Of a stretch of 45,765 nt of DNA, positions 1 through 45,765 are shown one piece after another. The notes beneath the pieces are model-generated. The model did not search any database. It was not told where the DNA came from and saw only the letters and a list, made by a program, of their open reading frames with translations. This DNA is from an uncultured Armatimonadetes bacterium (lineage in GTDB: Bacteria; Armatimonadota; Armatimonadia; Armatimonadales; Armatimonadaceae): contig CAIYBQ010000128.1 of NCBI GenBank assembly GCA_903924445.1, forward strand, positions 1 through 45,765, in the 5' to 3' direction. The position numbers were made by a program, and so were the translations under genes. The stretch's first letter is position 1, and every line of letters begins with the position of its first letter.

Positions 1-1122
1 AACAAGACCATCGGTGGTGATGGTGTAGCGCGCAGGGCGCAAGCCATTACGGTCGAGAACGGCGCCGATTTGCTTGCCATCTGTGAAGGCAACGGCAGCG
101 GGACCATCCCATGGCTCAACCAGACACGCACCGTATTCGTAAAATGCCCTGCGCGCAGGGTCCATGAGTGCATTACCCGACCACGCTTCTGGAATCAAAA
201 GCATCATCGAGTGCGCAAGGCTTCGTCCGCCCTGAACCATAAGCTCAACAGCTTGGTCCAATGTTGCGGAGTCACTGCCCTCACGGCTGACAAGCGGCGA
301 GATTTTACGCATGTCATCGCCGAACATGGAAGAGACCATGCCGGCCTCACGCGCACGCATCCAGTTTCGGTTGCCATTAATGGTGTTAATCTCACCGTTG
401 TGTGCCACATAGCGGAATGGGTGAGCAAGCGGCCACGACGGGAAGGTGTTCGTAGAGAAACGCTGATGGACGAGTGCAATCGCCGTCTCCATCCGCTCAT
501 CGGCGAGGTCGATGAAGTACGCCCGCATTTGATGCGGTAGCAGCAAGCCTTTGTAAACAATTGTCTGGGATGACAGGCTGGCTAGGTAAAACTCGCGTGG
601 GTTTGGAATGCCACATGCGCCGGCAATCAGAGATTCGACCTGCTTGCGGATGACGTACAGCTTTCGTTCAAAGGTCTCGGATGGCGTCGTCGATCCCCGG
701 CCGATAAAGCACTGTCGGATGAGAGGTTCTGTCTCCCGTGCCTGTGGTCCGATCGCGGATGAGTTTACCGGGACATCACGCCAACCAAGGAGGATCTGAC
801 CTTCCTGGCGCACGACACTAGTGATCGTGCGTTCGCACTGGGCACGGTGGTCGGCATTCCGTGGAAGGAAGACCATCGCGACGCCATAACTGCCACGCTC
901 GGGAAGCGAAAAGTCCACAACACTTCGAAAGAAGGAATCAGGAACCTGCAGCAGGATGCCAGCGCCATCCCCAGTCTCAGGGTCACAGCCACATGCACCC
1001 CTGTGCACAAGATTTTCAAGGATTTGCAAACCCATACTGAGGATCGCGTAGGATGCTTCGCCACGCATTTGCGCCACAAAACCGACGCCACAGGCATCGT
1101 GTTCCGTCGACGGTTCGTACAT
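1..1122 (-). CDS. gltB: Glutamate synthase large subunit, N-terminal class II (Ntn) glutamine amidotransferase domain. Only the 5' part is present; the gene runs off the left edge.
   Basis: My own minus-strand translation from ATG 1122 is open all the way to position 1 (374 codons): MYEPSTEHDACGVGFVAQMRGEAS...HQRFSTNTFPSWPLAHPFRYVAHNGEINTINGNRNWM...WDGPAAVAFTDGKQIGAVLDRNGLRPARY. These are the classic GltB Cys-1 nucleophile and RFSTNT/AHNGEINT motifs. The ORF is absent from the supplied track because it leaves the window. An in-frame GTG at 1191 could add a short propeptide. Confidence 0.85.
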   Translation of the reverse strand, partial: MYEPSTEHDACGVGFVAQMRGEASYAILSMGLQILENLVHRGACGCDPETGDGAGILLQVPDSFFRSVVDFSLPERGSYGVAMVFLPRNADHRAQCERTITSVVRQEGQILLGWRDVPVNSSAIGPQARETEPLIRQCFIGRGSTTPSETFERKLYVIRKQVESLIAGACGIPNPREFYLASLSSQTIVYKGLLLPHQMRAYFIDLADERMETAIALVHQRFSTNTFPSWPLAHPFRYVAHNGEINTINGNRNWMRAREAGMVSSMFGDDMRKISPLVSREGSDSATLDQAVELMVQGGRSLAHSMMLLIPEAWSGNALMDPARRAFYEYGACLVEPWDGPAAVAFTDGKQIGAVLDRNGLRPARYTITTDGLV

Positions 1123-1180
1123 TCCCTTGTTGGTAAGCTGCGTTAGATGGTTCTCAGTCACTGCGTCAAATCCGGTTTCC

Positions 1181-1201
1181 ACACTGGTCACAAACCAGTG
1201 T
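1181..1201. repeat. Perfect 8-bp inverted repeat, ACACTGGT-N5-ACCAGTGT, just upstream of the gltB ATG
   Basis: Read directly: acactggt cacaa accagtgt. It could be an operator, a 5'-leader hairpin, or coding sequence if gltB starts at GTG 1191. Confidence 0.3.
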
Positions 1202-1296
1202 TCTACTATATTCCGGCGACAGTGCCGACATCCTGTCTACGCTGACAGAAATCAAAATGTATCATCTTTGAAAACGATGCTCAATTGCACAACGTT

Positions 1297-1308
1297 TTGA
1301 CCGGTCAA
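1297..1308. promoter_or_regulatory. Perfect 12-bp palindrome TTGACCGGTCAA in the gltB / ATPase divergent intergenic region; candidate operator
   Basis: Read directly. It does not match any operator consensus I can recall (ArsR/SmtB, MerR/ZntR). Confidence 0.25.
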
Positions 1309-1390
1309 TCGTATTACAGCATCAGCAACTTTGTCAGGAAACATCTTAGGCAACACAGTCGTTTATAGGTCAAGCAAAGCAGTTCCGTAG

Positions 1391-1440
1391 TTGCAATAAC
1401 AGGCGTTTCGTTTGCAATAAGCCTCGCGAATGGATATATT
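1391..1440 (+). promoter_or_regulatory. Direct repeat TTGCAATAA (1391-1399 and 1412-1420, 21 bp apart) plus a candidate sigma70-type promoter, TTGCAA (1412-1417)-17 nt-TATATT (1435-1440)
   Basis: Hexamers and spacing were read directly. The -10 element abuts the TTG start at 1441 given by the ORF track. This implies either a near-leaderless transcript (in-frame GTG at 1447) or a downstream start. Confidence 0.4.
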
Positions 1441-3654
1441 TTGACAGTGTCAAACCATCCTTCCCTTACACAGACCACACAAACCGATCAATGGCATATG
1501 GATGCAATGGATTGCCCCGTTGAGGCAAATCTGATTCGGAAGTCGCTTCGCTCGATGGATGGTATCGATGACCTTGCCTTTGATTTTGTGGATCGTGTCC
1601 TAACTGTCAGGCATCGGGCTGCTGCAAATCAGATTGAAGCCAAGCTGACTGAGATCGGCATGGAGCCACGTTTGGTCACCACCGGTGATGTTTCCGGTTC
1701 CCGAAGCCATGCTTCCACAGCTTGGTTGGTTGGAGTGAGTGTTGCACTTGGTGCTGTGGCGGAGCTGATTGAGTGGATGCACGAAGCTAACCCTGGGTTT
1801 GCCGGCATCACACCGCTGCATATCGCCATCGCATCCGGCTGTGCAGTTGTCCTTACATTCCCGCCAACACTGAAAAAAGCCTGGCTTGCGCTTCGCGGCA
1901 GAACCATCACGATTTCGCTCCTCGTATCGATTGCCGTCGTAGGAGCAATCGCTATTGGGCAGTATCCGGAGGCTGCGATGGCAGTAAGCCTCTTTGCTCT
2001 GTCTGAAGCCATCGAGGCCGCGAGTCTGCGACGGGCTGGAAATGCCATAAAATCGCTCCTTTCATCCACGCCGCAGACCTGCGAAGTGATTCAGTCGGAT
2101 ACATCCGTGATCACGGTCGCGACAAACCTCGTCGCAACGGGAGACCGTATCCGGATCAGGCCGGGTGGCATCATTCCCCTTGATGGAACTGTCATTGCCG
2201 GCATTTCCGAAGTGGATGCGTCTGCGCTGACCGGTGAGCCAATTCCGGTCACTGTGACCACCGGAGACACCGTTTCCGCAGGGACATCGAATACCACCGG
2301 TACCTTTATTTTGGAAGTCACCGCTGCTGCGGGAAACACAACCATGGACCGCCTGATTCGGTCTGTTCGCGAGGCGGCAGGTGATCGAGCAACCACAGAG
2401 CGTCTGGTTGATCGCTTTGCGGCCATTTACACGCCAGCTGTGGTCGCGATGGCAGTTATTCTCGGGTGTATCGTTCCTCTCGTAACCGGCCAGCCGTTCA
2501 TCCCGTGGATTAGCAAAGCCCTTGTCCTCCTCGTCATCGCGTGTCCATGTGCATTGGTCATTTCAACGCCTGTGACGGTCGTCAGCGCACTCACGGCGGC
2601 AGCACGCGCCGGTGCTCTGGTCCGCTCCGGTCGGATTCTTGAGAGCATTGCGGCGGCAACAATGGTCGCGTTTGACAAAACTGGGACCTTGACGACGGGT
2701 AAGCCCTCCGTAACGGACATCGTTCCACTTGTAGATGGCCTGTCCATCGATGATGCCCTTCACCTCGCGGCAAGCGTCAATTATCCGAGTGAGCACCCAA
2801 TCGGAGCAGCTATTGTTCAACACTGCGCAACCCGGCATCAGTGCACACCCGATGAGCTTGACACCTTTGAAGCCCTGATAGGACGCGGCGTTGCTGCATC
2901 CATACGGGGGCAAATGCACTTCATCGGTAGCCACAGGCTCGTGCATGATAAAAACCTCTGCGGTGACCACGTCGAAGCCGTACTTGACCGGCTGGCCTCA
3001 GATGGCAAGACATCTGTTGTCCTAATGTCCGACCGTCAGGCACTTGCGGTGATTGCTGTTCAAGATGCAATCCGGCCTGAAACCCGGGCTGCACTCGATC
3101 GCTGTGGCGCGCTTGGACTAAAGACGACGATGCTGACCGGGGACACGGCTGCAGCCGCGACCAGCCTTGCGGCATCGCTTCATATGCAGGATGTTCGTGC
3201 GGAGCTGCTTCCCCTTGAAAAGCAGGATGCCGTAAAACAGCTTCAACAAAGTGGTGAAGTTGTGGTGATGGTGGGGGATGGCATCAACGACAGTGCTGCA
3301 CTGGCGCAATCGAACATCGGTATGGCGATGTCGACTGCCGCGACGGCTGTTACTGTTGAAATCGCGGATGTCGCATTGCTTCGCGCAGACATTCGCCTTG
3401 TCCCTGAGCTGATTCACCTAAGCCGAATGGTGCGAAGCACTCTCTGGACAAACATCACCATCGCTCTCGCATTCAAGGCAGTATTCTTTGCGCTCGCACT
3501 GCTGGGAGATGTCCAGCTGTGGATGGCAGTCCTCGCGGATGTAGGCGCAGCGTTACTCGTAACCCTCAATGGGCTTCGCCTGCTAAACGCGCGGCTTGGA
3601 ACAACTAAGTCTTACGACTTGGCGGCTCCGCGAACATTCACTACGCCTCCGTAG
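1441..3654 (+). CDS. Heavy-metal-translocating P1B-type ATPase, Zn/Cd/Pb (P1B-2, ZntA/CadA-like) subtype, with one N-terminal HMA-like domain
   Basis: Motifs: ACPCALVISTP (TM6 CPC), DKTGTLT (phosphorylation site), MVGDGINDSAALA (hinge), NITIALAFKAVF and LADVGAALLVTLNGLRLL (Lys and Asp as in ZntA TM7/TM8). The N-terminal ferredoxin-like segment reads MDCPVEANLIRKSL. The start is uncertain (TTG 1441, GTG 1447 or ATG 1498). Confidence 0.9.
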   Translation: MTVSNHPSLTQTTQTDQWHMDAMDCPVEANLIRKSLRSMDGIDDLAFDFVDRVLTVRHRAAANQIEAKLTEIGMEPRLVTTGDVSGSRSHASTAWLVGVSVALGAVAELIEWMHEANPGFAGITPLHIAIASGCAVVLTFPPTLKKAWLALRGRTITISLLVSIAVVGAIAIGQYPEAAMAVSLFALSEAIEAASLRRAGNAIKSLLSSTPQTCEVIQSDTSVITVATNLVATGDRIRIRPGGIIPLDGTVIAGISEVDASALTGEPIPVTVTTGDTVSAGTSNTTGTFILEVTAAAGNTTMDRLIRSVREAAGDRATTERLVDRFAAIYTPAVVAMAVILGCIVPLVTGQPFIPWISKALVLLVIACPCALVISTPVTVVSALTAAARAGALVRSGRILESIAAATMVAFDKTGTLTTGKPSVTDIVPLVDGLSIDDALHLAASVNYPSEHPIGAAIVQHCATRHQCTPDELDTFEALIGRGVAASIRGQMHFIGSHRLVHDKNLCGDHVEAVLDRLASDGKTSVVLMSDRQALAVIAVQDAIRPETRAALDRCGALGLKTTMLTGDTAAAATSLAASLHMQDVRAELLPLEKQDAVKQLQQSGEVVVMVGDGINDSAALAQSNIGMAMSTAATAVTVEIADVALLRADIRLVPELIHLSRMVRSTLWTNITIALAFKAVFFALALLGDVQLWMAVLADVGAALLVTLNGLRLLNARLGTTKSYDLAAPRTFTTPP

Positions 3655-4427
3655 CGGCGGTCGCGGCGTTGAAACTCACGAAGTGTGTCAACGAGCTGAG
3701 GCGTTCTGAAGTCGGGCCATCGGGTTTCTACGACCACGATCTCTGCGTAAGCAATCTGCCAAAGCAGATAGTTTGAAATACGCATGTCGCCAGCTGTTCT
3801 AACCAATAGATCCGGGTCAGGCAGTCCAGCCGTGTAAAGTCCATCGCTGAAGACGTCAGCCGTGATTTCATCAACTGAAATTTCGCCGCTTAGAACGAGT
3901 GCAGCAGCGCGCTTTGTTGCCCGCAAAATCTCATCCCGCGAACCATAGTTCAGACAAATGTTCAGAACCAAGCCCGTATTCGCACGTGTCAGCTCGATGT
4001 GACGGGCGAGCTCATCCTGGAGGGCTTTCGGGAGCGTCGTAAGGTCGCCGCTAAACATCATCCGGACGTTGTTTGAATGCAGCTCCATCAGCTCACGCTT
4101 GGCGCCTTCGATAAAGAGAGACATCAAACCATCCGTCTCATCCTTTGGACGGCTCCAGTTTTCTGTCGAAAATGCATAGAGCGTCAACGCACCGATACCG
4201 AAGTCGCTAGCCGAGCGGACGATCTCACGGACGCTTTGATAACCCTGATGATGCCCAAGCAGGCGGGGCATCCCACGCTCACGCGCCCATCGGCCATTAC
4301 CATCACAAATGATGGCGATATGCCGTGGAAGACGGCTCGGATCGATTTCATCCGGAAGAACGGCAGAGGTTCGCTTGCTCATGTTTGGTTCACTTTGCTG
4401 GGCAAAGTAATACTCAGACTTAACCAC
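3612..4427 (-). CDS. uppS: Undecaprenyl (isoprenyl) diphosphate synthase, cis-prenyltransferase
   Basis: Motifs: HIAIICDGNGRWA, FSTENWSRP, LVRTAGDMRISNYLLWQIAYAE, RRDRRYGG. GTG 4427 follows GAGGGG. ATG 4382 (MSKRTS...) is an alternative start. Confidence 0.92.
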   Translation of the reverse strand: MVKSEYYFAQQSEPNMSKRTSAVLPDEIDPSRLPRHIAIICDGNGRWARERGMPRLLGHHQGYQSVREIVRSASDFGIGALTLYAFSTENWSRPKDETDGLMSLFIEGAKRELMELHSNNVRMMFSGDLTTLPKALQDELARHIELTRANTGLVLNICLNYGSRDEILRATKRAAALVLSGEISVDEITADVFSDGLYTAGLPDPDLLVRTAGDMRISNYLLWQIAYAEIVVVETRWPDFRTPQLVDTLREFQRRDRRYGGVVNVRGAAKS

Positions 4428-4452
4428 AAACCCCTCTCGGATGCAAGCGGTT

Positions 4453-7023
4453 CTAGCGCTCGAAAGCCGTTACCGTGATGGCATCCAGAATATTTTCTAA
4501 AGGCAAACCCGTCACCGAGACGATCTTTACCTCACCCGGACTCACATGGAAGCCATTGTCACTGAGCGTTAGGCGTATCGCATCATCCTTTGCCCGGATC
4601 ACGACGAATGGGGCAAAGCGCTCGGTACGGATGTTGACATTCCCGGATGCATCCAGACTCACATTTAGCTTGACCTGACCTGTTCGAAGGTTTTTGGGCT
4701 CCGCCAAGAGGGTTGTCGTGTGCGCAACAAGCTTGTTGTCTGCAGTGATCCGTGCCTCTGCATAGACTTCCTCTGGGGAGTCTGCGATAAATCCCGGTAG
4801 CGTAACGCCTGCAGCATCCCGGAGTGCACTGTCCCCATCTACACGAAGCGCCTTACGATCCGCGACGATCAGCTGACCATCGAATGTGCGGACACTCAGC
4901 TCGATATTGGCATCGATACGCTCTGTCAAATCATTCACAACATGCGCGGTGACACGGTTGCCCGTCTTGACAATACTCACAATGCGCGGCGCATAGCTAC
5001 GTTTCACTTGGTAATAAGCTAGCTTAGGGACACCTGCACTGTCGATCACCGACCAGCTGTGGGTTGCCCAGCAGTCGTTCAGTTGCCAGAACAAGGTTCC
5101 CATACAGCGTCCGCGCAGGCTCCTCCAGTGCTCGATTCCACACTGCAATGCCAAAGCCTGATTCGTCTGGCCATAGTAGATAAAGTCATCAAAGGTCGTG
5201 GGTTCAGGAAAATGTCTGGTGATGAACCCAAGATACGTCTCGTAACCCTTGCGTGTCTTGTCATGCCACTTGGATACATCGGAGTTGACATCCCAGTCGG
5301 ATGGTGCCATCACGGTTCGCCAGGCTGCCGGACCCGCTGGAGCGGCAAAACCAAATTCACTGCTGAAACGGCAGCTGCTCTTACGGTAATTGACCCAGTC
5401 GCCATCCGAGCCTGGCTCCTTCGAATGCCAGACATTCCAGTAATGCGCAGTCCCGAAGTTTTCATTCTGCGCATTGCCTTCGCCTGCATCCCCAAAGGGC
5501 GAATTCGGTAAGAACATCCGCTTTGGATCATCGTTTGCAAGCACGGATGGCAGTATCTCACCAATAATCCGTTCGCCGAAGAACCGGGTTGGTGCGCGAT
5601 CACCTGACCATTTACCCTGGCTTAGCTCGAGGTTTTCATTGCCACCGCACCACATCGCAAGCGAGACACGGTGCCGAAGGCGTCGCACCTGAACGCTTGC
5701 TTCATGGCGGACATTGCGGACAAAGCTGACATCGTCATCCGGGTAGGAGGAACACGCAAACGGGAAATCTTGCCAGACCAGGAGACCAAGCTCATCACAG
5801 AGGTTGTAGAACGTCTCAGATTCGTATTGGCCGCCTCCCCAGACGCGCAGCATTTGCAGACCGGCATCCCGGGCTTGTGTCAGCCGCTCACGCAGGCGGG
5901 CATCGGTGACCTCACCGGGGAAACAGCCATCCGGGATCCAGTTCGCACCGCGGATAAACACATCCCGGCCATTAACGCGGAAAGCAAATCCCGCACCTTC
6001 GCCATCTTCATCTGGTTGTTGAATTACAGCAATCTCGCGGTAACCCACTGACTTTCCTAGGTGGTCAACGAAAATTCGGTCCATTCCAACCGAGTCGTAT
6101 GTCCACAAACGGAGGTTTAGAAGGTAGCGACGCTGCTTACCAAGGCCATTGATGTTCCAGCGCTCGACCTCCTGATGGCGGATGACGGGCAGCTTGACTT
6201 TGTGTACACCCGCGACTTGCGGAATAGGGGCATCGGGTGTGTTGTCGCCCATCGCATACAGAGCGACCCCAGCCGTCATCGGAACCGACTCATCGTAGAC
6301 CGCGACGGTCAGCGTGATGGCGATATCGACTGTGTTTGCGCTTGTGAAGGTGTAGTCTTGTTCCCAGTCTACAAACTCGGCGACAGGGACTGTGGTGAGG
6401 GTGACGTTTCCACCGATACCGCAGCTGACAAGCGCTGGGCCCCAGTCCCAGCCAAACATGTATTGCGGCTTGCGGACGAAAGCACGTGGAGAAAAGTTGA
6501 AGTAGTGGAGCTGACCCCGCTCCGATGTGCCATCCCCGAGATACGCATCGGAGAGCGCTTGCCCCTTGACCAGCGCGGATGAAAACTCTACGCGAATCTC
6601 ATTATTGCCAGCGACAAGGGCATCGGAGACATCAAACCGCTGTGGGATAAATGCATTGTCAGCTGTTCCCACAAACTGACCATTGACATACACGGTCGCA
6701 AATGTATCCAGACATTCAAAGCACAAAAACTGACGTCCGCGGCCCCGTGCATTTAGCTCATCGAGGGTTACATCGATGTCACATTTGTAAGTCCAATCGG
6801 CTTCATCCACCCACGCACAGCCTTTTTCGCCAAGGCGGTAGTGAGGATCCTGGATAACACCCGCAGAGACCAACGCACCGTGCACGTAGCCGGGAACGGT
6901 CGCGGGGTACCACTCAGATTCACCCGTAGTCAGGGAAATCAGGTCAATCGGGCCCGCGAGGCGCTGGGCAACTTGCCATCCGGTAGCGATGGTGCGACGT
7001 GTCACGGAGAGATATTCAGACAT
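4453..7023 (-). CDS. Glycoside hydrolase family 2, beta-mannosidase-like (856 aa)
   Basis: Motifs: WQDFPFACS, LAMWCGGNENLE (acid/base Glu context) and FSSEFGFAA (nucleophile Glu context). The length and layout are typical of GH2 beta-mannosidases. No signal peptide is obvious. Confidence 0.8.
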   Translation of the reverse strand: MSEYLSVTRRTIATGWQVAQRLAGPIDLISLTTGESEWYPATVPGYVHGALVSAGVIQDPHYRLGEKGCAWVDEADWTYKCDIDVTLDELNARGRGRQFLCFECLDTFATVYVNGQFVGTADNAFIPQRFDVSDALVAGNNEIRVEFSSALVKGQALSDAYLGDGTSERGQLHYFNFSPRAFVRKPQYMFGWDWGPALVSCGIGGNVTLTTVPVAEFVDWEQDYTFTSANTVDIAITLTVAVYDESVPMTAGVALYAMGDNTPDAPIPQVAGVHKVKLPVIRHQEVERWNINGLGKQRRYLLNLRLWTYDSVGMDRIFVDHLGKSVGYREIAVIQQPDEDGEGAGFAFRVNGRDVFIRGANWIPDGCFPGEVTDARLRERLTQARDAGLQMLRVWGGGQYESETFYNLCDELGLLVWQDFPFACSSYPDDDVSFVRNVRHEASVQVRRLRHRVSLAMWCGGNENLELSQGKWSGDRAPTRFFGERIIGEILPSVLANDDPKRMFLPNSPFGDAGEGNAQNENFGTAHYWNVWHSKEPGSDGDWVNYRKSSCRFSSEFGFAAPAGPAAWRTVMAPSDWDVNSDVSKWHDKTRKGYETYLGFITRHFPEPTTFDDFIYYGQTNQALALQCGIEHWRSLRGRCMGTLFWQLNDCWATHSWSVIDSAGVPKLAYYQVKRSYAPRIVSIVKTGNRVTAHVVNDLTERIDANIELSVRTFDGQLIVADRKALRVDGDSALRDAAGVTLPGFIADSPEEVYAEARITADNKLVAHTTTLLAEPKNLRTGQVKLNVSLDASGNVNIRTERFAPFVVIRAKDDAIRLTLSDNGFHVSPGEVKIVSVTGLPLENILDAITVTAFER

Positions 7024-7108
7024 ATGGCATATTCTACTACTGCAGGCTGGCTGGATTTAGGCGTAGCATAGCGACACAAGCGTTCGTTTTTAAGGAATTT
7101 GTAAGCAG

Positions 7109-8164
7109 ATGGCAAAAGTAGCAGTGCTGGCCGGAGATGGAATCGGGCCAGAAATCGTCCGTGAGGCAGTATCGATCCTGCACCTCGTCGCACCGGATAT
7201 CGAGACACAGGAAGCCCTCGTTGGTGGGATTGCCTATGATGCGACCGGACATCCCCTGCCACCAGAGACACTCGCTCTCTGCCGCGAATCCGATGCAATC
7301 CTTCTGGGAGCGGTTGGGGGCCCGAAGTGGGATGTGATCCCTGACCCAGATCTCCGTCCTGAGCGCGGCGCACTCCTCCCGCTACGAAAGCACCTTGGGC
7401 TCTACGCAAATCTCCGCCCAGCAATCCTCCACAAGGCGCTCGCGGATGCCAGCGCGCTAAAGCCATCGCTGGTCGGGGATGGCCTTGATGTTCTCGTTGT
7501 CCGCGAGCTCACCGGTGGCGTCTACTTTGGGCAGCCTAAGTCGAACGACGGCAACCGAGCCATTGACACTATGGTCTATACCAAGGACGAAATCGTACGT
7601 ATCGCGCACGTTGGCTTCCAGGCGGCACAAAAGCGCGGAAAGCGCCTCTGCTCGGTTGATAAGCAAAATGTTCTCATGACGTCCGTTCTTTGGCGCGACA
7701 CCGTGAATGAAGTAGCCAAGGACTACCCGGATGTCGAGCTGACTCACATGCTTGTCGACAACTGCGCGATGCAGCTGGTGCGCAATCCAAAGCAGTTTGA
7801 TGTCATCGTCACCGAGAATCTCTTTGGAGATGTCCTTTCAGACGAGGCAGCGATGATCACCGGGTCGCTCGGGATGCTGCCAAGTGCATCCCTTGGAACG
7901 GGAACCTTTGGTCTCTACGAACCTATCCATGGATCTGCACCAGATATTGCCGGAAAGGGTATCGCAAACCCGCTGGCAACCATCCTCTCTGTCGCCCTGA
8001 TGCTCCGCTACAGCTTTGGCCGTGAAGATGCCGCACAGCGCATCGAGGCCGCGGTCGGCAACGTCCTCGAAGCAGGATTGCGAACGCCTGACATTGCTAG
8101 TGTCGGTGAGGCGACAGTCGGCACAATCGAGATGGCAGCTGCCGTTCGTGCCGCACTTGTGTAG
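7109..8164 (+). CDS. leuB: 3-isopropylmalate dehydrogenase
   Basis: Motifs: [17 protein letters not shown] and [26 protein letters not shown] (isocitrate/isopropylmalate dehydrogenase signature). Length is 351 aa. Confidence 0.93.
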
Positions 8165-8224
8165 CACAAACCACAGCTAATTTTCACAGAGGGGTGGAAT
8201 GCAAACCGATAGAATGCGGATTGT

Positions 8225-11200
8225 ATGGCCACCCCTTTTGTACACCTGCATAACCACTCCGAGTTCTCATTCCTTGATGGTGCATCCAAGATCAAGGAGA
8301 TGGCTAAGATCGCCGTCGAGATGGAAATGCCAGCGATTGCGCTTACCGATCACGGAACGATGTACGGGGCATTTGAGTTCTATGAAGCGTGTAAGGCCGT
8401 CGGTGTTCAGCCAATAGTTGGATGCGAGCTTTACGTCGCGACACGTGGACGGCGCGACCGTGATCCAAAGCGGGATGGTAACCATCACCTTGTAGCCCTC
8501 GCCAAGAATGAAACCGGCTACCGAAACCTCATGAAGCTTGCGACGAAGGCGAGCCTTGAGGGGATGTACTACAAGCCGCGTGTCGATAAAGAGCTGCTTG
8601 CCGAACACGCCGAAGGTCTTGTTATCTGCTCCGCTTGTATGGGTGGTGAGCTTGCGCAATCCGTTATCCAGAAAAAAGGTCATGAGGAGACCAAGCGAGT
8701 TGCGGCTTGGTACCGCGAGGTCTTCGGGGATGACTTTTACTTAGAGATTCAAGGCCACGGGGCGCAGGGACAGCAGGAAGTCAATGAGGAAGTCATTCGC
8801 GCCGCCCGTGCGCTGAACATTCCTCTGGTCGCTACAAATGATGCGCACTACTTGCGTGCGGCAGATGCCAGTGCACACGACATTCTTCTGTGTATCCAGA
8901 CATCCACAACGATTAGCGACCCAAAGCGGATGCGCTACGAGCCACGTGAGTTCTACCTCAAGACCCACGATGAGATGTTTGGCGTTTTCGAACACTTGGC
9001 TCCGGATGCGGTTGAAAATACGCTTGCCGTAGCGGAAAAGTGCAAGCTTGAAATTGAAGTCGGTCGTGCCCCGATGCCGGCGATTCCGCTCCCGGATGGC
9101 CACTCTGACCACTCCTATCTCACGGTTCTCTGCTGGGAAGGGTTGGAGCGACGCATCAAAAATGTCAGTGATACGCACCGCGACCGCCTAAAGTACGAGC
9201 TGGAAATCATCGAAAAAACCGGCTTCTCACGCTACTTCCTCATCGTCCGGGACATCGCTCAATACGCACGCGGAAGCAAAATCTACTTTGGTGTCCGAGG
9301 CTCTGCGGCAGGTTCGCTCGCGTCGTTCTGTATTGGTATCACCGACCTCGACCCAATCGAATACAACCTCACCTTCGAGCGCTTCCTAAACCCCGAGCGC
9401 GTCACGATGCCCGATATCGATATGGACTTCGAGGACACACGACGCTCGGATGTCATTAAGCACGTCGCTGAGAAGTATGGCGAAGAAAACGTTGGCTTCA
9501 TTTCAACGTTCGGAACGCTTGGGGCAAAGGCTGCAATTCGTGATGTCTGCCGGGCGATGGGCCTTCCGCTGACCGAGACCGACCGCATCGCGAAAATGAT
9601 TCCCAAGATGCCTCTCGGGTTGTCTATCCAGCAATCCATGGATGGCTATCCCGCAAAGGACTACTCGGGAAATCCTGAAATGAAGCGGGAATACGAGACC
9701 AACCCGATGGTCCGTGAAGTCATCGATACCGCAAAATCTATTGAGGGCCTGACAAGAAACTCATCCATTCACGCTGCGGGCATCATGATCTCCGACGTTC
9801 CCCTCGTTGAATACACCCCGCTTGTCCGAACAAATGATGGCTCGGTCGCGACGCAGTATCCACACAGCTCGCTTGAGAAAATCGGCCTGCTCAAAATGGA
9901 CTTTCTGGGGCTGATCAACCTCACCATTTTGGCACGGGCTGTAGATCTGATCCATGAGACAAAAGGCGATGTCATCGATGTTTGGGACATTCCTCTGGAT
10001 GCATCCGAGCCTCGAGCACTCAAAGCGTATGACATGCTTAGCCGCGGGGAAACGACGGGTATCTTCCAGCTCGAATCCGATGGCATGCGCCGCTGGATTG
10101 TTGACCTCAAGCCTCGGAGCGTAAAAGAGCTCGCCGCGATGGTGGCGCTCTACCGCCCGGGTCCAATGGACCACATCCCTCGCTACATCCGCTCTAAGTT
10201 TGATCCAACCCAGATTCAGTACACACACCCGACGCTTGAGCCCATTCTTGGCGAAACGTATGGCGTTATTGTCTACCAGGATCAGGTTCTAAAAATCGTT
10301 CAAGCCGTTGCTGGATTCACACTTGGACAGGCTGACCTTCTGCGCCGCGCGATGGGTAAGAAGAAGAAGTCCGAAATGGACCAGCAGCGGGCGAACTTTA
10401 TGAAAGGATCCGAAGAACGCGGTATTTCTGAAAAAGTCGCCGATCAGATCTTCTCGGAAATCGAGCCATTTGCCGGATACGCATTCAATGGTGCGCATGC
10501 AGCTTGTTACGCGATGGTCGCCTACCAGACGGCGTATCTCAAAGCGAACTATCCTGCCGAATACCTCGCGGCTTACCTGGGAGCCTATGCGGATCGAACG
10601 GAAAAGATTGTCGGCGCTATCGATGAATGTGGACGCCTCGGGGTAACCGTTTTGCCCCCGGACATCAACACATCGAGGTCGGAATTCAGTGTCCCTGAAG
10701 ATGGAAAGATTCTCTTCGGCCTGCTCGGCATCAAGAATGTCGGTAAAGCACCCGTCGATGCCATTCTCGCTGCACGAGTAAACGGGGGAGCTTTCCGCGA
10801 CCTCGGCGATTTCTGTGACCGTGTCTTTGCAGAGGGTTTGACGAGTAAATCTGTCATCGAAATGCTGATAAAGGCCGGCGCACTGAGCTGCTTGCATCCA
10901 AATCGTAAGGCGCTGCTCGAAGGCCTCGATGACTGTGTCGCGGCAGCTCAGCGCAACATTAGGGACCAGCAATCGGGACTGATGAGCCTCTTTGATGGCG
11001 ACGACACACAGGATCCATCCCTTGCGGCGCAAAAACCACTCCCCACGGTGCCCGACTTTTCACGCGGTGAGAGACTCGCCTTTGAAAAGGAGCTGCTCGG
11101 CCTCTATCTAACGGAACACCCGGTCAAGCCATTCGAACCAGAGCTCCGACGAAAGCACCGGGCGGTGCGTATCGAGGGCCTCACGGATGTCGCAACAGGG

Positions 11201-11752
11201 GCAAATGTCGTCATCGGTGGGATGGTCACAGACATCCGGCAGCGGAACACAACCAGCGGCCAGTTAATGTTGACACTGCAGCTCGAAGACACCAGTGGAT
11301 CGGTTTCGGTTACCTGTTTTCCAAAGGTCACCGCGGAATATGGGCGCCTCGTTCTCGTCAACTCAATTCTTGCGATCAGCGGCCGCGTCCAGCGCCGGGA
11401 ACGAATTTCAAGTAGCACAAATGCAGAAGATGAAGCGAACGAAACGCCATCGCAAGCCGAAATCATCTGTGACAGAATTGAACGGGTTGTTGAGAATGCA
11501 ATGGCATCGGATGCCCGACCACGTGTCGTACATCTGAAGGTTGACAACACGTGTAAGTCTCGCCTGCGGATGGTCCGGGATGTGCTCGCAAGTGCCGAAG
11601 GTGGATCACAGCTGTTGGTACACGTTCAACCAACCGAAGATCAACCTATGGTCGTGGTTACCACGCGGTTCCTGGTGGACCCGGATGAGCAGAAGCTGGA
11701 ACAGGTACGCCGGATGCTAGGTGGGGGCTACAAGCGCTGCTGGATTGAGTGA
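8225..11752 (+). CDS. dnaE: DNA polymerase III alpha subunit
   Basis: PHP domain start FVHLHNHSEFSFLDGASKI. The 1175-aa length, GLLKMDFLGL, and a C-terminal OB-fold region are all typical of DnaE. Confidence 0.95.
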   Translation: MATPFVHLHNHSEFSFLDGASKIKEMAKIAVEMEMPAIALTDHGTMYGAFEFYEACKAVGVQPIVGCELYVATRGRRDRDPKRDGNHHLVALAKNETGYRNLMKLATKASLEGMYYKPRVDKELLAEHAEGLVICSACMGGELAQSVIQKKGHEETKRVAAWYREVFGDDFYLEIQGHGAQGQQEVNEEVIRAARALNIPLVATNDAHYLRAADASAHDILLCIQTSTTISDPKRMRYEPREFYLKTHDEMFGVFEHLAPDAVENTLAVAEKCKLEIEVGRAPMPAIPLPDGHSDHSYLTVLCWEGLERRIKNVSDTHRDRLKYELEIIEKTGFSRYFLIVRDIAQYARGSKIYFGVRGSAAGSLASFCIGITDLDPIEYNLTFERFLNPERVTMPDIDMDFEDTRRSDVIKHVAEKYGEENVGFISTFGTLGAKAAIRDVCRAMGLPLTETDRIAKMIPKMPLGLSIQQSMDGYPAKDYSGNPEMKREYETNPMVREVIDTAKSIEGLTRNSSIHAAGIMISDVPLVEYTPLVRTNDGSVATQYPHSSLEKIGLLKMDFLGLINLTILARAVDLIHETKGDVIDVWDIPLDASEPRALKAYDMLSRGETTGIFQLESDGMRRWIVDLKPRSVKELAAMVALYRPGPMDHIPRYIRSKFDPTQIQYTHPTLEPILGETYGVIVYQDQVLKIVQAVAGFTLGQADLLRRAMGKKKKSEMDQQRANFMKGSEERGISEKVADQIFSEIEPFAGYAFNGAHAACYAMVAYQTAYLKANYPAEYLAAYLGAYADRTEKIVGAIDECGRLGVTVLPPDINTSRSEFSVPEDGKILFGLLGIKNVGKAPVDAILAARVNGGAFRDLGDFCDRVFAEGLTSKSVIEMLIKAGALSCLHPNRKALLEGLDDCVAAAQRNIRDQQSGLMSLFDGDDTQDPSLAAQKPLPTVPDFSRGERLAFEKELLGLYLTEHPVKPFEPELRRKHRAVRIEGLTDVATGANVVIGGMVTDIRQRNTTSGQLMLTLQLEDTSGSVSVTCFPKVTAEYGRLVLVNSILAISGRVQRRERISSSTNAEDEANETPSQAEIICDRIERVVENAMASDARPRVVHLKVDNTCKSRLRMVRDVLASAEGGSQLLVHVQPTEDQPMVVVTTRFLVDPDEQKLEQVRRMLGGGYKRCWIE

Positions 11753-11794
11753 TGTCGTGGTGGGGTATCGTAAACGTCGGAAAGTGGTGGTCTA

Positions 11795-12832
11795 ATGACC
11801 GCCACGATGGGGAATGTGAACATGGATCATTTGTTAGTCACGGGCGGCGCCGGGTTTATCGGCTCCAACTACGTCAGGATGGTGCTCCGCGAGGAACTGG
11901 CCAAAAAAGTAACCGTCCTTGATGCATTGACCTATGCGGGGAACCTTGAGAACTTGAAGGAGTTCGAAGGGGATGACCGTTTGGTCTTCGTTCATGGCAA
12001 GATTCAGGACCGCGAAGCGGTGGATACAGCGGCTAAGGATGTCGATGTCATCCTGAACTTTGCAGCCGAGAGCCACAACGACCGCGCCATTCTGGACCCG
12101 GATGCGGCTGTCCAGGCTAACTTTAATGGTGTCTGCGTGCTCCTCGATGCAGCTCGACGCTTCGGGCATCAACGGTTTTTACAGGTCTCCACGGATGAAG
12201 TCTACGGGTCGACCGATGACATGTTCCGTGAAGGGGATGCCCTTGAGCCAAACCAGCCATACTCTGCGGCTAAGGCTGGCGGAGAGCTTATGGTCCGTGC
12301 GTACCATGAAACGTTTGGTCTCCAGACGTTGGTAACGCGTGGCTCGAACACCTACGGACAGTTCCAATACCCTGAGAAATTAATACCGTTGATGGTGACA
12401 AATGCCATCGATGATATTCCACTTCCCGTCTACGGCGACGGCCAGCAGGTCCGCGAGTGGATGCACGTCGATGACCATGCGCGTGGCATTGATCTGGTGC
12501 TGCGTAACGGAGTTCCTGGAAAAGCCTACAACCTAGGCTCTGGTTGTGAGCGTGTGAACCTCGATGTCGTCAAGGGAATTCTCGCTGCGCTCGGTAAACC
12601 AGACACATTGATTCGCAATGTTGAGGACCGGCCAGGGCATGATCGTCGTTACCTGATGGAATGCAAGAGTATCCGTGCGCTGGGCTTCGATCCGGATGTC
12701 AACTTTGAGGCACGTCTTGAAGAGACCGTCAAGTGGTATGTGGAAAATGAGCCTTGGTGGCGTCGTATCAAGGAAAAGAAGGCTGAATATCAAGCCTTTA
12801 TGGACCAGTGGTACGCAAACCGCCGCGGTTAG
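11795..12832 (+). CDS. rfbB: dTDP-glucose 4,6-dehydratase (extended SDR)
   Basis: Motifs: LVTGGAGFIGSNY (Rossmann) and YSAAKAGGE (YxxxK). Length is about 340 aa. ATG 11822 (MDHLLVTGG) is a plausible alternative start. Confidence 0.88.
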   Translation: MTATMGNVNMDHLLVTGGAGFIGSNYVRMVLREELAKKVTVLDALTYAGNLENLKEFEGDDRLVFVHGKIQDREAVDTAAKDVDVILNFAAESHNDRAILDPDAAVQANFNGVCVLLDAARRFGHQRFLQVSTDEVYGSTDDMFREGDALEPNQPYSAAKAGGELMVRAYHETFGLQTLVTRGSNTYGQFQYPEKLIPLMVTNAIDDIPLPVYGDGQQVREWMHVDDHARGIDLVLRNGVPGKAYNLGSGCERVNLDVVKGILAALGKPDTLIRNVEDRPGHDRRYLMECKSIRALGFDPDVNFEARLEETVKWYVENEPWWRRIKEKKAEYQAFMDQWYANRRG

Positions 12833-12843
12833 GACCTAACAAG

Positions 12844-12879
12844 AAAACGCCCTCAGGAAATGACCTGGGGGCGTTTTTT
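12844..12879. terminator. Bidirectional rho-independent terminator between convergent rfbB and the TolC-like gene
   Basis: Sequence aaaacgccctcagg-aaatga-cctgggggcgtttttt forms a 14-bp stem with one G-U pair. A T-run follows on the plus strand and an A-run precedes, so a U-tail is available in both directions. Confidence 0.8.
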
Positions 12880-12895
12880 AACTGGATACGTTGCG

Positions 12896-14356
12896 TTAGT
12901 GCTTGCCGGTAACCCGGTCGAGCTGTGCAAGGGCGATGAAGTAGTCGTACTTGCTATTGACTGCATTCGTCTCGGCCTGTGTGAGCGCTGCTTGGGCATC
13001 GTAAACGGCAACCTGCGTATCGACACCTTCGCGGTACCGAACGCCAGCGAGGCGGAATGCTTCACGTGCTTCGTTGAGTCCAGCGGCACTCGTAGCGATG
13101 CGTTCATGGGCATCTAGAACCGCAATATGTGCCTGAATAACTTCCGTTTCAATTCCGCGGGCAAACTGGTCTGCTTGGATGGCAGCACGACGTTCATCCG
13201 CATGGACTGAGTCTGTGGTTGCACGGGTCACACCGCCATCTAGTATCGGCTTTTGGAAGACGAGCGTAAGGCTACCAGTTGCTTGCTGATTCGCAACCAG
13301 CGCTGGGCTTGGGTTGTAGTTTCCGTTGAGCGACACGGCAACAGAGCCATTCATGCCACCCTTTTGATAGCGGGTGTTATGAGATGCCATTTTAGTGCTC
13401 AGGCCTGCGGCAATCGCTTCTGGGCGATGCTTCTGCGCAAACATGACCAGGTCCTTGACTGATGCTGTTGGGAGCGCTGGAATCGCGATGTCATCCGGTT
13501 TTGTGGGAGCGGTAAGTTTGAACTCAGTGGTCGGTTCAACTCCGATCGCAAGTGCAAGGGATGTCCGCTGAATCTGGGCCTGATTCCGTGCCGTCGTCAG
13601 CTGCTGTTGATCGTTGGCCACTTGGGTCTTCGCGCGGAGCACATCGTAGGCCGCGACAACTCCATTACGTAGCTGTGCCTCGGCAACAGCCAGCTGTGCT
13701 TTTGAACGATCAAGGTTAGCGGCTGCGATGTGAACCAGCGAGTCTGCACGCAGTGTCACGTACCACTGATTTCGGACGCTGAGGGCGATGGTGTCCTTGG
13801 TACGGAGGATGTCTTGTTCTACGATTAGAACCTGTGTGTCGCCGATGTAATCTGCCAGTCGGATTGTTCCGGTTACATCTACAAGCTGCGTTAGGCTCAT
13901 TTGTACCGAATTCTGGTTCAGATCAATGTTGCTGCCAAAGACATTTCCACCGGTGTCACCTGTTCCACCCCCACCTGTTTGCCGACTGCGTGTCGGTCCG
14001 GCGAGGTTAATAGGAACAGAGCCAGGAGGCTGGATTTGTAGACCGATTGGAAATGGGTTTTGAATCGTGCCTGTTGCACCACCAGCGCCGCCACCACCAA
14101 ATGCCGCTCCCAAGCCCGACAGGCGGGTATAGCTGGCGGTTGCACGTAAGGTCGGCGACTTAGCAGGACCCAGTACTTGGGTGATGGTGTTCTTGGTTTT
14201 ACGTAATGATTCCGAGGCCAGCCGGATGTCTGGGTGCTTCTCGAGCGCTGCGGCAACAGCCTGATCCACAGATGAAATAACATCTGCGGCGTGAATCGGG
14301 GATGCAAGCGTAACGAGGGACAAGGATGCGGCGATTAATGCGTAGGGACGGGACAT
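12896..14356 (-). CDS. TolC-like outer membrane efflux/channel protein (OEP family) with a Gly-rich insertion
   Basis: Signal peptide MSRPYALIAASLSLVTLASPIHA follows GGAAGG. Two coiled-coil repeat halves end in YREGVDTQVAVYDAQAALTQAETNAVNSKYDYFIALAQLDRVTG. The track ORF (to 14452) over-extends the N-terminus. Confidence 0.75.
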   Translation of the reverse strand: MSRPYALIAASLSLVTLASPIHAADVISSVDQAVAAALEKHPDIRLASESLRKTKNTITQVLGPAKSPTLRATASYTRLSGLGAAFGGGGAGGATGTIQNPFPIGLQIQPPGSVPINLAGPTRSRQTGGGGTGDTGGNVFGSNIDLNQNSVQMSLTQLVDVTGTIRLADYIGDTQVLIVEQDILRTKDTIALSVRNQWYVTLRADSLVHIAAANLDRSKAQLAVAEAQLRNGVVAAYDVLRAKTQVANDQQQLTTARNQAQIQRTSLALAIGVEPTTEFKLTAPTKPDDIAIPALPTASVKDLVMFAQKHRPEAIAAGLSTKMASHNTRYQKGGMNGSVAVSLNGNYNPSPALVANQQATGSLTLVFQKPILDGGVTRATTDSVHADERRAAIQADQFARGIETEVIQAHIAVLDAHERIATSAAGLNEAREAFRLAGVRYREGVDTQVAVYDAQAALTQAETNAVNSKYDYFIALAQLDRVTGKH

Positions 14357-14399
14357 AGTTACCTTCCAGCGGACAAGAGGTATCCGCTCTATCACAACG

Positions 14400-15203
14400 T
14401 TAGATACTGAAAAGGATTGCACGAACTTTGCTCCAATCATCAGCGGAATCATCCGGATTGATTTGGATTACATGAACATCAGAGTCGATGGGCAAGACAA
14501 TGGATTCACAGAGATCCTCCAAAAAGGGGCCATGGGTTACATTCGCTGATCCAGACCGATGTATATTCCCAAATCTGTCATCCAACTGACCAACGCTGGA
14601 CACCTTCCGGTCATTTATGATCTGTCCGATGTGGTAAACGAATGGACCTAATACTGGAATCCGTGAAATGAGATAGTGGTGCTTCGACTTCTCCGGGGCG
14701 TATTCTGGATTGAGCAGGGTTAGCGACAGGGGCGTCTGAGCTTTGTTAGCAACTTCAAGTGCAACCGATGCTGCATAGCCTGTAGCAACTAGAGCCGTAA
14801 TCGATGGAAACTGGGAAAGAATTTCCTGTACGTGGTCGGCGTGCATTTCGATGTTGTATTTCGTGACGGGTCTGTCACTGCGGCCATATCCGAGAAAATC
14901 GACCGCAATCACGCCATCTGCAGATACATCCGTCATCAGGGCTTCGTAATCAGCCATACTGCAACCCGGCAGCAAATCATGCAGGAGCAGCGCACTCGGC
15001 TCTTCACCAACCTGTTGTGTGCACAGGTCTCCCTCGGGAGCTCCGAAGTACTTGATTCTGCTACGTTTAAGACGTTGTTTTGAGAGGGGAGCTGCGAGCT
15101 CAATCAGTGCATTGGTAACGGCCATCGCCGTAATGGCTGCCACAACATACTGAATAACTTTGTTGGATCGGCGTTTACGACGTCTGAATTGAGCGGTTGA
15201 CAT
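14400..15203 (-). CDS. Membrane-anchored alpha/beta-hydrolase-fold protein, with no canonical nucleophile elbow seen
   Basis: The N-terminal basic stretch plus TM helix reads RRRKRRSNKVIQYVVAAITAMAVTNALI. LLLHDLLPG...VIAVDFLGYGRSDRP is typical of alpha/beta hydrolases. The expected GxSxG position reads LVATGYAASVA. Confidence 0.6.
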   Translation of the reverse strand: MSTAQFRRRKRRSNKVIQYVVAAITAMAVTNALIELAAPLSKQRLKRSRIKYFGAPEGDLCTQQVGEEPSALLLHDLLPGCSMADYEALMTDVSADGVIAVDFLGYGRSDRPVTKYNIEMHADHVQEILSQFPSITALVATGYAASVALEVANKAQTPLSLTLLNPEYAPEKSKHHYLISRIPVLGPFVYHIGQIINDRKVSSVGQLDDRFGNIHRSGSANVTHGPFLEDLCESIVLPIDSDVHVIQINPDDSADDWSKVRAILFSI

Positions 15204-15267
15204 GGATTTTCACCATCATAATACCGATAGTTTAATTCAAATATACACAAGGAACATTCTGGTGCGT

Positions 15268-15297
15268 TTGCACCGTCAAACCACCGACCCGTATAAT
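15268..15297 (+). promoter_or_regulatory. Candidate sigma70-type promoter of the pilin-like operon: TTGCAC-18 nt-TATAAT
   Basis: Hexamers read directly (15268-15273 and 15292-15297). This is the only good promoter-like element in the 211-nt gap upstream of 15415. Confidence 0.5.
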
Positions 15298-15300
15298 CTG

Positions 15301-15336
15301 CGGACGCCACAATGTTATTTGCCCTTGTGATGTCCG
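15301..15336 (+). other. Predicted 5'-UTR stem-loop: 12-bp stem with one mismatch and one G-U pair, 12-nt loop
   Basis: cggacgccacaa / ttgtgatgtccg pair around the loop tgttatttgccc. The element lies immediately downstream of the predicted -10 and has no U-tail. Confidence 0.3.
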
Positions 15337-15414
15337 TCCAGTGGAAAAGGCCGGGAGATGCGGAGTGGATCACACTGCATGCTCACGGCAAGCCATGAAG
15401 GAGTACTTGGCTCT

Positions 15415-16338
15415 ATGAACTCATCGCTGAGGTTTGGAAGTAGGAATCGAGCAGGCTTTACCCTGATCGAGCTTCTTGTTGTTATTGCAATCATTGCGAT
15501 TCTCGCAGCGATTTTGTTCCCAGCATTCGCTGGTGTACGGGAATCCGCGCGTCGCAGCTCGACGATGACCAATATGTCCAAGATTGCGCAGGCAGTAGCC
15601 GCGTATGAATTGGACAACCGTGAGTACCCTGAGTACTTGTTCGGACCTGCTGTTTCCCAGGCTGATGGAACACCGTTCGGAGACGCTCCTTACTACAGCA
15701 TGAAGGATGCAGCATCCATCGTAAACCGAGGAACGCCCATCGGACCGCTGCCGACTTCCACTGTAGCTGCACGCATCCGACGCATCTACTCTAAGGGGCT
15801 ATATCCCCAGTACATCCGGGATTTGGATACATACTCTTCACCTAACAATGCGGTTGCCACTCCAAGCGGCGCAGAGGATGTTGCAATCGTTGGTCGTTAT
15901 CCAACCTATGACCCGACCAATGGGGTTATGTCGCGTGTCGTTCCTGGCACGATGGTCGCGTTGCCTTTCTACACGTACGATGCCTTTGACATCAGTCCAA
16001 AGGTCACGAGTCTGATCGAAAACAAGATTTCGAAGACCGACTTCGTTGCCCGCTACAGCCGTGCCTGGTATCCAGTCACGACGACGGGTGCGCCCGGGGA
16101 TGGCGTTCCACCATCTGGGACATCGGATGGCGAGCGTGCTGCCAAGTATCGCAAGCAGCTCATTTGGCGCCAGCCACCGAATGACACGGTGCTTACCTAT
16201 ACGACCCACCACGTTCCATACGGCAAAGTTCTCGTCGTCTGGTTGAGTGGAACCGCCAAGGTGATTGATACCAAGCGCTTTAATGCACTGGTTGACAGCG
16301 CAGGCGACATCAAAGGGTATGAACTCGGACCTAACTAA
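15415..16338 (+). CDS. Prepilin-type N-terminal cleavage/methylation protein, GspG/major-pseudopilin-like (DUF1559-style N-terminus), 307 aa
   Basis: [14 protein letters not shown]|[35 protein letters not shown] carries a canonical class III signal (Gly-1, Phe+1, Glu+5). [16 protein letters not shown] resembles the GspG YxLDNGRYP motif. SD GAAGGAG is at 15397-15403. The protein has no Cys. Confidence 0.8.
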
Positions 16339-16348
16339 AGGACCAATC

Positions 16349-16363
16349 CTGTGGAACCCACAG
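16349..16363 (+). other. Small perfect hairpin CTGTGG-aac-CCACAG just after the first pilin-like gene
   Basis: Read directly. The stem is 6 bp and there is no U-tail, so at most it is a weak attenuator or processing site. Confidence 0.2.
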
Positions 16364-16406
16364 CGGCTAACGCTCGTCACACAGGCAACGGAATAGGTAG
16401 GAATTG

Positions 16407-18299
16407 ATGCAATCTGGCAGGTACAGACCCATGATGAACACGAAGAAAGTACACAACGGCAAACGGGCGGCATCGCTCGTCGAAGTCATGGTTGTTCTCG
16501 TCGTCATCCTGATTGGCGTGTTTGCAATCATCCGTGTGTTTCCACTTGGACTTGGCTATCTGGGAACTGCATCCCGGCGTACGATTGCCGTTCGCTTGGG
16601 TCAGGGCATGATGGAGCAGGTAAAGTCGGATTCTGAAAACCTGCCCGATGCTGTCACATACACATACTGGGACAACGGGGCTCCTGTTACGGTCGTTTCC
16701 GAAGACCCTGATGATCTCACGAACCGTGCAGATGGCAATCCGTACTTCTCCGATGTCAACAAAACCCGATTTATTCAAGGTGAGGCGATTAAGATTGGTT
16801 TGCCGACGCCTGGCAACTACGCATCCGGCTACTTTCACAACGTCAAATTCGGGCCCATTTACATGGATCCACAGTTTGGTGACCCTGCTGTTGCTCCTGC
16901 CGGCGTAAACCCGTATCTGTCAGTCTATTCGGGAGCGCTTGATGCCCGAAATAGCCAGGCCGACTCGACGAACGGTCAACGGAGCCCGCTCGCGTATCGC
17001 GGTGCGCTCCGCAGCGCACGCTCTTATGTACTGGATCCCGGTACGGATGGCGGCGGCGCGTACATGCTGGTTCTGCCATCATCTCTTGACCGCTACTTCA
17101 AGGTTGAGTATCTCGTCCTTGTCGATGACGGCTCCGATGACAGTGGGCTGAATGTTCGCCTCGAAACAGAACAGCTGCTCGTACCAGCAAATGCGTTCGC
17201 TTGGGTCAAGCTGCAAAATGTTGCACCGAACGAGTCGATATCGCCAGGTTCTGACATCGTTACCCGAACGTTCCGTCGCCTGCCCGCCGGTACGACATGG
17301 TCAGCCGATGACCCATACGAGTACAAGTTGGCAAGTGCGAACATTTCTGGTGCGCCAGGATCGACGTCCTATGCGAATCTTGGACAGCTAGCCTTCAATC
17401 CGGCTGGAGCAAACTTCACCGAAGATGTAGCCGTTGGTCCCCGTGCCTTCGTTGCCTATGTCGATTACGCGGTGCTTGACTGGCATATCATTCGGGATGA
17501 CCGAGATGTGCCTAGCTCACTGCCAGATGTTGCAGGAGCAGTGCCGGTACGCCTAAGCCTTGCAAAGCTGAAGCGTATTGGGGACACCAATCCTGACAAC
17601 ACGTTCTATGATGGACTCTTCCCACCTGCGGACACTGACCCGACAGCAAACTTTGACATTCGTGTCATCCGCTTGGATACAGGTGTCGTCCTGACGCAGG
17701 GTGAGCATGATCTTCGATCCACAACCGATGCCAATGCGGACTATTGGGTGCGTGATGGCAAGGGTGGAACATGGGATGCAGGCCTTGTCTATCTGAACGT
17801 CAATCGTGTGCAGCCTGGTACGCCGATTCGTATTCTTTACAAAGCCGATGGCGAGTGGGCAGTTGCGTTGCAGAAGGCAGTCGCGACCTACCGAGCCTGG
17901 AATCAATCCCAGCTGGGACGTCCTCCGCTATCCGGCACTGATGGCAATGTTCAGTTCGGTGATCCAACGCGGTTTGGAATTGAAGGGACGCGTCTCTACT
18001 TTGCACGTAGTGAAGTAAACAAGGCTGTCACGGCTCGCTTGGAGCTGGTGGATGCCGCCGGGCAACACACGCGTACAGCGCCGCTTCAGGTTCCGATTTC
18101 CAGCACGGATGGCGATTATGCCACCGCAGACCTTTCACGGTTTATTCCGGCAGGCGTAAGCGACTGGCGAATTGTGGATGGTGCTGTCAAGGGTGTCAGT
18201 GTCAAGGTTAGGGTGATCTGGAAGGATCGAACCATTGATTCTGCGCCATGGCAGATTCAAGATATGGATTCTTACGTCACACAAGGAGTAGTGCAATGA
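16407..18299 (+). CDS. Giant minor-pilin/pseudopilin-like protein with a GspI/PilV-like N-terminus (630 aa)
   Basis: The N-terminus MQSGRYRPMMNTKKVHNGKRAASLVEVMVVLVVILIGVFAIIRVFPLG resembles GspI/PilV (xFSLIEVLVALxVLxIGLLG). SD AGGTAGGAA lies 5-8 nt before ATG 16407. The rest has no domain I recognise. No Cys. Confidence 0.6.
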   Translation: MQSGRYRPMMNTKKVHNGKRAASLVEVMVVLVVILIGVFAIIRVFPLGLGYLGTASRRTIAVRLGQGMMEQVKSDSENLPDAVTYTYWDNGAPVTVVSEDPDDLTNRADGNPYFSDVNKTRFIQGEAIKIGLPTPGNYASGYFHNVKFGPIYMDPQFGDPAVAPAGVNPYLSVYSGALDARNSQADSTNGQRSPLAYRGALRSARSYVLDPGTDGGGAYMLVLPSSLDRYFKVEYLVLVDDGSDDSGLNVRLETEQLLVPANAFAWVKLQNVAPNESISPGSDIVTRTFRRLPAGTTWSADDPYEYKLASANISGAPGSTSYANLGQLAFNPAGANFTEDVAVGPRAFVAYVDYAVLDWHIIRDDRDVPSSLPDVAGAVPVRLSLAKLKRIGDTNPDNTFYDGLFPPADTDPTANFDIRVIRLDTGVVLTQGEHDLRSTTDANADYWVRDGKGGTWDAGLVYLNVNRVQPGTPIRILYKADGEWAVALQKAVATYRAWNQSQLGRPPLSGTDGNVQFGDPTRFGIEGTRLYFARSEVNKAVTARLELVDAAGQHTRTAPLQVPISSTDGDYATADLSRFIPAGVSDWRIVDGAVKGVSVKVRVIWKDRTIDSAPWQIQDMDSYVTQGVVQ

Positions 18300-20503
18300 T
18301 CAATCGCAGTGCATTGATGCCGGTTGAGCTGCAATCTGTACAAGTCCTTGGTAAACGCCAAGCATCTGTTGCAATGCGCTACGCGCGGTTGTCCCGTGCC
18401 TTTACGCTCACTGAGCTCCTTGTGGTTATCGCAATCACAACAATTCTCCTCGGATTGTTGTTTGTGCCAATCATCCAAGGCTTCAACATCACACGCCGGG
18501 CTGCTGCTGAGACCGCAGCGCAGGCTGCTGTCCGGACTGGTCTCGAACGGATTTCCCGTGACTTGTCACAGGCTGTCTATGTCTTTGACAACAGCGCAAC
18601 GCCGATTTTGATGCCACTTTCACGCACATTTCCTATCGGTCCGGGCGGGGCTAACACCAACCAACCCCATATTCTGTTCGCGAAGATTGACTTTGTACCT
18701 CGCGGTGGAAAAGCACCTTCGGCGAGCGTCATAGACCCGACGACGGGTGAGCCAATGTCTGGGAAGACGCTGACATTGCCGCTGGCAAACGGAACACGGG
18801 TCATTCGGTACTTTCTTGGACTCCGACGTAACCTCGATGCAGCCGGTGCTGTCAAGCCGTATCTGAACCAATATGAGTTCAGCTCACGAGCGGATGGTGG
18901 CAACCCTGACAATGAGCATAATCCGCTCATCGTCTACCGGGCTGAGTTTGATCCTAAGGATCCTAATCTCTTTGACCTTGCCAATTACGGTAGTGTCGTC
19001 GATGGAGATGGCGGCTTTAACGACCCGGCATTTTTCTACAACACAAATCCTGCGCCAAATGGCCGCTCCTACGCACAGAACTGGAGAGACATCGCGAGTC
19101 CTCTGGTTGACTCTGATAAGGCAGATATGCTCGCGTGGCGCCGTGATGGCTCCGGTGCGCTCGTCACAGAAGCTCCATTCCGAACGCTTGTGACATTCAC
19201 ACCAGGAACGATTGTCGGCGATACCGCGACGCCTGGATTCATGAATAATGCAGCGGCGGAAGCGCCTGGTGCTGTGCCAACACGCTACAGAACCAAAAAT
19301 GGACAGTGGGCGCTTCCATATAGCGTAACGTTCTACCGCGCAGCGGGTGGGGCAGGACAGTCGCGTCCATCGTTTGGTGAGCTTCGTATCAGGTTTGAGA
19401 ATGAGCCTCAAGTCGATGGATCTACACGCCTCCGTGTCGTACCGACGGCAGCATCCGGAAGCCTTTCAGTAACACCTGAGCAGTTCTACACTGCGATTTC
19501 GCCAACGAGCGGAAAGTTGTTCGTCAAGACTCCGAACCTGTCGTTCCAGGTAGATGCGCGTACTGGCGCCATTGAAACTGGTTTCCAGCCGGTGGCTGGT
19601 ACAGGCGGCGGTGTTCCAATGCTGAACGCTGGCGGTGTGATTGGACCGATGACCGCTAGTGTTTATCCGCTGCGTGGTGATTTGATTCCATTGATTATGC
19701 GGATGGTCTCTCGGGATCCAAATGCTGGGACAAATGGAGTTCCCACGAATCAGGGTCTAACTGCGATTGCACCGTTCGGTCTTGGTGATGTAGCACCGTA
19801 TTACCCGCTCTCTGGCGCGACGTTACCTGTGGCGACTGCATCCCCAATGCAAGTCTTTGGCAATGTAGTAGGAGGCGCGATTGCATCGGGCGGCGGTTTG
19901 ATGATCACCCCAGGCAGCGAGCGTGTGCAGGCTCCGGATCTCCAACAGGGAAGTTCGTCAATCGCAAATCTCGTCACTTGGTACCGTGCTGCTGGTGCTA
20001 CTACATCAATCGCGAAGAAGGCTACACAGCTGGATGATGTTCTTGACGCATCCGGTGGTATCCGTAAGCGATGGACAGTAACGGGTGGACAACGCAATTA
20101 CATCTTGGACCAAGATACGCAAGTCAATCAGAGCGCGATGTTGCTATTCGATGAACCGAATGGTCCAGGATTGCCAGCCAAATCAATCACTGATGGGAAC
20201 ACAATCGCTGAAAGAGAAGTCAGACTTACCTATCTCTGGCAGAACAACTATGCACGACGCATTGGTGGTGATCAGAATGGATGGCCTGTAGATGCATCCG
20301 ATCATACACTCATCGATCTCGCTGGTGGTGCTACGAATGGCAAACAGACGTTAGTTGTCGAACCGGATGTTGTCAAAGTCGATTACAGCACTCGTTCACA
20401 GCTGGTGATTCAGTACGGTGTGAATGTCTATGATGGTGCGAGTAAGCGTGCAACAACAATGCAGCTTTCTGACCGCGTTAAAGTCGGCAATTTAGGACGG
20501 TAG
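18296..20503 (+). CDS. Giant minor-pilin/pseudopilin-like protein with a GspJ/PilW-like N-terminus (735 aa)
   Basis: ...MRYARLSRA|[28 protein letters not shown] has Phe+1 and Glu+5. A perfect SD, AAGGAG (18283-18288), sits 7 nt before ATG 18296. That ATG overlaps the upstream stop (ATGA). ATG 18374 is an alternative start. No Cys. Confidence 0.68.
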   Translation: MINRSALMPVELQSVQVLGKRQASVAMRYARLSRAFTLTELLVVIAITTILLGLLFVPIIQGFNITRRAAAETAAQAAVRTGLERISRDLSQAVYVFDNSATPILMPLSRTFPIGPGGANTNQPHILFAKIDFVPRGGKAPSASVIDPTTGEPMSGKTLTLPLANGTRVIRYFLGLRRNLDAAGAVKPYLNQYEFSSRADGGNPDNEHNPLIVYRAEFDPKDPNLFDLANYGSVVDGDGGFNDPAFFYNTNPAPNGRSYAQNWRDIASPLVDSDKADMLAWRRDGSGALVTEAPFRTLVTFTPGTIVGDTATPGFMNNAAAEAPGAVPTRYRTKNGQWALPYSVTFYRAAGGAGQSRPSFGELRIRFENEPQVDGSTRLRVVPTAASGSLSVTPEQFYTAISPTSGKLFVKTPNLSFQVDARTGAIETGFQPVAGTGGGVPMLNAGGVIGPMTASVYPLRGDLIPLIMRMVSRDPNAGTNGVPTNQGLTAIAPFGLGDVAPYYPLSGATLPVATASPMQVFGNVVGGAIASGGGLMITPGSERVQAPDLQQGSSSIANLVTWYRAAGATTSIAKKATQLDDVLDASGGIRKRWTVTGGQRNYILDQDTQVNQSAMLLFDEPNGPGLPAKSITDGNTIAEREVRLTYLWQNNYARRIGGDQNGWPVDASDHTLIDLAGGATNGKQTLVVEPDVVKVDYSTRSQLVIQYGVNVYDGASKRATTMQLSDRVKVGNLGR

Positions 20504-20508
20504 TCAAG

Positions 20509-23500
20509 ATGCACGGAAACACGATCCCCGGGTTTAGGACAAACCGACGACATCGCGAAGGTGGACAATCGCTCACGGTTGCCGTCGTTGTGATGTTCCT
20601 CCTGCTGTTTATTGCTGGACTTTTCATTGCGTTGGTCATTAACAACCTTCGCAACACAAAAGATGCAGCACAGCGCGTTAACGCGACAAAGTATGCTGAA
20701 GCCGGTCTTCGTTATCTCGATGAGCAGTTAACTAAGTCCCCAGAGGGTGCTGACTGGCGTCCAAACCCGAACGATCCACTCGGTGACCAGAACCCGGCGG
20801 CTGATCCTACAGATGCAGTCAACGATGTCGATCCAAATGATCCAGACTACGAATGGCTCGCGGAAGTGTTTCCGGGGCGTGATGGCTACGCCGCAGATGG
20901 TACTCCTCAGGACTTTGGACCGTATACGCGCGTTGAGTTTGGTGGACCAACACCGTCGCAAGGCAATCTTGGTGGTCGGGCACTCGTTCGCGTCGCCTAT
21001 CGTCCTGTAACAAAGGACGCTCTCAATTCCACGCCTGACCAAAAGTACCTACGACTTGACTCCGTCGGACGTGTAGGAAGCATAGATCCTGCCGACCCGA
21101 CGACATTTGGCAACACAGAAGCAAAAGGCCTTCGCCGTGAGCTGTTAGCTTACAAGGCAATCGGCTTGACGGATTACATCCGCTGGTTTACCAATAAGGA
21201 CAATCGAACCGTCCCTGCGACCATCGGGTCAGTCAATACCGTTGTTGACACCCCGGTTGACACCGCTGGTGGAACCCGACCTGTTACAGCGCCTGTTGAG
21301 CGTGAGATTATCAACTACTTTGATGGTCCTATCCGCGCAAATGGCAATCTTGCGTTCTACGGTGTCAATGTGCTTACCTTGGATGCCCGCCGAAACGATG
21401 CTGTTGAAGTGAATGGAACAATCAGCCTTAATGGTCTGGATGATGCGGCGGCGACAGTAACAGCGACAGATCCGACCCGGGTGTACCTTAATGTTGCAGC
21501 TAGCGGCGTACCTAGCGTGCTCCCAAGTCTGTCCGCAAACTTTACGACCATCAGTGGTCTGGTACGTGACAATCCATCCGGCGGTGATGTAACCGAGCTC
21601 AACGGCTTGGATAAGAACCTCCGAACGGTCGCGCGTCTTGAAGCACCTCGCCTCGATGAACAAATCGGACCGAATGGCCTTACCCGCTATCGGTCGCTGA
21701 CACAGTTTTCAGAACCCCTTGCGTCAAAGCATATGACGACATCAGATGCAAGTGACCTCGCAGCTCTCGGCGCAGAGCTTCCTGGACAGGTTGGCTGGGG
21801 CAGCGGTCTCTACATCAACAACCGTGAGGATGTGCAACGGGAATCCGAAAGCCTCCTTGGTGCCTATTCCCTTCGGAGCGATTGGTTGAATCCAGGTGGT
21901 TCTGCGTACTGGCGTGGCGACTTTAAGTATGTGCCACCGGCAGTCACAATCACATTCCATCCTCGCTATGTCAAGATTGACCGTTCACCAACAAGCGTTG
22001 GCCGTTCGCCATTCCGAAATCCATCAGGCCGCCGGTTGTCCGGTAGTAGCACGATTATTCGCTACTCCGGGCCCAGCGATACCGCTCCAGCGGCTGGACT
22101 CAATCAAAATGGCAACCTGGTCTACAAATTTAAGGGATATCCAACCGAGCAAGCCACAGTCAACGGCGTAACCGTAAACAAGGGCGAACTTGTAATTTTC
22201 GCTGAAGGGAACGTCCGTGTAAAGGGAACCGTCGGTGGACGGGATCCAGAAACGGGTGAGCTCTACGTTCGCAACATCACCCTGGTATCCAATGAGAATA
22301 TCTATGTCGATGGAAACCTCCTCAGAGATAATCTGTCTGCATCCAACCCCGGCGACTTTGCGGTTCAGGGGCAATCATCCATTGCTCTGCTGGCACGGAA
22401 CTATGTCGCAGTAAACTCCACGCAGTTCATGTCACCTGATGAAGGACTTGTCAAAGCAGAAGAAGTTGGCTCGGATGCAAAGGCCTTGTTCCTTTCCGCC
22501 AATGCTGCGAACCGGAGCCATGGCGTACGCATCAATGCGGGTCCAATTGATGACAAGGGGACATCACCTTGGGGTGGGACGACTCCGTTCTACACACCTC
22601 GACTGTTCATGCGTCATTCTGCAGAAACAAATGCTGGCACGGCAGTGTCCTTCTCCTTGAATGACAATAACGGTGTTCCGAATCCATTGGTTCTCAATGT
22701 TCCCGGACGGGTGATTGGCGCTGGAAACGCTACATTGCTCCTTGGTGGACCAGCTCAAAATGCCGGTGCATACATCGACGATGTAATTCAGCTCGACACC
22801 AACCTGATGTTCCCGACGCACACCAGCCCGGTTACGGTGGGGAGTGCCGTTGGTATAGACAATGTCCTCAGAGTCTACTTTGATATCAGTGCAGGAATCA
22901 GCAACCAATCGGACTACCGAGTGACACGTATTGGTGTTGCTCCACTTGATGTCCGTGTCGAAGCTTTGATGTATGCGCAGGACCGGTCGTTCTTTATCAT
23001 CCCCGGACCATGGTTCAACCCAGATCCAAATGATACGTACGAGCGGTACGCGGTGAGTGATCCAAATCGCGGTGGGGCGCCTCGCTTGTCGCGCAGCGGT
23101 GATGCTCCTGGTAACGCCCGGATCAACCCAAGGTATCCGTTCTACGGACAACCGATGGACATCCGCTTGACGTTCTTCGGAGCCATCGCGGAAAATATGC
23201 CAGCTGAAATCGGAGACCAGGCTGCGTGGCTCGAAAAATGGGGATGGATTCCACATTACTACGGTTCCACCGGTCTTCCAGTGGCGCCTGGTTACAGCAG
23301 CTCTGGTGTGGTTGAACAAACCATCCATGGACAGAACTCGCCGCAGGCTAGTTTGAGAGGTCCACAAGGTTCTGGAGCTGGAATCGTCTACGAATATGAT
23401 TCACGATGGGAAGCGCCTGGAACCATTCGCTTGGATGCTTACAAGCGCCAGCTTCCACTCGCACCACGGCTTCCAACAGCCCCTGGATTACTCTACGTTG

Positions 23501-23523
23501 GCGAAGATCCACAGAATCGGTGA
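20509..23523 (+). CDS. Giant PilX/GspK-like protein (1004 aa)
   Basis: MHGNTIPGFRTNRRHREGGQSLTVAVVVMFLLLFIAGLFIALVINNLRNTKDAAQRVNATKYAEAGLRYL matches the PilX_N/GspK pattern: basic leader, hydrophobic helix without Glu+5, then a YxAEAGL helix. It starts 5 nt after the upstream stop. No Cys. Confidence 0.55.
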   Translation: MHGNTIPGFRTNRRHREGGQSLTVAVVVMFLLLFIAGLFIALVINNLRNTKDAAQRVNATKYAEAGLRYLDEQLTKSPEGADWRPNPNDPLGDQNPAADPTDAVNDVDPNDPDYEWLAEVFPGRDGYAADGTPQDFGPYTRVEFGGPTPSQGNLGGRALVRVAYRPVTKDALNSTPDQKYLRLDSVGRVGSIDPADPTTFGNTEAKGLRRELLAYKAIGLTDYIRWFTNKDNRTVPATIGSVNTVVDTPVDTAGGTRPVTAPVEREIINYFDGPIRANGNLAFYGVNVLTLDARRNDAVEVNGTISLNGLDDAAATVTATDPTRVYLNVAASGVPSVLPSLSANFTTISGLVRDNPSGGDVTELNGLDKNLRTVARLEAPRLDEQIGPNGLTRYRSLTQFSEPLASKHMTTSDASDLAALGAELPGQVGWGSGLYINNREDVQRESESLLGAYSLRSDWLNPGGSAYWRGDFKYVPPAVTITFHPRYVKIDRSPTSVGRSPFRNPSGRRLSGSSTIIRYSGPSDTAPAAGLNQNGNLVYKFKGYPTEQATVNGVTVNKGELVIFAEGNVRVKGTVGGRDPETGELYVRNITLVSNENIYVDGNLLRDNLSASNPGDFAVQGQSSIALLARNYVAVNSTQFMSPDEGLVKAEEVGSDAKALFLSANAANRSHGVRINAGPIDDKGTSPWGGTTPFYTPRLFMRHSAETNAGTAVSFSLNDNNGVPNPLVLNVPGRVIGAGNATLLLGGPAQNAGAYIDDVIQLDTNLMFPTHTSPVTVGSAVGIDNVLRVYFDISAGISNQSDYRVTRIGVAPLDVRVEALMYAQDRSFFIIPGPWFNPDPNDTYERYAVSDPNRGGAPRLSRSGDAPGNARINPRYPFYGQPMDIRLTFFGAIAENMPAEIGDQAAWLEKWGWIPHYYGSTGLPVAPGYSSSGVVEQTIHGQNSPQASLRGPQGSGAGIVYEYDSRWEAPGTIRLDAYKRQLPLAPRLPTAPGLLYVGEDPQNR

Positions 23524-23549
23524 TGGATACAGGATTAGGAACGATAACC

Positions 23550-26500
23550 ATGCAATGGCTTGATCGGAAAATCACACAGGTAAAGGCTGGCTGGATTGCA
23601 ACGTGCAGCAAAGGGCTAATCGCGCTTGCTGCATTATCCTGTCTTGGCACAGCATCCAGCGCTGATATCACGACCTACTCCACCAACAAACGTGTCTTTA
23701 AAGTTGGTGTACTCCTTGTGGATTCAACGGGATTCAACTTCGCGACTAATCCACCTGCACCACTGCCGGGTGGACCTGAAAATCCAGATCCTCACGTATT
23801 CTATGTTGCTGATTCACGACAGGACCTCAAGCCCGCTAACTGGGAGCTGATCAACCCATTGGCACCGAAGACTGTCACATCGGATATCTATGCTCGCTGG
23901 AGCCAGCCCGGTACAGGACGTGATCAAGCACATCCTTATAAGGTAGGCCAGCAAGTCACCAAGGATATGGCTTGCTACTGGGAAGTGAAGCTTTCGTCTG
24001 CATCAGTAGCTGATCTAGCACAATTTGACTTGCTGTTCGTAACAAACCATCGCACTGTTTTCCTAACACCGGAAGACCGCGAAAAGCTCCGCAAAGTCGT
24101 GGATGCAGGTGCTGTTTTGTGGATGGAAGACTGCTCCCGGATGCGCCTTCATCCGCGGGCACCATTTTTCCTTGAAGATGTTCAGTTTACGAGTGGTGGT
24201 GGTCAGGGCAAGCCTGTCGTTTATATGCCGGGCCATCCCCTGCTGAATCAGCCGTATGCACTCAGCGCACGTGACATCAATCGACTTGGTGATGCTAACT
24301 ATGGTGGGGGACGCGCAATTGCCTCGCATCGCCCTGGTGCTCTGCTTGCAACCGATGCTCCTCTCCTAGCACGTCCAAACCCGCAGGTCTTGCACAACGT
24401 GGTTGGAAACTCGGCAGTCGTTTCATCGACTGGTGAGTATCTCCCGTACATCGCTGCCGGCTCCTATGGAAGTGGTGGAGTCCTGATCACTGCAGGTGAC
24501 AGTGGCTGCGACATAAATGACTATGTCGGTGGTGTCAATATCGGAGCTGGTGGAAACTCCGGCGCATATTCAGGGAAGAATCTCTGGGCTGCACAAAGCG
24601 AAGATCTGCGCTTCGTTTACAACGCGATTGCTTGGGGGTCATCAAGCACCTCCTATCGTAAGAACAACCGTCGCGTTGGAGCCAGCCTCGAAATGGTTGG
24701 TGCTCCACTAATCGATGGCTTTGCTGTTGTTCCGACTTCCGTTGATCCTGCGTTCTCATCGGTTACCTCTCCGCTTGTAACACAAGGTCTTACGATCGCA
24801 TCTGGCGTAAGCGGCGGAGTCGGATTTGTGCGTGCCTACATTTCGCAGCCGTCCTTGGCTGCTGGTGACCGTGGACTTCCCGACCTCATCTTTGGCACGG
24901 CTTGGGATGAAGTATGGCGAGCGCCTATCGGAAGCGCAGGTGTCCCATCTACACCTGTATCCGCTCAGATCTACGTTGGGCTTCCTGCTCCAGTAGAAGT
25001 TGTCTTTGTGACGCTCGGGGATGGAACTCTCGCACGTGTTCCGATGCAATCCAAAGATGACGCGGGTAATCTGCTTGCGCTTCCTGTCGTTGAGACGAAT
25101 GCTCCAGTAGCAATCGGATCGCCATCTACGTACGAGAAGACAGCCTACAACGCTGCTCCAGCACCCGTCGTTTTCGAAAATCGTGTCTATGTAGTTGAGC
25201 CATCGGGATTAGTCCGCTGTGTGGATGCCCGAACGCTGACGACACTCTGGTGGAGCCATACCGAAGCGCTGAACCCAAGCGTAACGCCAAAGGGAACTCC
25301 AACACTGGGCGTCTCGCGACAGGATGTTGGGCAAGTTGGGTTTGGCCGCCGGGATGCATCGATTGCAAGCCGGTCAAATGGCAATACAAACGACGTGATG
25401 CTTTACACACCAGTTGTTGATGCAGACGGCAATGCGCATATCTATGCTTACTGGCTTGGAACGCGCCATGAAGTGGTTCGCACCGATGAGGGCGCGAGTG
25501 GAAACTACCGTACCCGTGTTGCACTGGACAACTCAGCGCCGGTAAACAATCGCCACTACGTAGCGCTCGGTAGGCCTGAGTTCATTACGCCAAGAGTTCG
25601 GGTTTATGACAGCGCTGATGCGATGAATCTCGGCGTATTGTCGACATCCTATTTCGGGACGTTCCGAGCGGATGGCTCAGGATTTGTTGAGGTACGTGGT
25701 ACGAACGGTGATGTTCCAGTCGGTCCTCGTCCTGTGATTTCCGTTGACTACGATGTTATGTATGTCACTGAGGATGCGACGCCTCCAGGCCTCGAAGAGG
25801 GAATCGGTGCACGCCTCGGACAACCATTGGTCATTCCTCAGCTGGATGTGACGCCGGTATCGAGTGGTCTTGACACGGTCGCAATGACAAACGAAGACCT
25901 CCTCGTCTTTGCTGTCCGTCAAACCAATGACCGCAACGGCTCTGGGCTCACAAGCATCATAGGAGTCAATGAGCAGTTCTCTGTTGGTGCGACAAAGTTC
26001 CGTCAGAATGTTGCTATTCTCGAGGACGTAGCTCCTATTAGTGCGCCTGTTGACCGACGAGTGGTCACCGAACTGCCGACATTGCGTAACCGTTTGATCT
26101 TTACTGGCGGAATCAGTACCAGCATGGGGGCAATCCTGGCTCCTGCCTGGGAAGGCCTTACCAATGTTCGTATTATGGGAAGCCCTGCAGTTTCTGCCGA
26201 TGGCATCTCATATGTCGTTGCACAGGCAACATCCGTTGCTAACAACGGTACGGTCTCTGTCATGATTGCGCTTCAGATGGACAAGGATGTCACACTCAAC
26301 CTCCCTGAAGCATACAACCCTGCCTACCCAGTGTCCGTTCGTCAATACAATGCGTTGACGTATCCGGCAACAGGTTCAGATCCTGTCCAAACGACGACAG
26401 CCATTCTTCCTGCGAACGCGGTGGACAATGTTGTTTCGTCTGTTCAGCTGACTGGCGATGCAAAGCGGGGCAAGATAACCGTCACCGATATGCGTCATCC

Positions 26501-28514
26501 AAGTGGTGTCCGCTTCTCGAGCACACAGTCATTTGTCGTCTCGTATGTTCCTGCTGGTACACAGAATCCAGTAACGGTTGTTCTAACTCCGCTACCAGGA
26601 AGCGCTGGTGCACCGGTTACGACAACAGACGACGAAGATGGCTCGTCCTTGCGATCTGTCGGGGGAGCATACTCACCTGTGCTCTGGTACTACATCCTGC
26701 CTGGAGCGCCGACGTCATCTCCTACAGTTAGTGGTAACCATGTGTACTTCGCTATCGGACAGAACATCGTAGCCCTCGATGTTAACCCTGCCGAAACGGA
26801 TCCTTCCGTCCGTGTTGGATTTGGTGAGCAGGTTATCAACGTTGCAAGTTCCATCGTAAATTCCGCAACATCCCAACCATTGACAGTCTCAACAAATCAC
26901 CTTCGCTGGGTCAGAAATGCGGGTGCGGTCATCGCATCCCCACCGGTTGTCGGCGGAAATGTTGTTGCAGTATCTACAGCTGCGGGGCCCGTTGTCTTCC
27001 AGGCAAGCACAACTCTGGTCACCGATGCAAAGCGTATTTTGGAAGTTGGTGCGGATGGTGCAGCGACGTGGGTGATGGACGGAACGGTCGACACCGATGT
27101 TGTAGGCGGCGAAGTTCCGGTATACGATCCTAGCCTCCCGGATGGCATTGCCAATCCACCAGCAAATGGCCGACGTGCAGTTCGCCGAAGTCAGTTGGCA
27201 CGGCCATCGGTTGCACGAAAGCTCTCTGGACAGGACTACCTCATCGCTGACACCGGTAACAATCGTGTGTTACGAGTTGATCGCGGTGGGCGAATCCGCT
27301 GGGAATTGACTACGGTACGTGACACGTTTAAGATTCTGTCTTCCTCTGACAGTACATTGTTGAACAACCCGACGGATGTTCATCTGTCGCTTATTCCAAC
27401 CGCAGACCCGACTGACCCAACAAAGGCTCCGATCGGATATGAGGTTCACTATCTCATCGCTGATGCTGGCAACTACCGTGCAATTGAAGTTGTCGATTAC
27501 CGCGACCTCAATGGAAACATTCGTACCATTGGTGGTGATCGTGGTGAAGGTGTTGTTGTCTGGGTTTCCCGCCTCAAGTCCCGTGAAGGTAGAAACCTAC
27601 GGATTCAAAAGCTGCAGAGGATACAGACCAGCGTCGGCGGCGTTACAGGCATTCCACAAATCGTGGCGGTCGTCGCGAATGCTCAGACGGCAGGTGTCGG
27701 TGGGTTAGATATCGATTCGTCTGGCGGTGCCGTCATTCGACTCGAATATCGACCATACAACACGTTTACGGTGCTTCGTAATGCAGCCGGCGGAGTCCTC
27801 CCGCCTGCTCCATGGCCAGCATCAGGGACTCCATCGGGTTCCGGCTATCCGTGGCCAGCTGCGGCTGCAGGAGCATCCGCACAGACGACTGAACCAGTTC
27901 TGAACGGAACTGTCACCGCAACGATACAAGAGGTCGTCCTGCCAAATGGCGAGACGTATAAGATAACTTCTCCGACCTACTTCGAGCAGGTGACTTTGCC
28001 GAATGGCGTGGGTGGAACCAAGCCGGTTTACATGATTGCTGATGCCAATGGTGTGTATCAGATTGAAGATGGACCGATGGGACGGCGTATCGTTACCTGG
28101 TACTTCAATCAAAGCCATTACAATACGATGAACCTGAATCCGGCATTTAGTGCGGATGGCATCAATCCAAGACTGCTCGTGGTTCCGGGATTGCCAGCAA
28201 ATGAACTTCCAAGGTTCCAGCCGACGGCGATGCGAAGATTGCTGAATGGACGCTACCTGATCACGAATAGTGCGGTTGGCCAATCCTCGGTCTTCCAAAG
28301 TGGACAGTTCTCAGGTGAAGTTCTTGAGGTGATTCCTCAGTTCAACCCAGATGGCACCCCAAATGGTGGGCGCTTCGGCGGATTCTCCGTTCCACAGGTA
28401 ATCAGTCGACCTAATGGACTCGGCGTTGGACGCAATACAAACGTTCAGTGGATGGGCACAACATCCAATAACACATCACTAATCGACCAACCTCTCTTCG
28501 GAGATCGTCTGTGA
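23550..28514 (+). CDS. Secreted giant protein (about 1654 aa): DUF4159-like (class I GATase-like fold) N-terminal region, then PQQ-like and NHL-like beta-propeller repeats
   Basis: Signal peptide MQWLDRKITQVKAGWIATCSKGLIALAALSCLGTASSA|D, with SD TAGGAA 8 nt before ATG 23550. ATG 23523, overlapping the upstream TGA, is the alternative start. FDLLFVTNHRTVFLTPEDREKLRKVVDAGAVLWMEDC resembles the DUF4159 core. Blade-like motifs: NRVYVVEPSGLVRCVDARTLTTLWW, GNHVYFAIGQNIVALD, YLIADTGNNRVLRVDRGGRIRWEL, HYLIADAGNYRAIEV. Confidence 0.6.
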   Translation: MQWLDRKITQVKAGWIATCSKGLIALAALSCLGTASSADITTYSTNKRVFKVGVLLVDSTGFNFATNPPAPLPGGPENPDPHVFYVADSRQDLKPANWELINPLAPKTVTSDIYARWSQPGTGRDQAHPYKVGQQVTKDMACYWEVKLSSASVADLAQFDLLFVTNHRTVFLTPEDREKLRKVVDAGAVLWMEDCSRMRLHPRAPFFLEDVQFTSGGGQGKPVVYMPGHPLLNQPYALSARDINRLGDANYGGGRAIASHRPGALLATDAPLLARPNPQVLHNVVGNSAVVSSTGEYLPYIAAGSYGSGGVLITAGDSGCDINDYVGGVNIGAGGNSGAYSGKNLWAAQSEDLRFVYNAIAWGSSSTSYRKNNRRVGASLEMVGAPLIDGFAVVPTSVDPAFSSVTSPLVTQGLTIASGVSGGVGFVRAYISQPSLAAGDRGLPDLIFGTAWDEVWRAPIGSAGVPSTPVSAQIYVGLPAPVEVVFVTLGDGTLARVPMQSKDDAGNLLALPVVETNAPVAIGSPSTYEKTAYNAAPAPVVFENRVYVVEPSGLVRCVDARTLTTLWWSHTEALNPSVTPKGTPTLGVSRQDVGQVGFGRRDASIASRSNGNTNDVMLYTPVVDADGNAHIYAYWLGTRHEVVRTDEGASGNYRTRVALDNSAPVNNRHYVALGRPEFITPRVRVYDSADAMNLGVLSTSYFGTFRADGSGFVEVRGTNGDVPVGPRPVISVDYDVMYVTEDATPPGLEEGIGARLGQPLVIPQLDVTPVSSGLDTVAMTNEDLLVFAVRQTNDRNGSGLTSIIGVNEQFSVGATKFRQNVAILEDVAPISAPVDRRVVTELPTLRNRLIFTGGISTSMGAILAPAWEGLTNVRIMGSPAVSADGISYVVAQATSVANNGTVSVMIALQMDKDVTLNLPEAYNPAYPVSVRQYNALTYPATGSDPVQTTTAILPANAVDNVVSSVQLTGDAKRGKITVTDMRHPSGVRFSSTQSFVVSYVPAGTQNPVTVVLTPLPGSAGAPVTTTDDEDGSSLRSVGGAYSPVLWYYILPGAPTSSPTVSGNHVYFAIGQNIVALDVNPAETDPSVRVGFGEQVINVASSIVNSATSQPLTVSTNHLRWVRNAGAVIASPPVVGGNVVAVSTAAGPVVFQASTTLVTDAKRILEVGADGAATWVMDGTVDTDVVGGEVPVYDPSLPDGIANPPANGRRAVRRSQLARPSVARKLSGQDYLIADTGNNRVLRVDRGGRIRWELTTVRDTFKILSSSDSTLLNNPTDVHLSLIPTADPTDPTKAPIGYEVHYLIADAGNYRAIEVVDYRDLNGNIRTIGGDRGEGVVVWVSRLKSREGRNLRIQKLQRIQTSVGGVTGIPQIVAVVANAQTAGVGGLDIDSSGGAVIRLEYRPYNTFTVLRNAAGGVLPPAPWPASGTPSGSGYPWPAAAAGASAQTTEPVLNGTVTATIQEVVLPNGETYKITSPTYFEQVTLPNGVGGTKPVYMIADANGVYQIEDGPMGRRIVTWYFNQSHYNTMNLNPAFSADGINPRLLVVPGLPANELPRFQPTAMRRLLNGRYLITNSAVGQSSVFQSGQFSGEVLEVIPQFNPDGTPNGGRFGGFSVPQVISRPNGLGVGRNTNVQWMGTTSNNTSLIDQPLFGDRL

Positions 28515-31500
28515 GCCGTACAAATCGTATGAAAATCGAAACCCTTAATGCCCTCGTACGCACAGGATTCGCTGTAACCCTTTTTGGGACAGTGATAATC
28601 CCGGGTATGGCCCAGGAATTTACCCGGCCAAAACCGACAGCTACGAATCGGCCATCGATGCAGAATCCTGGCGGTAAAGCCCATGGTGGTAACAACAACC
28701 GTGGACGCCTTACAGGAGATTATCTCTGGGGTGTAACCAATGGAAACCGCACCTTTGATAAGCCTGTCTACAGTAGGGTTCCGCAGGAAACGATTGATTC
28801 TCCATTGTTTCTGGATGGCTGGACGTATCCGATAGCCCGTGCAGCTACCGGTGCCCGTGTTGGTCAAAACGCAACGGGCAGTATTCGTGACTTGTTGTTT
28901 CCGAGCGTCTTACTCGATAACGAAGCAACGGTCGGTATCGCGCCGATTAATGGCGCTACGGTTATCGCTCCGACCGGCAGAGTCGTCATTGGAGCCTCAT
29001 GGCTGACACCTGTTTCCGGTCCATCGACCCTGTTCACCGGGACGGTGTACCATCGCAAACAGGCAATCCAAAGGGCAAATGGTAACCCTGGAAATAACCC
29101 CACGGATGCCGGTAAGTTCAGCTGGTATCCATCGGTTGCGGGTGCTGCAGGATCGGTATCGCGGTATGCCATTCGGATCAAGATCCCACAATCTGCAAGT
29201 GACACCAGTGTTGAAGCCCGTGTCGCGGATGCCCGTTACGTTGTTTACTACCAAGTTCCAAACGGCAGCGGTGGCTTTACGCGTGCATCCAAGGTCTGTT
29301 ACGTCAGTCAACGAACGGCAGGCAGTTTTTATCTGAGTGGAACAGATGGCCAACCAGCCTACTTCCCGATGTTCTCTGATGCGACATACGGAGCTGGCGG
29401 AACCTATGCAAATGGGGGAGCGTTCGCGGATGGAACATTCCGTGCACGTGTTGAGCTCGATGCGACCACCGAATCACCGGCCGCTAATACATTCGTAATC
29501 GCCGATCAGGTCGAGTTTGTACAACGCCCACAAGCTGTCAAGGCAACTCCTACATTGGTTCCACCGCATGGTGGACGTAAGGTTGATACCGAACAGACTG
29601 GGTTTACGCCGAATAACTATTTTCAGCCGTTGGCATCAGCAACCTATACGATCGCAGACTTTATCAACAACCCGCTTGATCCCAGTTTTACAACGGGTAC
29701 GGCTACGATTGACGCAACAAACATCTCGACCATATTCTGGGGACCAGAATCAACAGTTCAACCTCTGAATGGGACGTCTGCGGTTGCTCCTGTAGATGCA
29801 ATCAATCACCGGGCATACCAGGATGGTTCTGGTAACCTGCTTCCATTCTTCTCGCACATGCAGGTCTTGGTTCCACGGACAGACTACATCGTTGATCCGG
29901 AAACAGGGGTTCCTACGGCGAGCAGCGATGGTACAAAGTCCATCGAACTTGGATCTATTCACTCCGTTGACTGGCTTACGGGGACACCAATCTGGCGATT
30001 TCCAGACCGCTCCTACATGCCTGGCGGTTTTCGAAACCCACAGGTTGGTACCGATATCGCGAACAAACCTGTCTATCAGATTCCAGGGATTGTCTCCTAC
30101 GATGTCAACAACGATGGAACCATCGTGGATGAGGAAGTCTTTATCGGCTCCCACGGTGACAACAACAATGGTGGCATCGCTGCGAGTGTGACGATCGTTC
30201 CGGGTATCGCAGTGCGAGGTCAGGTTCAGGTCCCGGTTCGAAATGCAAGTGGCGTAATCACTGGAACAACGGCAGCTCCACGCGGGCGCTACTTTGTTGA
30301 GCAAACGGTTCCAACACCGGGCTTTGCACCAGTTCTCAATACGGTTGCTTTTGTTACGGCCAACAATGGTGTGGTCTATGCGATTGACCCGTATGGCAAC
30401 AACGACTCCCGTTATCTTCCAAATGCGGACACAGCCATTCTTGGTACGTATCGCTACGGCTCCACAAACGTTCTCTGGACATTCTCACCTGAGAGTGCAG
30501 ACAGAGGAACAACGGGAACGCGTGCAGAGACATTAGAGCTTTACAACCGTCGCCTAAAGACGGAAGTTCCTGTCCCTGGGCCGTTTGGTAGTGCTGCACC
30601 TGTTGTCGCTTGGGCAAAGGCTGATACTGACCCGACATTGAACCTTCTTACAGACGAACCGCGTTTGTTTGTAGGAAACCAAAATGGAAATGTCTATGCA
30701 TTGGATGCCCGTGCTGATGCAGGCGTCAATGCTGTTTCGAATACGCTGAATGCGTTGCCATACCGCAAGGGACAACAAACCTACAATCCGAAACATCTCG
30801 CGAATAGCTTGGTCGTGCAGACTGATCCGCACCGCGCTGAACTCAAGTGGTGGTTTGAAACACTCGGTGCCATCAATGCATCTGTTGCAGTTTCCGAAGT
30901 ACCTGCGGCGAGAACGGCTCCAGCAACGGTTACTGCATCGAAGGGTGTTTATGTAACGACTGGAGAAGGTCGCGTTTACGCATTGGACTTTGATGGTCCT
31001 GTGACCAAGGCCGATCATGATGCAAACATGGTTTGGGATGGAACTGCTGGTGACTCACTGACAGCGGGAACTGCGCCGTCATTACCACCTACTGCAGGAT
31101 CCGCTGCCGCACTTAATGACAACATCAGGTTTAGGAATGCTGTGGCCGCACTTTCCGGTGCACGTCCAGACTTTACCGAGGGAACGATTCGACCGCGCTG
31201 GACATATCCAAACCGTTACCGTGATATCTCCGGCACCGACAACAAACTGACGGATCCGATTGATGCATCGACGGTTTACCCTGGAGCGAAGCTTGCTGAG
31301 CCAAGTACGGTTGCCGGACCTATCTACTCGGCACCAGTCCTCCTTGACTTCCCGTTCCTGGATCCAGACACGGCGACACTTTCCGGGGTACGACGTTACG
31401 TTGTTGTTTCGACAAACGACTTGAATGCCGACTCTCCTGATAGCCCACGTCAAGGTCGGTTGCTGTTGCTTGATCAGGAAGGTGACCGCAAGGATTTCCT

Positions 31501-34500
31501 TACTAACCCGATGCCTACCAAGGCATCAGCGGCAGTCGTTCCGCCCGCGAAGCCCGTGGCTGCAGCTGGTGCAACGATTTATTCTCAGCCCATCGATCAA
31601 TACGTCTCAAAGTTAGGTGCTTTTGGTCGGGCGACACCTGCCTGGACCTATCGGCATCAGTTTGACACTTACACGGCAGGTGTCCCGAGTATTGCAAAGC
31701 GGAATGCTCCTGTAGCCACCGGAGTTACGGGTAGCCCTGCTTATCGAACATTACCGACGATCTTTGTTGGTGGCATCGGGCGTGTCTATGCAATCGATCT
31801 CGATCCAGCGACTGGTCTTTTCCTACGCTGGCGTGGAACAGCTGCTGATCAGCTGACAACATTGCCTACCGGCGCAGTGATTCCATCGGAAGAGGGTGCA
31901 ACGGATCGTCTAAACCCCAATGATCCACTCAACCCGTCAAACCCATTGTTTAACGTTGGTGATCGCCTGACGAAGCGGCTCGGATTCAAACGTATCCTTG
32001 CAAGGACGGTTCCTCTCCTTGGGGATCGATCGGCCATCGATGGTGACTTGGTTGTTACGGGTGGACCACTAATCAATCGCAGCAATGCGGAAGCACGTAC
32101 TGCGGCTGCGACATTGACTGGACGCGGAGCTGGAACGACAACCCCTGTGGATGTCTCCCTCACAACATCACCTCTACGCCCAAGCGTTCCATTGATTCCA
32201 ACGGATGATGCGCCATCGAGTGTTTACGTGATGCGTTCGACTGCGACTGGTGCATACGCACCATTCGGTTACGACATTACATCGGTGTTGTTTGCAGACA
32301 GTGTGTTCCCGGTCTTTGACTTCACTGGAATGTATGCCAATCAGGATGTCGATGATCCGCTGAGCACAACACGCGGAACGTTGCCATCGACGACGGCGGC
32401 TCCAGCGCTGGCATCGGGTACTCCGGAGAACACTGCCTATCAGTATCCAAGTTTGTTTGTAACCAGTCGTGATGGCTACCTCCACGAGCTGAGCACAAAC
32501 CTTGAAGGCGAAGATCTATCGCTGCCATCGGTTGTAACCAATCCTGGTGAAACAACAGCGGCACTGGGATGGGCGACGACGGAAGACCCGGAACGCTTCA
32601 ATGATCTCCATGTCTACCTTGTAACTAGGATGGGGCCGGGCGGTCAGGGTTCCGGCATAACAGCCGTTACGAATGCGTATTTCCCTGGTCGAGATTCGGA
32701 CTATGCGAAGTCCCGTGGTATTCAGCAAAAGCTGCGTACGGACGGAACAGCCTACTTCCGTTTTTATCCGCCACAGGAACCAGTTGTGGTTGGGCAAACG
32801 CCAGACTACGGAGATAATGCACGACCAAACCTCAAGCCACGCGGTCTCTATCGCCAGCTGGTTTCGGCGGTGTTTTTCCCGAAGGATACCAATACGGGAG
32901 CCACCGGCTTCCCATTGGATCAACGTGGACTCTTCTACGACAAGCGTTTCCGGACAGCGGCTGGAACGAATGCGAATGAAGGTGGATTGGTAAAGCTTCC
33001 CGGCTACTCGGCCATGGGTGAAGTCACGGGCGCAACCGCCTTCAATCCGCAAGGACCAGAATCCGATAGTGAGCGCGCGGCTGCAAACACATCGCTTGCT
33101 CCGGGAATCCTTGCAGCGCCAAGTGCAAATGTAAACCCAAGTGGTCAAAACGCAACGTGGGTCTATGTTGCTGGTGATGACGGTCTGCTGTACGCATATA
33201 CCCCTGTGTATGCGAAGCGCCTCGGTGGTATTGCATCCGGGTTTGTCGGCGGGACAATTGTTCGTCGCGTCGATCCTGGTGAAGGTCAAGTTAAGGTCGA
33301 CATCTTCGATGCCGCTGACTTCCAGACCTTGTTTGCCGCGGCCCAAAGCGGGTCGCCACTACGTCCACGCCGTGACGGTGAAGCAGCGACTGCGCCAAGT
33401 ACGAGCAATATTGTGTCCCGTACAGCAAAGGGTAAGCGGCCATTCTTTGAGTGGGGTGAGTCTATTCCGATTGTTATCTGGGATGTAACGGTACGTAAGT
33501 CGTTTGACTCATCGACACCAGCACCCTCGATTCCAAACATTCCAGCAAGCTTCCAGGTCACTGTGCGGTTGACGCCACGCGGTGGAAATTCGATTACGCG
33601 AACGCTGAATCTCGCGATGTCAGGACCTACCGTCTCGGTTTATCCTTACGATCGTGAGTACACGGTTCCTCCGATTGACACACCTGCTGGGCATGTGCCA
33701 GCGGCACTTGGGATAGCGTTTGCTGACTTCCGAATCGATGGAACAAGCGGACTTCCTATCGGACCAGGAACACCTATCGATGTCCAAGTAACGGTTGGTC
33801 CTCCACTGACCGTTCCAGGTTCAGATCCTCGTACTGGTCCTCAAGTTATTGTTCAGGTTGTGGGTGGAGCGTTTGAGGCACAGATTCTCAATCGCACCAA
33901 TCCACTTTTCTGGGCGGCTAACCCTCTCGGTGTACAGGGCTTCCTGATGGACACCGTGAGCACCGCGAATGGAGTTGCTCCAGTCTTGGTAGGTAAGCCA
34001 TCAGGTGATCCTCTCGCTGGTGGTATCGGACCATTCCGTACGGGTGACAACGCCAAGGCCTTGTATCCATCCGCTGGCGCGACACTGGTCGACCCGGATA
34101 GAGCTGGTTCCGAATATAGCCAAGCACTTGGAAATGGAAATGTGATTGAGCGTATCGATGCCGATCAGTTCCTCTCCGATGGTGTTGGTGGGCGACGACG
34201 TAACACTCGGTTTGGTTTACGCTTGCGGGATGCAGCCGGGGCAGATGACCTTTCCTACTACGTGCCGGTCGCAGCGAGCGCAGGCTACATCAACCATGGC
34301 CGTACAGGCTCATCGGATGTGTCTGCAAATCAACGTAACCTTCGCATCGTCAACCGTTCACTAATGGGCTCCCTGAGCAATGTTCGTGCAGAAGTTCTCG
34401 ATGACCTTATCTGGCGATGGTGGCCGGCAAACTTGCCGAATGCTGATTCTGGAACGGACAATGTCCGCCGGACGCCAATCGGAATGGGCGTGGATGGACG

Positions 34501-37500
34501 TATCAATCCATTGCCTTGGGAAACAGTCGTGACTGAGGCCCAGCCATGGAAGCGCAAGGCGCTGACTGCGGCAACGGGTTCCATCATGGCACTCGGAAAC
34601 CTTAGCCCTGACTACACAGACATCAGTGCAGCATCCGCATCGAATCAAGGCCGACAGGCTGTGTCGATTGTTATCAACGGTACCGATGCGGTCACCGGTG
34701 GAGCATCCGTGTTTGCTGGTGGTCAAGACCTTCAGACAAACACAAATCCTGGCTACGTGACAAACCCATTGGGAGCTGCTGCTAGTGCATCGGCTGCTAT
34801 CAATGTCAAGGTGCCGCGGTACCAGCCAGCCAACTTGGTCGCGATGCATTCGTTGACATCCACGTATGAGTTGCCAAGTAGCATTGACGGAGCAACGATT
34901 ACGACGGCAGATGGTCGTGTCCAGCTTCCACGTGGACTTGCCAACCGTGAACTACGTAAGTGGACCGGTGGTAGCTTCAATGGTGAGAAGGCAATCACGC
35001 CGTTCGGTTACACAAGTCGTGTCCGAATGTATGTGGATGCGAACGGTAATGGAATCTGGGATGCTCAGAGTGGCGAAGAGCCATACCGCATCGTCGAAGT
35101 CTGGATGGGCGTTCCTGTCGACATGGGGCTGCGTGCAGCTGAAACACCTGTTGATCTTGGTGGGCTGCCTGGCGGCTTCGGTATCCAAAATGGTGTTCTT
35201 GGCTACGGTGGAACGATTCTAAGCGGTGAGCAAGCAGGCTTTGCGCCTCCGCCACTTCGTGCACCATATGCACCATTCTTCCGTCCGGTAACGATTCAGA
35301 ACACGGGAAATGTCAACCTTTGGAACCTCCGCGCATCACAGCGCATCGAGACACCAGGGTCGGCGACGGCAGGTGCGGGTACAAACTACTATCTCTTCGG
35401 AATGCGAAGCGAGCTCGTTGACCCACGCTTTGGTATTCTCGCCTTCGGTGCGGATCCTAATGGGAACTTGCCACTGGCTAACTTGATGCCGCAGGTGGTG
35501 ACATCGCTGGATAAGACATTCGACAACGCATGGCTTCAGTGGATGCAAACCAATCCTGATCCGGTCTTCCGTGCAACGATGGACTACGACCTCGGTGGCC
35601 AAACCGTCTTCCAACGGTATTACCAACCGCTTGCGGGACGTCATACGCTCCACAAGGCTCAGCCGAACGCAGCGAACCCATCGGTGCTTGGTATTCCTGA
35701 CCTTCCTGGTGCACAAAACCTGTTGCCATATGGTTACGTTGCTCCTGAAGCAGCAAAGCCGATGGTCGGAATCGCAGTTCCACACGGTACGCCGACCGGG
35801 GTTTACTCAAGCCGGTACGCAAACCGTAATGGTGCACCACCTCAGCTAGGCGTCTTCGAGGACCATGACACTGATCCGACGAGAAACTATGCAGCGGTTC
35901 CTGTTCTGCAACCAGATGGCACCATCTCGATTGCTGGACCGACATACCGTGGCATCAATGGCGTCGACAGTAACCTCAACTTCGTCTACCCAGGCGCTCA
36001 GCCTATCTTCCCGGTAGCTGGCGAAACCGTCCTTCGCGGACGGACTGGCATCACGAATGCAGCAGGTGCTGTTGTCGGTGTTGAATATCAGCCACACACT
36101 AACCCGTCGATGGAGTTGAAGGTAACCGTTTCAGAGAGCTCGATCACTGGTCAGGTTCCTGACTTTGATCTCAGCGCTCAGGTTGCGAACGGCCAGCTGC
36201 CCGGTATTGATGTGTTCCCGATTCTGGATGCCGCCCGGCGACCAGCATCGGCCATCAGCCCTGCGACGTACCGCTCGGCCAATGGACGGATTAACGTCTA
36301 CTTCTCGCGCAATGCAGATGCAAACGGAGTTGCTTTGACCGGTGTCGGTGACCCAGTAAAGCTGTTCCATTCGCATATGAACTGGAATCCAACACTGGGA
36401 ACGTTCGTGGCTGCCGACTTTGGAACGCCTGTTGCTGATCCATCGCTGAACACGGGACGCTGGTTTACAGCACCTACGATTATCAATGGAACTGCTGACT
36501 TGCGGGAAAGCAATACGGCTCCGTATGTGCTCCAAACGTCACCAACGCAGACCAATGCGCTCCTCGTCTGGGCGAACAGCCGTCAAGCGTCCGGAGGGGA
36601 CATCCTCGACACGATCATGTATTCTCGCCTCGATGCCAATGGCGTTCCGTCATCGGTGAACCCATGGTTTGTCAATGGTGATCCTGAAGTACGTCGGTTT
36701 AGTCCAAAGGTCGCCTTTGATTCTGGTACGAATACATCGATGCTTGTCTTCCACGGAGGAGTTCCTGGGAAGTGGCGGTTAATGTACTCTGGCCGGGGAT
36801 CCGATGGCGCTGGTGTTCCAACAGATACCGCTCCGGATGGCGCTGGTCGTCAGCTTGGTGAACAGGTTCTGTCGCTTCCAGATTCGATCGTGAGCGCTAG
36901 CGAGCCGTTTGCTACATTCCGCCGGATGGTTCGCCATAACAATGGTGCATCACCGGTCTTGGATGTTGTCTTTACAGGAACTGTCCGTACGGATGCAAAC
37001 CCTGATCTCTACATGGCCCGCTACCTAATGCTGGGTAATGGTCGACGGTCGCGACTTGCGCCGGCTGACCTTCCACAGATTACAAATGAGCTTCTTGTTC
37101 AGGAAGGTCGTGAGCTTCTCTGGAAGGCACGTCACATTGCATGGACGAGCAACCTGGACGATCAAGCATCCCTTCCTGTGGTGCGTTTGGCTAAGTCCGA
37201 TGGAACATCCATCACGACAAACGCCACACGGTGGCAATACGATGCAGCAACCAAGGTTCTGTATCAGGCCATCGCGCAGCCAACCGGTGTGATGTACATC
37301 TATGCGGATGCAACCGCTGGTGTGATTCGCTTCCGCGGCGTGGGGACACCAACAAGTCGTGATCAGGTGTTTGCATCCTATCAACCGAGGCTCTATCGCC
37401 TCACGGCAGATGATGCAGCAGACACAGGCGTAACGGTCGTCAACGACAACCGGACGCTGGCTGCAGGAACTGGTTCCTACAGTGGCATCGTTCGTCGGCC

Positions 37501-38212
37501 AAATACGACCAGCATGGGAGCAGGACGGTCGTGGTTGGTATGGCAAAAGGGCGCTGAGCCTGGTCGCCCTGCCACCTTGTACATGAGCACACGGCGTGTA
37601 GGCATCGATCTTCGCAGTCTGTCATTGCCAGTCGCACAACGGCTTGCACTTGAAGAGACTGTCGGACTCGAAGCACCGACTGCACCTGGTGCATCACAGT
37701 TCCCATCCGTAGCATCCGTTGCGGTAGCCGGCGTTGGTGCTGTGCCGTTTGACATCGATGTCCTTCGAGGACGTATCTTTGTGGATGCAGTGTTTGAAGG
37801 TCAGTTGATAACGGTCACGTACACAGCGGCGAACGGCAATGCACTCAACAATCGGGTTGCGGTTGCGGTGCTGTCGCAAATCGAAGAGCTTGGTGGGACT
37901 GAGAGCTCAACCGGCACGGTGCCTAGCGGCCCGCAGTCGATTGGCCAGATGGTGCCGATGCAGCGTGCAGTGAATGAGGGCCAAGTGTCCGCATTCCTCG
38001 ATCTCTTCAATGCAACAGCGGGTGTGAACCGTGTGAACGGACCAGCCCCTGGTGGAGATCCAACGCTTGAATCGGGTCGTCTCTGGATGTTCTGGACGAG
38101 CTCACGTGGACGGTTTGCAAAGCCTGGTGCCGATGGACTAGTCCTTCCAAGCGGCTTTGACATCCTCTACCAGACGCTTGCACCAAACTTTGAGTTTCCA
38201 AGCTACCGCTAA
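28511..38212 (+). CDS. Secreted giant protein (3233 aa) with dispersed PQQ-like beta-propeller blades and EF-hand-like Ca loops; proposed PilY1-analogous tip protein
   Basis: GTG 28511 sits 6 nt after GGAGA and overlaps the upstream stop (GTGA). Signal-like N-terminus: MKIETLNALVRTGFAVTLFGTVIIPGMAQE. Blade motifs: VAFVTANNGVVYAIDPYG, LFVGNQNGNVYALDARA, VYVTTGEGRVYALDFDG, IFVGGIGRVYAIDLDPATG, LFVTSRDGYLHELS, VYVAGDDGLLYAYTPV. Ca-loop-like sequences: DVNNDGTIVDEE and DANGNGIWD. One uninterrupted ORF, with a single Cys. Confidence 0.6.
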   Translation: MSRTNRMKIETLNALVRTGFAVTLFGTVIIPGMAQEFTRPKPTATNRPSMQNPGGKAHGGNNNRGRLTGDYLWGVTNGNRTFDKPVYSRVPQETIDSPLFLDGWTYPIARAATGARVGQNATGSIRDLLFPSVLLDNEATVGIAPINGATVIAPTGRVVIGASWLTPVSGPSTLFTGTVYHRKQAIQRANGNPGNNPTDAGKFSWYPSVAGAAGSVSRYAIRIKIPQSASDTSVEARVADARYVVYYQVPNGSGGFTRASKVCYVSQRTAGSFYLSGTDGQPAYFPMFSDATYGAGGTYANGGAFADGTFRARVELDATTESPAANTFVIADQVEFVQRPQAVKATPTLVPPHGGRKVDTEQTGFTPNNYFQPLASATYTIADFINNPLDPSFTTGTATIDATNISTIFWGPESTVQPLNGTSAVAPVDAINHRAYQDGSGNLLPFFSHMQVLVPRTDYIVDPETGVPTASSDGTKSIELGSIHSVDWLTGTPIWRFPDRSYMPGGFRNPQVGTDIANKPVYQIPGIVSYDVNNDGTIVDEEVFIGSHGDNNNGGIAASVTIVPGIAVRGQVQVPVRNASGVITGTTAAPRGRYFVEQTVPTPGFAPVLNTVAFVTANNGVVYAIDPYGNNDSRYLPNADTAILGTYRYGSTNVLWTFSPESADRGTTGTRAETLELYNRRLKTEVPVPGPFGSAAPVVAWAKADTDPTLNLLTDEPRLFVGNQNGNVYALDARADAGVNAVSNTLNALPYRKGQQTYNPKHLANSLVVQTDPHRAELKWWFETLGAINASVAVSEVPAARTAPATVTASKGVYVTTGEGRVYALDFDGPVTKADHDANMVWDGTAGDSLTAGTAPSLPPTAGSAAALNDNIRFRNAVAALSGARPDFTEGTIRPRWTYPNRYRDISGTDNKLTDPIDASTVYPGAKLAEPSTVAGPIYSAPVLLDFPFLDPDTATLSGVRRYVVVSTNDLNADSPDSPRQGRLLLLDQEGDRKDFLTNPMPTKASAAVVPPAKPVAAAGATIYSQPIDQYVSKLGAFGRATPAWTYRHQFDTYTAGVPSIAKRNAPVATGVTGSPAYRTLPTIFVGGIGRVYAIDLDPATGLFLRWRGTAADQLTTLPTGAVIPSEEGATDRLNPNDPLNPSNPLFNVGDRLTKRLGFKRILARTVPLLGDRSAIDGDLVVTGGPLINRSNAEARTAAATLTGRGAGTTTPVDVSLTTSPLRPSVPLIPTDDAPSSVYVMRSTATGAYAPFGYDITSVLFADSVFPVFDFTGMYANQDVDDPLSTTRGTLPSTTAAPALASGTPENTAYQYPSLFVTSRDGYLHELSTNLEGEDLSLPSVVTNPGETTAALGWATTEDPERFNDLHVYLVTRMGPGGQGSGITAVTNAYFPGRDSDYAKSRGIQQKLRTDGTAYFRFYPPQEPVVVGQTPDYGDNARPNLKPRGLYRQLVSAVFFPKDTNTGATGFPLDQRGLFYDKRFRTAAGTNANEGGLVKLPGYSAMGEVTGATAFNPQGPESDSERAAANTSLAPGILAAPSANVNPSGQNATWVYVAGDDGLLYAYTPVYAKRLGGIASGFVGGTIVRRVDPGEGQVKVDIFDAADFQTLFAAAQSGSPLRPRRDGEAATAPSTSNIVSRTAKGKRPFFEWGESIPIVIWDVTVRKSFDSSTPAPSIPNIPASFQVTVRLTPRGGNSITRTLNLAMSGPTVSVYPYDREYTVPPIDTPAGHVPAALGIAFADFRIDGTSGLPIGPGTPIDVQVTVGPPLTVPGSDPRTGPQVIVQVVGGAFEAQILNRTNPLFWAANPLGVQGFLMDTVSTANGVAPVLVGKPSGDPLAGGIGPFRTGDNAKALYPSAGATLVDPDRAGSEYSQALGNGNVIERIDADQFLSDGVGGRRRNTRFGLRLRDAAGADDLSYYVPVAASAGYINHGRTGSSDVSANQRNLRIVNRSLMGSLSNVRAEVLDDLIWRWWPANLPNADSGTDNVRRTPIGMGVDGRINPLPWETVVTEAQPWKRKALTAATGSIMALGNLSPDYTDISAASASNQGRQAVSIVINGTDAVTGGASVFAGGQDLQTNTNPGYVTNPLGAAASASAAINVKVPRYQPANLVAMHSLTSTYELPSSIDGATITTADGRVQLPRGLANRELRKWTGGSFNGEKAITPFGYTSRVRMYVDANGNGIWDAQSGEEPYRIVEVWMGVPVDMGLRAAETPVDLGGLPGGFGIQNGVLGYGGTILSGEQAGFAPPPLRAPYAPFFRPVTIQNTGNVNLWNLRASQRIETPGSATAGAGTNYYLFGMRSELVDPRFGILAFGADPNGNLPLANLMPQVVTSLDKTFDNAWLQWMQTNPDPVFRATMDYDLGGQTVFQRYYQPLAGRHTLHKAQPNAANPSVLGIPDLPGAQNLLPYGYVAPEAAKPMVGIAVPHGTPTGVYSSRYANRNGAPPQLGVFEDHDTDPTRNYAAVPVLQPDGTISIAGPTYRGINGVDSNLNFVYPGAQPIFPVAGETVLRGRTGITNAAGAVVGVEYQPHTNPSMELKVTVSESSITGQVPDFDLSAQVANGQLPGIDVFPILDAARRPASAISPATYRSANGRINVYFSRNADANGVALTGVGDPVKLFHSHMNWNPTLGTFVAADFGTPVADPSLNTGRWFTAPTIINGTADLRESNTAPYVLQTSPTQTNALLVWANSRQASGGDILDTIMYSRLDANGVPSSVNPWFVNGDPEVRRFSPKVAFDSGTNTSMLVFHGGVPGKWRLMYSGRGSDGAGVPTDTAPDGAGRQLGEQVLSLPDSIVSASEPFATFRRMVRHNNGASPVLDVVFTGTVRTDANPDLYMARYLMLGNGRRSRLAPADLPQITNELLVQEGRELLWKARHIAWTSNLDDQASLPVVRLAKSDGTSITTNATRWQYDAATKVLYQAIAQPTGVMYIYADATAGVIRFRGVGTPTSRDQVFASYQPRLYRLTADDAADTGVTVVNDNRTLAAGTGSYSGIVRRPNTTSMGAGRSWLVWQKGAEPGRPATLYMSTRRVGIDLRSLSLPVAQRLALEETVGLEAPTAPGASQFPSVASVAVAGVGAVPFDIDVLRGRIFVDAVFEGQLITVTYTAANGNALNNRVAVAVLSQIEELGGTESSTGTVPSGPQSIGQMVPMQRAVNEGQVSAFLDLFNATAGVNRVNGPAPGGDPTLESGRLWMFWTSSRGRFAKPGADGLVLPSGFDILYQTLAPNFEFPSYR

Positions 38213-38234
38213 GGTAGGAAGCTTTTACGGTTAC

Positions 38235-38263
38235 AACGGCCCCTGAAACAGGGGCCGTTTTTT
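38235..38263 (+). terminator. Strong rho-independent terminator closing the six-gene operon
   Basis: aacggcccctg-aaa-caggggccgtt forms a perfect 11-bp GC-rich stem followed by a 6-T run (two T shared with the stem). It lies 23 nt after the stop at 38212. Confidence 0.88.
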
Positions 38264-38378
38264 ATGGCCGTTCAGTTCCCCTTTTCTGAGTTCTGTTCGA
38301 CTGCACGCCTTGATGTTTGTTTAGGACGGTCGCGATGCATAGCGATTATCCGTATGATGGCTGCAAGGTGGATTGACA

Positions 38379-39053
38379 ATGTGTGGACGCTATACGGCTA
38401 GAACAACGCAGACAGATTTGATAAATCACTTTTCTGCCAAGGGTGTTCTGTTTGATCATAGTGAGCGCTTCAACATTGCGCCTAGTCAGGATGTATCGGC
38501 CATCACAGCACTCGAGAGTCCAGATCAACGCATTCTTGAAAAGCTTAGGTGGGGGCTTGTACCGTTTTGGGCACGGGACACATCGATGGCATCCCGGATG
38601 ATCAATGCACGCAGTGAAACCGTCTTTGAAAAGCCTGCCTTTCGTGGTGCGATTCGCTCACGTAGATGCCTGATTCCCACAACTGGCTTCTATGAATGGC
38701 ATCAGAAAACCAAAGTGCCTCATCTGATTTCGTTGAACTCAGCACCGCTGTTCGCCTTTGCTGGACTCTATGAAGAGTGGACGGCTCCTGATGGCTCCCC
38801 GCTACGTTCGTGCACAATTTTGACGACTGAGGCCAATGATGCGATTCGCAATCTCCATGAGCGGATGCCAGTAATTATTCATCCGAGAAACTACTCGCTA
38901 TGGTTGGATGCCCGTATCAAGACAAACCTTGAGCTGTCGCACCTGTTCCATCCTTGGTCGGAAAGTGACACTGTCGTCTGGGAAGTCTCGAAGCGTGTTG
39001 GGAATGTCGTTAACGATGACGCGCTCCTAATGGAGAAGGCGACGCTGCTCTAA
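38379..39053 (+). CDS. SOS-response-associated peptidase (SRAP/YedK/HMCES family) abasic-site processing protein
   Basis: Motifs: MCGRY (Cys2 nucleophile), [40 protein letters not shown] is 6-8 nt before ATG 38379. The track start (TTG 38373) would bury the obligate N-terminal Cys, so it was rejected. Confidence 0.88.
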
Positions 39054-39589
39054 TGCAAATCCGTGAACATTTTGCCTTTTGCCCGAAGTGTGGCGAGTCT
39101 GCTGATTCATCGGCAAATCATAGACGCTTTGTGTGCGCAGTGTGCGGCTTTCAGGTTTACTTCAATGTCGGCGCTAGCGTGTCCGGTATCTGTGTACGGA
39201 GTAACGCCGATGTGCTTCTCCTAAAGCGGATGCACGCCCCCCGAGAGGGGACTTGGACACTTCCAGGTGGCTTTGTCGAACCCGGAGAGTCAGGAACCGA
39301 TGCGCTGCTCCGAGAGATACAGGAGGAAACCGGACTCATGGCACTGAATCCGGTTCCACACTCTGCATTTCCAAATACCTATACCTTTGGCGGTGTCACG
39401 TACGAGACTTTTGACATGGTCTATGTCTGCGGTCTTGAAGGTTCTCTTAGCTTGGATGGGACAGAAGTGGATGCGCACCGCTGGTTTTCACCCGCTGATC
39501 TACCAAATGTCGACATCAGCTTTCCATCACTCCGCAGCGCGATCATGCTTTATGTCGCCGAGTGCAATCAAATTGCGGCTAATGGCTGA
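39053..39589 (+). CDS. NUDIX hydrolase with an N-terminal CxxC-x14-CxxC zinc ribbon (short NudC-like layout)
   Basis: [24 protein letters not shown] is followed by the Nudix box [24 protein letters not shown]. The ATG overlaps the SRAP stop (TAATG). Confidence 0.85.
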
Positions 39590-40946
39590 GCGTACGAGGG
39601 TCTGTCTTCGCGATGATGTCGCTGATGCCCGTTTTATTGAAGCCTTTGAAACCATCCCAGCGTTGCAGTATTTCGAGATGTGAACCTGGCGCTCCACTTA
39701 TGCGGAACATCTCAGCGTTGGTTGGGTCAAGAAGGCCATCTCTGACGAGTGTGTCCAACCGTTCAGATGATACCGACCATGTTTCGGGTGCGGTGAATGC
39801 CTGCCACAGAACCTCGATGTCGGTAAACGGATTCATGACACGCCCACCATCTTGGATGAAGGCATCGCGTACAGCTGTACATAGGAACTCAGCTTCTAGA
39901 TGGTGCATTCCTGCCAGTCCAATGGCGCCTCCATGTAGTCCACACCACAGACCAATGGTGCCTAGAGACTCTGATGGCGGCAATGCGGTGATACCGAAGT
40001 CGGTATTGAGTTCATCGGCGGTGATGTCGACATCCGCGAAGATTACAACACGGCTTACCGGATGCTCAAGAATCTGTGCACCCCAGCCGGCATCCGCGCC
40101 GGCATAGAAGCGTTCACGAAGTACAAATCCCATTCGCAGAAAGAGCTGGATAAGACCTTGGAAGCCCTCACGGCTCGACCGGTAGGTGTGGTGGTCATGG
40201 TTTGACCATCCGATGCCAACTGTATCCTGTCTGGACTTTTGCCAGCGTCCGGCAGTATTCCGGGACATCCAGTATTCACGCTCCGCGGAAAAGAACTCAT
40301 CGACTGCGCGGCCTGTTCCGACCAGTGTCTCTGCTTTGATGAAAGCCTGTTGTGCTCCACGTGTGTCTGCCAGGTCATCTCCGGTTCTTGGCCGAGTTGC
40401 ATAGACATCCCGGACGGTGTCGACGGCAGCTGCATAGCTATCTGATGACGATACGACCGAATACCCGCGAGTGCCGTTTCGTTGTACAAGATAGCAGGCG
40501 GAACCCGGGATGAGCTCATCGGAAAAGCGAAGGTCGGCCTCGAGCGATCCATGGATATCTACGTTTTGTAGGTTATTCGCACTTAAAAACGCTTCGATGG
40601 ATTCAACTCGGATGTAGAGCTTATAGGTCGCTGACTTTGGGCAGACGAGCACAGAAGGTAGCTGGGCATCCGGGCAGGCGAAGGCTAGCTCATCGATGCA
40701 CACTTGGCGGGCAAACCCTGCGGATGTCCATTCATGGTGGAAGTGTTCACTGGGAACCACGATGAAGTCGACAATATGAGCGATGTCCACGCCGATTGTG
40801 TTCAGTTTTCCAGCAAGATGGTGGACGAAAGGGTGGCCATCAACAACGGTCGATATTGCACTGTTCACGAGGGCTGCCGCGATTGTCCGGCGGGGCCATG
40901 GGCTGATATGTTCGAGGCCATCCATGATTGGCGTCACTCCATCCAA
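39579..40946 (-). CDS. Hypothetical 455-aa protein; possibly a DUF1338/VOC-fold (HglS/YdcJ-like) metalloenzyme
   Basis: A long, clean ORF. His-rich segments ([27 protein letters not shown]) and the tail [25 protein letters not shown] loosely recall DUF1338. The resemblance is from memory only. Confidence 0.3.
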
Positions 40947-41121
40947 GCGTAATCTTTAGGGACAATAATACTCCATGGATGCACCTGTGAAGAACCCGAT
41001 TAGGGTTAATCAAGCGCGCATATAACGAAGTGTGAATTCGTTGTGTATAATGCATCATCCGCACCGAAGCGGTTTTGCCGGTGCGTGCTTGTTTTTAGGA
41101 ACCGAAAGGAAGTCGGGCGGA

Positions 41122-42111
41122 ATGAATCCGATGCGCACTCCTCGTTTGTTTGGACATCATATGGTTGCTGCTATTGCAGCGACCGCCTTGGCCGGCGTCC
41201 TCATGCCTCTTGCTATCGCACAAGACGGTTCACAACCGGTTACCTTCACGCTATACCGCGGCGAAGGGGACTCTGGCAACATTGCCCTGAGTTCCTGGGG
41301 TTCCGGTAAAGCTGAACCAACCACTGAGAACGTTCTCCTAGGCGATGCTGCGATTAAGGTCACCACGCATGGCATGTACCAAGGTGGTCGGATTGACTTC
41401 AAGTCGCCCGTCGACTTGGCTGCAGCGATTGCAAATGGCCGTACCTATCTACGCATGATGGCCCGCTTCAACTCATCCTCTGGTTCCAATGTTGGAGGCT
41501 TCCCCGGTGGCGGCAATCCTGGATCCGGCGGTGGCAATAATGGTGGAGATGGTGGTGGATTTTCGTCCACTGGATCTCTCGCTAATACAGCCCCGTTTGA
41601 GCGGATGCGCTTTATCGCCATCATGGCAAACGGCGACCGCTACGAGCTGGTGCGTCCGCTTGACATGAAGCCAACGGAAGACCCGGATGCTTATCTTCCG
41701 GTCAGCCTGCCAATCAGCTCGATCTTCAAGTCGGCTAAGAAGCGTTTGGCTGGCGACGGTGCAAAGCTCAAGAGCTTTGTCATCTGCGGCGATAAGTACC
41801 AACAGTTCCAGATTGGCGAGATTCAGGTCATCACGGATGAAACTGACATCTCTGTCAACCCACTGGAAGATCAGATTGCGTTCATCAACAATGATGTTGT
41901 TTTCTCTGGAGATGCTGAAGGTGGAGATTCCAACCTTAAATTCTCTTGGGACTGGGATGCCCGTGATGGTATTCAGGAAGACACCGTTGGACGCAGTGTT
42001 ACTAAGGTCTTTACCAGGGCTGGTAAGTTTGTGATCACGTTGACTGTCACCGATGTCGATGGCTTGAAGAAGTCGCAGTCGGTCAAACAGGAACTGGATG
42101 TCGCAAACTAA
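41122..42111 (+). CDS. Secreted protein with a Gly-rich linker and a C-terminal PKD domain
   Basis: Signal peptide MNPMRTPRLFGHHMVAAIAATALAGVLMPLAIAQDG. Linker GGFPGGGNPGSGGGNNGGDGGGF. PKD-like FSWDWDARDGIQEDTVGRSVTKVFTRAGKFVITLTVTDVDG. SD GGAAG lies upstream of ATG 41122. The track start at 41032 was rejected. Confidence 0.7.
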   Translation: MNPMRTPRLFGHHMVAAIAATALAGVLMPLAIAQDGSQPVTFTLYRGEGDSGNIALSSWGSGKAEPTTENVLLGDAAIKVTTHGMYQGGRIDFKSPVDLAAAIANGRTYLRMMARFNSSSGSNVGGFPGGGNPGSGGGNNGGDGGGFSSTGSLANTAPFERMRFIAIMANGDRYELVRPLDMKPTEDPDAYLPVSLPISSIFKSAKKRLAGDGAKLKSFVICGDKYQQFQIGEIQVITDETDISVNPLEDQIAFINNDVVFSGDAEGGDSNLKFSWDWDARDGIQEDTVGRSVTKVFTRAGKFVITLTVTDVDGLKKSQSVKQELDVAN

Positions 42112-43021
42112 GCCATCCAAACTTAGTCAGGAAGCCGCCCCGGGGAACCGACGGCGGCTTCCCGCTATTTTGGCTGCCTTGCGACCGAAGCAATGGGTCA
42201 AAAATGTACTTGTTGCTGCTGCTGCACTCTTTACATCTGACAAGCCACGGACACTAACCGACTACATCCCACTCATCGTTGCAATTCTGGTATTTTGTCT
42301 TGTATCCGGGTGTACATACATCATCAATGACATCCGCGATGTAGACAATGACCGGCATCATCCAAAGAAGAAGCTGCGGCCAATTGCTAGTGGTGACCTG
42401 AAGATATCAACGGGATTAACATTCAGTATCATTGGTATCGCCGTAGGGCTTACTGCCGCATTCTGGGTCGGGCCGAAGTTTCTCGCAGCAACCATCGCCT
42501 ACCTTGTCATCACACTTGCTTATTCGCTTTGGCTAAAGCACATCGTCATTCTTGATGTTCTGACGCTTGCAAGCCTCTTCGTTATCCGTGCCGCGGCTGG
42601 AGCATTTGCGATTCAGGTCGGGATGAGCGAGTGGCTCCTCCTCTGTACGCTTCTTCTCGCTCTGTTTCTGGGGCTGGCCAAACGGCGTGGTGAAGTCTCG
42701 GCTCACGGGACATCCGGTTCGACCAGAGCGATACTTCAGGAATACAGCATCCCGATGCTTGACCAGCTGCTCACGATCGCTGCAAGCAGCTGCATCATGG
42801 CATACACGCTCTACAGTTTCTTCTCAGACACGGGGAAGAGCCATCCGTACCTGATGGCTACGATACCCTTCGTTCTCCACGGGATCATGCGCTACCTATA
42901 CCTGATCCACAAACATGGAGTGGGTGAGACACCCGAAGCTACCCTCATTGAGGATAAGCCTCTGGTGGTCACGGTGATTCTCTATGCCATTGCAGCGGGT
43001 GTCACCACCATCCTGCACTAG
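42098..43021 (+). CDS. UbiA-family prenyltransferase, decaprenyl-phosphate phosphoribosyltransferase (DPPR synthase)-like
   Basis: Motifs: LRPKQWVKNVLV and YIINDIRDVDNDRHHPKKKLRPIASG (NDxxDxxxD plus a basic loop). The protein is multi-pass, 307 aa. Its start overlaps the PKD gene by 14 nt. Confidence 0.72.
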   Translation: MSQTKPSKLSQEAAPGNRRRLPAILAALRPKQWVKNVLVAAAALFTSDKPRTLTDYIPLIVAILVFCLVSGCTYIINDIRDVDNDRHHPKKKLRPIASGDLKISTGLTFSIIGIAVGLTAAFWVGPKFLAATIAYLVITLAYSLWLKHIVILDVLTLASLFVIRAAAGAFAIQVGMSEWLLLCTLLLALFLGLAKRRGEVSAHGTSGSTRAILQEYSIPMLDQLLTIAASSCIMAYTLYSFFSDTGKSHPYLMATIPFVLHGIMRYLYLIHKHGVGETPEATLIEDKPLVVTVILYAIAAGVTTILH

Positions 43022-45750
43022 CTCCAGCTATCCATGGTCTGAAGCCAGCTCGCTTCCGATACGACCTTCACTGTCTTGAAGTGCTTTTTAAGATCTGCAA
43101 GACATACTCGGGCATCACCGACCACCACCACTGACGTTTTTCCACTCCCAAAGATAGCTTGCATCACACCTTGCACATCGGATGAGTCAGCCTTTCGGAT
43201 GGTCTCAAGAGTGGCAGCAATACCTGTTTGGTCGACAGGAAGACCGAACATCGTTTGTGTAATCAATGCCTCAGCGTAACCATCCGCTGTTGCCAGCGCA
43301 CGGGAGAGTGGTCCCGTCAGGGCTGACCGACGGATTGAAAGCTCATCGGGAGAGACAGGCTGCTGCTTCATCCGCTCCAGCTGTGCCACGAGGATCTCCG
43401 CAACCGTTGATGCTGCATCGAGACGCGTCTGCGCCGACAATGTGATGACTCCGGTTCCCTTACGCTCACTTAGGGCGGAAAATGCGCCATAAGCCAGCCC
43501 GCGCTGAATACGAATCTCTTTATTCAAGCGTGCACTGTAGCCGCTGCCAAGGATGCTGTTCGCCAGCATCAGGATCGGCCAGCGTTTGTCACTGCGAGGT
43601 ACACCAGGAGCCGATGCGATTACCGCCGCCTGTCCGGCATCCCGTTTATCAATGAGGATGACTGCCGGCTTCTCGGTACGCGTTTGTGGAAGGGTTTTCG
43701 GAACACTGACATCCGCCATGTCAAGCCAACGCGCCGCGCTGATATCACCCTTGATGGATGACGGTACATCTCCAGTGAGTACAAGTGTCGTGTTTCGTCC
43801 TGTGAAGTACGTGGCGTGAAAAGCCTTGAGGTCGCGTTGCCGGATGCGTATCAGGGACTTTAGGGTTCCACCAACGGGGCGACCGTAGCCAAGTTTTCCA
43901 TATATGGAACGGTTAATCGCGAGGCGGCCAAGTGTCCCAGGCCGGCCTAGGTCTACCTTGAGGTTGTCCAGAAGCTCGGTACGCTTTTTATCGAGCTCAA
44001 CATCCGGGAATGTGGACCGCTGTGTAAGGTCTGCAAGGAGCTCCAGCGCGAGGCCGGCCCGCGTGCTAGGAACGCTGATTTCAATCCGGATTGCTTCGTG
44101 TGTGATGCTGGTGGAGAGCGTACCACCGAGGGACTCTGCCTCGGCTGCAATCGATGGGGCATCTCGGCTGACGGTGCCACGTACCAAGAGCTCGGAAACA
44201 AGGGATGCGGTTCCCGAGAGGCCATCCTTGTCCGCGAGAGAGCCAGTCCCGATCACGACATTGATGTTGGTGATGCCGGTTGGGCGCTGCCGCCCGATGA
44301 TCAGCTTGAGGCCATTAGGGAGGGTCTCTTTGGTCGCCGATGGAATAGAAAGCTTGGAAGGCTTACCGGGTACGGGGACCTGTGCGATACCGCGTTTGCT
44401 GCGTGGCTTGGCTTGACCACGATTGGCTACCGGCTCACGGATCGGAGCGGGTTTCGTCTCTGCTCCGGATGTTCCCACGCCAATCAGCGCTGTGTCAATC
44501 GTGAGATACGTATTGCAGAATGACAGCAAATCATCCTGCGTGACGTTCTGAATGGCTAGACGATCTGTGTTGACACGCTTTATGTCGCCTAGTACGACCG
44601 CTGCTTGACCGATTGCGGCCGCGATGCCATCGGTTGTCTCGCGGCTCCGCAGCATGTCGGTCAGAATACGGTCCTTTATGCGTTGAAGCTCGGCGGGTTT
44701 GACGGGTGTTGTCTTCAGCGCGGAGATGACATCGATGATGCCTGCTTCAAGCTTTGCAGGCGTGATGTTTTCAGCGGCAAGCCCCCGTATGACAAGTGTC
44801 GAGCCGTGTTCACGGGTATCGAGGTAGCTGGCGATGTCACTTGCAAGGCCTAAGCGATAGATCAGCTCCTGATAGAGGCGGCTGGATTCACCTCCGGAGA
44901 GGATGCCATCGAGGACCATCGCCGCTGCCATGTCAAGGTCCCGCACTGCTGGGAGCTGAAACGATAGTGCGACGACGGGCAGTGGGAGGTTTGCATACGT
45001 CTTGTTGAGACGAAGCTGTGTGCGCCGGGGTGGCTCGTTTGCGGGAACTCTCGGGATGTTATTGCTGGGAGCTCCAAGACGCCCAAAGGTCGCTGCGACA
45101 ATACGGTCGAGCACCGCAGTGTTGAAGTCACCCACAACGATGAGTGTTGCGTTGTCAGGGCGGTAGTAGGTTTTGTGAAACCGGATGACATCCGAGAGAG
45201 AGCCGGCATTGAGGTTGCCGATATCCCCGATGACGCCAAACTTATACGGATGCACCGTCCAAGCGGCTCTGTCAAAGACATCATCAAAGCGCCCGTACGG
45301 CTGCGCCAGCACGCCTTGTCGATATTCTTCTTTGACGACATCACGCTCCGAGCGGAAATTTGCTTCATCGACATCGAGGTTTACCATCCGCTCCGCTTCC
45401 GCCCAGAGGATGCGTTCCAGGTGATTGGATGGCACAACTTCGTGATAGACGGTCAGGTCATTGGTGGTGTACGCATTGTTTTCACCGCCGACATCTTCGG
45501 TGAAGCGGTCCATGGCTTCATCCGGGAGGTTACGTGTTTTCTTGAACAGGAGATGTTCAAAGAGGTGTGCAAATCCGGCGCGTCCAGCAGGGTCATCTTT
45601 GCCGCCGACGTTGTACCAGACCTGGATGGATACATTCGGGCTACTGTGCTCTTCGAGGCTGATCACACGCATCCCGTTTGCAAGGGTCTTTTGGCGTGGC
45701 GTGATGTCTGGAGGTGTCGGAAGTGCTGGGAGCGTGTTCGTGTCTTGCAT
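43018..45750 (-). CDS. Fused two-module M16 (pitrilysin/insulinase) zinc peptidase, PqqL-like, 910 aa
   Basis: FAHLFEHLLFKKT (inverted HxxEH zinc motif) and GGENNAYTTNDLTVYH occur in the first half. The second half is M16-like without HxxEH. Confidence 0.85.
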   Translation of the reverse strand: MQDTNTLPALPTPPDITPRQKTLANGMRVISLEEHSSPNVSIQVWYNVGGKDDPAGRAGFAHLFEHLLFKKTRNLPDEAMDRFTEDVGGENNAYTTNDLTVYHEVVPSNHLERILWAEAERMVNLDVDEANFRSERDVVKEEYRQGVLAQPYGRFDDVFDRAAWTVHPYKFGVIGDIGNLNAGSLSDVIRFHKTYYRPDNATLIVVGDFNTAVLDRIVAATFGRLGAPSNNIPRVPANEPPRRTQLRLNKTYANLPLPVVALSFQLPAVRDLDMAAAMVLDGILSGGESSRLYQELIYRLGLASDIASYLDTREHGSTLVIRGLAAENITPAKLEAGIIDVISALKTTPVKPAELQRIKDRILTDMLRSRETTDGIAAAIGQAAVVLGDIKRVNTDRLAIQNVTQDDLLSFCNTYLTIDTALIGVGTSGAETKPAPIREPVANRGQAKPRSKRGIAQVPVPGKPSKLSIPSATKETLPNGLKLIIGRQRPTGITNINVVIGTGSLADKDGLSGTASLVSELLVRGTVSRDAPSIAAEAESLGGTLSTSITHEAIRIEISVPSTRAGLALELLADLTQRSTFPDVELDKKRTELLDNLKVDLGRPGTLGRLAINRSIYGKLGYGRPVGGTLKSLIRIRQRDLKAFHATYFTGRNTTLVLTGDVPSSIKGDISAARWLDMADVSVPKTLPQTRTEKPAVILIDKRDAGQAAVIASAPGVPRSDKRWPILMLANSILGSGYSARLNKEIRIQRGLAYGAFSALSERKGTGVITLSAQTRLDAASTVAEILVAQLERMKQQPVSPDELSIRRSALTGPLSRALATADGYAEALITQTMFGLPVDQTGIAATLETIRKADSSDVQGVMQAIFGSGKTSVVVVGDARVCLADLKKHFKTVKVVSEASWLQTMDSWS

Positions 45751-45765
45751 ATTTGATTCTACCTG

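Follow-up and report, generated by a model that had tools for sequence, protein, structure and literature searches.

The priming and tip complex of type IVa pili consists of FimU-PilV-PilW-PilX-PilY1 in P. aeruginosa and M. xanthus, and of PilH/I/J/K together with PilC in Neisseria. The gene order H/G-I-J-K-adhesin is that of fimU-pilVWX-pilY1, gspHIJK and mshDOPQ (bioRxiv 10.64898/2026.02.14.705861). In the PilA1-PilA2-PilA3-ComZ system of Thermus thermophilus (PDB 6QVI), ComZ is a GspK-like pilin with a large inserted beta-solenoid that forces the tip position (PMC6561018). In the MSHA system of Vibrio (MshD-MshO-MshP-MshQ), MshQ is predicted to dock through its extreme C-terminus, and its place after MshD-O-P shows that unrelated large proteins can fill the adhesin position. 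The T2SS tip GspH-I-J-K (PDB 3CI0) and Tad CpaL follow the same I-J-K logic, with a K subunit lacking Glu5; GspK and CpaL supply their terminal beta-strand in cis and carry an insert on top of the tip. Here, we describe an operon from an uncultured Armatimonadota bacterium, located within a 45,765-nt stretch of DNA analysed as a whole (the window), whose products are quite probably the pilin of a type IVa-like pilus together with its priming/tip module. We found no published description of such an operon.

Layout of the six-gene operon

ORF analysis of the window showed that six intact, tightly packed + strand ORFs fill positions 15415-38212, confirming both the arrangement and the coordinates that an earlier, sequence-only reading had proposed. 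The features are as follows.

15268..15297, + strand: promoter-like element TTGCAC-18 nt-TATAAT, 5' of g1, with a weak -35 (read directly)
15415..16338, + strand: g1, 307-aa prepilin (N_methyl, GspG profile, leader)
16407..18299, + strand: g2, enlarged minor pilin of 630 aa occupying the PilV/GspI (PilI) position (PilV profile, class III signal)
18296..20503, + strand: g3, enlarged minor pilin of 735 aa occupying the PilW/GspJ (PilJ) position (N_methyl, class III signal, AF2)
20509..23523, + strand: g4, 1004 aa, in the PilX/GspK/ComZ (PilK) position (N-terminal alignment, AF2, Foldseek)
23550..28514, + strand: g5, Sec-exported protein of 1654 aa occupying the PilY1/MshQ position (orthologue profiles, C-terminal motif)
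28511..38212, + strand: g6, 3233-aa Sec-exported giant protein (orthologue profiles against the PDB)
38235..38263, + strand: intrinsic terminator closing the operon (stem, loop, T run)

The length of g1 is counted from the ATG at 15415, which has a ribosome-binding site (AAGGAG) 11 nt upstream; the start codon of g6 is GTG. From g1 to g6, the junctions measure 68, -4, 5, 26 (or -1) and -4 nt, the bracketed value referring to an alternative g5 ATG at 23523 that gives a 1-nt overlap with the g4 stop. The proteins in the minor-pilin positions are three to five times the normal size, and g2 to g6 sum to 7256 aa (~772 kDa). Some 770 kDa of folded protein would need to cross a secretin, a difficulty that we count against the pilus-tip reading.

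The strong terminator proposed after the last gene was found as an 11-bp stem (38235-38259) with 8 G-C pairs and a 3-nt loop, followed by a T run. The genes 3' of it are unrelated (SRAP, NUDIX), and in Armatimonas sp. the operon likewise stops after g6. The proposed promoter at 15268-15297 holds up only in part: its -10 element is perfect, but its -35 matches at 3/6 positions and the element fails the criteria of a sigma-70 promoter scanner. GC content stays even across the operon and its flanks, indicating that the operon is not an island.

Signals and folds of the pilin-like and exported proteins

The canonical prepilin signal claimed for g1 is borne out by an N_methyl match (E 6.3e-10) and by the GspG profile TIGR01710 (E 4.7e-13), which covers residues 14-73, i.e., the N-terminal 60 aa. 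Its 14-residue leader precedes FTLIE, and G↓FTL(I/V)ELL is kept in g1 orthologues (↓, predicted processing site); we also noted a weak DUF1559 signal (SBP_bac_10, 1.2e-3). The product may be the system's pilin or else the FimU/GspH-position subunit. Class III signals were also present in g2 (GKRA↓ASLVE, with an invariant Glu5) and g3 (LSRA↓FTLTE), whereas the N-terminus of g4 (REGG↓QSLTV) is of the PilX/GspK type and lacks Glu5. When the window was searched in six frames, the pattern [GA]-x-[ST]-[LMF]-x-E with hydrophobic residues after it occurred only three times, at the N-termini of g1, g2 and g3. The orthologue N-terminal alignment shows G or A at position -1 phylum-wide, with Glu5 in g1 to g3 and absent from g4; GspK and PilX likewise lack Glu5 (PMC7541494). 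In the window, g2 and g3 carry Ala rather than Gly at -1, which we counted against the pilus-tip reading. Sec signals were confirmed at the N-termini of g5 and g6, as had been claimed, and g1 to g4 contain no Cys.

Family searches placed g2 to g4 less firmly. Beyond the N-terminal helices, none of the six proteins passed a curated family threshold, and g2, g4, g5 and g6 met none at all. The N_methyl score of g3 (22.1 bits) passes the gathering score of 21.2 bits, and that of g2 (15.9 bits) falls under it. The PilV profile TIGR02523 matched 28 of the 28 g2 orthologues tested, below its cut-off (best 1.9e-9, residues 23-82). Matches of g2 and g3 to PilV, GspI, GspJ and HpsC are confined to the N-terminal 25-80 residues, and those of the g3 orthologues to the HpsC and Verru_Chthon C profiles (60/61 and 51/61) concern the N-terminal part only; the A. 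rosea g3 orthologue carries the name PulJ/GspJ family protein. No Pfam or NCBIfam family and no sequence similarity to GspK or PilX_N was found for g4, which belongs to a family of 864 clusters at 50% identity. When the g2, g3 and g4 profiles were aligned with E. coli GspI, GspJ and GspK using hhalign, only 25, 45 and 0 meaningful columns were aligned, respectively, those of g2 being the N-terminal helix alone. The GspI/GspJ/GspK-like N-termini proposed for g2 to g4 are upheld by the class III signals and the Glu5 pattern, but the globular parts have no sequence-detectable homology to GspI/J/K or PilV/W/X.

Predicted structures extend the comparison. The AlphaFold2 model of g4 (pLDDT 87.5, pTM 0.89) has a 63-residue alpha1 helix (14-76) followed by beta domains, and that of g3 (pLDDT 86.3) a 54-residue alpha1 helix (38-91) followed by a beta-rich part. 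Among PDB entries, Foldseek ranked ComZ, the tip pilin of Thermus, first for the g4 model (6qvi_B, E 1.6e-5); jelly rolls of the CBM36/6/4/22 type and tailspike beta-helices came next. With TM-scores of 0.10 and 0.17 and an rmsd of 19.5, the ComZ match reflects local 3Di similarity rather than a rigid superposition, and g4 and ComZ share no detectable sequence similarity. For the g3 model, no PDB fold match was obtained at E < 0.01. Whether g2 to g4 are more than a generic TM helix is answered in part, in favour by the signals, the long alpha1 helices followed by beta strands and the g4-ComZ match, and against by the lack of a PDB match for the g3 model and of sequence homology in the globular parts. 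The C-terminus of g4 (PRLPxAPGLLYxGE) is strongly conserved and could, by analogy, act like the terminal beta-strand of GspK and CpaL.

On the window proteins alone, Pfam detected no PQQ-like blades in g5 or g6, but profiles built from orthologues bear out the earlier claim of such blades in both. For g5, the orthologue profile matched BamB (about 4e-7) and Pizza6/NHL (9e-6) in the PDB, in line with a PQQ/BamB-like propeller and with NHL-like blades at about residues 1236-1320; PQQ_2 was found in 9/27 orthologues, NHL in 7/27, and DUF4159, which corresponds to an N-terminal domain at about residues 150-200, in 26/27. The extreme C-terminal peptide of g5 (LIDQPLFGDRL) is conserved in all orthologues, at the 90.6th percentile of conservation. 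A Ca motif of the PilY1 type, Dx[DN]xDGxxD (consensus, PMC8833165), occurs in 22-26 of 32 g5 orthologues, unlike the window's g5, which lacks it. The profile of g6 matched Bagel8 (7.1e-14) and the PQQ propeller 3hxj, placing a PQQ-like propeller at about residues 600-900; the long remainder matches no family. Homologues of g6 are 3200-3832 aa long and gave no Pfam match within the window's clade, and four orthologues from other classes (loci L034, L042, L059 and L080) contain two Golvesin_C domains (77-124 bits) and a PQQ_2 propeller (38-82 bits). The PilY1/PilC family PF05567 matched neither g5 nor g6.

Conservation, pilus machinery and competing explanations

Across the little-studied phylum Armatimonadota, all 71 loci compared, that of the Armatimonas rosea type strain among them, carry the six genes in colinear order. 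In annotated relatives, pilB-pilT-pilC-pilD directly precede them (at locus L088, aroE is followed by pilB-pilT-pilC-pilD and then g1 to g6), and pilC and pilD lie directly 5' of the operon in 32 of the 45 loci with enough upstream sequence, g1 following directly after pilD, the A24 prepilin peptidase gene. Machinery genes are absent from the window and from the operon's surroundings in the window's clade. Co-localised homologues and filament machinery had both been asked for in the sequence-only reading; of the three observations it named as damaging, namely dispersed homologues, missing machinery and g2-g4 without a pilin fold beyond a TM helix, none was clearly made, the last being settled in part.

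The same neighbourhood bears on whether g1 to g4 might instead form a short, T2SS-like periplasmic pseudopilus (g1 major, g2 to g4 tip), with g5 and g6 as Sec-exported cargo that is pushed out or laid on the surface rather than retained on a filament tip. The GspG score of g1, its best, and the Cys-free g1 to g4, which resemble pseudopilins, fit this explanation, as does the awkwardness of stably carrying proteins the size of g5 and g6 through a secretin. T2SS cargo is Sec-exported, sometimes with propeller platforms, PilY1 has itself been likened to T2SS substrates, and systems in Armatimonadetes have been reassigned to T2SS (Denise et al. 2019, PMC6668835). However, a PilT/PilU-family retraction ATPase gene (514 bits vs a 319-bit cut-off) sits between pilB and pilC in annotated loci, and T2SS have no PilT. 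The extension ATPase matches PilB best (637 bits, just under the 675.65-bit cut-off) and GspE next (597 bits), PilC scores best as a type IV pilus protein, and the conserved cluster has no gspC/L/M or secretin gene. The conserved C-terminal peptide and PilY1-type Ca loop of g5 also fit a retained tip protein. We regard the T2SS-like explanation as unlikely.

A competence pilus, in which g4 would be a ComZ-like DNA receptor at the tip and the module would serve natural transformation, is quite improbable. In the competence pilus of Thermus, ComZ, the best structural match of g4, is a tip pilin that binds DNA (PMC6561018), and PilC in relatives matches the Thermus type best. Yet g4 resembles ComZ weakly, in its fold and not in DNA-binding residues, comEA, comEC and dprA are absent from the window and the conserved cluster, nothing in Thermus corresponds to g5 or g6, and the jelly rolls, Golvesin_C domains and propellers point to glycans or surfaces over DNA.

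The system might also resemble the cyanobacterial Hps or the Verru_Chthon cassette, both of which group pilin-like genes with a very large protein; its pseudopilins would then drive the secretion of polysaccharide or slime, or motility, instead of displaying an adhesin. The best profile of g3 is HpsC, a pseudopilin of cyanobacterial hormogonium polysaccharide secretion (best 1.8e-9), and Verru_Chthon proteins B, C and D weakly match g2, g3 and g1. These matches, however, involve the N-terminal helix only and fall far under the cut-offs (HpsC, 37.6 vs 200 bits; Verru_Chthon C, 23 vs 256 bits), g4 to g6 match no Verru_Chthon A or HpsA model at E <= 1, and glycosyltransferase and polysaccharide export genes are absent from the conserved cluster, making such a function highly improbable. 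That the genes encode unrelated giant surface proteins with N-terminal TM anchors, functionally unconnected to any type IV filament, as the family-less bulk of their mass and the machinery-free window might suggest, is barely credible: the synteny already contradicts it, with pilC and pilD adjoining the operon in most lineages and prepilin peptidase and PilB/T/C genes doing so in annotated loci, and three consecutive genes carry a class III motif with invariant Glu5 phylum-wide, in a presence/absence pattern that fits I-J-K.

Under the preferred reading, a type IVa-like priming and tip module, g1 to g3 would be cleaved by the prepilin peptidase and anchored in the inner membrane through their alpha1 helices. 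The products of g2, g3 and g4 would then form an apical trimer, with g4, lacking Glu5, as the top subunit, and the filament would be polymerised on this trimer. In each of the three, the N-terminal helix of a pilin and conserved C-terminal strands may have been retained around several hundred inserted beta-rich residues; in g4, these would include a jelly roll of the CBM type and a solenoid like that of ComZ. After Sec export, g5 and probably g6 would dock on the trimer like PilY1, PilC and MshQ, most likely through the extreme C-terminal peptide of g5 by beta-strand complementation, and be carried outward as a ~0.5 MDa head, rich in propellers, for adhesion or ligand capture. Extension of the filament would fall to PilB and its retraction to PilT. 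Gene content, signals, synteny with the pilus genes, fold classes and conservation throughout the phylum were observed; we infer the formation of this complex, its tip location, its passage through the outer membrane and its ligand, with all 7000+ aa riding on the tip. As for the ligand, glycans or polysaccharide surfaces are hinted at by the CBM-like, Golvesin_C and propeller domains.

Comparison with known type IV filament systems

The cyanobacterial HpsB-D proteins and the verrucomicrobial cassette A-D differ from the operon in their accessory genes as well as in lacking an A-type or HpsA-type match to g4 to g6. The T2SS differs in releasing its cargo. In MSHA, a large protein outside the PilY1 family (~1200 aa) is encoded directly after I/J/K, as here, although MshQ is single and one quarter of the size of g5 plus g6, and the Msh minor pilins are normal-sized. 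ComZ sets a precedent for enlargement through insertion into the pilin fold; in Thermus, however, only the K-position subunit is enlarged, and the crystallised ComZ chain (498 residues) is about half of g4.

The type IVa complex differs in the size of I, J and K (roughly 130-330 aa vs 630, 735 and 1004 aa here) and in having one downstream protein of ~1000-1200 aa where this operon encodes two (1654 and 3233 aa). In addition, neither PF05567 nor PilX_N is matched here, nor are the globular parts of PilV and PilW; no PilE-like gene lies 3' of the adhesin genes, and g5 has a DUF4159-like rather than a vWA domain in its N-terminal part. The operon nevertheless shares with that complex a succession of pilin-like H/G, I, J and K genes followed by a gene for a Sec-exported propeller protein, a K subunit without the Glu5 that I and J carry, and, in annotated relatives, the adjoining PilB/PilT/PilC/PilD machinery. 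As in PilY1, most g5 orthologues have an EF-hand-like loop beside the propeller, and the extreme C-terminus of g5 is conserved, as beta-strand complementation requires. Overall, the comparison suggests an extreme form of the minor-pilin/PilY1 priming-and-tip module, whose pilus tip would be much larger than those described so far.

Layout and genomic setting of the operon

The sequence-only reading proposed that six same-strand genes, here g1 to g6, form an operon encoding an enlarged type IV filament tip module, with enlarged minor pilins (g2-g4) and giant exported proteins (g5 and g6). All six plus-strand ORFs are intact in the window and have the sizes claimed for them:

15415-16338, + strand, g1, 307 aa, intact ORF
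16407-18299, + strand, g2, 630 aa, intact ORF
18296-20503, + strand, g3, 735 aa, intact ORF
20509-23523, + strand, g4, 1004 aa, intact ORF
23550-28514, + strand, g5, 1654 aa, with an alternative ATG at 23523 that overlaps the g4 stop
28511-38212, + strand, g6, 3233 aa, GTG start

From g1 to g6 the junctions measure 68, -4, 5, 26 (or -1) and -4 nt, and the products of g2 to g6 sum to 7256 aa (~772 kDa). The strong downstream terminator that had been read from the sequence is borne out by a hairpin at 38235-38259 (11-bp stem with 8 GC, and a T run), which closes the array. The proposed promoter at 15268-15297 (TTGCAC-18 nt-TATAAT) fared less evenly: its -10 element is perfect, but the -35 element matches at only 3/6 positions and a sigma-70 scan missed it. 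Further upstream, within 15197-15222 of the window, a consensus TTGACA (15197-15202) is followed after 14 nt by an A/T-rich CATAAT; the pair is not a canonical promoter because the spacing is too short, and the TTGACA falls at the start of a divergent alpha/beta-hydrolase gene (14400-15203, - strand). The hydrolase gene and a TolC-like gene for an outer-membrane efflux protein (518 aa, OEP 1.7e-39) overlap by 53 nt and cover 12896-15203 on the - strand, reading away from the operon. The presence of this OEP gene is a sign of a diderm envelope. Downstream of the operon are a 455-aa ORF without a Pfam match (39579-40946, - strand) and a gene for a 359-aa product that carries a PKD domain at its C-terminus (41032-42111, + strand); neither of these genes (39579-42111) has an evident tie to the operon.

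GC content is even across the window, and the flanks of the operon are of a housekeeping nature (dnaE, leuB, uppS, a GH2 enzyme, a P-type ATPase, the TolC-like OEP, SRAP, NUDIX and an M16 peptidase), which together rule out a mobile-island origin. All-against-all BLASTP of the six proteins revealed neither internal repeats nor paralogy between g5 and g6, the sole similarity being that between the N-terminal helices of g1 and g3.

Pilin-like N-termini of g1 to g4 and probable minor-pilin character of g2 to g4

The class III signal (PF07963, TIGR02532) consists of a short basic leader, G (rarely A) at -1, a hydrophobic residue at +1, Glu at +5 and then ~20 hydrophobic residues. In a six-frame search of the window, only g1, g2 and g3 showed this pattern. 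Against a gathering score of 21.2 bits, the prepilin signal attributed to g1 scored 38.7 bits and that of g3 22.1 bits; g2 remained below it (15.9 bits), with Glu5 invariant across 28 orthologues. Alignment of the Armatimonadota orthologues gave the N-termini (hyphen between -1 and +1) G-FTL(I/V)ELL(T/V)VIAIIAIL for g1, G-(A/T/I/F)SL(V/I)E(V/I)LV for g2 and G-FTL(V/I)ELLVV for g3. The -1 residue is Gly in most orthologues. Ala occupies this position in window g2 (16467-16475, KRA-ASLVE) and g3 (18398-18406, SRA-FTLTE), as well as in several g1, g2 and g3 orthologues of other lineages, suggesting that either G or A is tolerated by the prepilin peptidase of Armatimonadota.

The N-terminus of g1 gave a GspG profile match (4.7e-13). 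For g2, g3 and g4, which had been likened to PilV, PilW and PilX, the N-terminal pattern and the gene position fit, but the family cut-offs were not reached. The PilV/GspI models (TIGR02523, TIGR01707) apply a curated cut-off over a whole protein of ~130 aa, whereas g2 scored 29.2 bits, under the 52.2-bit cut-off, and matched profile positions 5-64 only. PilV matches recurred in 28/28 g2 orthologues (best 1.9e-9), all under the cut-off, and hhalign aligned the g2 profile with E. coli K-12 GspI over 25 columns, helix only. PilW/GspJ membership, judged by a curated cut-off (TIGR01711; PulJ/GspJ family) and a two-domain GspJ fold, was likewise not reached by g3: GspJ matches appeared in 2/61 orthologues (2e-3), and alignment with E. 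coli K-12 GspJ (hhalign) covered 45 N-terminal columns, helix only. The g3 orthologue of Armatimonas rosea carries the NCBI name 'PulJ/GspJ family protein'. Matches to HpsC (60/61) and Verru_Chthon C (51/61) were recurrent among g3 orthologues and confined to the N-terminus. Scores of the window proteins stayed under the cut-offs of both groups, namely 37.6 against 200 bits for HpsC of the Hps pseudopilins (NF038303/4) and 23.3 against 256.5, 15 against 51.4 and 23.9 against 70 for C, B and D of the Verru_Chthon cassette (TIGR02596/8/9). For g1, g2 and g3, the curated-model matches to GspG, PilV, HpsC and Verru_Chthon were sub-cut-off and limited to the first 25-80 residues. Against PDB sequences, the g2 and g3 profiles recovered pilin alpha1 segments only. 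With Pfam and NCBIfam, the six window proteins yielded only N-terminal pilin matches and sub-threshold matches to DUF4159 (g5) and GEVED (g6).

The orthologues of g4 begin with G-Q(S/T)L(V/I/T)(V/I)A, where position 5 is V or I and Glu5 is missing. Absence of Glu5 is a trait of the apical K subunit (GspK/PilX), while the I and J subunits keep it (PMC7541494). Such a pilin-like N-terminus without Glu5, encoded after the J gene, marks an apical minor pilin, and g4 follows g3 in 71/71 loci. No Pfam or NCBIfam model, including PF14341 (PilX_N) and PF03934 (T2SSK), matched g4 or nine orthologues, and the g4 profile neither matched PDB sequences nor aligned with E. coli K-12 GspK in hhalign.

The AlphaFold2 model of g4 (63-sequence alignment; pLDDT 87.5, pTM 0.89) comprises a 63-residue N-terminal helix (alpha1) followed by beta-rich domains. 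Its top Foldseek match in the PDB is Thermus ComZ (6qvi_B; E 1.6e-5, probability 0.91), with TM scores of only 0.10 and 0.17, ahead of CBM36/6/4/22 jelly rolls and tailspike beta-helices; the ComZ match is thus a likeness of predicted architecture and not proof of homology. In ComZ, a GspK-like pilin, the pilin sheet carries a beta-solenoid insert that forces the protein to the tip (PMC6561018). The g3 model (pLDDT 86.3) has a 54-residue alpha1 followed by strands, and gave no PDB match with E < 0.01. Judged against the pilin fold, a globular alpha-beta roll in which a long alpha1 packs on an antiparallel beta-sheet, both models show alpha1, four beta strands, large beta-rich inserts and conserved C-terminal strands. 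Conserved C-terminal motifs occur in g2, g3 and g4 (PRLPxAPGLLYxGE in g4). One possible reading, by analogy with ComZ and CpaL, is that the inserts of g2-g4 sit inside a split pilin fold.

The giant exported proteins g5 and g6

Orthologue alignments support the reading of Sec-type signals in g5 and g6, which are ordinary Sec signal peptides. A lipoprotein anchor for g5 is ruled out, as no lipobox Cys is conserved among the orthologues. By position, g5 corresponds to PilY1: it has a type I signal peptide and lies downstream of the K pilin gene, behind g4 in all loci. The PilY1/PilC propeller family itself (PF05567) had no match in g5, g6, 27 g5 orthologues or 13 g6 orthologues. Pfam found nothing in the 13 g6 orthologues, and phmmer searches of PDB sequences with g5 and g6 were equally empty. 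The PQQ-like propellers noticed in the two sequences did emerge with orthologue-built profiles, which for g5 matched BamB/PQQ-type propellers (~4e-7), designer 'Cake' propellers (1.7e-13) and NHL/'Pizza' propellers (9e-6), and for g6 PQQ-like propellers (7.1e-14). Pfam domains in the 27 g5 orthologues were DUF4159 (26/27), PQQ_2 (9/27) and NHL (7/27).

A single loop of the relaxed form D-x-D-x-(D/N)-G-x-x-D occurs at one aligned position in 26/32 g5 orthologues, and 22/32 carry the strict Ca-site consensus of PilY1, Dx[DN]xDGxxD (PMC8833165). This EF-hand-like loop (e.g. DLDGDGNPD) precedes the PQQ-like propeller in relatives such as loci L001, L012 and L019. In window g5 and the Armatimonas clade (L003, L014, L086) the Ca-type loop is absent, the loop being shortened and the consensus lost; its window counterpart lies at ~24830-24930 (residues ~430-460).

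The final dozen residues of g5 follow a motif shared across the phylum, (L/I)x(Q/K)Px(F/S)(A/G)(D/E)R, at the 90.6th percentile of conservation in a family only 22-47% identical. In type IV pili, the K-position minor pilin has its beta-sheet completed by the final ~10 residues of PilC/PilY1; MshQ is predicted to act likewise, and GspK and CpaL provide the complementing strand in cis (bioRxiv 10.64898/2026.02.14.705861). By analogy, g5 could readily supply such a strand in trans through its terminus, and the g4 terminus is a candidate cis strand.

In other classes, g6 orthologues exceed the gathering scores for two Golvesin_C domains, at 77-124 bits, and for a PQQ_2 propeller, at 38-82 bits. 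At loci L034, L042, L059 and L080, outside the window's clade, the N-terminal half of g6 begins with the two Golvesin_C domains, and in L042 a weak CBM_5_12 match precedes the propeller. Golvesin_C domains are carbohydrate-binding-like, and their presence, along with the weak CBM_5_12 match, hints at a glycan ligand.

Phylum-wide conservation, pilus machinery and type of system

Named g4 homologues are nearly all labelled Armatimonadota (with Armatimonadia, Capsulimonadales, Chthonomonadales and Fimbriimonadia among the classes and orders) and almost always annotated as hypothetical. When one genome per species was scanned, g4 relatives turned up in 265 genomes, the best 80 of which are Armatimonadota bar a few probably mis-binned contigs. 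An exhaustive profile search resolved the family into 864 clusters at 50% identity (507 at E <= 1e-30); the best 150 of the 864 are mostly 850-1150 aa, and some are shorter and apparently partial. All six genes are present in the type strain of Armatimonas rosea (303, 677, 724, 1018, 1636 and 3472 aa), further cultured strains likely carry the operon, and MAGs of the Chthonomonas and Fimbriimonas orders also hold it. Genome records with the operon include OY760504.1, OZ251990.1 and OY970325.1 as well as GCA_014202505.1 of A. rosea. Several operon-bearing contigs (L023, L033, L069) and homologous proteins (P0051, P0058, P0069) carry foreign labels (Tepidisphaeraceae, Sedimentisphaerales, Propionibacteriaceae, Cytophagales, Fibrella, Akkermansiaceae); faulty binning, not horizontal transfer, is the most likely origin of these copies.

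Synteny proved strict: by tblastn of the window proteins, gene order and strand were identical in 71/71 loci (fetched loci holding at least three of the six genes), with median sizes of 300, 630, 666, 950 and 1609 aa for g1 to g5. The sole break in the array that we saw is a 390-aa opposite-strand gene without a Pfam hit between g5 and g6 in one Armatimonadota MAG (L087, 14377-15549, - strand).

The filament machinery, whose presence the sequence-only reading had made a prerequisite, was found beside the pilin genes in relatives, but none of it lies within the window; the set PilB, PilT, PilC and PilD encoded next to pilins, which defines a type IVa system, is therefore present in relatives and not in the window itself. 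pilC and pilD stand directly upstream of g1 in 32/45 loci (those with 3 kb or more of sequence ahead of g1), and annotated loci (L001, L088) read pilB (MshEN+T2SSE)-pilT-pilC (T2SSF)-pilD (peptidase A24)-g1...g6, with aroE upstream of pilB. In NCBIfam comparisons, the first ATPase was closest to PilB (637 bits, just under the 675.65-bit cut-off; GspE 597 bits), the second scored 514 bits as PilT/PilU (cut-off 319), and the platform protein best matched Thermus-type PilC. This gene order and these scores place the operon in a type IVa-like gene cluster, as its pilin and minor-pilin portion. In Armatimonadia (the window's own clade) and Fimbriimonadia, the operon is separated from the machinery genes. 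The conserved cluster contains no secretin or pilMNOP genes; PilQ, PilM and PulD genes have been reported for Fimbriimonas ginsengisoli (PMC4072686).

The evidence best supports a type IVa-like pilus in which every part of the priming/tip module (I-J-K plus adhesins) has been enlarged and g5 and g6 would act as tip proteins of the PilY1/MshQ type. Its main rival, a T2SS-like endopilus that has g5 and g6 as cargo, is made less likely by the presence of pilT in the cluster and by those features of g5 that fit a retained adhesin; T2SS-class systems have been detected in Armatimonadetes by Denise et al. (PMC6668835). Cysteines number none in g1-g4 (15415-23523), six in g5 and one in g6, so that g1-g4 lack a disulfide-bonded D-region, which is typical of type IVa pilins and missing from T2SS pseudopilins. 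A competence role, by analogy with ComZ, and an Hps-like role in polysaccharide secretion are weakly supported.

The favoured enlarged type IVa-like tip module still poses an unsolved physical problem, namely that a tip of ~770 kDa needs domain-by-domain secretin passage or another route. We put forward only tentatively, as a doubtful proposal, that Armatimonadota build a retractile type IV pilus with a five-protein tip of ~0.77 MDa made of three giant minor pilins and two propeller giants. If true, this tip would be far wider than the filament's own diameter, and would have to thread the secretin as a string of ~5-nm domains, assemble outside the cell or use a novel outer-membrane route. Instead of a plain adhesin, it could then be a harpoon that catches polysaccharide particles, partner cells or prey cells, and the current rules on how large type IV filament tips can be and how they assemble would be extended.

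Armatimonadota are poorly known carbohydrate scavengers, and an enlarged, phylum-wide module offers a test of how they use pili, as well as a direct test of the cargo tolerance of the pilin fold and the secretin, and of whether beta-strand complementation is universal. Its occurrence in cultured strains (A. rosea, and likely others) makes experiments possible.

A full-text literature search returned no description of this operon and no minor pilins or tip proteins of such size, the nearest being T2SS-class systems in Armatimonadetes. In kind, the operon is a minor-pilin/PilY1-type module; it is new in scale and composition, since three of its pilins are enlarged, its two propeller proteins are giants, and DUF4159 and Golvesin_C domains are present. 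In the prevailing view, PilY1 and the minor pilins prime assembly, determine what the filament does and pass the secretin at the tip. To our knowledge, all current tip models comprise subunits of 15-35 kDa and one adhesin of ~120 kDa. The Armatimonadota module keeps the I-J-K-adhesin logic, with each part 3-5 fold larger and a second protein of 343 kDa added.

Follow-up and report, generated by a model that had tools for sequence, protein, structure and literature searches.

Three consecutive genes in a 45,765-nucleotide stretch of DNA from an uncultured Armatimonadetes bacterium (the window) encode giant pilin-like proteins, ORF2, ORF3 and ORF4, which probably occupy the PilV/GspI, PilW/GspJ and PilX/GspK positions, respectively, as core minor pilins in a type IVa pilus machine of Armatimonadota. 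Their most likely role, judging from the combined analysis, would be that of a tip and priming complex of a retractable pilus, with a giant and probably glycan-binding head. What is new here is that all three core minor pilins are giant at once and that their folds are mostly unmatched. Bulky modules on tip pilins are already established, and the cassette therefore extends a known theme and does not found a new one.

The original prediction had singled out three consecutive outsized ORFs with basic leaders and hydrophobic pilin-type helices, and the coordinates, leaders and helices were all confirmed (Table 1). Its account of their composition was equally accurate: the three proteins contain no Cys and are rich in Gly (8.9 to 10.4%), Val (7.6 to 10%), Asp (5.5 to 8.6%), Thr (6.2 to 7.9%), Pro (6.3 to 7.7%) and Asn (4.6 to 7.0%), with about 10% Ala, and the three D/N-rich motifs that it quoted are found at residue 407 of ORF2 (PADTDPTANFD), residue 203 of ORF3 (NPDNEHNP) and residue 108 of ORF4 (DPNDPDYEW). 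Most relatives of ORF4 have two to three Cys, and the absence of this residue is thus a trait of this lineage and not of the families. The start of ORF3 is preceded by AAGGAG 8 nt upstream; an alternative start at 18374 gives a protein of 709 aa. Length-matched relatives were present in the databases for ORF2 (n = 58), ORF3 (n = 70) and ORF4 (n = 148). A relative of ORF4 is encoded in 282 species genomes, and its profile matches 861 clusters (50% identity). The giant length is conserved in the ORF2 (596 to 748 aa), ORF3 (646 to 827 aa) and ORF4 (860 to 1,148 aa) families, in agreement with the predicted outsize. These are real genes, not chance ORFs, and their large size is kept across relatives.

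Table 1. Genes of the six-gene operon and the hairpin that follows it (positions in the window; the arrow marks the predicted cleavage site)
Feature	Coordinates	Strand	Description
ORF1	15358..16338	+	326-aa pilin/pseudopilin, class III signal NRAG↓FTLIELLVV; first operon gene
ORF2	16407..18299	+	ATG start, 630 aa; probable minor pilin, PilV/GspI position
ORF3	18296..20503	+	ATG start, 735 aa; probable minor pilin, PilW/GspJ position
ORF4	20509..23523	+	1004 aa; probable capping pilin, PilX/GspK position
ORF5	23523..28514	+	1663 aa, Sec signal peptide; DUF4159 domain, beta-propeller repeats
ORF6	28511..38212	+	3233 aa, Sec signal peptide; last operon gene
Intrinsic-terminator-like hairpin	38235..38259	+	11-bp stem, 8 G-C pairs, then TTTT

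Pilins were recognized by a short basic leader ending in Gly (rarely Ala) at position -1 and followed by about 20 hydrophobic residues (PF07963, TIGR02532), and by a Glu at position +5 of the mature protein, which only the capping GspK/PilX type lacks. The leader/helix junction of ORF2 reads ...NGKRA↓ASLVEVMVVLVVILIGVF, with a predicted cleavage at KRA↓ASLVE and a Glu at +5. The leader of ORF3 ends in ...RLSRA↓, where the predicted cleavage (SRA↓FTLTE) also leaves a Glu at +5, while the junction of ORF4, ...RHREGG↓QSLTVAVVVMFLLLFIAGLF, is predicted to be cleaved at EGG↓QSLTV and lacks Glu5. In the window, ORF2 and ORF3 carry Ala at -1; in Pseudomonas PilA, Ala at this position is processed less efficiently than Gly. 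Among all aligned relatives, position -1 is restricted to these two residues (30 Gly and 22 Ala in the ORF2 family, 19 Gly and 34 Ala in the ORF3 family, 69 Gly and 14 Ala in the ORF4 family). The constraints of a class III signal are thus kept in all three families. Glu5 is found in 53/53 relatives of ORF2 and 56/56 relatives of ORF3. The ORF4 family has Gln at +1 in 82 of 83 sequences and Val, Ile, Leu or Ala, never Glu, at +5 in every aligned relative, as expected of a cap: in PilK/GspK homologs, which are apical subunits, Glu5 is always missing (PMC13533445; bioRxiv 10.64898/2026.02.12.705559).

No curated PilV, PilW, PilX, GspI, GspJ or GspK model was passed by ORF2, ORF3 or ORF4, and all matches to PilV, HpsC and GspK were confined to the 60 to 90 N-terminal residues, far below family cut-offs. 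With the Pfam N_methyl model (cut-off of 21.2 bits), ORF3 passed (22.1 bits), ORF2 scored below (15.9 bits) and ORF4 gave no match; the ORF2 ortholog in a related locus, L031, passed with 21.5 bits. The PilV model (TIGR02523) matched ORF2 at residues 24 to 83 only (E = 1.1e-6; 29.2 bits vs the whole-protein cut-off of 52.2) and 52 of 57 ORF2 relatives at E ≤ 0.01; placement of ORF2 in the PilV/GspI position rests on gene order. For ORF3, the HpsC model (NF038304) matched about 75 N-terminal residues (E = 1.9e-9; 37.5 bits vs a whole-protein cut-off of 200), which leaves the protein outside the PilW/GspJ/HpsC families as delimited by NF038304 and TIGR01711. HpsC was nevertheless the best NCBIfam match of the ORF3 relatives (54/59), followed by Verru_Chthon cassette protein C (50/59), which also matched ORF3 itself at the N terminus only (E = 3.4e-5), and the Armatimonas rosea ortholog (P0136) is named "PulJ/GspJ family protein" by NCBI. 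The GspK model (NF037980) did not match ORF4 of the window and matched 4 of 45 ORF4 relatives weakly (best E = 0.022); HpsA (NF038301) and Verru_Chthon cassette protein A (TIGR02600) matched none of these 45 at E ≤ 1.

The six genes are tightly packed. The stop of ORF2 overlaps the start of ORF3 (ATGA), 5 nt separate ORF3 from ORF4, the ATG of ORF5 overlaps the stop of ORF4 (TGATG) and the GTG start of ORF6 overlaps the stop of ORF5 (GTGA). The terminator-like hairpin begins 23 nt past the ORF6 stop and, from its sequence, is likely to mark the end of the operon. The gene order from ORF1 to ORF6 is kept in about 80 loci of Armatimonadia, Chthonomonadales, Fimbriimonadia and Capsulimonadaceae. 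ORF1, which may be either a GspG/PilA-like major subunit or an adaptor of GspH/FimU type, matches Pfam N_methyl (6.7e-10) and, in its N-terminal part only and below the cut-off, NCBIfam GspG (5.2e-13). It is kept upstream of ORF2 in 47 loci, with lengths of 242 to 524 aa. ORF5 lies directly 3' of ORF4 in almost all loci. Its relatives (n = 29) carry DUF4159 (27/29), PQQ_2 (8/29) and NHL (5/29), and none has the PilY1/PilC domain PF05567 (0/29); the extreme C terminus, Q-P-x-[FS]-A-D-R, is conserved, and the protein, located in the PilY1/MshQ position, may be a partner associated with the tip. ORF6 shows no recognizable domain; it is syntenic in Armatimonadia and has weaker matches in other classes.

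The pilus machinery genes are absent from the 45,765 nt of the window, and the link to them rests on orthologous Armatimonadota loci. Upstream DNA of 3 kb or more was available for 47 loci, 35 of which encode pilB/gspE, pilT, pilC and an A24 prepilin peptidase directly upstream and on the same strand. The assignment to the minor-pilin type is supported by this position of related loci downstream of pilB-pilT-pilC-pilD together with the conserved class III signals and the Glu5 pattern. An unlikely alternative is that ORF1 to ORF4 form a short periplasmic pseudopilus, T2SS-like or Hps-like, acting as a piston that drives either ORF5 and ORF6 or an exopolysaccharide out through a secretin; the large ectodomains would then serve to dock the cargo and would not be a surface-exposed tip. 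In its favor, ORF5 and ORF6 each carry a Sec signal peptide, show translational coupling to ORF4 and keep their synteny throughout the phylum, and the relatives of ORF3 are similar to HpsC, which is encoded in the cyanobacterial locus for polysaccharide secretion. In L031, the ORF1 ortholog passes Pfam T2SSG and the first ATPase (a truncated gene) has a slightly higher score with GspE (560.7 bits) than with PilB (536.2 bits), both below cut-off. Moreover, Denise et al. reassigned Armatimonadetes systems as T2SS (PMC6668835). Against this, the pilC gene of the same cluster best matches type IV pilus PilC models, and no GspC, GspL, GspM or secretin gene adjoins in the flanks examined. The cluster also encodes a true PilT/PilU retraction ATPase (514 bits on TIGR01420 vs a cut-off of 319), and canonical T2SS lack PilT. 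The Hps "pseudopilins," for their part, were recently reinterpreted as core minor pilins of type IV pili (bioRxiv 10.64898/2026.02.12.705559).

In ORF2, ORF3 and ORF4, sequence models from Pfam, NCBIfam and PDB gave no match past the N-terminal helix region. ORF2 has a beta-rich extension of about 570 aa after the pilin N terminus. The AlphaFold2 models of ORF4 (pLDDT 89.3, pTM 0.90) and ORF3 (pLDDT 84.8, pTM 0.74) start with continuous helices of 55 to 60 residues (residues 17 to 76 of ORF4 and 12 to 65 of the 709-aa form of ORF3), which are followed by strands. The model of ORF3 shows a large beta-rich ectodomain ending in a long C-terminal hairpin, and 59/59 members of its family end at an invariant Arg. 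That of ORF4 is beta-rich, with solenoid-like strand ladders and a beta-sandwich, and lacks the large alpha-domain of GspK type; its order is alpha-1, four strands (140 to 216), a stretch of about 740 aa with the solenoid and sandwich domains and then terminal strands, including a conserved one, GLLYxGE (993 to 999). This order would fit the topology of ComZ-type tip pilins, in which a beta-solenoid interrupts the pilin fold. Because of the modeled strand order and the strictly conserved extreme C termini of both proteins, the models suggest that the pilin fold of ORF3 and ORF4 is interrupted by the extra mass, in the manner of ComZ and CpaL, and that this mass is not appended to the end of the fold; the packing of a pilin beta-sheet on alpha-1 is likewise deduced from strand order.

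A Foldseek search with ORF3 gave no match in PDB or BFVD, and no GspJ/PilW structure was listed. For ORF4, the top PDB match was ComZ (6qvi_B), a weak one (E = 1.2e-4, TM of 0.09/0.16, 12% identity), followed by CBM6/35/36 domains (probability of about 1.0, TM on target of 0.5 to 0.6). The model of ORF4 therefore contains a CBM6/35/36-like jelly roll, a fold of adhesin character. The original prediction, which recognized no motif past the helix, holds for sequence searches; because of this jelly roll, its denial of an adhesin motif does not extend to structure. Beta-solenoid or beta-sandwich extensions like those of ComZ, which it also proposed, are apparent in the ladders and sandwich of ORF4 and in the top match, at the weak similarity just given. 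Finally, the idea of novel fold space grafted onto pilin scaffolds stands in that the extensions are mostly unmatched (ORF3 has no PDB neighbor and ORF4 only the weak ComZ and the CBM-like matches), but for ORF3 and ORF4 "grafted" may better read "inserted."

Whole-chain Foldseek searches with ORF3 and ORF4 recovered no GspI, GspJ or GspK pilin domain. One could thus argue, with the subthreshold pilin-model scores of ORF2 and ORF4 and the Ala at -1 in this window, that the three are bitopic envelope proteins in which the pilin-like helix is only an anchor, neither cleaved nor polymerized, and which serve as periplasmic or surface scaffolds, e.g., for ORF5 and ORF6. PulG-like genes number in the dozens in Armatimonadota genomes (79 in Fimbriimonas [PMC4072686]), and some of them may therefore have been recruited to other roles. 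We consider this explanation highly improbable. The strict G/A at -1 and a Glu5 that is kept in two families and strictly missing in the third are difficult to account for unless the proteins are processed by a peptidase and their helices pack as in a filament, and a prepilin peptidase and assembly and retraction ATPases directly adjoin the cluster in most lineages. It is scarcely credible that these are enzyme-bearing modular pilins in which the ORF4 solenoid is a lyase- or hydrolase-type beta-helix that degrades or remodels a glycan, with adhesion secondary: Foldseek lists the tailspike/depolymerase beta-helices CBA120 TSP4 (E = 4.3e-3) and Depo32 (E = 1.1e-2), CBM-type modules normally accompany glycoside hydrolases and the ORF4 family conserves rung-like motifs (AEGNVRIRG and NGTIYIDGNLL), but the tailspike matches have probabilities of 0.04 to 0.63 and a TM of about 0.1, Pfam, NCBIfam and PDB sequence searches found no catalytic family in ORF2, ORF3 or ORF4 and the ComZ solenoid is not catalytic.

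In the preferred reading of a type IVa pilus tip complex, we infer peptidase processing, tip location, assembly order and ligand of ORF2 to ORF4, and the role of ORF5, as follows. Each of the three proteins would be inserted into the inner membrane by its class III signal and hydrophobic alpha-1, and the prepilin peptidase would cut after the Gly or Ala at -1. Because it lacks Glu5, ORF4 would be the apical subunit capping the fiber, and ORF2 and ORF3, which retain this residue, would dock below it in an I-J-K type initiation complex. This complex may prime polymerization of the fiber subunit (ORF1 or another major pilin), with assembly driven by a PilB-type ATPase on PilC and retraction by PilT, and would end up at the pilus tip. 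Less certainly, the beta-rich ectodomains of ORF2 to ORF4 (about 2,100 aa) may make up one large tip head. Its solenoid and CBM-like sandwich would come from ORF4, and ORF3 would add an unprecedented fold; ORF5, a beta-propeller protein exported by Sec, may be part of the head too, and possibly so may ORF6. Such a head may replace or extend the role that PilY1 has elsewhere. Its job would probably be adhesion or sensing, with polysaccharide as the most likely ligand. The complex is probably locked together by beta-strand addition, with the strictly conserved extreme C termini of ORF3 to ORF5 folding back onto the pilin sheets. Against this reading stand the subthreshold N_methyl results of ORF2 and ORF4, the lack of a pilin domain among the whole-chain Foldseek matches, the absence of machinery genes from the window, the Ala at -1 in ORF2 and ORF3, the missing PilY1/PilC domain of ORF5 and the need for a folded head of about 250 kDa, or of up to about 770 kDa if ORF5 and ORF6 are included, to get through a secretin.

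It is possible, though doubtful, that ORF2 to ORF6 (about 7,260 aa, about 770 kDa) form one tip organelle that would far exceed all described type IV filament tips in size and be made mostly of unprecedented folds. If so, the head could not cross a conventional secretin folded, which would imply a new outer-membrane route or assembly outside the secretin, or alternatively a new retractable surface organelle specific to Armatimonadota; it might serve as a glycan-grappling, prey-capture or substrate-capture device. Armatimonadota occur widely in soil, freshwater and hot springs and are difficult to grow in culture, and to our knowledge almost none of their cell-surface biology has been studied experimentally. 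The cassette gives them a defined, conserved and testable candidate module for the type IV pilus tip. It suggests that all three core minor pilins, and not only the PilX/GspK cap, can expand three- to fivefold with the Glu5 logic kept, and at least in ORF3 it contains a large ectodomain that is predicted with confidence and has no structural neighbor in the PDB. It also allows testing whether a solenoid-bearing PilX replaces the PilY1 tip plug and whether beta-strand addition at the extreme C termini licenses assembly of the tip complex, and it raises the physical question of how so large a head passes the secretin.

The novelty that the original prediction saw in the outsized pilin-like proteins is reduced by several precedents of enlarged tip pilins, namely ComZ, cyanobacterial PilX/HpsA, CpaL, CofB and the modular pilins. 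The uncharacterized but conserved Verru_Chthon cassette of proteins A to D (in NCBIfam, TIGR02596, TIGR02598, TIGR02599 and TIGR02600) similarly joins pilin-like proteins to a very large protein. ORF1, ORF2 and ORF3 show weak N-terminal matches to its proteins D, B and C, respectively, and no match to protein A was found; the scores are far below cut-offs (e.g., 23 bits vs 256.5) and the cassette belongs to a different phylum. In modular pilins (PilB and PilC of S. sanguinis, CofB/TcpB and CpaL), bulky modules are placed on tip pilins with a recurrent lectin/CBM theme, as here (PMC8179133). However, the additional mass here is apparently inserted in the fold instead of hanging on a flexible C-terminal tether, and three consecutive subunits are enlarged. 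The modules of ORF2 to ORF4, unlike those of modular pilins, match no InterPro/Pfam signature, and the published survey (PMC8179133) would have missed them for this reason.

The order of an H/G-like protein, I, J, K and a large non-pilin protein is that of fimU-pilVWXY1 in Pseudomonas, pilHIJK and pilC in Neisseria, mshDOPQ in Vibrio and gspHIJK in T2SS (PMC13533445). In those initiation loci the large last protein, here ORF5, is a non-pilin with a beta-propeller or of unknown fold, and Glu5 is a feature of I and J but not of K (PMC13533445), as in ORF2 to ORF4. The C termini of ORF3 to ORF5 are compatible with beta-strand addition in cis (GspK, CpaL and ComZ) or in trans (PilY1 and MshQ). The Armatimonadota cassette differs in subunits three to five times larger than those of known initiation complexes, in an ORF5 that has propeller repeats but no PilY1/PilC domain and in a second downstream protein of 3,233 aa. 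ComZ, the tip pilin of the Thermus thermophilus competence pilus (PDB 6QVI; PMC6561018), is of GspK/PilX type like ORF4, is missed by standard pilin detectors and was argued to cap the fiber and bind the neighboring minor pilin, as proposed here for ORF4. ORF4 is nearly twice as long (1,004 vs 554 aa) and adds a CBM-like sandwich that ComZ lacks, and the partner pilins of Thermus (PilA1 to PilA3) are small, whereas those in the PilV and PilW positions here are giant too. Cyanobacterial PilX (including PilX-EPS/HpsA) and HpsB to HpsD likewise combine a FimT/PilW/PilV/PilX-type core with a bulky solenoid on the capping PilX, which was proposed to substitute for the PilY1 "plug" and to bind polysaccharide (bioRxiv 10.64898/2026.02.12.705559). 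In cyanobacteria, only PilX was described as greatly enlarged, whereas in Armatimonadota ORF2, ORF3 and ORF4 all are, and the cassette adds two giant Sec-dependent proteins.

The three consecutive pilin-like ORFs of the original prediction exist where it had placed them, and ORF2, ORF3 and ORF4 are members of a six-gene operon on the plus strand (table). The ORF3 start has AAGGAG 8 nt upstream and overlaps the ORF2 stop (ATGA); an alternative start would give a 709-aa form with a more typical 9-residue leader. A sigma-70 promoter scan 5' of ORF1, uninformative for Armatimonadota, found none. Antisense ORFs on the minus strand were regarded as shadows of the conserved genes on the plus strand. 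The composition of the three proteins (rich in Gly, Thr, Asn, Pro, Asp and Val) is about as predicted, and the three D/N-rich motifs quoted for them are all present. Each protein indeed has 0 Cys, but this absence is specific to the lineage of the window, since most ORF4 relatives carry 2-3 Cys.

Features of the pilin operon and its surroundings in the window
Feature	Position (nt)	Strand	Description
TolC-like gene	12896-14452	-	divergent, just 5' of the operon
Antisense ORF	16377-16838	-	example, taken as a shadow
ORF1	15358-16338	+	326-aa pilin; canonical G/FTLIE signal (cleavage at the slash); N_methyl 6.7e-10
ORF2	16407-18299	+	630 aa, ATG start
ORF2, residue -1	16467-16469	+	Ala
ORF3	18296-20503	+	735 aa, ATG start
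ORF3, alternative start	18374	+	709-aa form
ORF3, residue -1	18398-18400	+	Ala
ORF3, D-P-T-T	~18734-18745	+	residues 121-124 of the 709-aa form
ORF4	20509-23523	+	1004 aa
ORF4, D-P-T-T	~21094-21102	+	residues 196-198
Antisense ORF	22564-23367	-	example, taken as a shadow
ORF5	23523-28514	+	1663 aa; ATG overlaps the ORF4 stop (TGATG), translationally coupled; Sec signal peptide
ORF6	28511-38212	+	3233 aa; GTG overlaps the ORF5 stop; Sec signal peptide
Terminator hairpin	38235-38259		strong; 11-bp stem, starts 23 nt past the ORF6 stop
455-aa ORF	39579-40946	-	3' of the operon, flanked by a NUDIX gene and a PKD-domain protein gene

ORF2, ORF3 and ORF4 are real genes: they have 58, 70 and 148 length-matched relatives, respectively, ORF4 relatives are encoded in 282 species-level genomes, and an exhaustive search with the ORF4-family profile revealed 861 clusters at 50% identity (505 with E <= 1e-30). 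The best 150 of these 861 clusters were without exception of Armatimonadota type, with lengths of about 525-1,200 aa (>820 aa in most), and the shorter ones covered only part of the profile. Named relatives were overwhelmingly from Armatimonadota (Armatimonas, Armatimonadaceae, Capsulimonadales, Chthonomonadales, and Fimbriimonadales), and one MAG of an uncultured Armatimonadetes bacterium showed 96% protein-level identity to the window. Some cassette contigs (L019, L029, and L068) and proteins (P0051, P0058, and P0069) bear the labels Tepidisphaeraceae, Sedimentisphaerales, Propionibacteriaceae, Cytophagales, Fibrella or Akkermansiaceae. In nr, these proteins are named as Armatimonadota, so the labels probably result from mis-binning and not from true presence in other phyla. 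The order from ORF1 to ORF6 was kept in essentially all sufficiently long loci among the 80 fetched, from several classes of the phylum, and so were the sizes (medians of about 303, 631, 665, 950, and 1607 aa for ORF1 to ORF5).

In 35 of the 47 loci whose upstream DNA spans 3 kb or more, the cassette is immediately preceded by four same-strand pilus-machine genes. They encode, in order, a PilB/GspE ATPase, a PilT/PilU ATPase (TIGR01420, 514 bits versus a cut-off of 319), a PilC whose best matches are type IV pilus PilC models, and an A24 prepilin peptidase (for example, in loci L031 [1-5338], L024, L030, L034, L042, and L076). In the first of these, a Chthonomonadia MAG, a gene for a Uma2-family putative endonuclease lies between the peptidase gene and the ORF1 orthologue (4763-5338, plus strand). 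Their presence directly upstream links the cassette to a pilus machine that is retractile and type IVa-like. The PilT and PilC-type genes also speak against a T2SS- or Hps-like piston that would export ORF5, ORF6 or polysaccharide, an alternative that we consider unlikely. The block is absent 5' of the cassette in the clade of the window (L001-L016) and in four other loci (L057, L066, L071, and L079, the last two labelled Fimbriimonadia). In the lineage of the window, an alpha/beta hydrolase gene and a TolC-like gene occupy this place, so the supercluster of pilus genes and cassette has probably been split there. The TolC-like outer membrane efflux protein (OEP, 1.7e-39) has an unusual Gly-rich insertion (GGGGAGGATG ... 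GGGGTGDTGG) and confirms a diderm envelope. On the other side of the operon, the 455-aa ORF had no Pfam match.

Cleavage by the prepilin peptidase is predicted after KRA in ORF2 (before ASLVEVMVVLVV), after SRA in ORF3 and after EGG in ORF4 (before QSLTVAVVVMFLLLF). In the alignments of the three families, the residue at -1 is exclusively Gly or Ala. Glu5 was found in all the aligned relatives of ORF2 (53/53) and ORF3 (56/56), and ORF4 relatives carry Gln at +1 (82/83) and Val, Ile, Leu or Ala, never Glu, at +5. The class III signal peptide is thus clearly constrained in each of the three families. These constraints at -1 and Glu5 make it improbable that ORF2-4 are unprocessed membrane-anchored scaffolds, a reading even less likely than the piston. 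The -1 residue is Ala, not Gly, in both ORF2 and ORF3 of the window; the two residues alternate across the families and Ala is the commonest in that of ORF3 (34/53), suggesting that the peptidase may tolerate Ala at this position.

Curated models recognised the N-termini alone in ORF2 and ORF3. ORF2 matched the PilV model TIGR02523 over its N-terminal 60 aa (1.1e-6; 29 bits versus a cut-off of 52), as did 52 of its 57 relatives. ORF3 matched HpsC over its N-terminal 75 aa or so (1.9e-9; 37 bits versus a cut-off of 200) and, also N-terminally, Verru_Chthon cassette C (3.4e-5), which were matched by 54 and 50 of its 59 relatives, respectively. The ORF4 protein of the window had no curated-model match, and 4 of 45 relatives matched GspK weakly (best E of 0.022). 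Membership of ORF4 in HpsA or Verru_Chthon cassette A was rejected (0 matches in an NCBIfam scan of 45 relatives). The gene order (G/H-like, I, J, K, then a large secreted protein) resembles that of fimU-pilVWXY1, pilHIJK plus pilC, mshDOPQ, and gspGHIJK, and loss of Glu5 is accepted as the feature that marks the PilX/PilK/GspK subunit at the apex (PMC13533445; bioRxiv 10.64898/2026.02.12.705559). By gene position and Glu5 pattern, ORF2, ORF3 and ORF4 are assigned to the PilV/GspI, PilW/GspJ and PilX/GspK slots, respectively. Since none of them passes the sequence definitions of these families, the assignment is one of role and not of family membership.

The C-terminal regions that the original prediction had left unassigned remain so by sequence: beyond the helix region, neither Pfam nor NCBIfam nor PDB sequences gave a match in ORF2-4. 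In searches of PDB chains with single sequences and family profiles, only the N-terminal helix of ORF3 matched pilins, and weak matches to nanobodies and Ig light chains (E of 0.1-0.8) were taken as noise. No catalytic domain was found in ORF2-6 by Pfam or NCBIfam; with no catalytic signature, enzyme-bearing pilins are the least probable of the alternatives, and very improbable. Conservation spans the full length of each family, not just the pilin end. Profile-profile comparison showed that the three families are mutually related in their N-terminal 60-135 columns only, and the extensions are therefore not paralogous duplications of one another. The ORF3 and ORF4 families both have an invariant D-P-T-T motif after the first beta-strands; hhalign aligns the two sites (probability of 59%), which hints at a possible shared pilin-core element or metal site.

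AlphaFold2 models were built with family alignments (86 natural sequences for ORF4). The ORF4 model (pLDDT of 89.3, pTM of 0.90) shows a helix (17-76), a D/N/P-rich loop with a conserved DPDYxW motif, four strands at 140-216, about 740 residues of mostly beta structure, including strand ladders with rung-like motifs (AEGNVRIRG and NGTIYIDGNLL), and short strands at 959-963 and 996-998. For artificial sequences made of perfect repeats, AlphaFold2 reportedly predicts solenoids too often (PMC11795689); ORF4, unlike those sequences, is not a perfect repeat. The top Foldseek match in PDB was ComZ of Thermus, a weak one (E of 1.2e-4, TM of 0.09/0.16), followed by many CBM6/35/36-type jelly rolls (about 170 aligned columns, probability of about 1.0, TM on target of 0.5-0.6) and, with low confidence, tailspike beta-helices. 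The ORF3 model (pLDDT of 84.8, pTM of 0.74) has a helix (12-65), strands separated by long loops, a large beta-rich body and a long C-terminal hairpin (666-703). No fold was assigned to it, because Foldseek found nothing at E <= 1e-3 in PDB and BFVD (probabilities of <0.15).

The extreme C-termini are strikingly conserved as well. The ORF4 family ends in L-P-x-x-P-R-L-P-V-[AC]-P-G-L-L-Y-x-G-E followed by few residues at most, an invariant Arg is the last residue in each of the 59 ORF3 relatives, three residues after an invariant Asn, and ORF5 ends in Q-P-x-[FS]-A-D-R plus 0-3 residues. Recent work shows that what licenses a tip complex is the addition of a C-terminal beta-strand to the PilK-type sheet (PMC13533445). 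In GspK, CpaL and ComZ, this strand follows a large insertion and acts in cis; PilY1/PilC or MshQ can instead donate it in trans. The C-termini of ORF3, ORF4 and ORF5 fit this scheme, suggesting by analogy that the extra mass may be inserted within the pilin fold and not appended to it. Among 29 ORF5 relatives, 27 carry DUF4159, 8 PQQ_2 and 5 NHL beta-propeller repeats, and none a PilY1/PilC domain. Judging from its place in the operon, its Sec signal, its propeller repeats and the conservation of its C-terminus, ORF5 is a plausible functional counterpart of PilY1 or MshQ without belonging to their family. ORF6 showed no Pfam or NCBIfam domain except a sub-threshold GEVED match.

The direct observations, namely the gene set and its conservation, the signal and Glu5 constraints, the pilB-pilT-pilC-pilD linkage in relatives and the confident beta-rich models carrying an N-terminal pilin-type helix (ORF3 and ORF4), indicate that ORF2-4 are probably core minor pilins forming the priming and tip complex of a type IV pilus. 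By what is established for type IV filaments, all four pilins would be processed by the prepilin peptidase, ORF4 would cap the fibre, with ORF2 and ORF3 docked beneath it, and the complex would prime fibre growth and then sit at the tip. There it would present a head of roughly 250 kDa, or larger with ORF5 and ORF6. The CBM-like module predicted in the ORF4 model suggests that this head may bind glycans.

Bulky modules on tip pilins are already established, as in ComZ (PMC6561018), cyanobacterial PilX/HpsA (bioRxiv 10.64898/2026.02.12.705559), CpaL and GspK (PMC13533445), and modular pilins such as CofB (PMC8179133). Some relatives are already labelled as pseudopilins in databases (e.g., "PulJ/GspJ family protein"). 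We found no published description of the Armatimonadota cassette, and the paper on the Fimbriimonas genome goes no further than a count of PulG-like genes (PMC4072686). The novelty relative to the known systems is that all three core minor pilins are enlarged jointly, that this enlargement is kept phylum-wide, that the extensions have no sequence-family match and that of ORF3 no solved-fold match, and that two more giant secreted proteins, ORF5 and ORF6, are encoded alongside.

Follow-up and report, generated by a model that had tools for sequence, protein, structure and literature searches.

A giant two-propeller protein from the last gene of a minor-pilin operon in Armatimonadota: a candidate functional analogue of PilY1

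The window, which is the whole 45,765-nucleotide stretch of DNA analysed here, derives from an uncultured Armatimonadetes bacterium (contig CAIYBQ010000128.1). It carries a set of pilin-like genes, orf1 to orf4, a gene for a large propeller protein, orf5, and a 9.7-kb uninterrupted reading frame that encodes what we refer to as the giant protein (Table 1). The GTG start codon of the giant ORF and the stop codon of orf5 (28512-28514) overlap in a GTGA sequence, and the gene is translationally coupled to orf5. A sequence-only reading had described a single ORF with this overlap, a GGAGA Shine-Dalgarno sequence and a signal-like N-terminus, and all are present. Translation could also start at ATG 28529, as a 95% identical homolog (P0001) begins MKIETL; the features further downstream would be unaffected. 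That the giant gene is the last of its operon, as had been proposed, holds for the window, where a terminator-like hairpin (38235-38259, an 11-bp stem with eight G-C pairs) and a T-run follow, while in most relatives pilM comes next. A pseudogene or an assembly artefact was ruled out, the ORF being intact across many independent assemblies. The gene is real.

Table 1. Positions of the genes and predicted features in the window
Feature	Position	Strand	Description
orf1	15358..16338	+	Prepilin, G/FTLIELLVV; GspG/PilA-like N-terminus, weak DUF1559 match
orf2	16404..18299	+	PilV-like minor pilin, A/ASLVEV, 631 aa
orf3	18248..20503	+	Minor pilin, A/FTLTELLVV, 751 aa
orf4	20509..23523	+	Pilin-like N-terminal helix without Glu5 (GG/QSLTV), 1004 aa
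orf5	23406..28514	+	DUF4159 with PQQ-like and NHL propellers, 1702 aa
Shine-Dalgarno GGAGA	28500..28504	+	6 nt 5' of the giant-ORF GTG
Giant ORF	28511..38212	+	3233 aa, 342.6 kDa, one Cys, GTG start
Sec-type (type I) signal peptide	28511..28612	+	aa 1-34, predicted cleavage GMA/QE
Golvesin_C-like β-sandwich	29000..29557	+	aa 164-349, hhalign to second-tier relatives
PQQ-type β-propeller	29942..33310	+	aa ~478-1600, ~8 blades; inserts extend it over ~1100 aa
EF-hand-like 12-residue loop	30101..30136	+	D531-x-N-x-D-G-x-I-x-x-x-E542, within the propeller region
Conserved module 1	33149..33943	+	aa 1547-1811, last propeller blade and next domain
Conserved module 2	35003..35830	+	aa 2165-2440, β-rich; local hmmsearch with family profile
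C-terminal propeller module	36233..38209	+	aa ~2575-3233, propeller with inserted β domains
Intrinsic-terminator-like hairpin and T-run	38235..38265	+	23 nt past the giant-ORF stop

The products of orf1, orf2 and orf3 carry the prepilin N_methyl motif. The N-terminus of orf2 matches PilV (E 1e-6) and that of orf3 is similar to those of HpsC and of Verru_Chthon cassette protein C. We liken orf4 to PilX and GspK because its pilin-type helix has no Glu5. PilX and GspK likewise have no Glu5 and contact PilY1 or type II secretion system (T2SS) substrates (PMC7541494). The start of orf5 is probably ATG 23523 or 23550, giving a protein of ~1660 aa with a Sec signal peptide. A search of PDB sequences with orf5 alone found nothing, and its family profile recovered BamB blades alone (E about 0.003). 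We considered orf5 as a paralog of the giant protein and rejected this on a best BLASTP E value of 0.087.

The arrangement recurs in relatives. Where an examined contig extends sufficiently upstream, the order is an N_methyl gene, a ~1000-aa gene, a ~1700-aa gene and the giant gene, the exception being locus L010. A strong PilM_2 gene lies directly 3' of the giant gene in six examined loci (L003, L006, L008, L009, L010 and L011). Beyond pilM, L010 and L011 show weak PilN and PilO/T2SSM matches, an STN match and a strong Secretin match, and in L011 aroC-aroK-aroB come next. In L010 the family member adjoins pilMNOQ with no pilin genes upstream. Conversely, in the lineage of the window, in L004 and in the P0003 contig, the giant gene stays with minor-pilin genes and the adjacency to pilMNOQ is lost. 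Among the examined loci, synteny with pilin and/or pilMNOQ genes holds from 95% down to ~25% identity. The pilus-operon context is stronger than the sequence-only reading could show, with four pilin-like genes upstream and, in relatives, pilM, weak PilN and PilO/T2SSM matches and a secretin directly downstream.

The giant protein is predicted to be exported via Sec. Its signal peptide has a charged n-region and a hydrophobic core (aa 19-32) ahead of the cleavage site, and 17 of 17 homologs carry a comparable A-x-A/Q signal peptide. Inspection of the sequence revealed no second hydrophobic segment, which rules out a membrane protein. A lipoprotein was likewise ruled out, since the sole cysteine is at aa 263.

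The first recognizable domain is a β-sandwich. The giant protein itself has no direct Pfam match to Golvesin_C (PF25275), but second-tier relatives pass the Pfam cut-off for this family (E 1e-13 to 1e-23) and hhalign aligns aa 164-349 with their Golvesin_C region at 98.4% probability (E 9.5e-15). These relatives carry one or two Golvesin_C copies together with a propeller that is compact rather than stretched. Our search of the literature for 'golvesin' returned the Dictyostelium Golgi marker only.

The sandwich is followed by a PQQ-type propeller of unusual length. Six PQQ-like blade motifs separated by large inserts had been reported from the sequence. The layout is roughly so, but the count is nearer eight: the strict motif G-x-[VIL]-[YF]-A-[ILVY]-D occurs at aa 620, 726, 820 and 1090, and four degenerate copies were located by eye at aa ~481, 982, 1325 and 1558. 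The family profile matches designed PQQ-type propellers among PDB sequences (whole-sequence E 5.6e-11). By hhalign, the region aligns at 95-97% with the compact PQQ_2 propeller that Pfam recognizes in relatives (P0058 and P0063, 49 and 52.6 bits versus a cut-off of 27.6). For the giant protein of the window no Pfam PQQ family is listed and no curated cut-off is passed. An AlphaFold2 (AF2) model of aa 470-1660 built from eight sequences was poor (mean pLDDT 44, pTM 0.51); the weak matches that Foldseek returned for it are nearly all propellers. Within this region lies an EF-hand-like loop in which Asp531 and Glu542 are invariant in an 18-row alignment and the intervening acidic, Asn and Gly positions are largely retained. 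This pattern suggests that the loop may bind calcium.

Diverged propeller blades are the sole internal repeats detected in the giant protein. Profile self-comparison pairs aa 588-627 with 695-733 (92%), 615-683 with 721-779 (89%), 782-826 with 932-988 (68%), 678-739 with 1024-1103 (64%) and 610-627 with 1548-1565 (40%). Self-BLASTP detects weak blade-level similarity and nothing more, and TRF finds no tandem repeats in the gene, its sole row being a 15-nt run. The absence of tandem repeats noted by eye is thus borne out by all three methods. A repeat adhesin was ruled out on the same ground.

A β-rich central region separates the propellers, and two conserved modules are recognized in this part of the protein, the first of which takes in the last propeller blade. 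Module 1 is common to the second-tier relatives (local hmmsearch with the family profile; hhalign 97.4%). Module 2, for which AF2 gives pLDDT values of 60-90, carries a loop D2176-x-N-G-N-G-x-W-D and the motif TIQNTGNVNLWNLR; a weak Pfam GEVED match (17.7 bits) covers its aa 2171-2188.

The C-terminal module, which ends in a conserved W-x-F-W-x-S-x-R ... LYYQTLAPNF, was modelled well by AF2 (mean pLDDT 79 for the segment and ~90 across aa 2580-3230). Foldseek against the PDB gave 114 matches at E ≤ 0.001. Sialidase, GH32, GH43, GH93 and PL24 propellers were among them at E values of 2e-7 to 1e-4, and 1w8o, 7vco, 1w2t and 4qqs were at the top with probability 1.0 and TMt 0.27-0.45. The target TM-scores of these matches, 0.2-0.45, are modest. 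The confidently modelled propeller is of the sialidase/GH32/GH43 fold class, which differs from the PQQ type. The suspicion that recurring C-terminal strand pairs form a second propeller proved correct, in that the pairs fall on predicted strand hairpins of the modelled propeller. Blade-to-blade hhalign probabilities of 67-78% indicate weak mutual homology. At the sequence level a PDB search with the C-terminal profile found nothing, and no BNR/Asp-box, GH or lyase Pfam family is present in 13 members of the family at E ≤ 0.5. Comparison with viral structures by Foldseek yielded generic similarity to propellers, sialidases and attachment proteins, and nothing else.

The giant protein has 17 full-length homologs, conserved end to end at 34-95% identity, and across independent assemblies the conservation is uniform along the length. 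Against its counterpart in L012, dN/dS is 0.024 over 2340 codons. The gene is under strong purifying selection. The C-terminal ~670 aa define a wider family of 294 cluster representatives, mostly of 2100-3800 aa. Across this family the C-terminal module is the most widely conserved part and the N-terminal part is more variable. All members that bear a taxon name belong to Armatimonadota, the only phylum in which we see the family here. For the giant protein and 13 relatives, Pfam and NCBIfam contain nothing above noise (GEVED, DUF4060), and our literature search found nothing on the family or on pilus proteins of Armatimonadota.

Seen here in Armatimonadota alone and each time next to type IV pilus genes, the family most likely provides a very large counterpart of PilY1 that is unrelated to it in sequence. 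The sequence-only reading had gone further and suggested that the giant protein may be a PilY1-style tip protein expanded about threefold. Such homology is not borne out. PilY1/PilC of Pseudomonas, Neisseria and Myxococcus are represented by Pfam PF05567 and by structure 3HX6, in which the C-terminal domain is a modified propeller. PF05567 gives no match to the giant protein at E ≤ 1 or to the 13 members at E ≤ 0.5, and the NCBIfam scan of the giant protein lists none at E ≤ 1. Neither the whole-family nor the C-terminal profile finds PilY1 among PDB sequences, and 3HX6 is absent from the 50 Foldseek matches listed for either model (for the C-terminal model, 50 of 796 at E ≤ 10). Since no PilY1 match was found, the resemblance is one of position and design logic and not of demonstrated family membership. 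The best reading is that the giant protein is analogous, not demonstrably homologous, to PilY1.

We favour, with a probability of about one half, the view that the giant protein is exported by Sec and serves a type IVa-pilus-like machine of Armatimonadota as a non-pilin part and functional analogue of PilY1. The type I signal peptide would take it to the periplasm, where the C-terminal propeller module might dock on a complex of the four pilin-like proteins. The PilX/GspK-like orf4 would top this complex, and orf5 may join it. The assembly would then prime pilus formation on the PilMNO platform and ride the growing fibre outward. The variable N-terminal part, comprising the Golvesin_C-like sandwich, the PQQ-type propeller with its putative calcium loop and lineage-specific inserts, would serve as an adhesive or sensing end. 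What we observe is the gene itself, its export signal, the domain layout, the distribution of the family and the synteny with pilin and pilMNOQ genes; the docking, the location at the pilus tip, the adhesive function and calcium binding are inferred. Weighing against the favoured view, the conserved C-terminal propeller is of the sialidase/GH fold class and not of the PQQ type attributed to PilY1, and a folded 343-kDa protein, a 170-kDa partner and minor pilins of 600-1000 aa would have to cross the secretin, a stretch for the known size of its channel. In addition, orf5 shares the 'PilY1 position', is an equally good candidate and may be the true PilY1 analogue.

The last point leads to a different assignment, in which orf5 is the PilY1 analogue and the giant protein is a structural or accessory part of the envelope-spanning machine, perhaps a scaffold in the periplasm or the outer membrane that associates with PilMNO and the secretin. 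We consider this unlikely, although several observations favour it. No linkage is tighter or more widespread than that to pilM-N-O-secretin directly downstream, and L010 retains it in the absence of adjacent pilin genes. That layout counts against a tip location, in that it fits a machine component equally well. The PQQ-like blades and Sec signal peptide of orf5 point the same way, and it is questionable whether a protein as large as the giant one would pass a secretin. The loci that have kept the minor-pilin genes and lost the pilMNOQ adjacency, including that of the window, argue otherwise. So does the giant protein itself, which is devoid of a membrane anchor, a lipobox and a recognizable secretin- or peptidoglycan-binding domain; machine components, moreover, are as a rule much smaller, with much less variation at one end.

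It is rather improbable that the giant protein is instead a cargo exoprotein, binding or cleaving extracellular glycans and pushed out by a T2SS-like pseudopilus of orf1-orf4. Downstream lie a strong PilM_2 gene and genes with only weak matches to PilN and PilO/T2SSM, neither GspC nor GspL was seen in the flanking regions, and it is rare for the cargo genes of a T2SS to be kept in synteny with the machine throughout a phylum. The GspG-like N-terminus of orf1 and the GspK-like orf4 would suit such a system, as would the Golvesin_C-like sandwich and a C-terminal fold shared with sialidase, GH32, GH43, GH93 and PL24 enzymes; the modest TM-scores and the lack of glycoside-hydrolase, BNR or lyase families in the 13 members argue against it. 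PilY1 itself has been likened to a T2SS substrate (PMC7541494). Least of all do we expect an ordinary surface adhesin or a protein of the envelope whose gene happens to adjoin pilus genes. The giant protein is indeed large, secreted, β-rich and without a recognizable catalytic domain, but the synteny persists over the whole range of identity, the tandem repeats typical of adhesins are absent and the gene is translationally coupled to orf5.

If the giant protein is a PilY1 analogue, as we prefer, the consequences reach beyond this operon. The PilY1 proteins on which present models of priming and tip adhesion in type IV pili are built measure about 1000-1500 aa and come chiefly from Proteobacteria and Myxococcus. 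Here a family seen in Armatimonadota alone, with members that exceed these two- to threefold in size, takes up the same place in the operon, likewise combines a conserved C-terminus with a variable N-terminus and has no detected sequence relationship to PilY1; the non-pilin tip or priming role would then have been filled independently. As a speculative extension, to which we give little credence at present, these bacteria might build a type IV filament with a several-fold enlarged priming or tip assembly, the giant protein representing a new tip/priming class unrelated to PilY1. The four 'minor pilins' of 326-1004 aa and the propeller proteins of 1700 and 2100-3800 aa amount to ~800 kDa in total. 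An assembly of this size, if folded as one unit, could not fit through a conventional secretin; there would therefore have to be either an unusual passage across the outer membrane or a filament unlike known type IVa pili. This raises the testable question of the maximum size of tip complex that a secretin-based machine can handle. It also offers a clue to the function of giant 'hypothetical proteins' from metagenomes, which make up roughly 300 representative clusters.

Comparison with PilY1/PilC itself reveals a mixture of shared and divergent traits. Like PilY1, for which a type I signal peptide is characteristic (PMC7541494), the giant protein is a non-pilin with a Sec signal peptide. Its gene ends a minor-pilin operon that includes PilV-like and Glu5-less PilX-like genes, one end of the protein is conserved and the other variable, and it combines a β-propeller with an EF-hand-like loop, which here lies in the N-proximal propeller. 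The propeller of PilY1, to which the PQQ type is attributed, is C-terminal. The giant protein is about three times larger and has two propellers where PilY1 has one: inserts split its PQQ-type propeller, which lies towards the N-terminus, and the conserved C-terminal propeller is sialidase/GH-like in its predicted fold class. It is also without a vWA domain, has orf5 beside it as another large propeller protein, and in relatives its gene shares one locus with pilMNOQ.

Other systems resemble parts of the giant protein or of its operon. With PQQ propellers (BamB, PQQ_2, Beta-prop_ACSF4) it shares the blade signature G-x-hYAhD ... W, but its blades are 94-235 aa apart compared with about 45 in eight-bladed PQQ propellers, and no evidence points to cofactor binding. 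The C-terminal module finds its best structural matches in the five- and six-bladed sialidase, GH32, GH43 and GH93 propellers, but differs from them in having large β domains between the blades and no BNR/Asp-box or GH match by sequence. In size, export and β-rich composition the protein is like the repeat-built adhesins (RTX, Ig-like/Big, cadherin). Unlike these it has no tandem nucleotide or peptide repeats, and RTX, Ig-like and cadherin Pfam domains are absent from it and from the 13 members. With respect to the Verru_Chthon cassette (TIGR02596/02598/02599/02600) and the cyanobacterial Hps locus (HpsA and the pseudopilins HpsB-D), neither the giant protein nor orf5 has an NCBIfam match to Verru_Chthon cassette protein A or HpsA. 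The weak matches of orf2 and orf3 to Verru_Chthon B and C and HpsC are confined to the N-terminal helix and lie far below curated cut-offs. The likeness is in the organization: these cassettes, which like the giant-protein operon occur in poorly studied phyla, also pair a single non-pilin protein of very large size with several that are prepilin-like.

The giant gene is one uninterrupted ORF on the forward strand (28511-38212), with a GTG start and 3233 codons, and its product has a calculated mass of 342.6 kDa. A GTGA tetranucleotide is common to this GTG and the stop codon of the preceding 1702-codon ORF (orf5), and a Shine-Dalgarno sequence, GGAGA, lies 6 nt upstream. The signal peptide has an equivalent in every homolog; beyond it the protein has no other hydrophobic segment and one cysteine in all. 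The unbroken frame, the overlap, the ribosome-binding site and the signal-like N-terminus described in the sequence-only reading are all borne out. Since the closest homolog (95% identity) begins at a methionine matching ATG 28529, the real start may lie there, 18 nt downstream of the GTG, with nothing else altered. A strong terminator-like hairpin and T-run follow at 38235-38259, so that in this window the operon does end with the giant gene, as had been proposed.

Among 5.8 billion proteins searched, 17 relatives came up, those with names belonging to Armatimonas or Armatimonadaceae. All except one (16/17) are 3200-3832 aa long, span 86-100% of the query and share 34-95% identity with it; the remaining protein, P0017 (2512 aa), covers half of it. 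The ORF is open in all relatives examined, and conservation in their alignment is uniform from end to end. Comparison with locus L012, which is 93% identical, gives a dN/dS of 0.024 across 2340 codons, a value for which dS is saturated and the synonymous excess still plain. A homolog search with a 619-aa in-frame segment (window 33149-35005) came back empty despite the 95%-identical protein in the database, probably an artefact of the prefilter.

When the C-terminal 674 aa were scanned with HMMER against 1.84 billion cluster representatives, 294 proteins matched at E<=1e-3, and for 109 of these E was no higher than 1e-30. Close relatives of 3000-3800 aa are joined here by a large second tier of more distant members, mostly 2100-3200 aa, which carry the module at the extreme C-terminus. 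Named members are Armatimonadota, Chthonomonadaceae among them, and one is annotated as a 'PQQ-binding-like beta-propeller repeat protein'. Two C-terminal peptide patterns, scanned over GTDB species genomes, gave 21 loci, every one in Armatimonadota. No member outside Armatimonadota was seen among matches that mostly carry no taxonomy, and the family is likely confined to this group.

Upstream of orf5 lie four pilin-like genes, orf1-orf4, of 326, 631, 751 and 1004 aa (window 15358-23523), three to five times the size of canonical minor pilins. Their prepilin cleavage motifs sit about 19 to 52 residues inside the ORFs, so the mechanical starts are probably too far upstream; those of orf1-orf3 likely fall near 15415, 16431 and 18377. 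The absence of Glu5 is a trait of PilX and GspK, subunits for which a capping role on the minor-pilin complex and contact with PilY1 or T2SS substrates have been proposed (PMC7541494). The start of orf5 is probably ATG 23523, which overlaps the orf4 stop as TGATG, or ATG 23550. DUF4159 occurs in all ten members of the orf5 family, NHL in eight and PQQ_2 in six. That orf5 is a paralog of the giant protein was considered and rejected. Divergent from the pilin operon, on the reverse strand (12896-15203), are TolC-like OEP and alpha/beta-hydrolase genes that overlap by 53 nt as mechanical ORFs.

Wherever an examined contig extends far enough upstream, an N_methyl gene, a ~1000-aa gene, a ~1700-aa gene and the giant gene follow one another in this order; the exception is locus L010, which has no pilin genes upstream of the giant. 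A strong PilM_2 gene directly follows the giant in six examined loci of relatives (L003, L006, L008, L009, L010 and L011). In L010 and L011, where the genes after pilM were scanned, PilN and PilO/T2SSM matched weakly and Secretin strongly, and an STN domain was found as well; three small genes lie between pilM and the STN/secretin gene (L011 18292-28031; L010 16872-24578). Beyond the secretin come aroC-aroK-aroB in L011 and a DHQ-synthase gene in L010, a neighbourhood that mirrors the pilMNOPQ-aroKB arrangement of Proteobacteria. Abutting SRAP (SOS-response-associated peptidase) and NUDIX genes occupy window 38373-39589, downstream of the giant, as they do in L004 and the P0003 contig; the pilMNOQ block must therefore lie elsewhere in these genomes. 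Near one homolog (L007 24077-27716) a gene with a weak Secretin_N match and an N_methyl/DUF1559 pilin-like gene are followed by glycosyltransferase and Wzy_C genes, a hint that pilin-like proteins are connected with polysaccharide export in Armatimonadota.

Features of the giant protein and of the genes upstream of it (a slash marks the cleavage site)
Feature	Window position	Residues	Description
orf1	same strand, upstream		prepilin G/FTLIELLVV, GspG/PilA-like
orf2	same strand, upstream		PilV-like, A/ASLVEV
orf3	same strand, upstream		A/FTLTELLVV; N-terminus like HpsC and Verru_Chthon cassette protein C
orf4	same strand, upstream		pilin-type helix GG/QSLTV without Glu5
orf5	23406-28514		second large protein, predicted to be Sec-exported from its Sec signal peptide
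Sec signal peptide		1-34	hydrophobic core aa 19-32, site GMA/QE
Golvesin_C-like sandwich		164-349	98.4% probability, E 9.5e-15, against second-tier region called Golvesin_C by Pfam
PQQ-type propeller		~478-1600	four strict blade motifs and about four degenerate
EF-hand-like loop	30101-30136	531-542	12 residues; D531 and E542 unchanged in 18/18 aligned members
Conserved loop D-x-N-G-N-G-x-W-D	35036-35062	2176-2184	within module aa 2165-2440

The second-tier relatives matched by the N-terminal sandwich carry one or two Golvesin_C copies. For the propeller that follows, the PDB entries that the family profile matches are designed PQQ-type propellers, and the segment aligns in several registers, at 95-97% probability, with the compact propeller of second-tier relatives, which exceeds the Pfam PQQ_2 cut-off. 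Blade spacing in the window protein is 94-235 aa, which upholds the earlier view of PQQ-like blades separated by large inserts. An AF2 model of this segment from only 8 sequences was poor, with a mean pLDDT of 44, and its weak Foldseek matches were nearly all propellers.

The second tier also shares two modules of the central region, aa 1547-1811 and 2165-2440. The loop in the latter is retained in most second-tier sequences inspected by eye and gives the giant protein its sole Pfam match, a sub-threshold one to GEVED. This loop and the EF-hand-like loop are both conserved, Asp/Asn/Gly-rich and of predicted calcium-binding type.

The AF2 model of aa 2040-3233, from a 40-sequence alignment, is nearly all beta (mean pLDDT 79.4, pTM 0.80; about 90 pLDDT over the last 650 residues). 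Here a second propeller is modelled, and the C-terminal strand pairs (LLVWANSRQ.../IMYSRLD and others) that had suggested one fall on predicted blade hairpins. Between these hairpins the model inserts beta domains at aa ~2855-2998 and ~3040-3150. Foldseek against the PDB gave 114 matches at E<=0.001, led by five- to seven-bladed propellers (bacterial and trypanosomal sialidases, GH32 fructofuranosidases, GH43, GH93 and a PL24 lyase) matched at target TM-scores of 0.2-0.45. By sequence, none of 13 members scanned shows a glycosidase or BNR signature. Residues that do not vary in the C-terminal module include R2837, R2963, R3006, R3029, E3156 and W3195.

Tandem Repeats Finder found no tandem repeats in the gene except one 15-nt run. 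Self-BLASTP gave weak, blade-sized similarities, and when the family alignment was scanned against itself profile to profile, internal similarity was confined to the propeller blades at aa ~480-1570; a deeper alignment added weak similarity among four or five strand hairpins within the final 660 aa. The giant protein is therefore not assembled from tandem adhesin repeats. The description 'apparently non-repetitive' holds in that sense and fails in another, because the two propellers are internally repeated.

Linkage of the giant to type IV pilus genes is kept from 95% down to ~25% identity, and on this ground a role in the type IV pilus machine is well supported (probability roughly 0.85); that the protein is an unrelated adhesin is very improbable. 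Within the machine, the adjacency to pilMNOQ in L010 and the problem of passing so large a protein through the secretin would suit a machine-associated scaffold, which we consider unlikely though worth keeping in mind. The sialidase/GH-like fold of the C-terminal propeller would suit a cargo protein with activity on glycans, exported by a T2SS-like pseudopilus, a somewhat less probable reading still. We favour a PilY1-like role, given the signal peptide, the gene position, the conserved-C/variable-N layout and the combination of propeller and EF-hand-like loop. In such a role the protein would dock on the minor-pilin complex through its C-terminal propeller module, and its Golvesin_C-like domain and insert-laden propeller would make up the adhesive or sensing end at the N-terminus. 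We regard as doubtful a priming or tip assembly enlarged several-fold, to about 800 kDa, which as a folded unit a conventional secretin could not pass.

No literature on the family was found. The proposal of a PilY1-style tip protein survives as to position and layout and not as to homology: PF05567 was not detected in the giant protein, 3HX6 is absent among the Foldseek matches listed, the order of the propellers is inverted relative to PilY1, and orf5 is an alternative candidate for the role, so the likeness is an analogy and not demonstrated membership. Like the giant, PilY1 carries a signal peptide of type I, a gene placed after PilV- and PilX-like genes, a propeller and an EF-hand-like loop, and a conserved C-terminus with a variable N-terminus, a layout described for it in PMC7541494. 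The most fitting description of the giant protein is a non-pilin minor-pilin partner, unrelated to PilY1 by sequence, two to three times its size and with two propellers.
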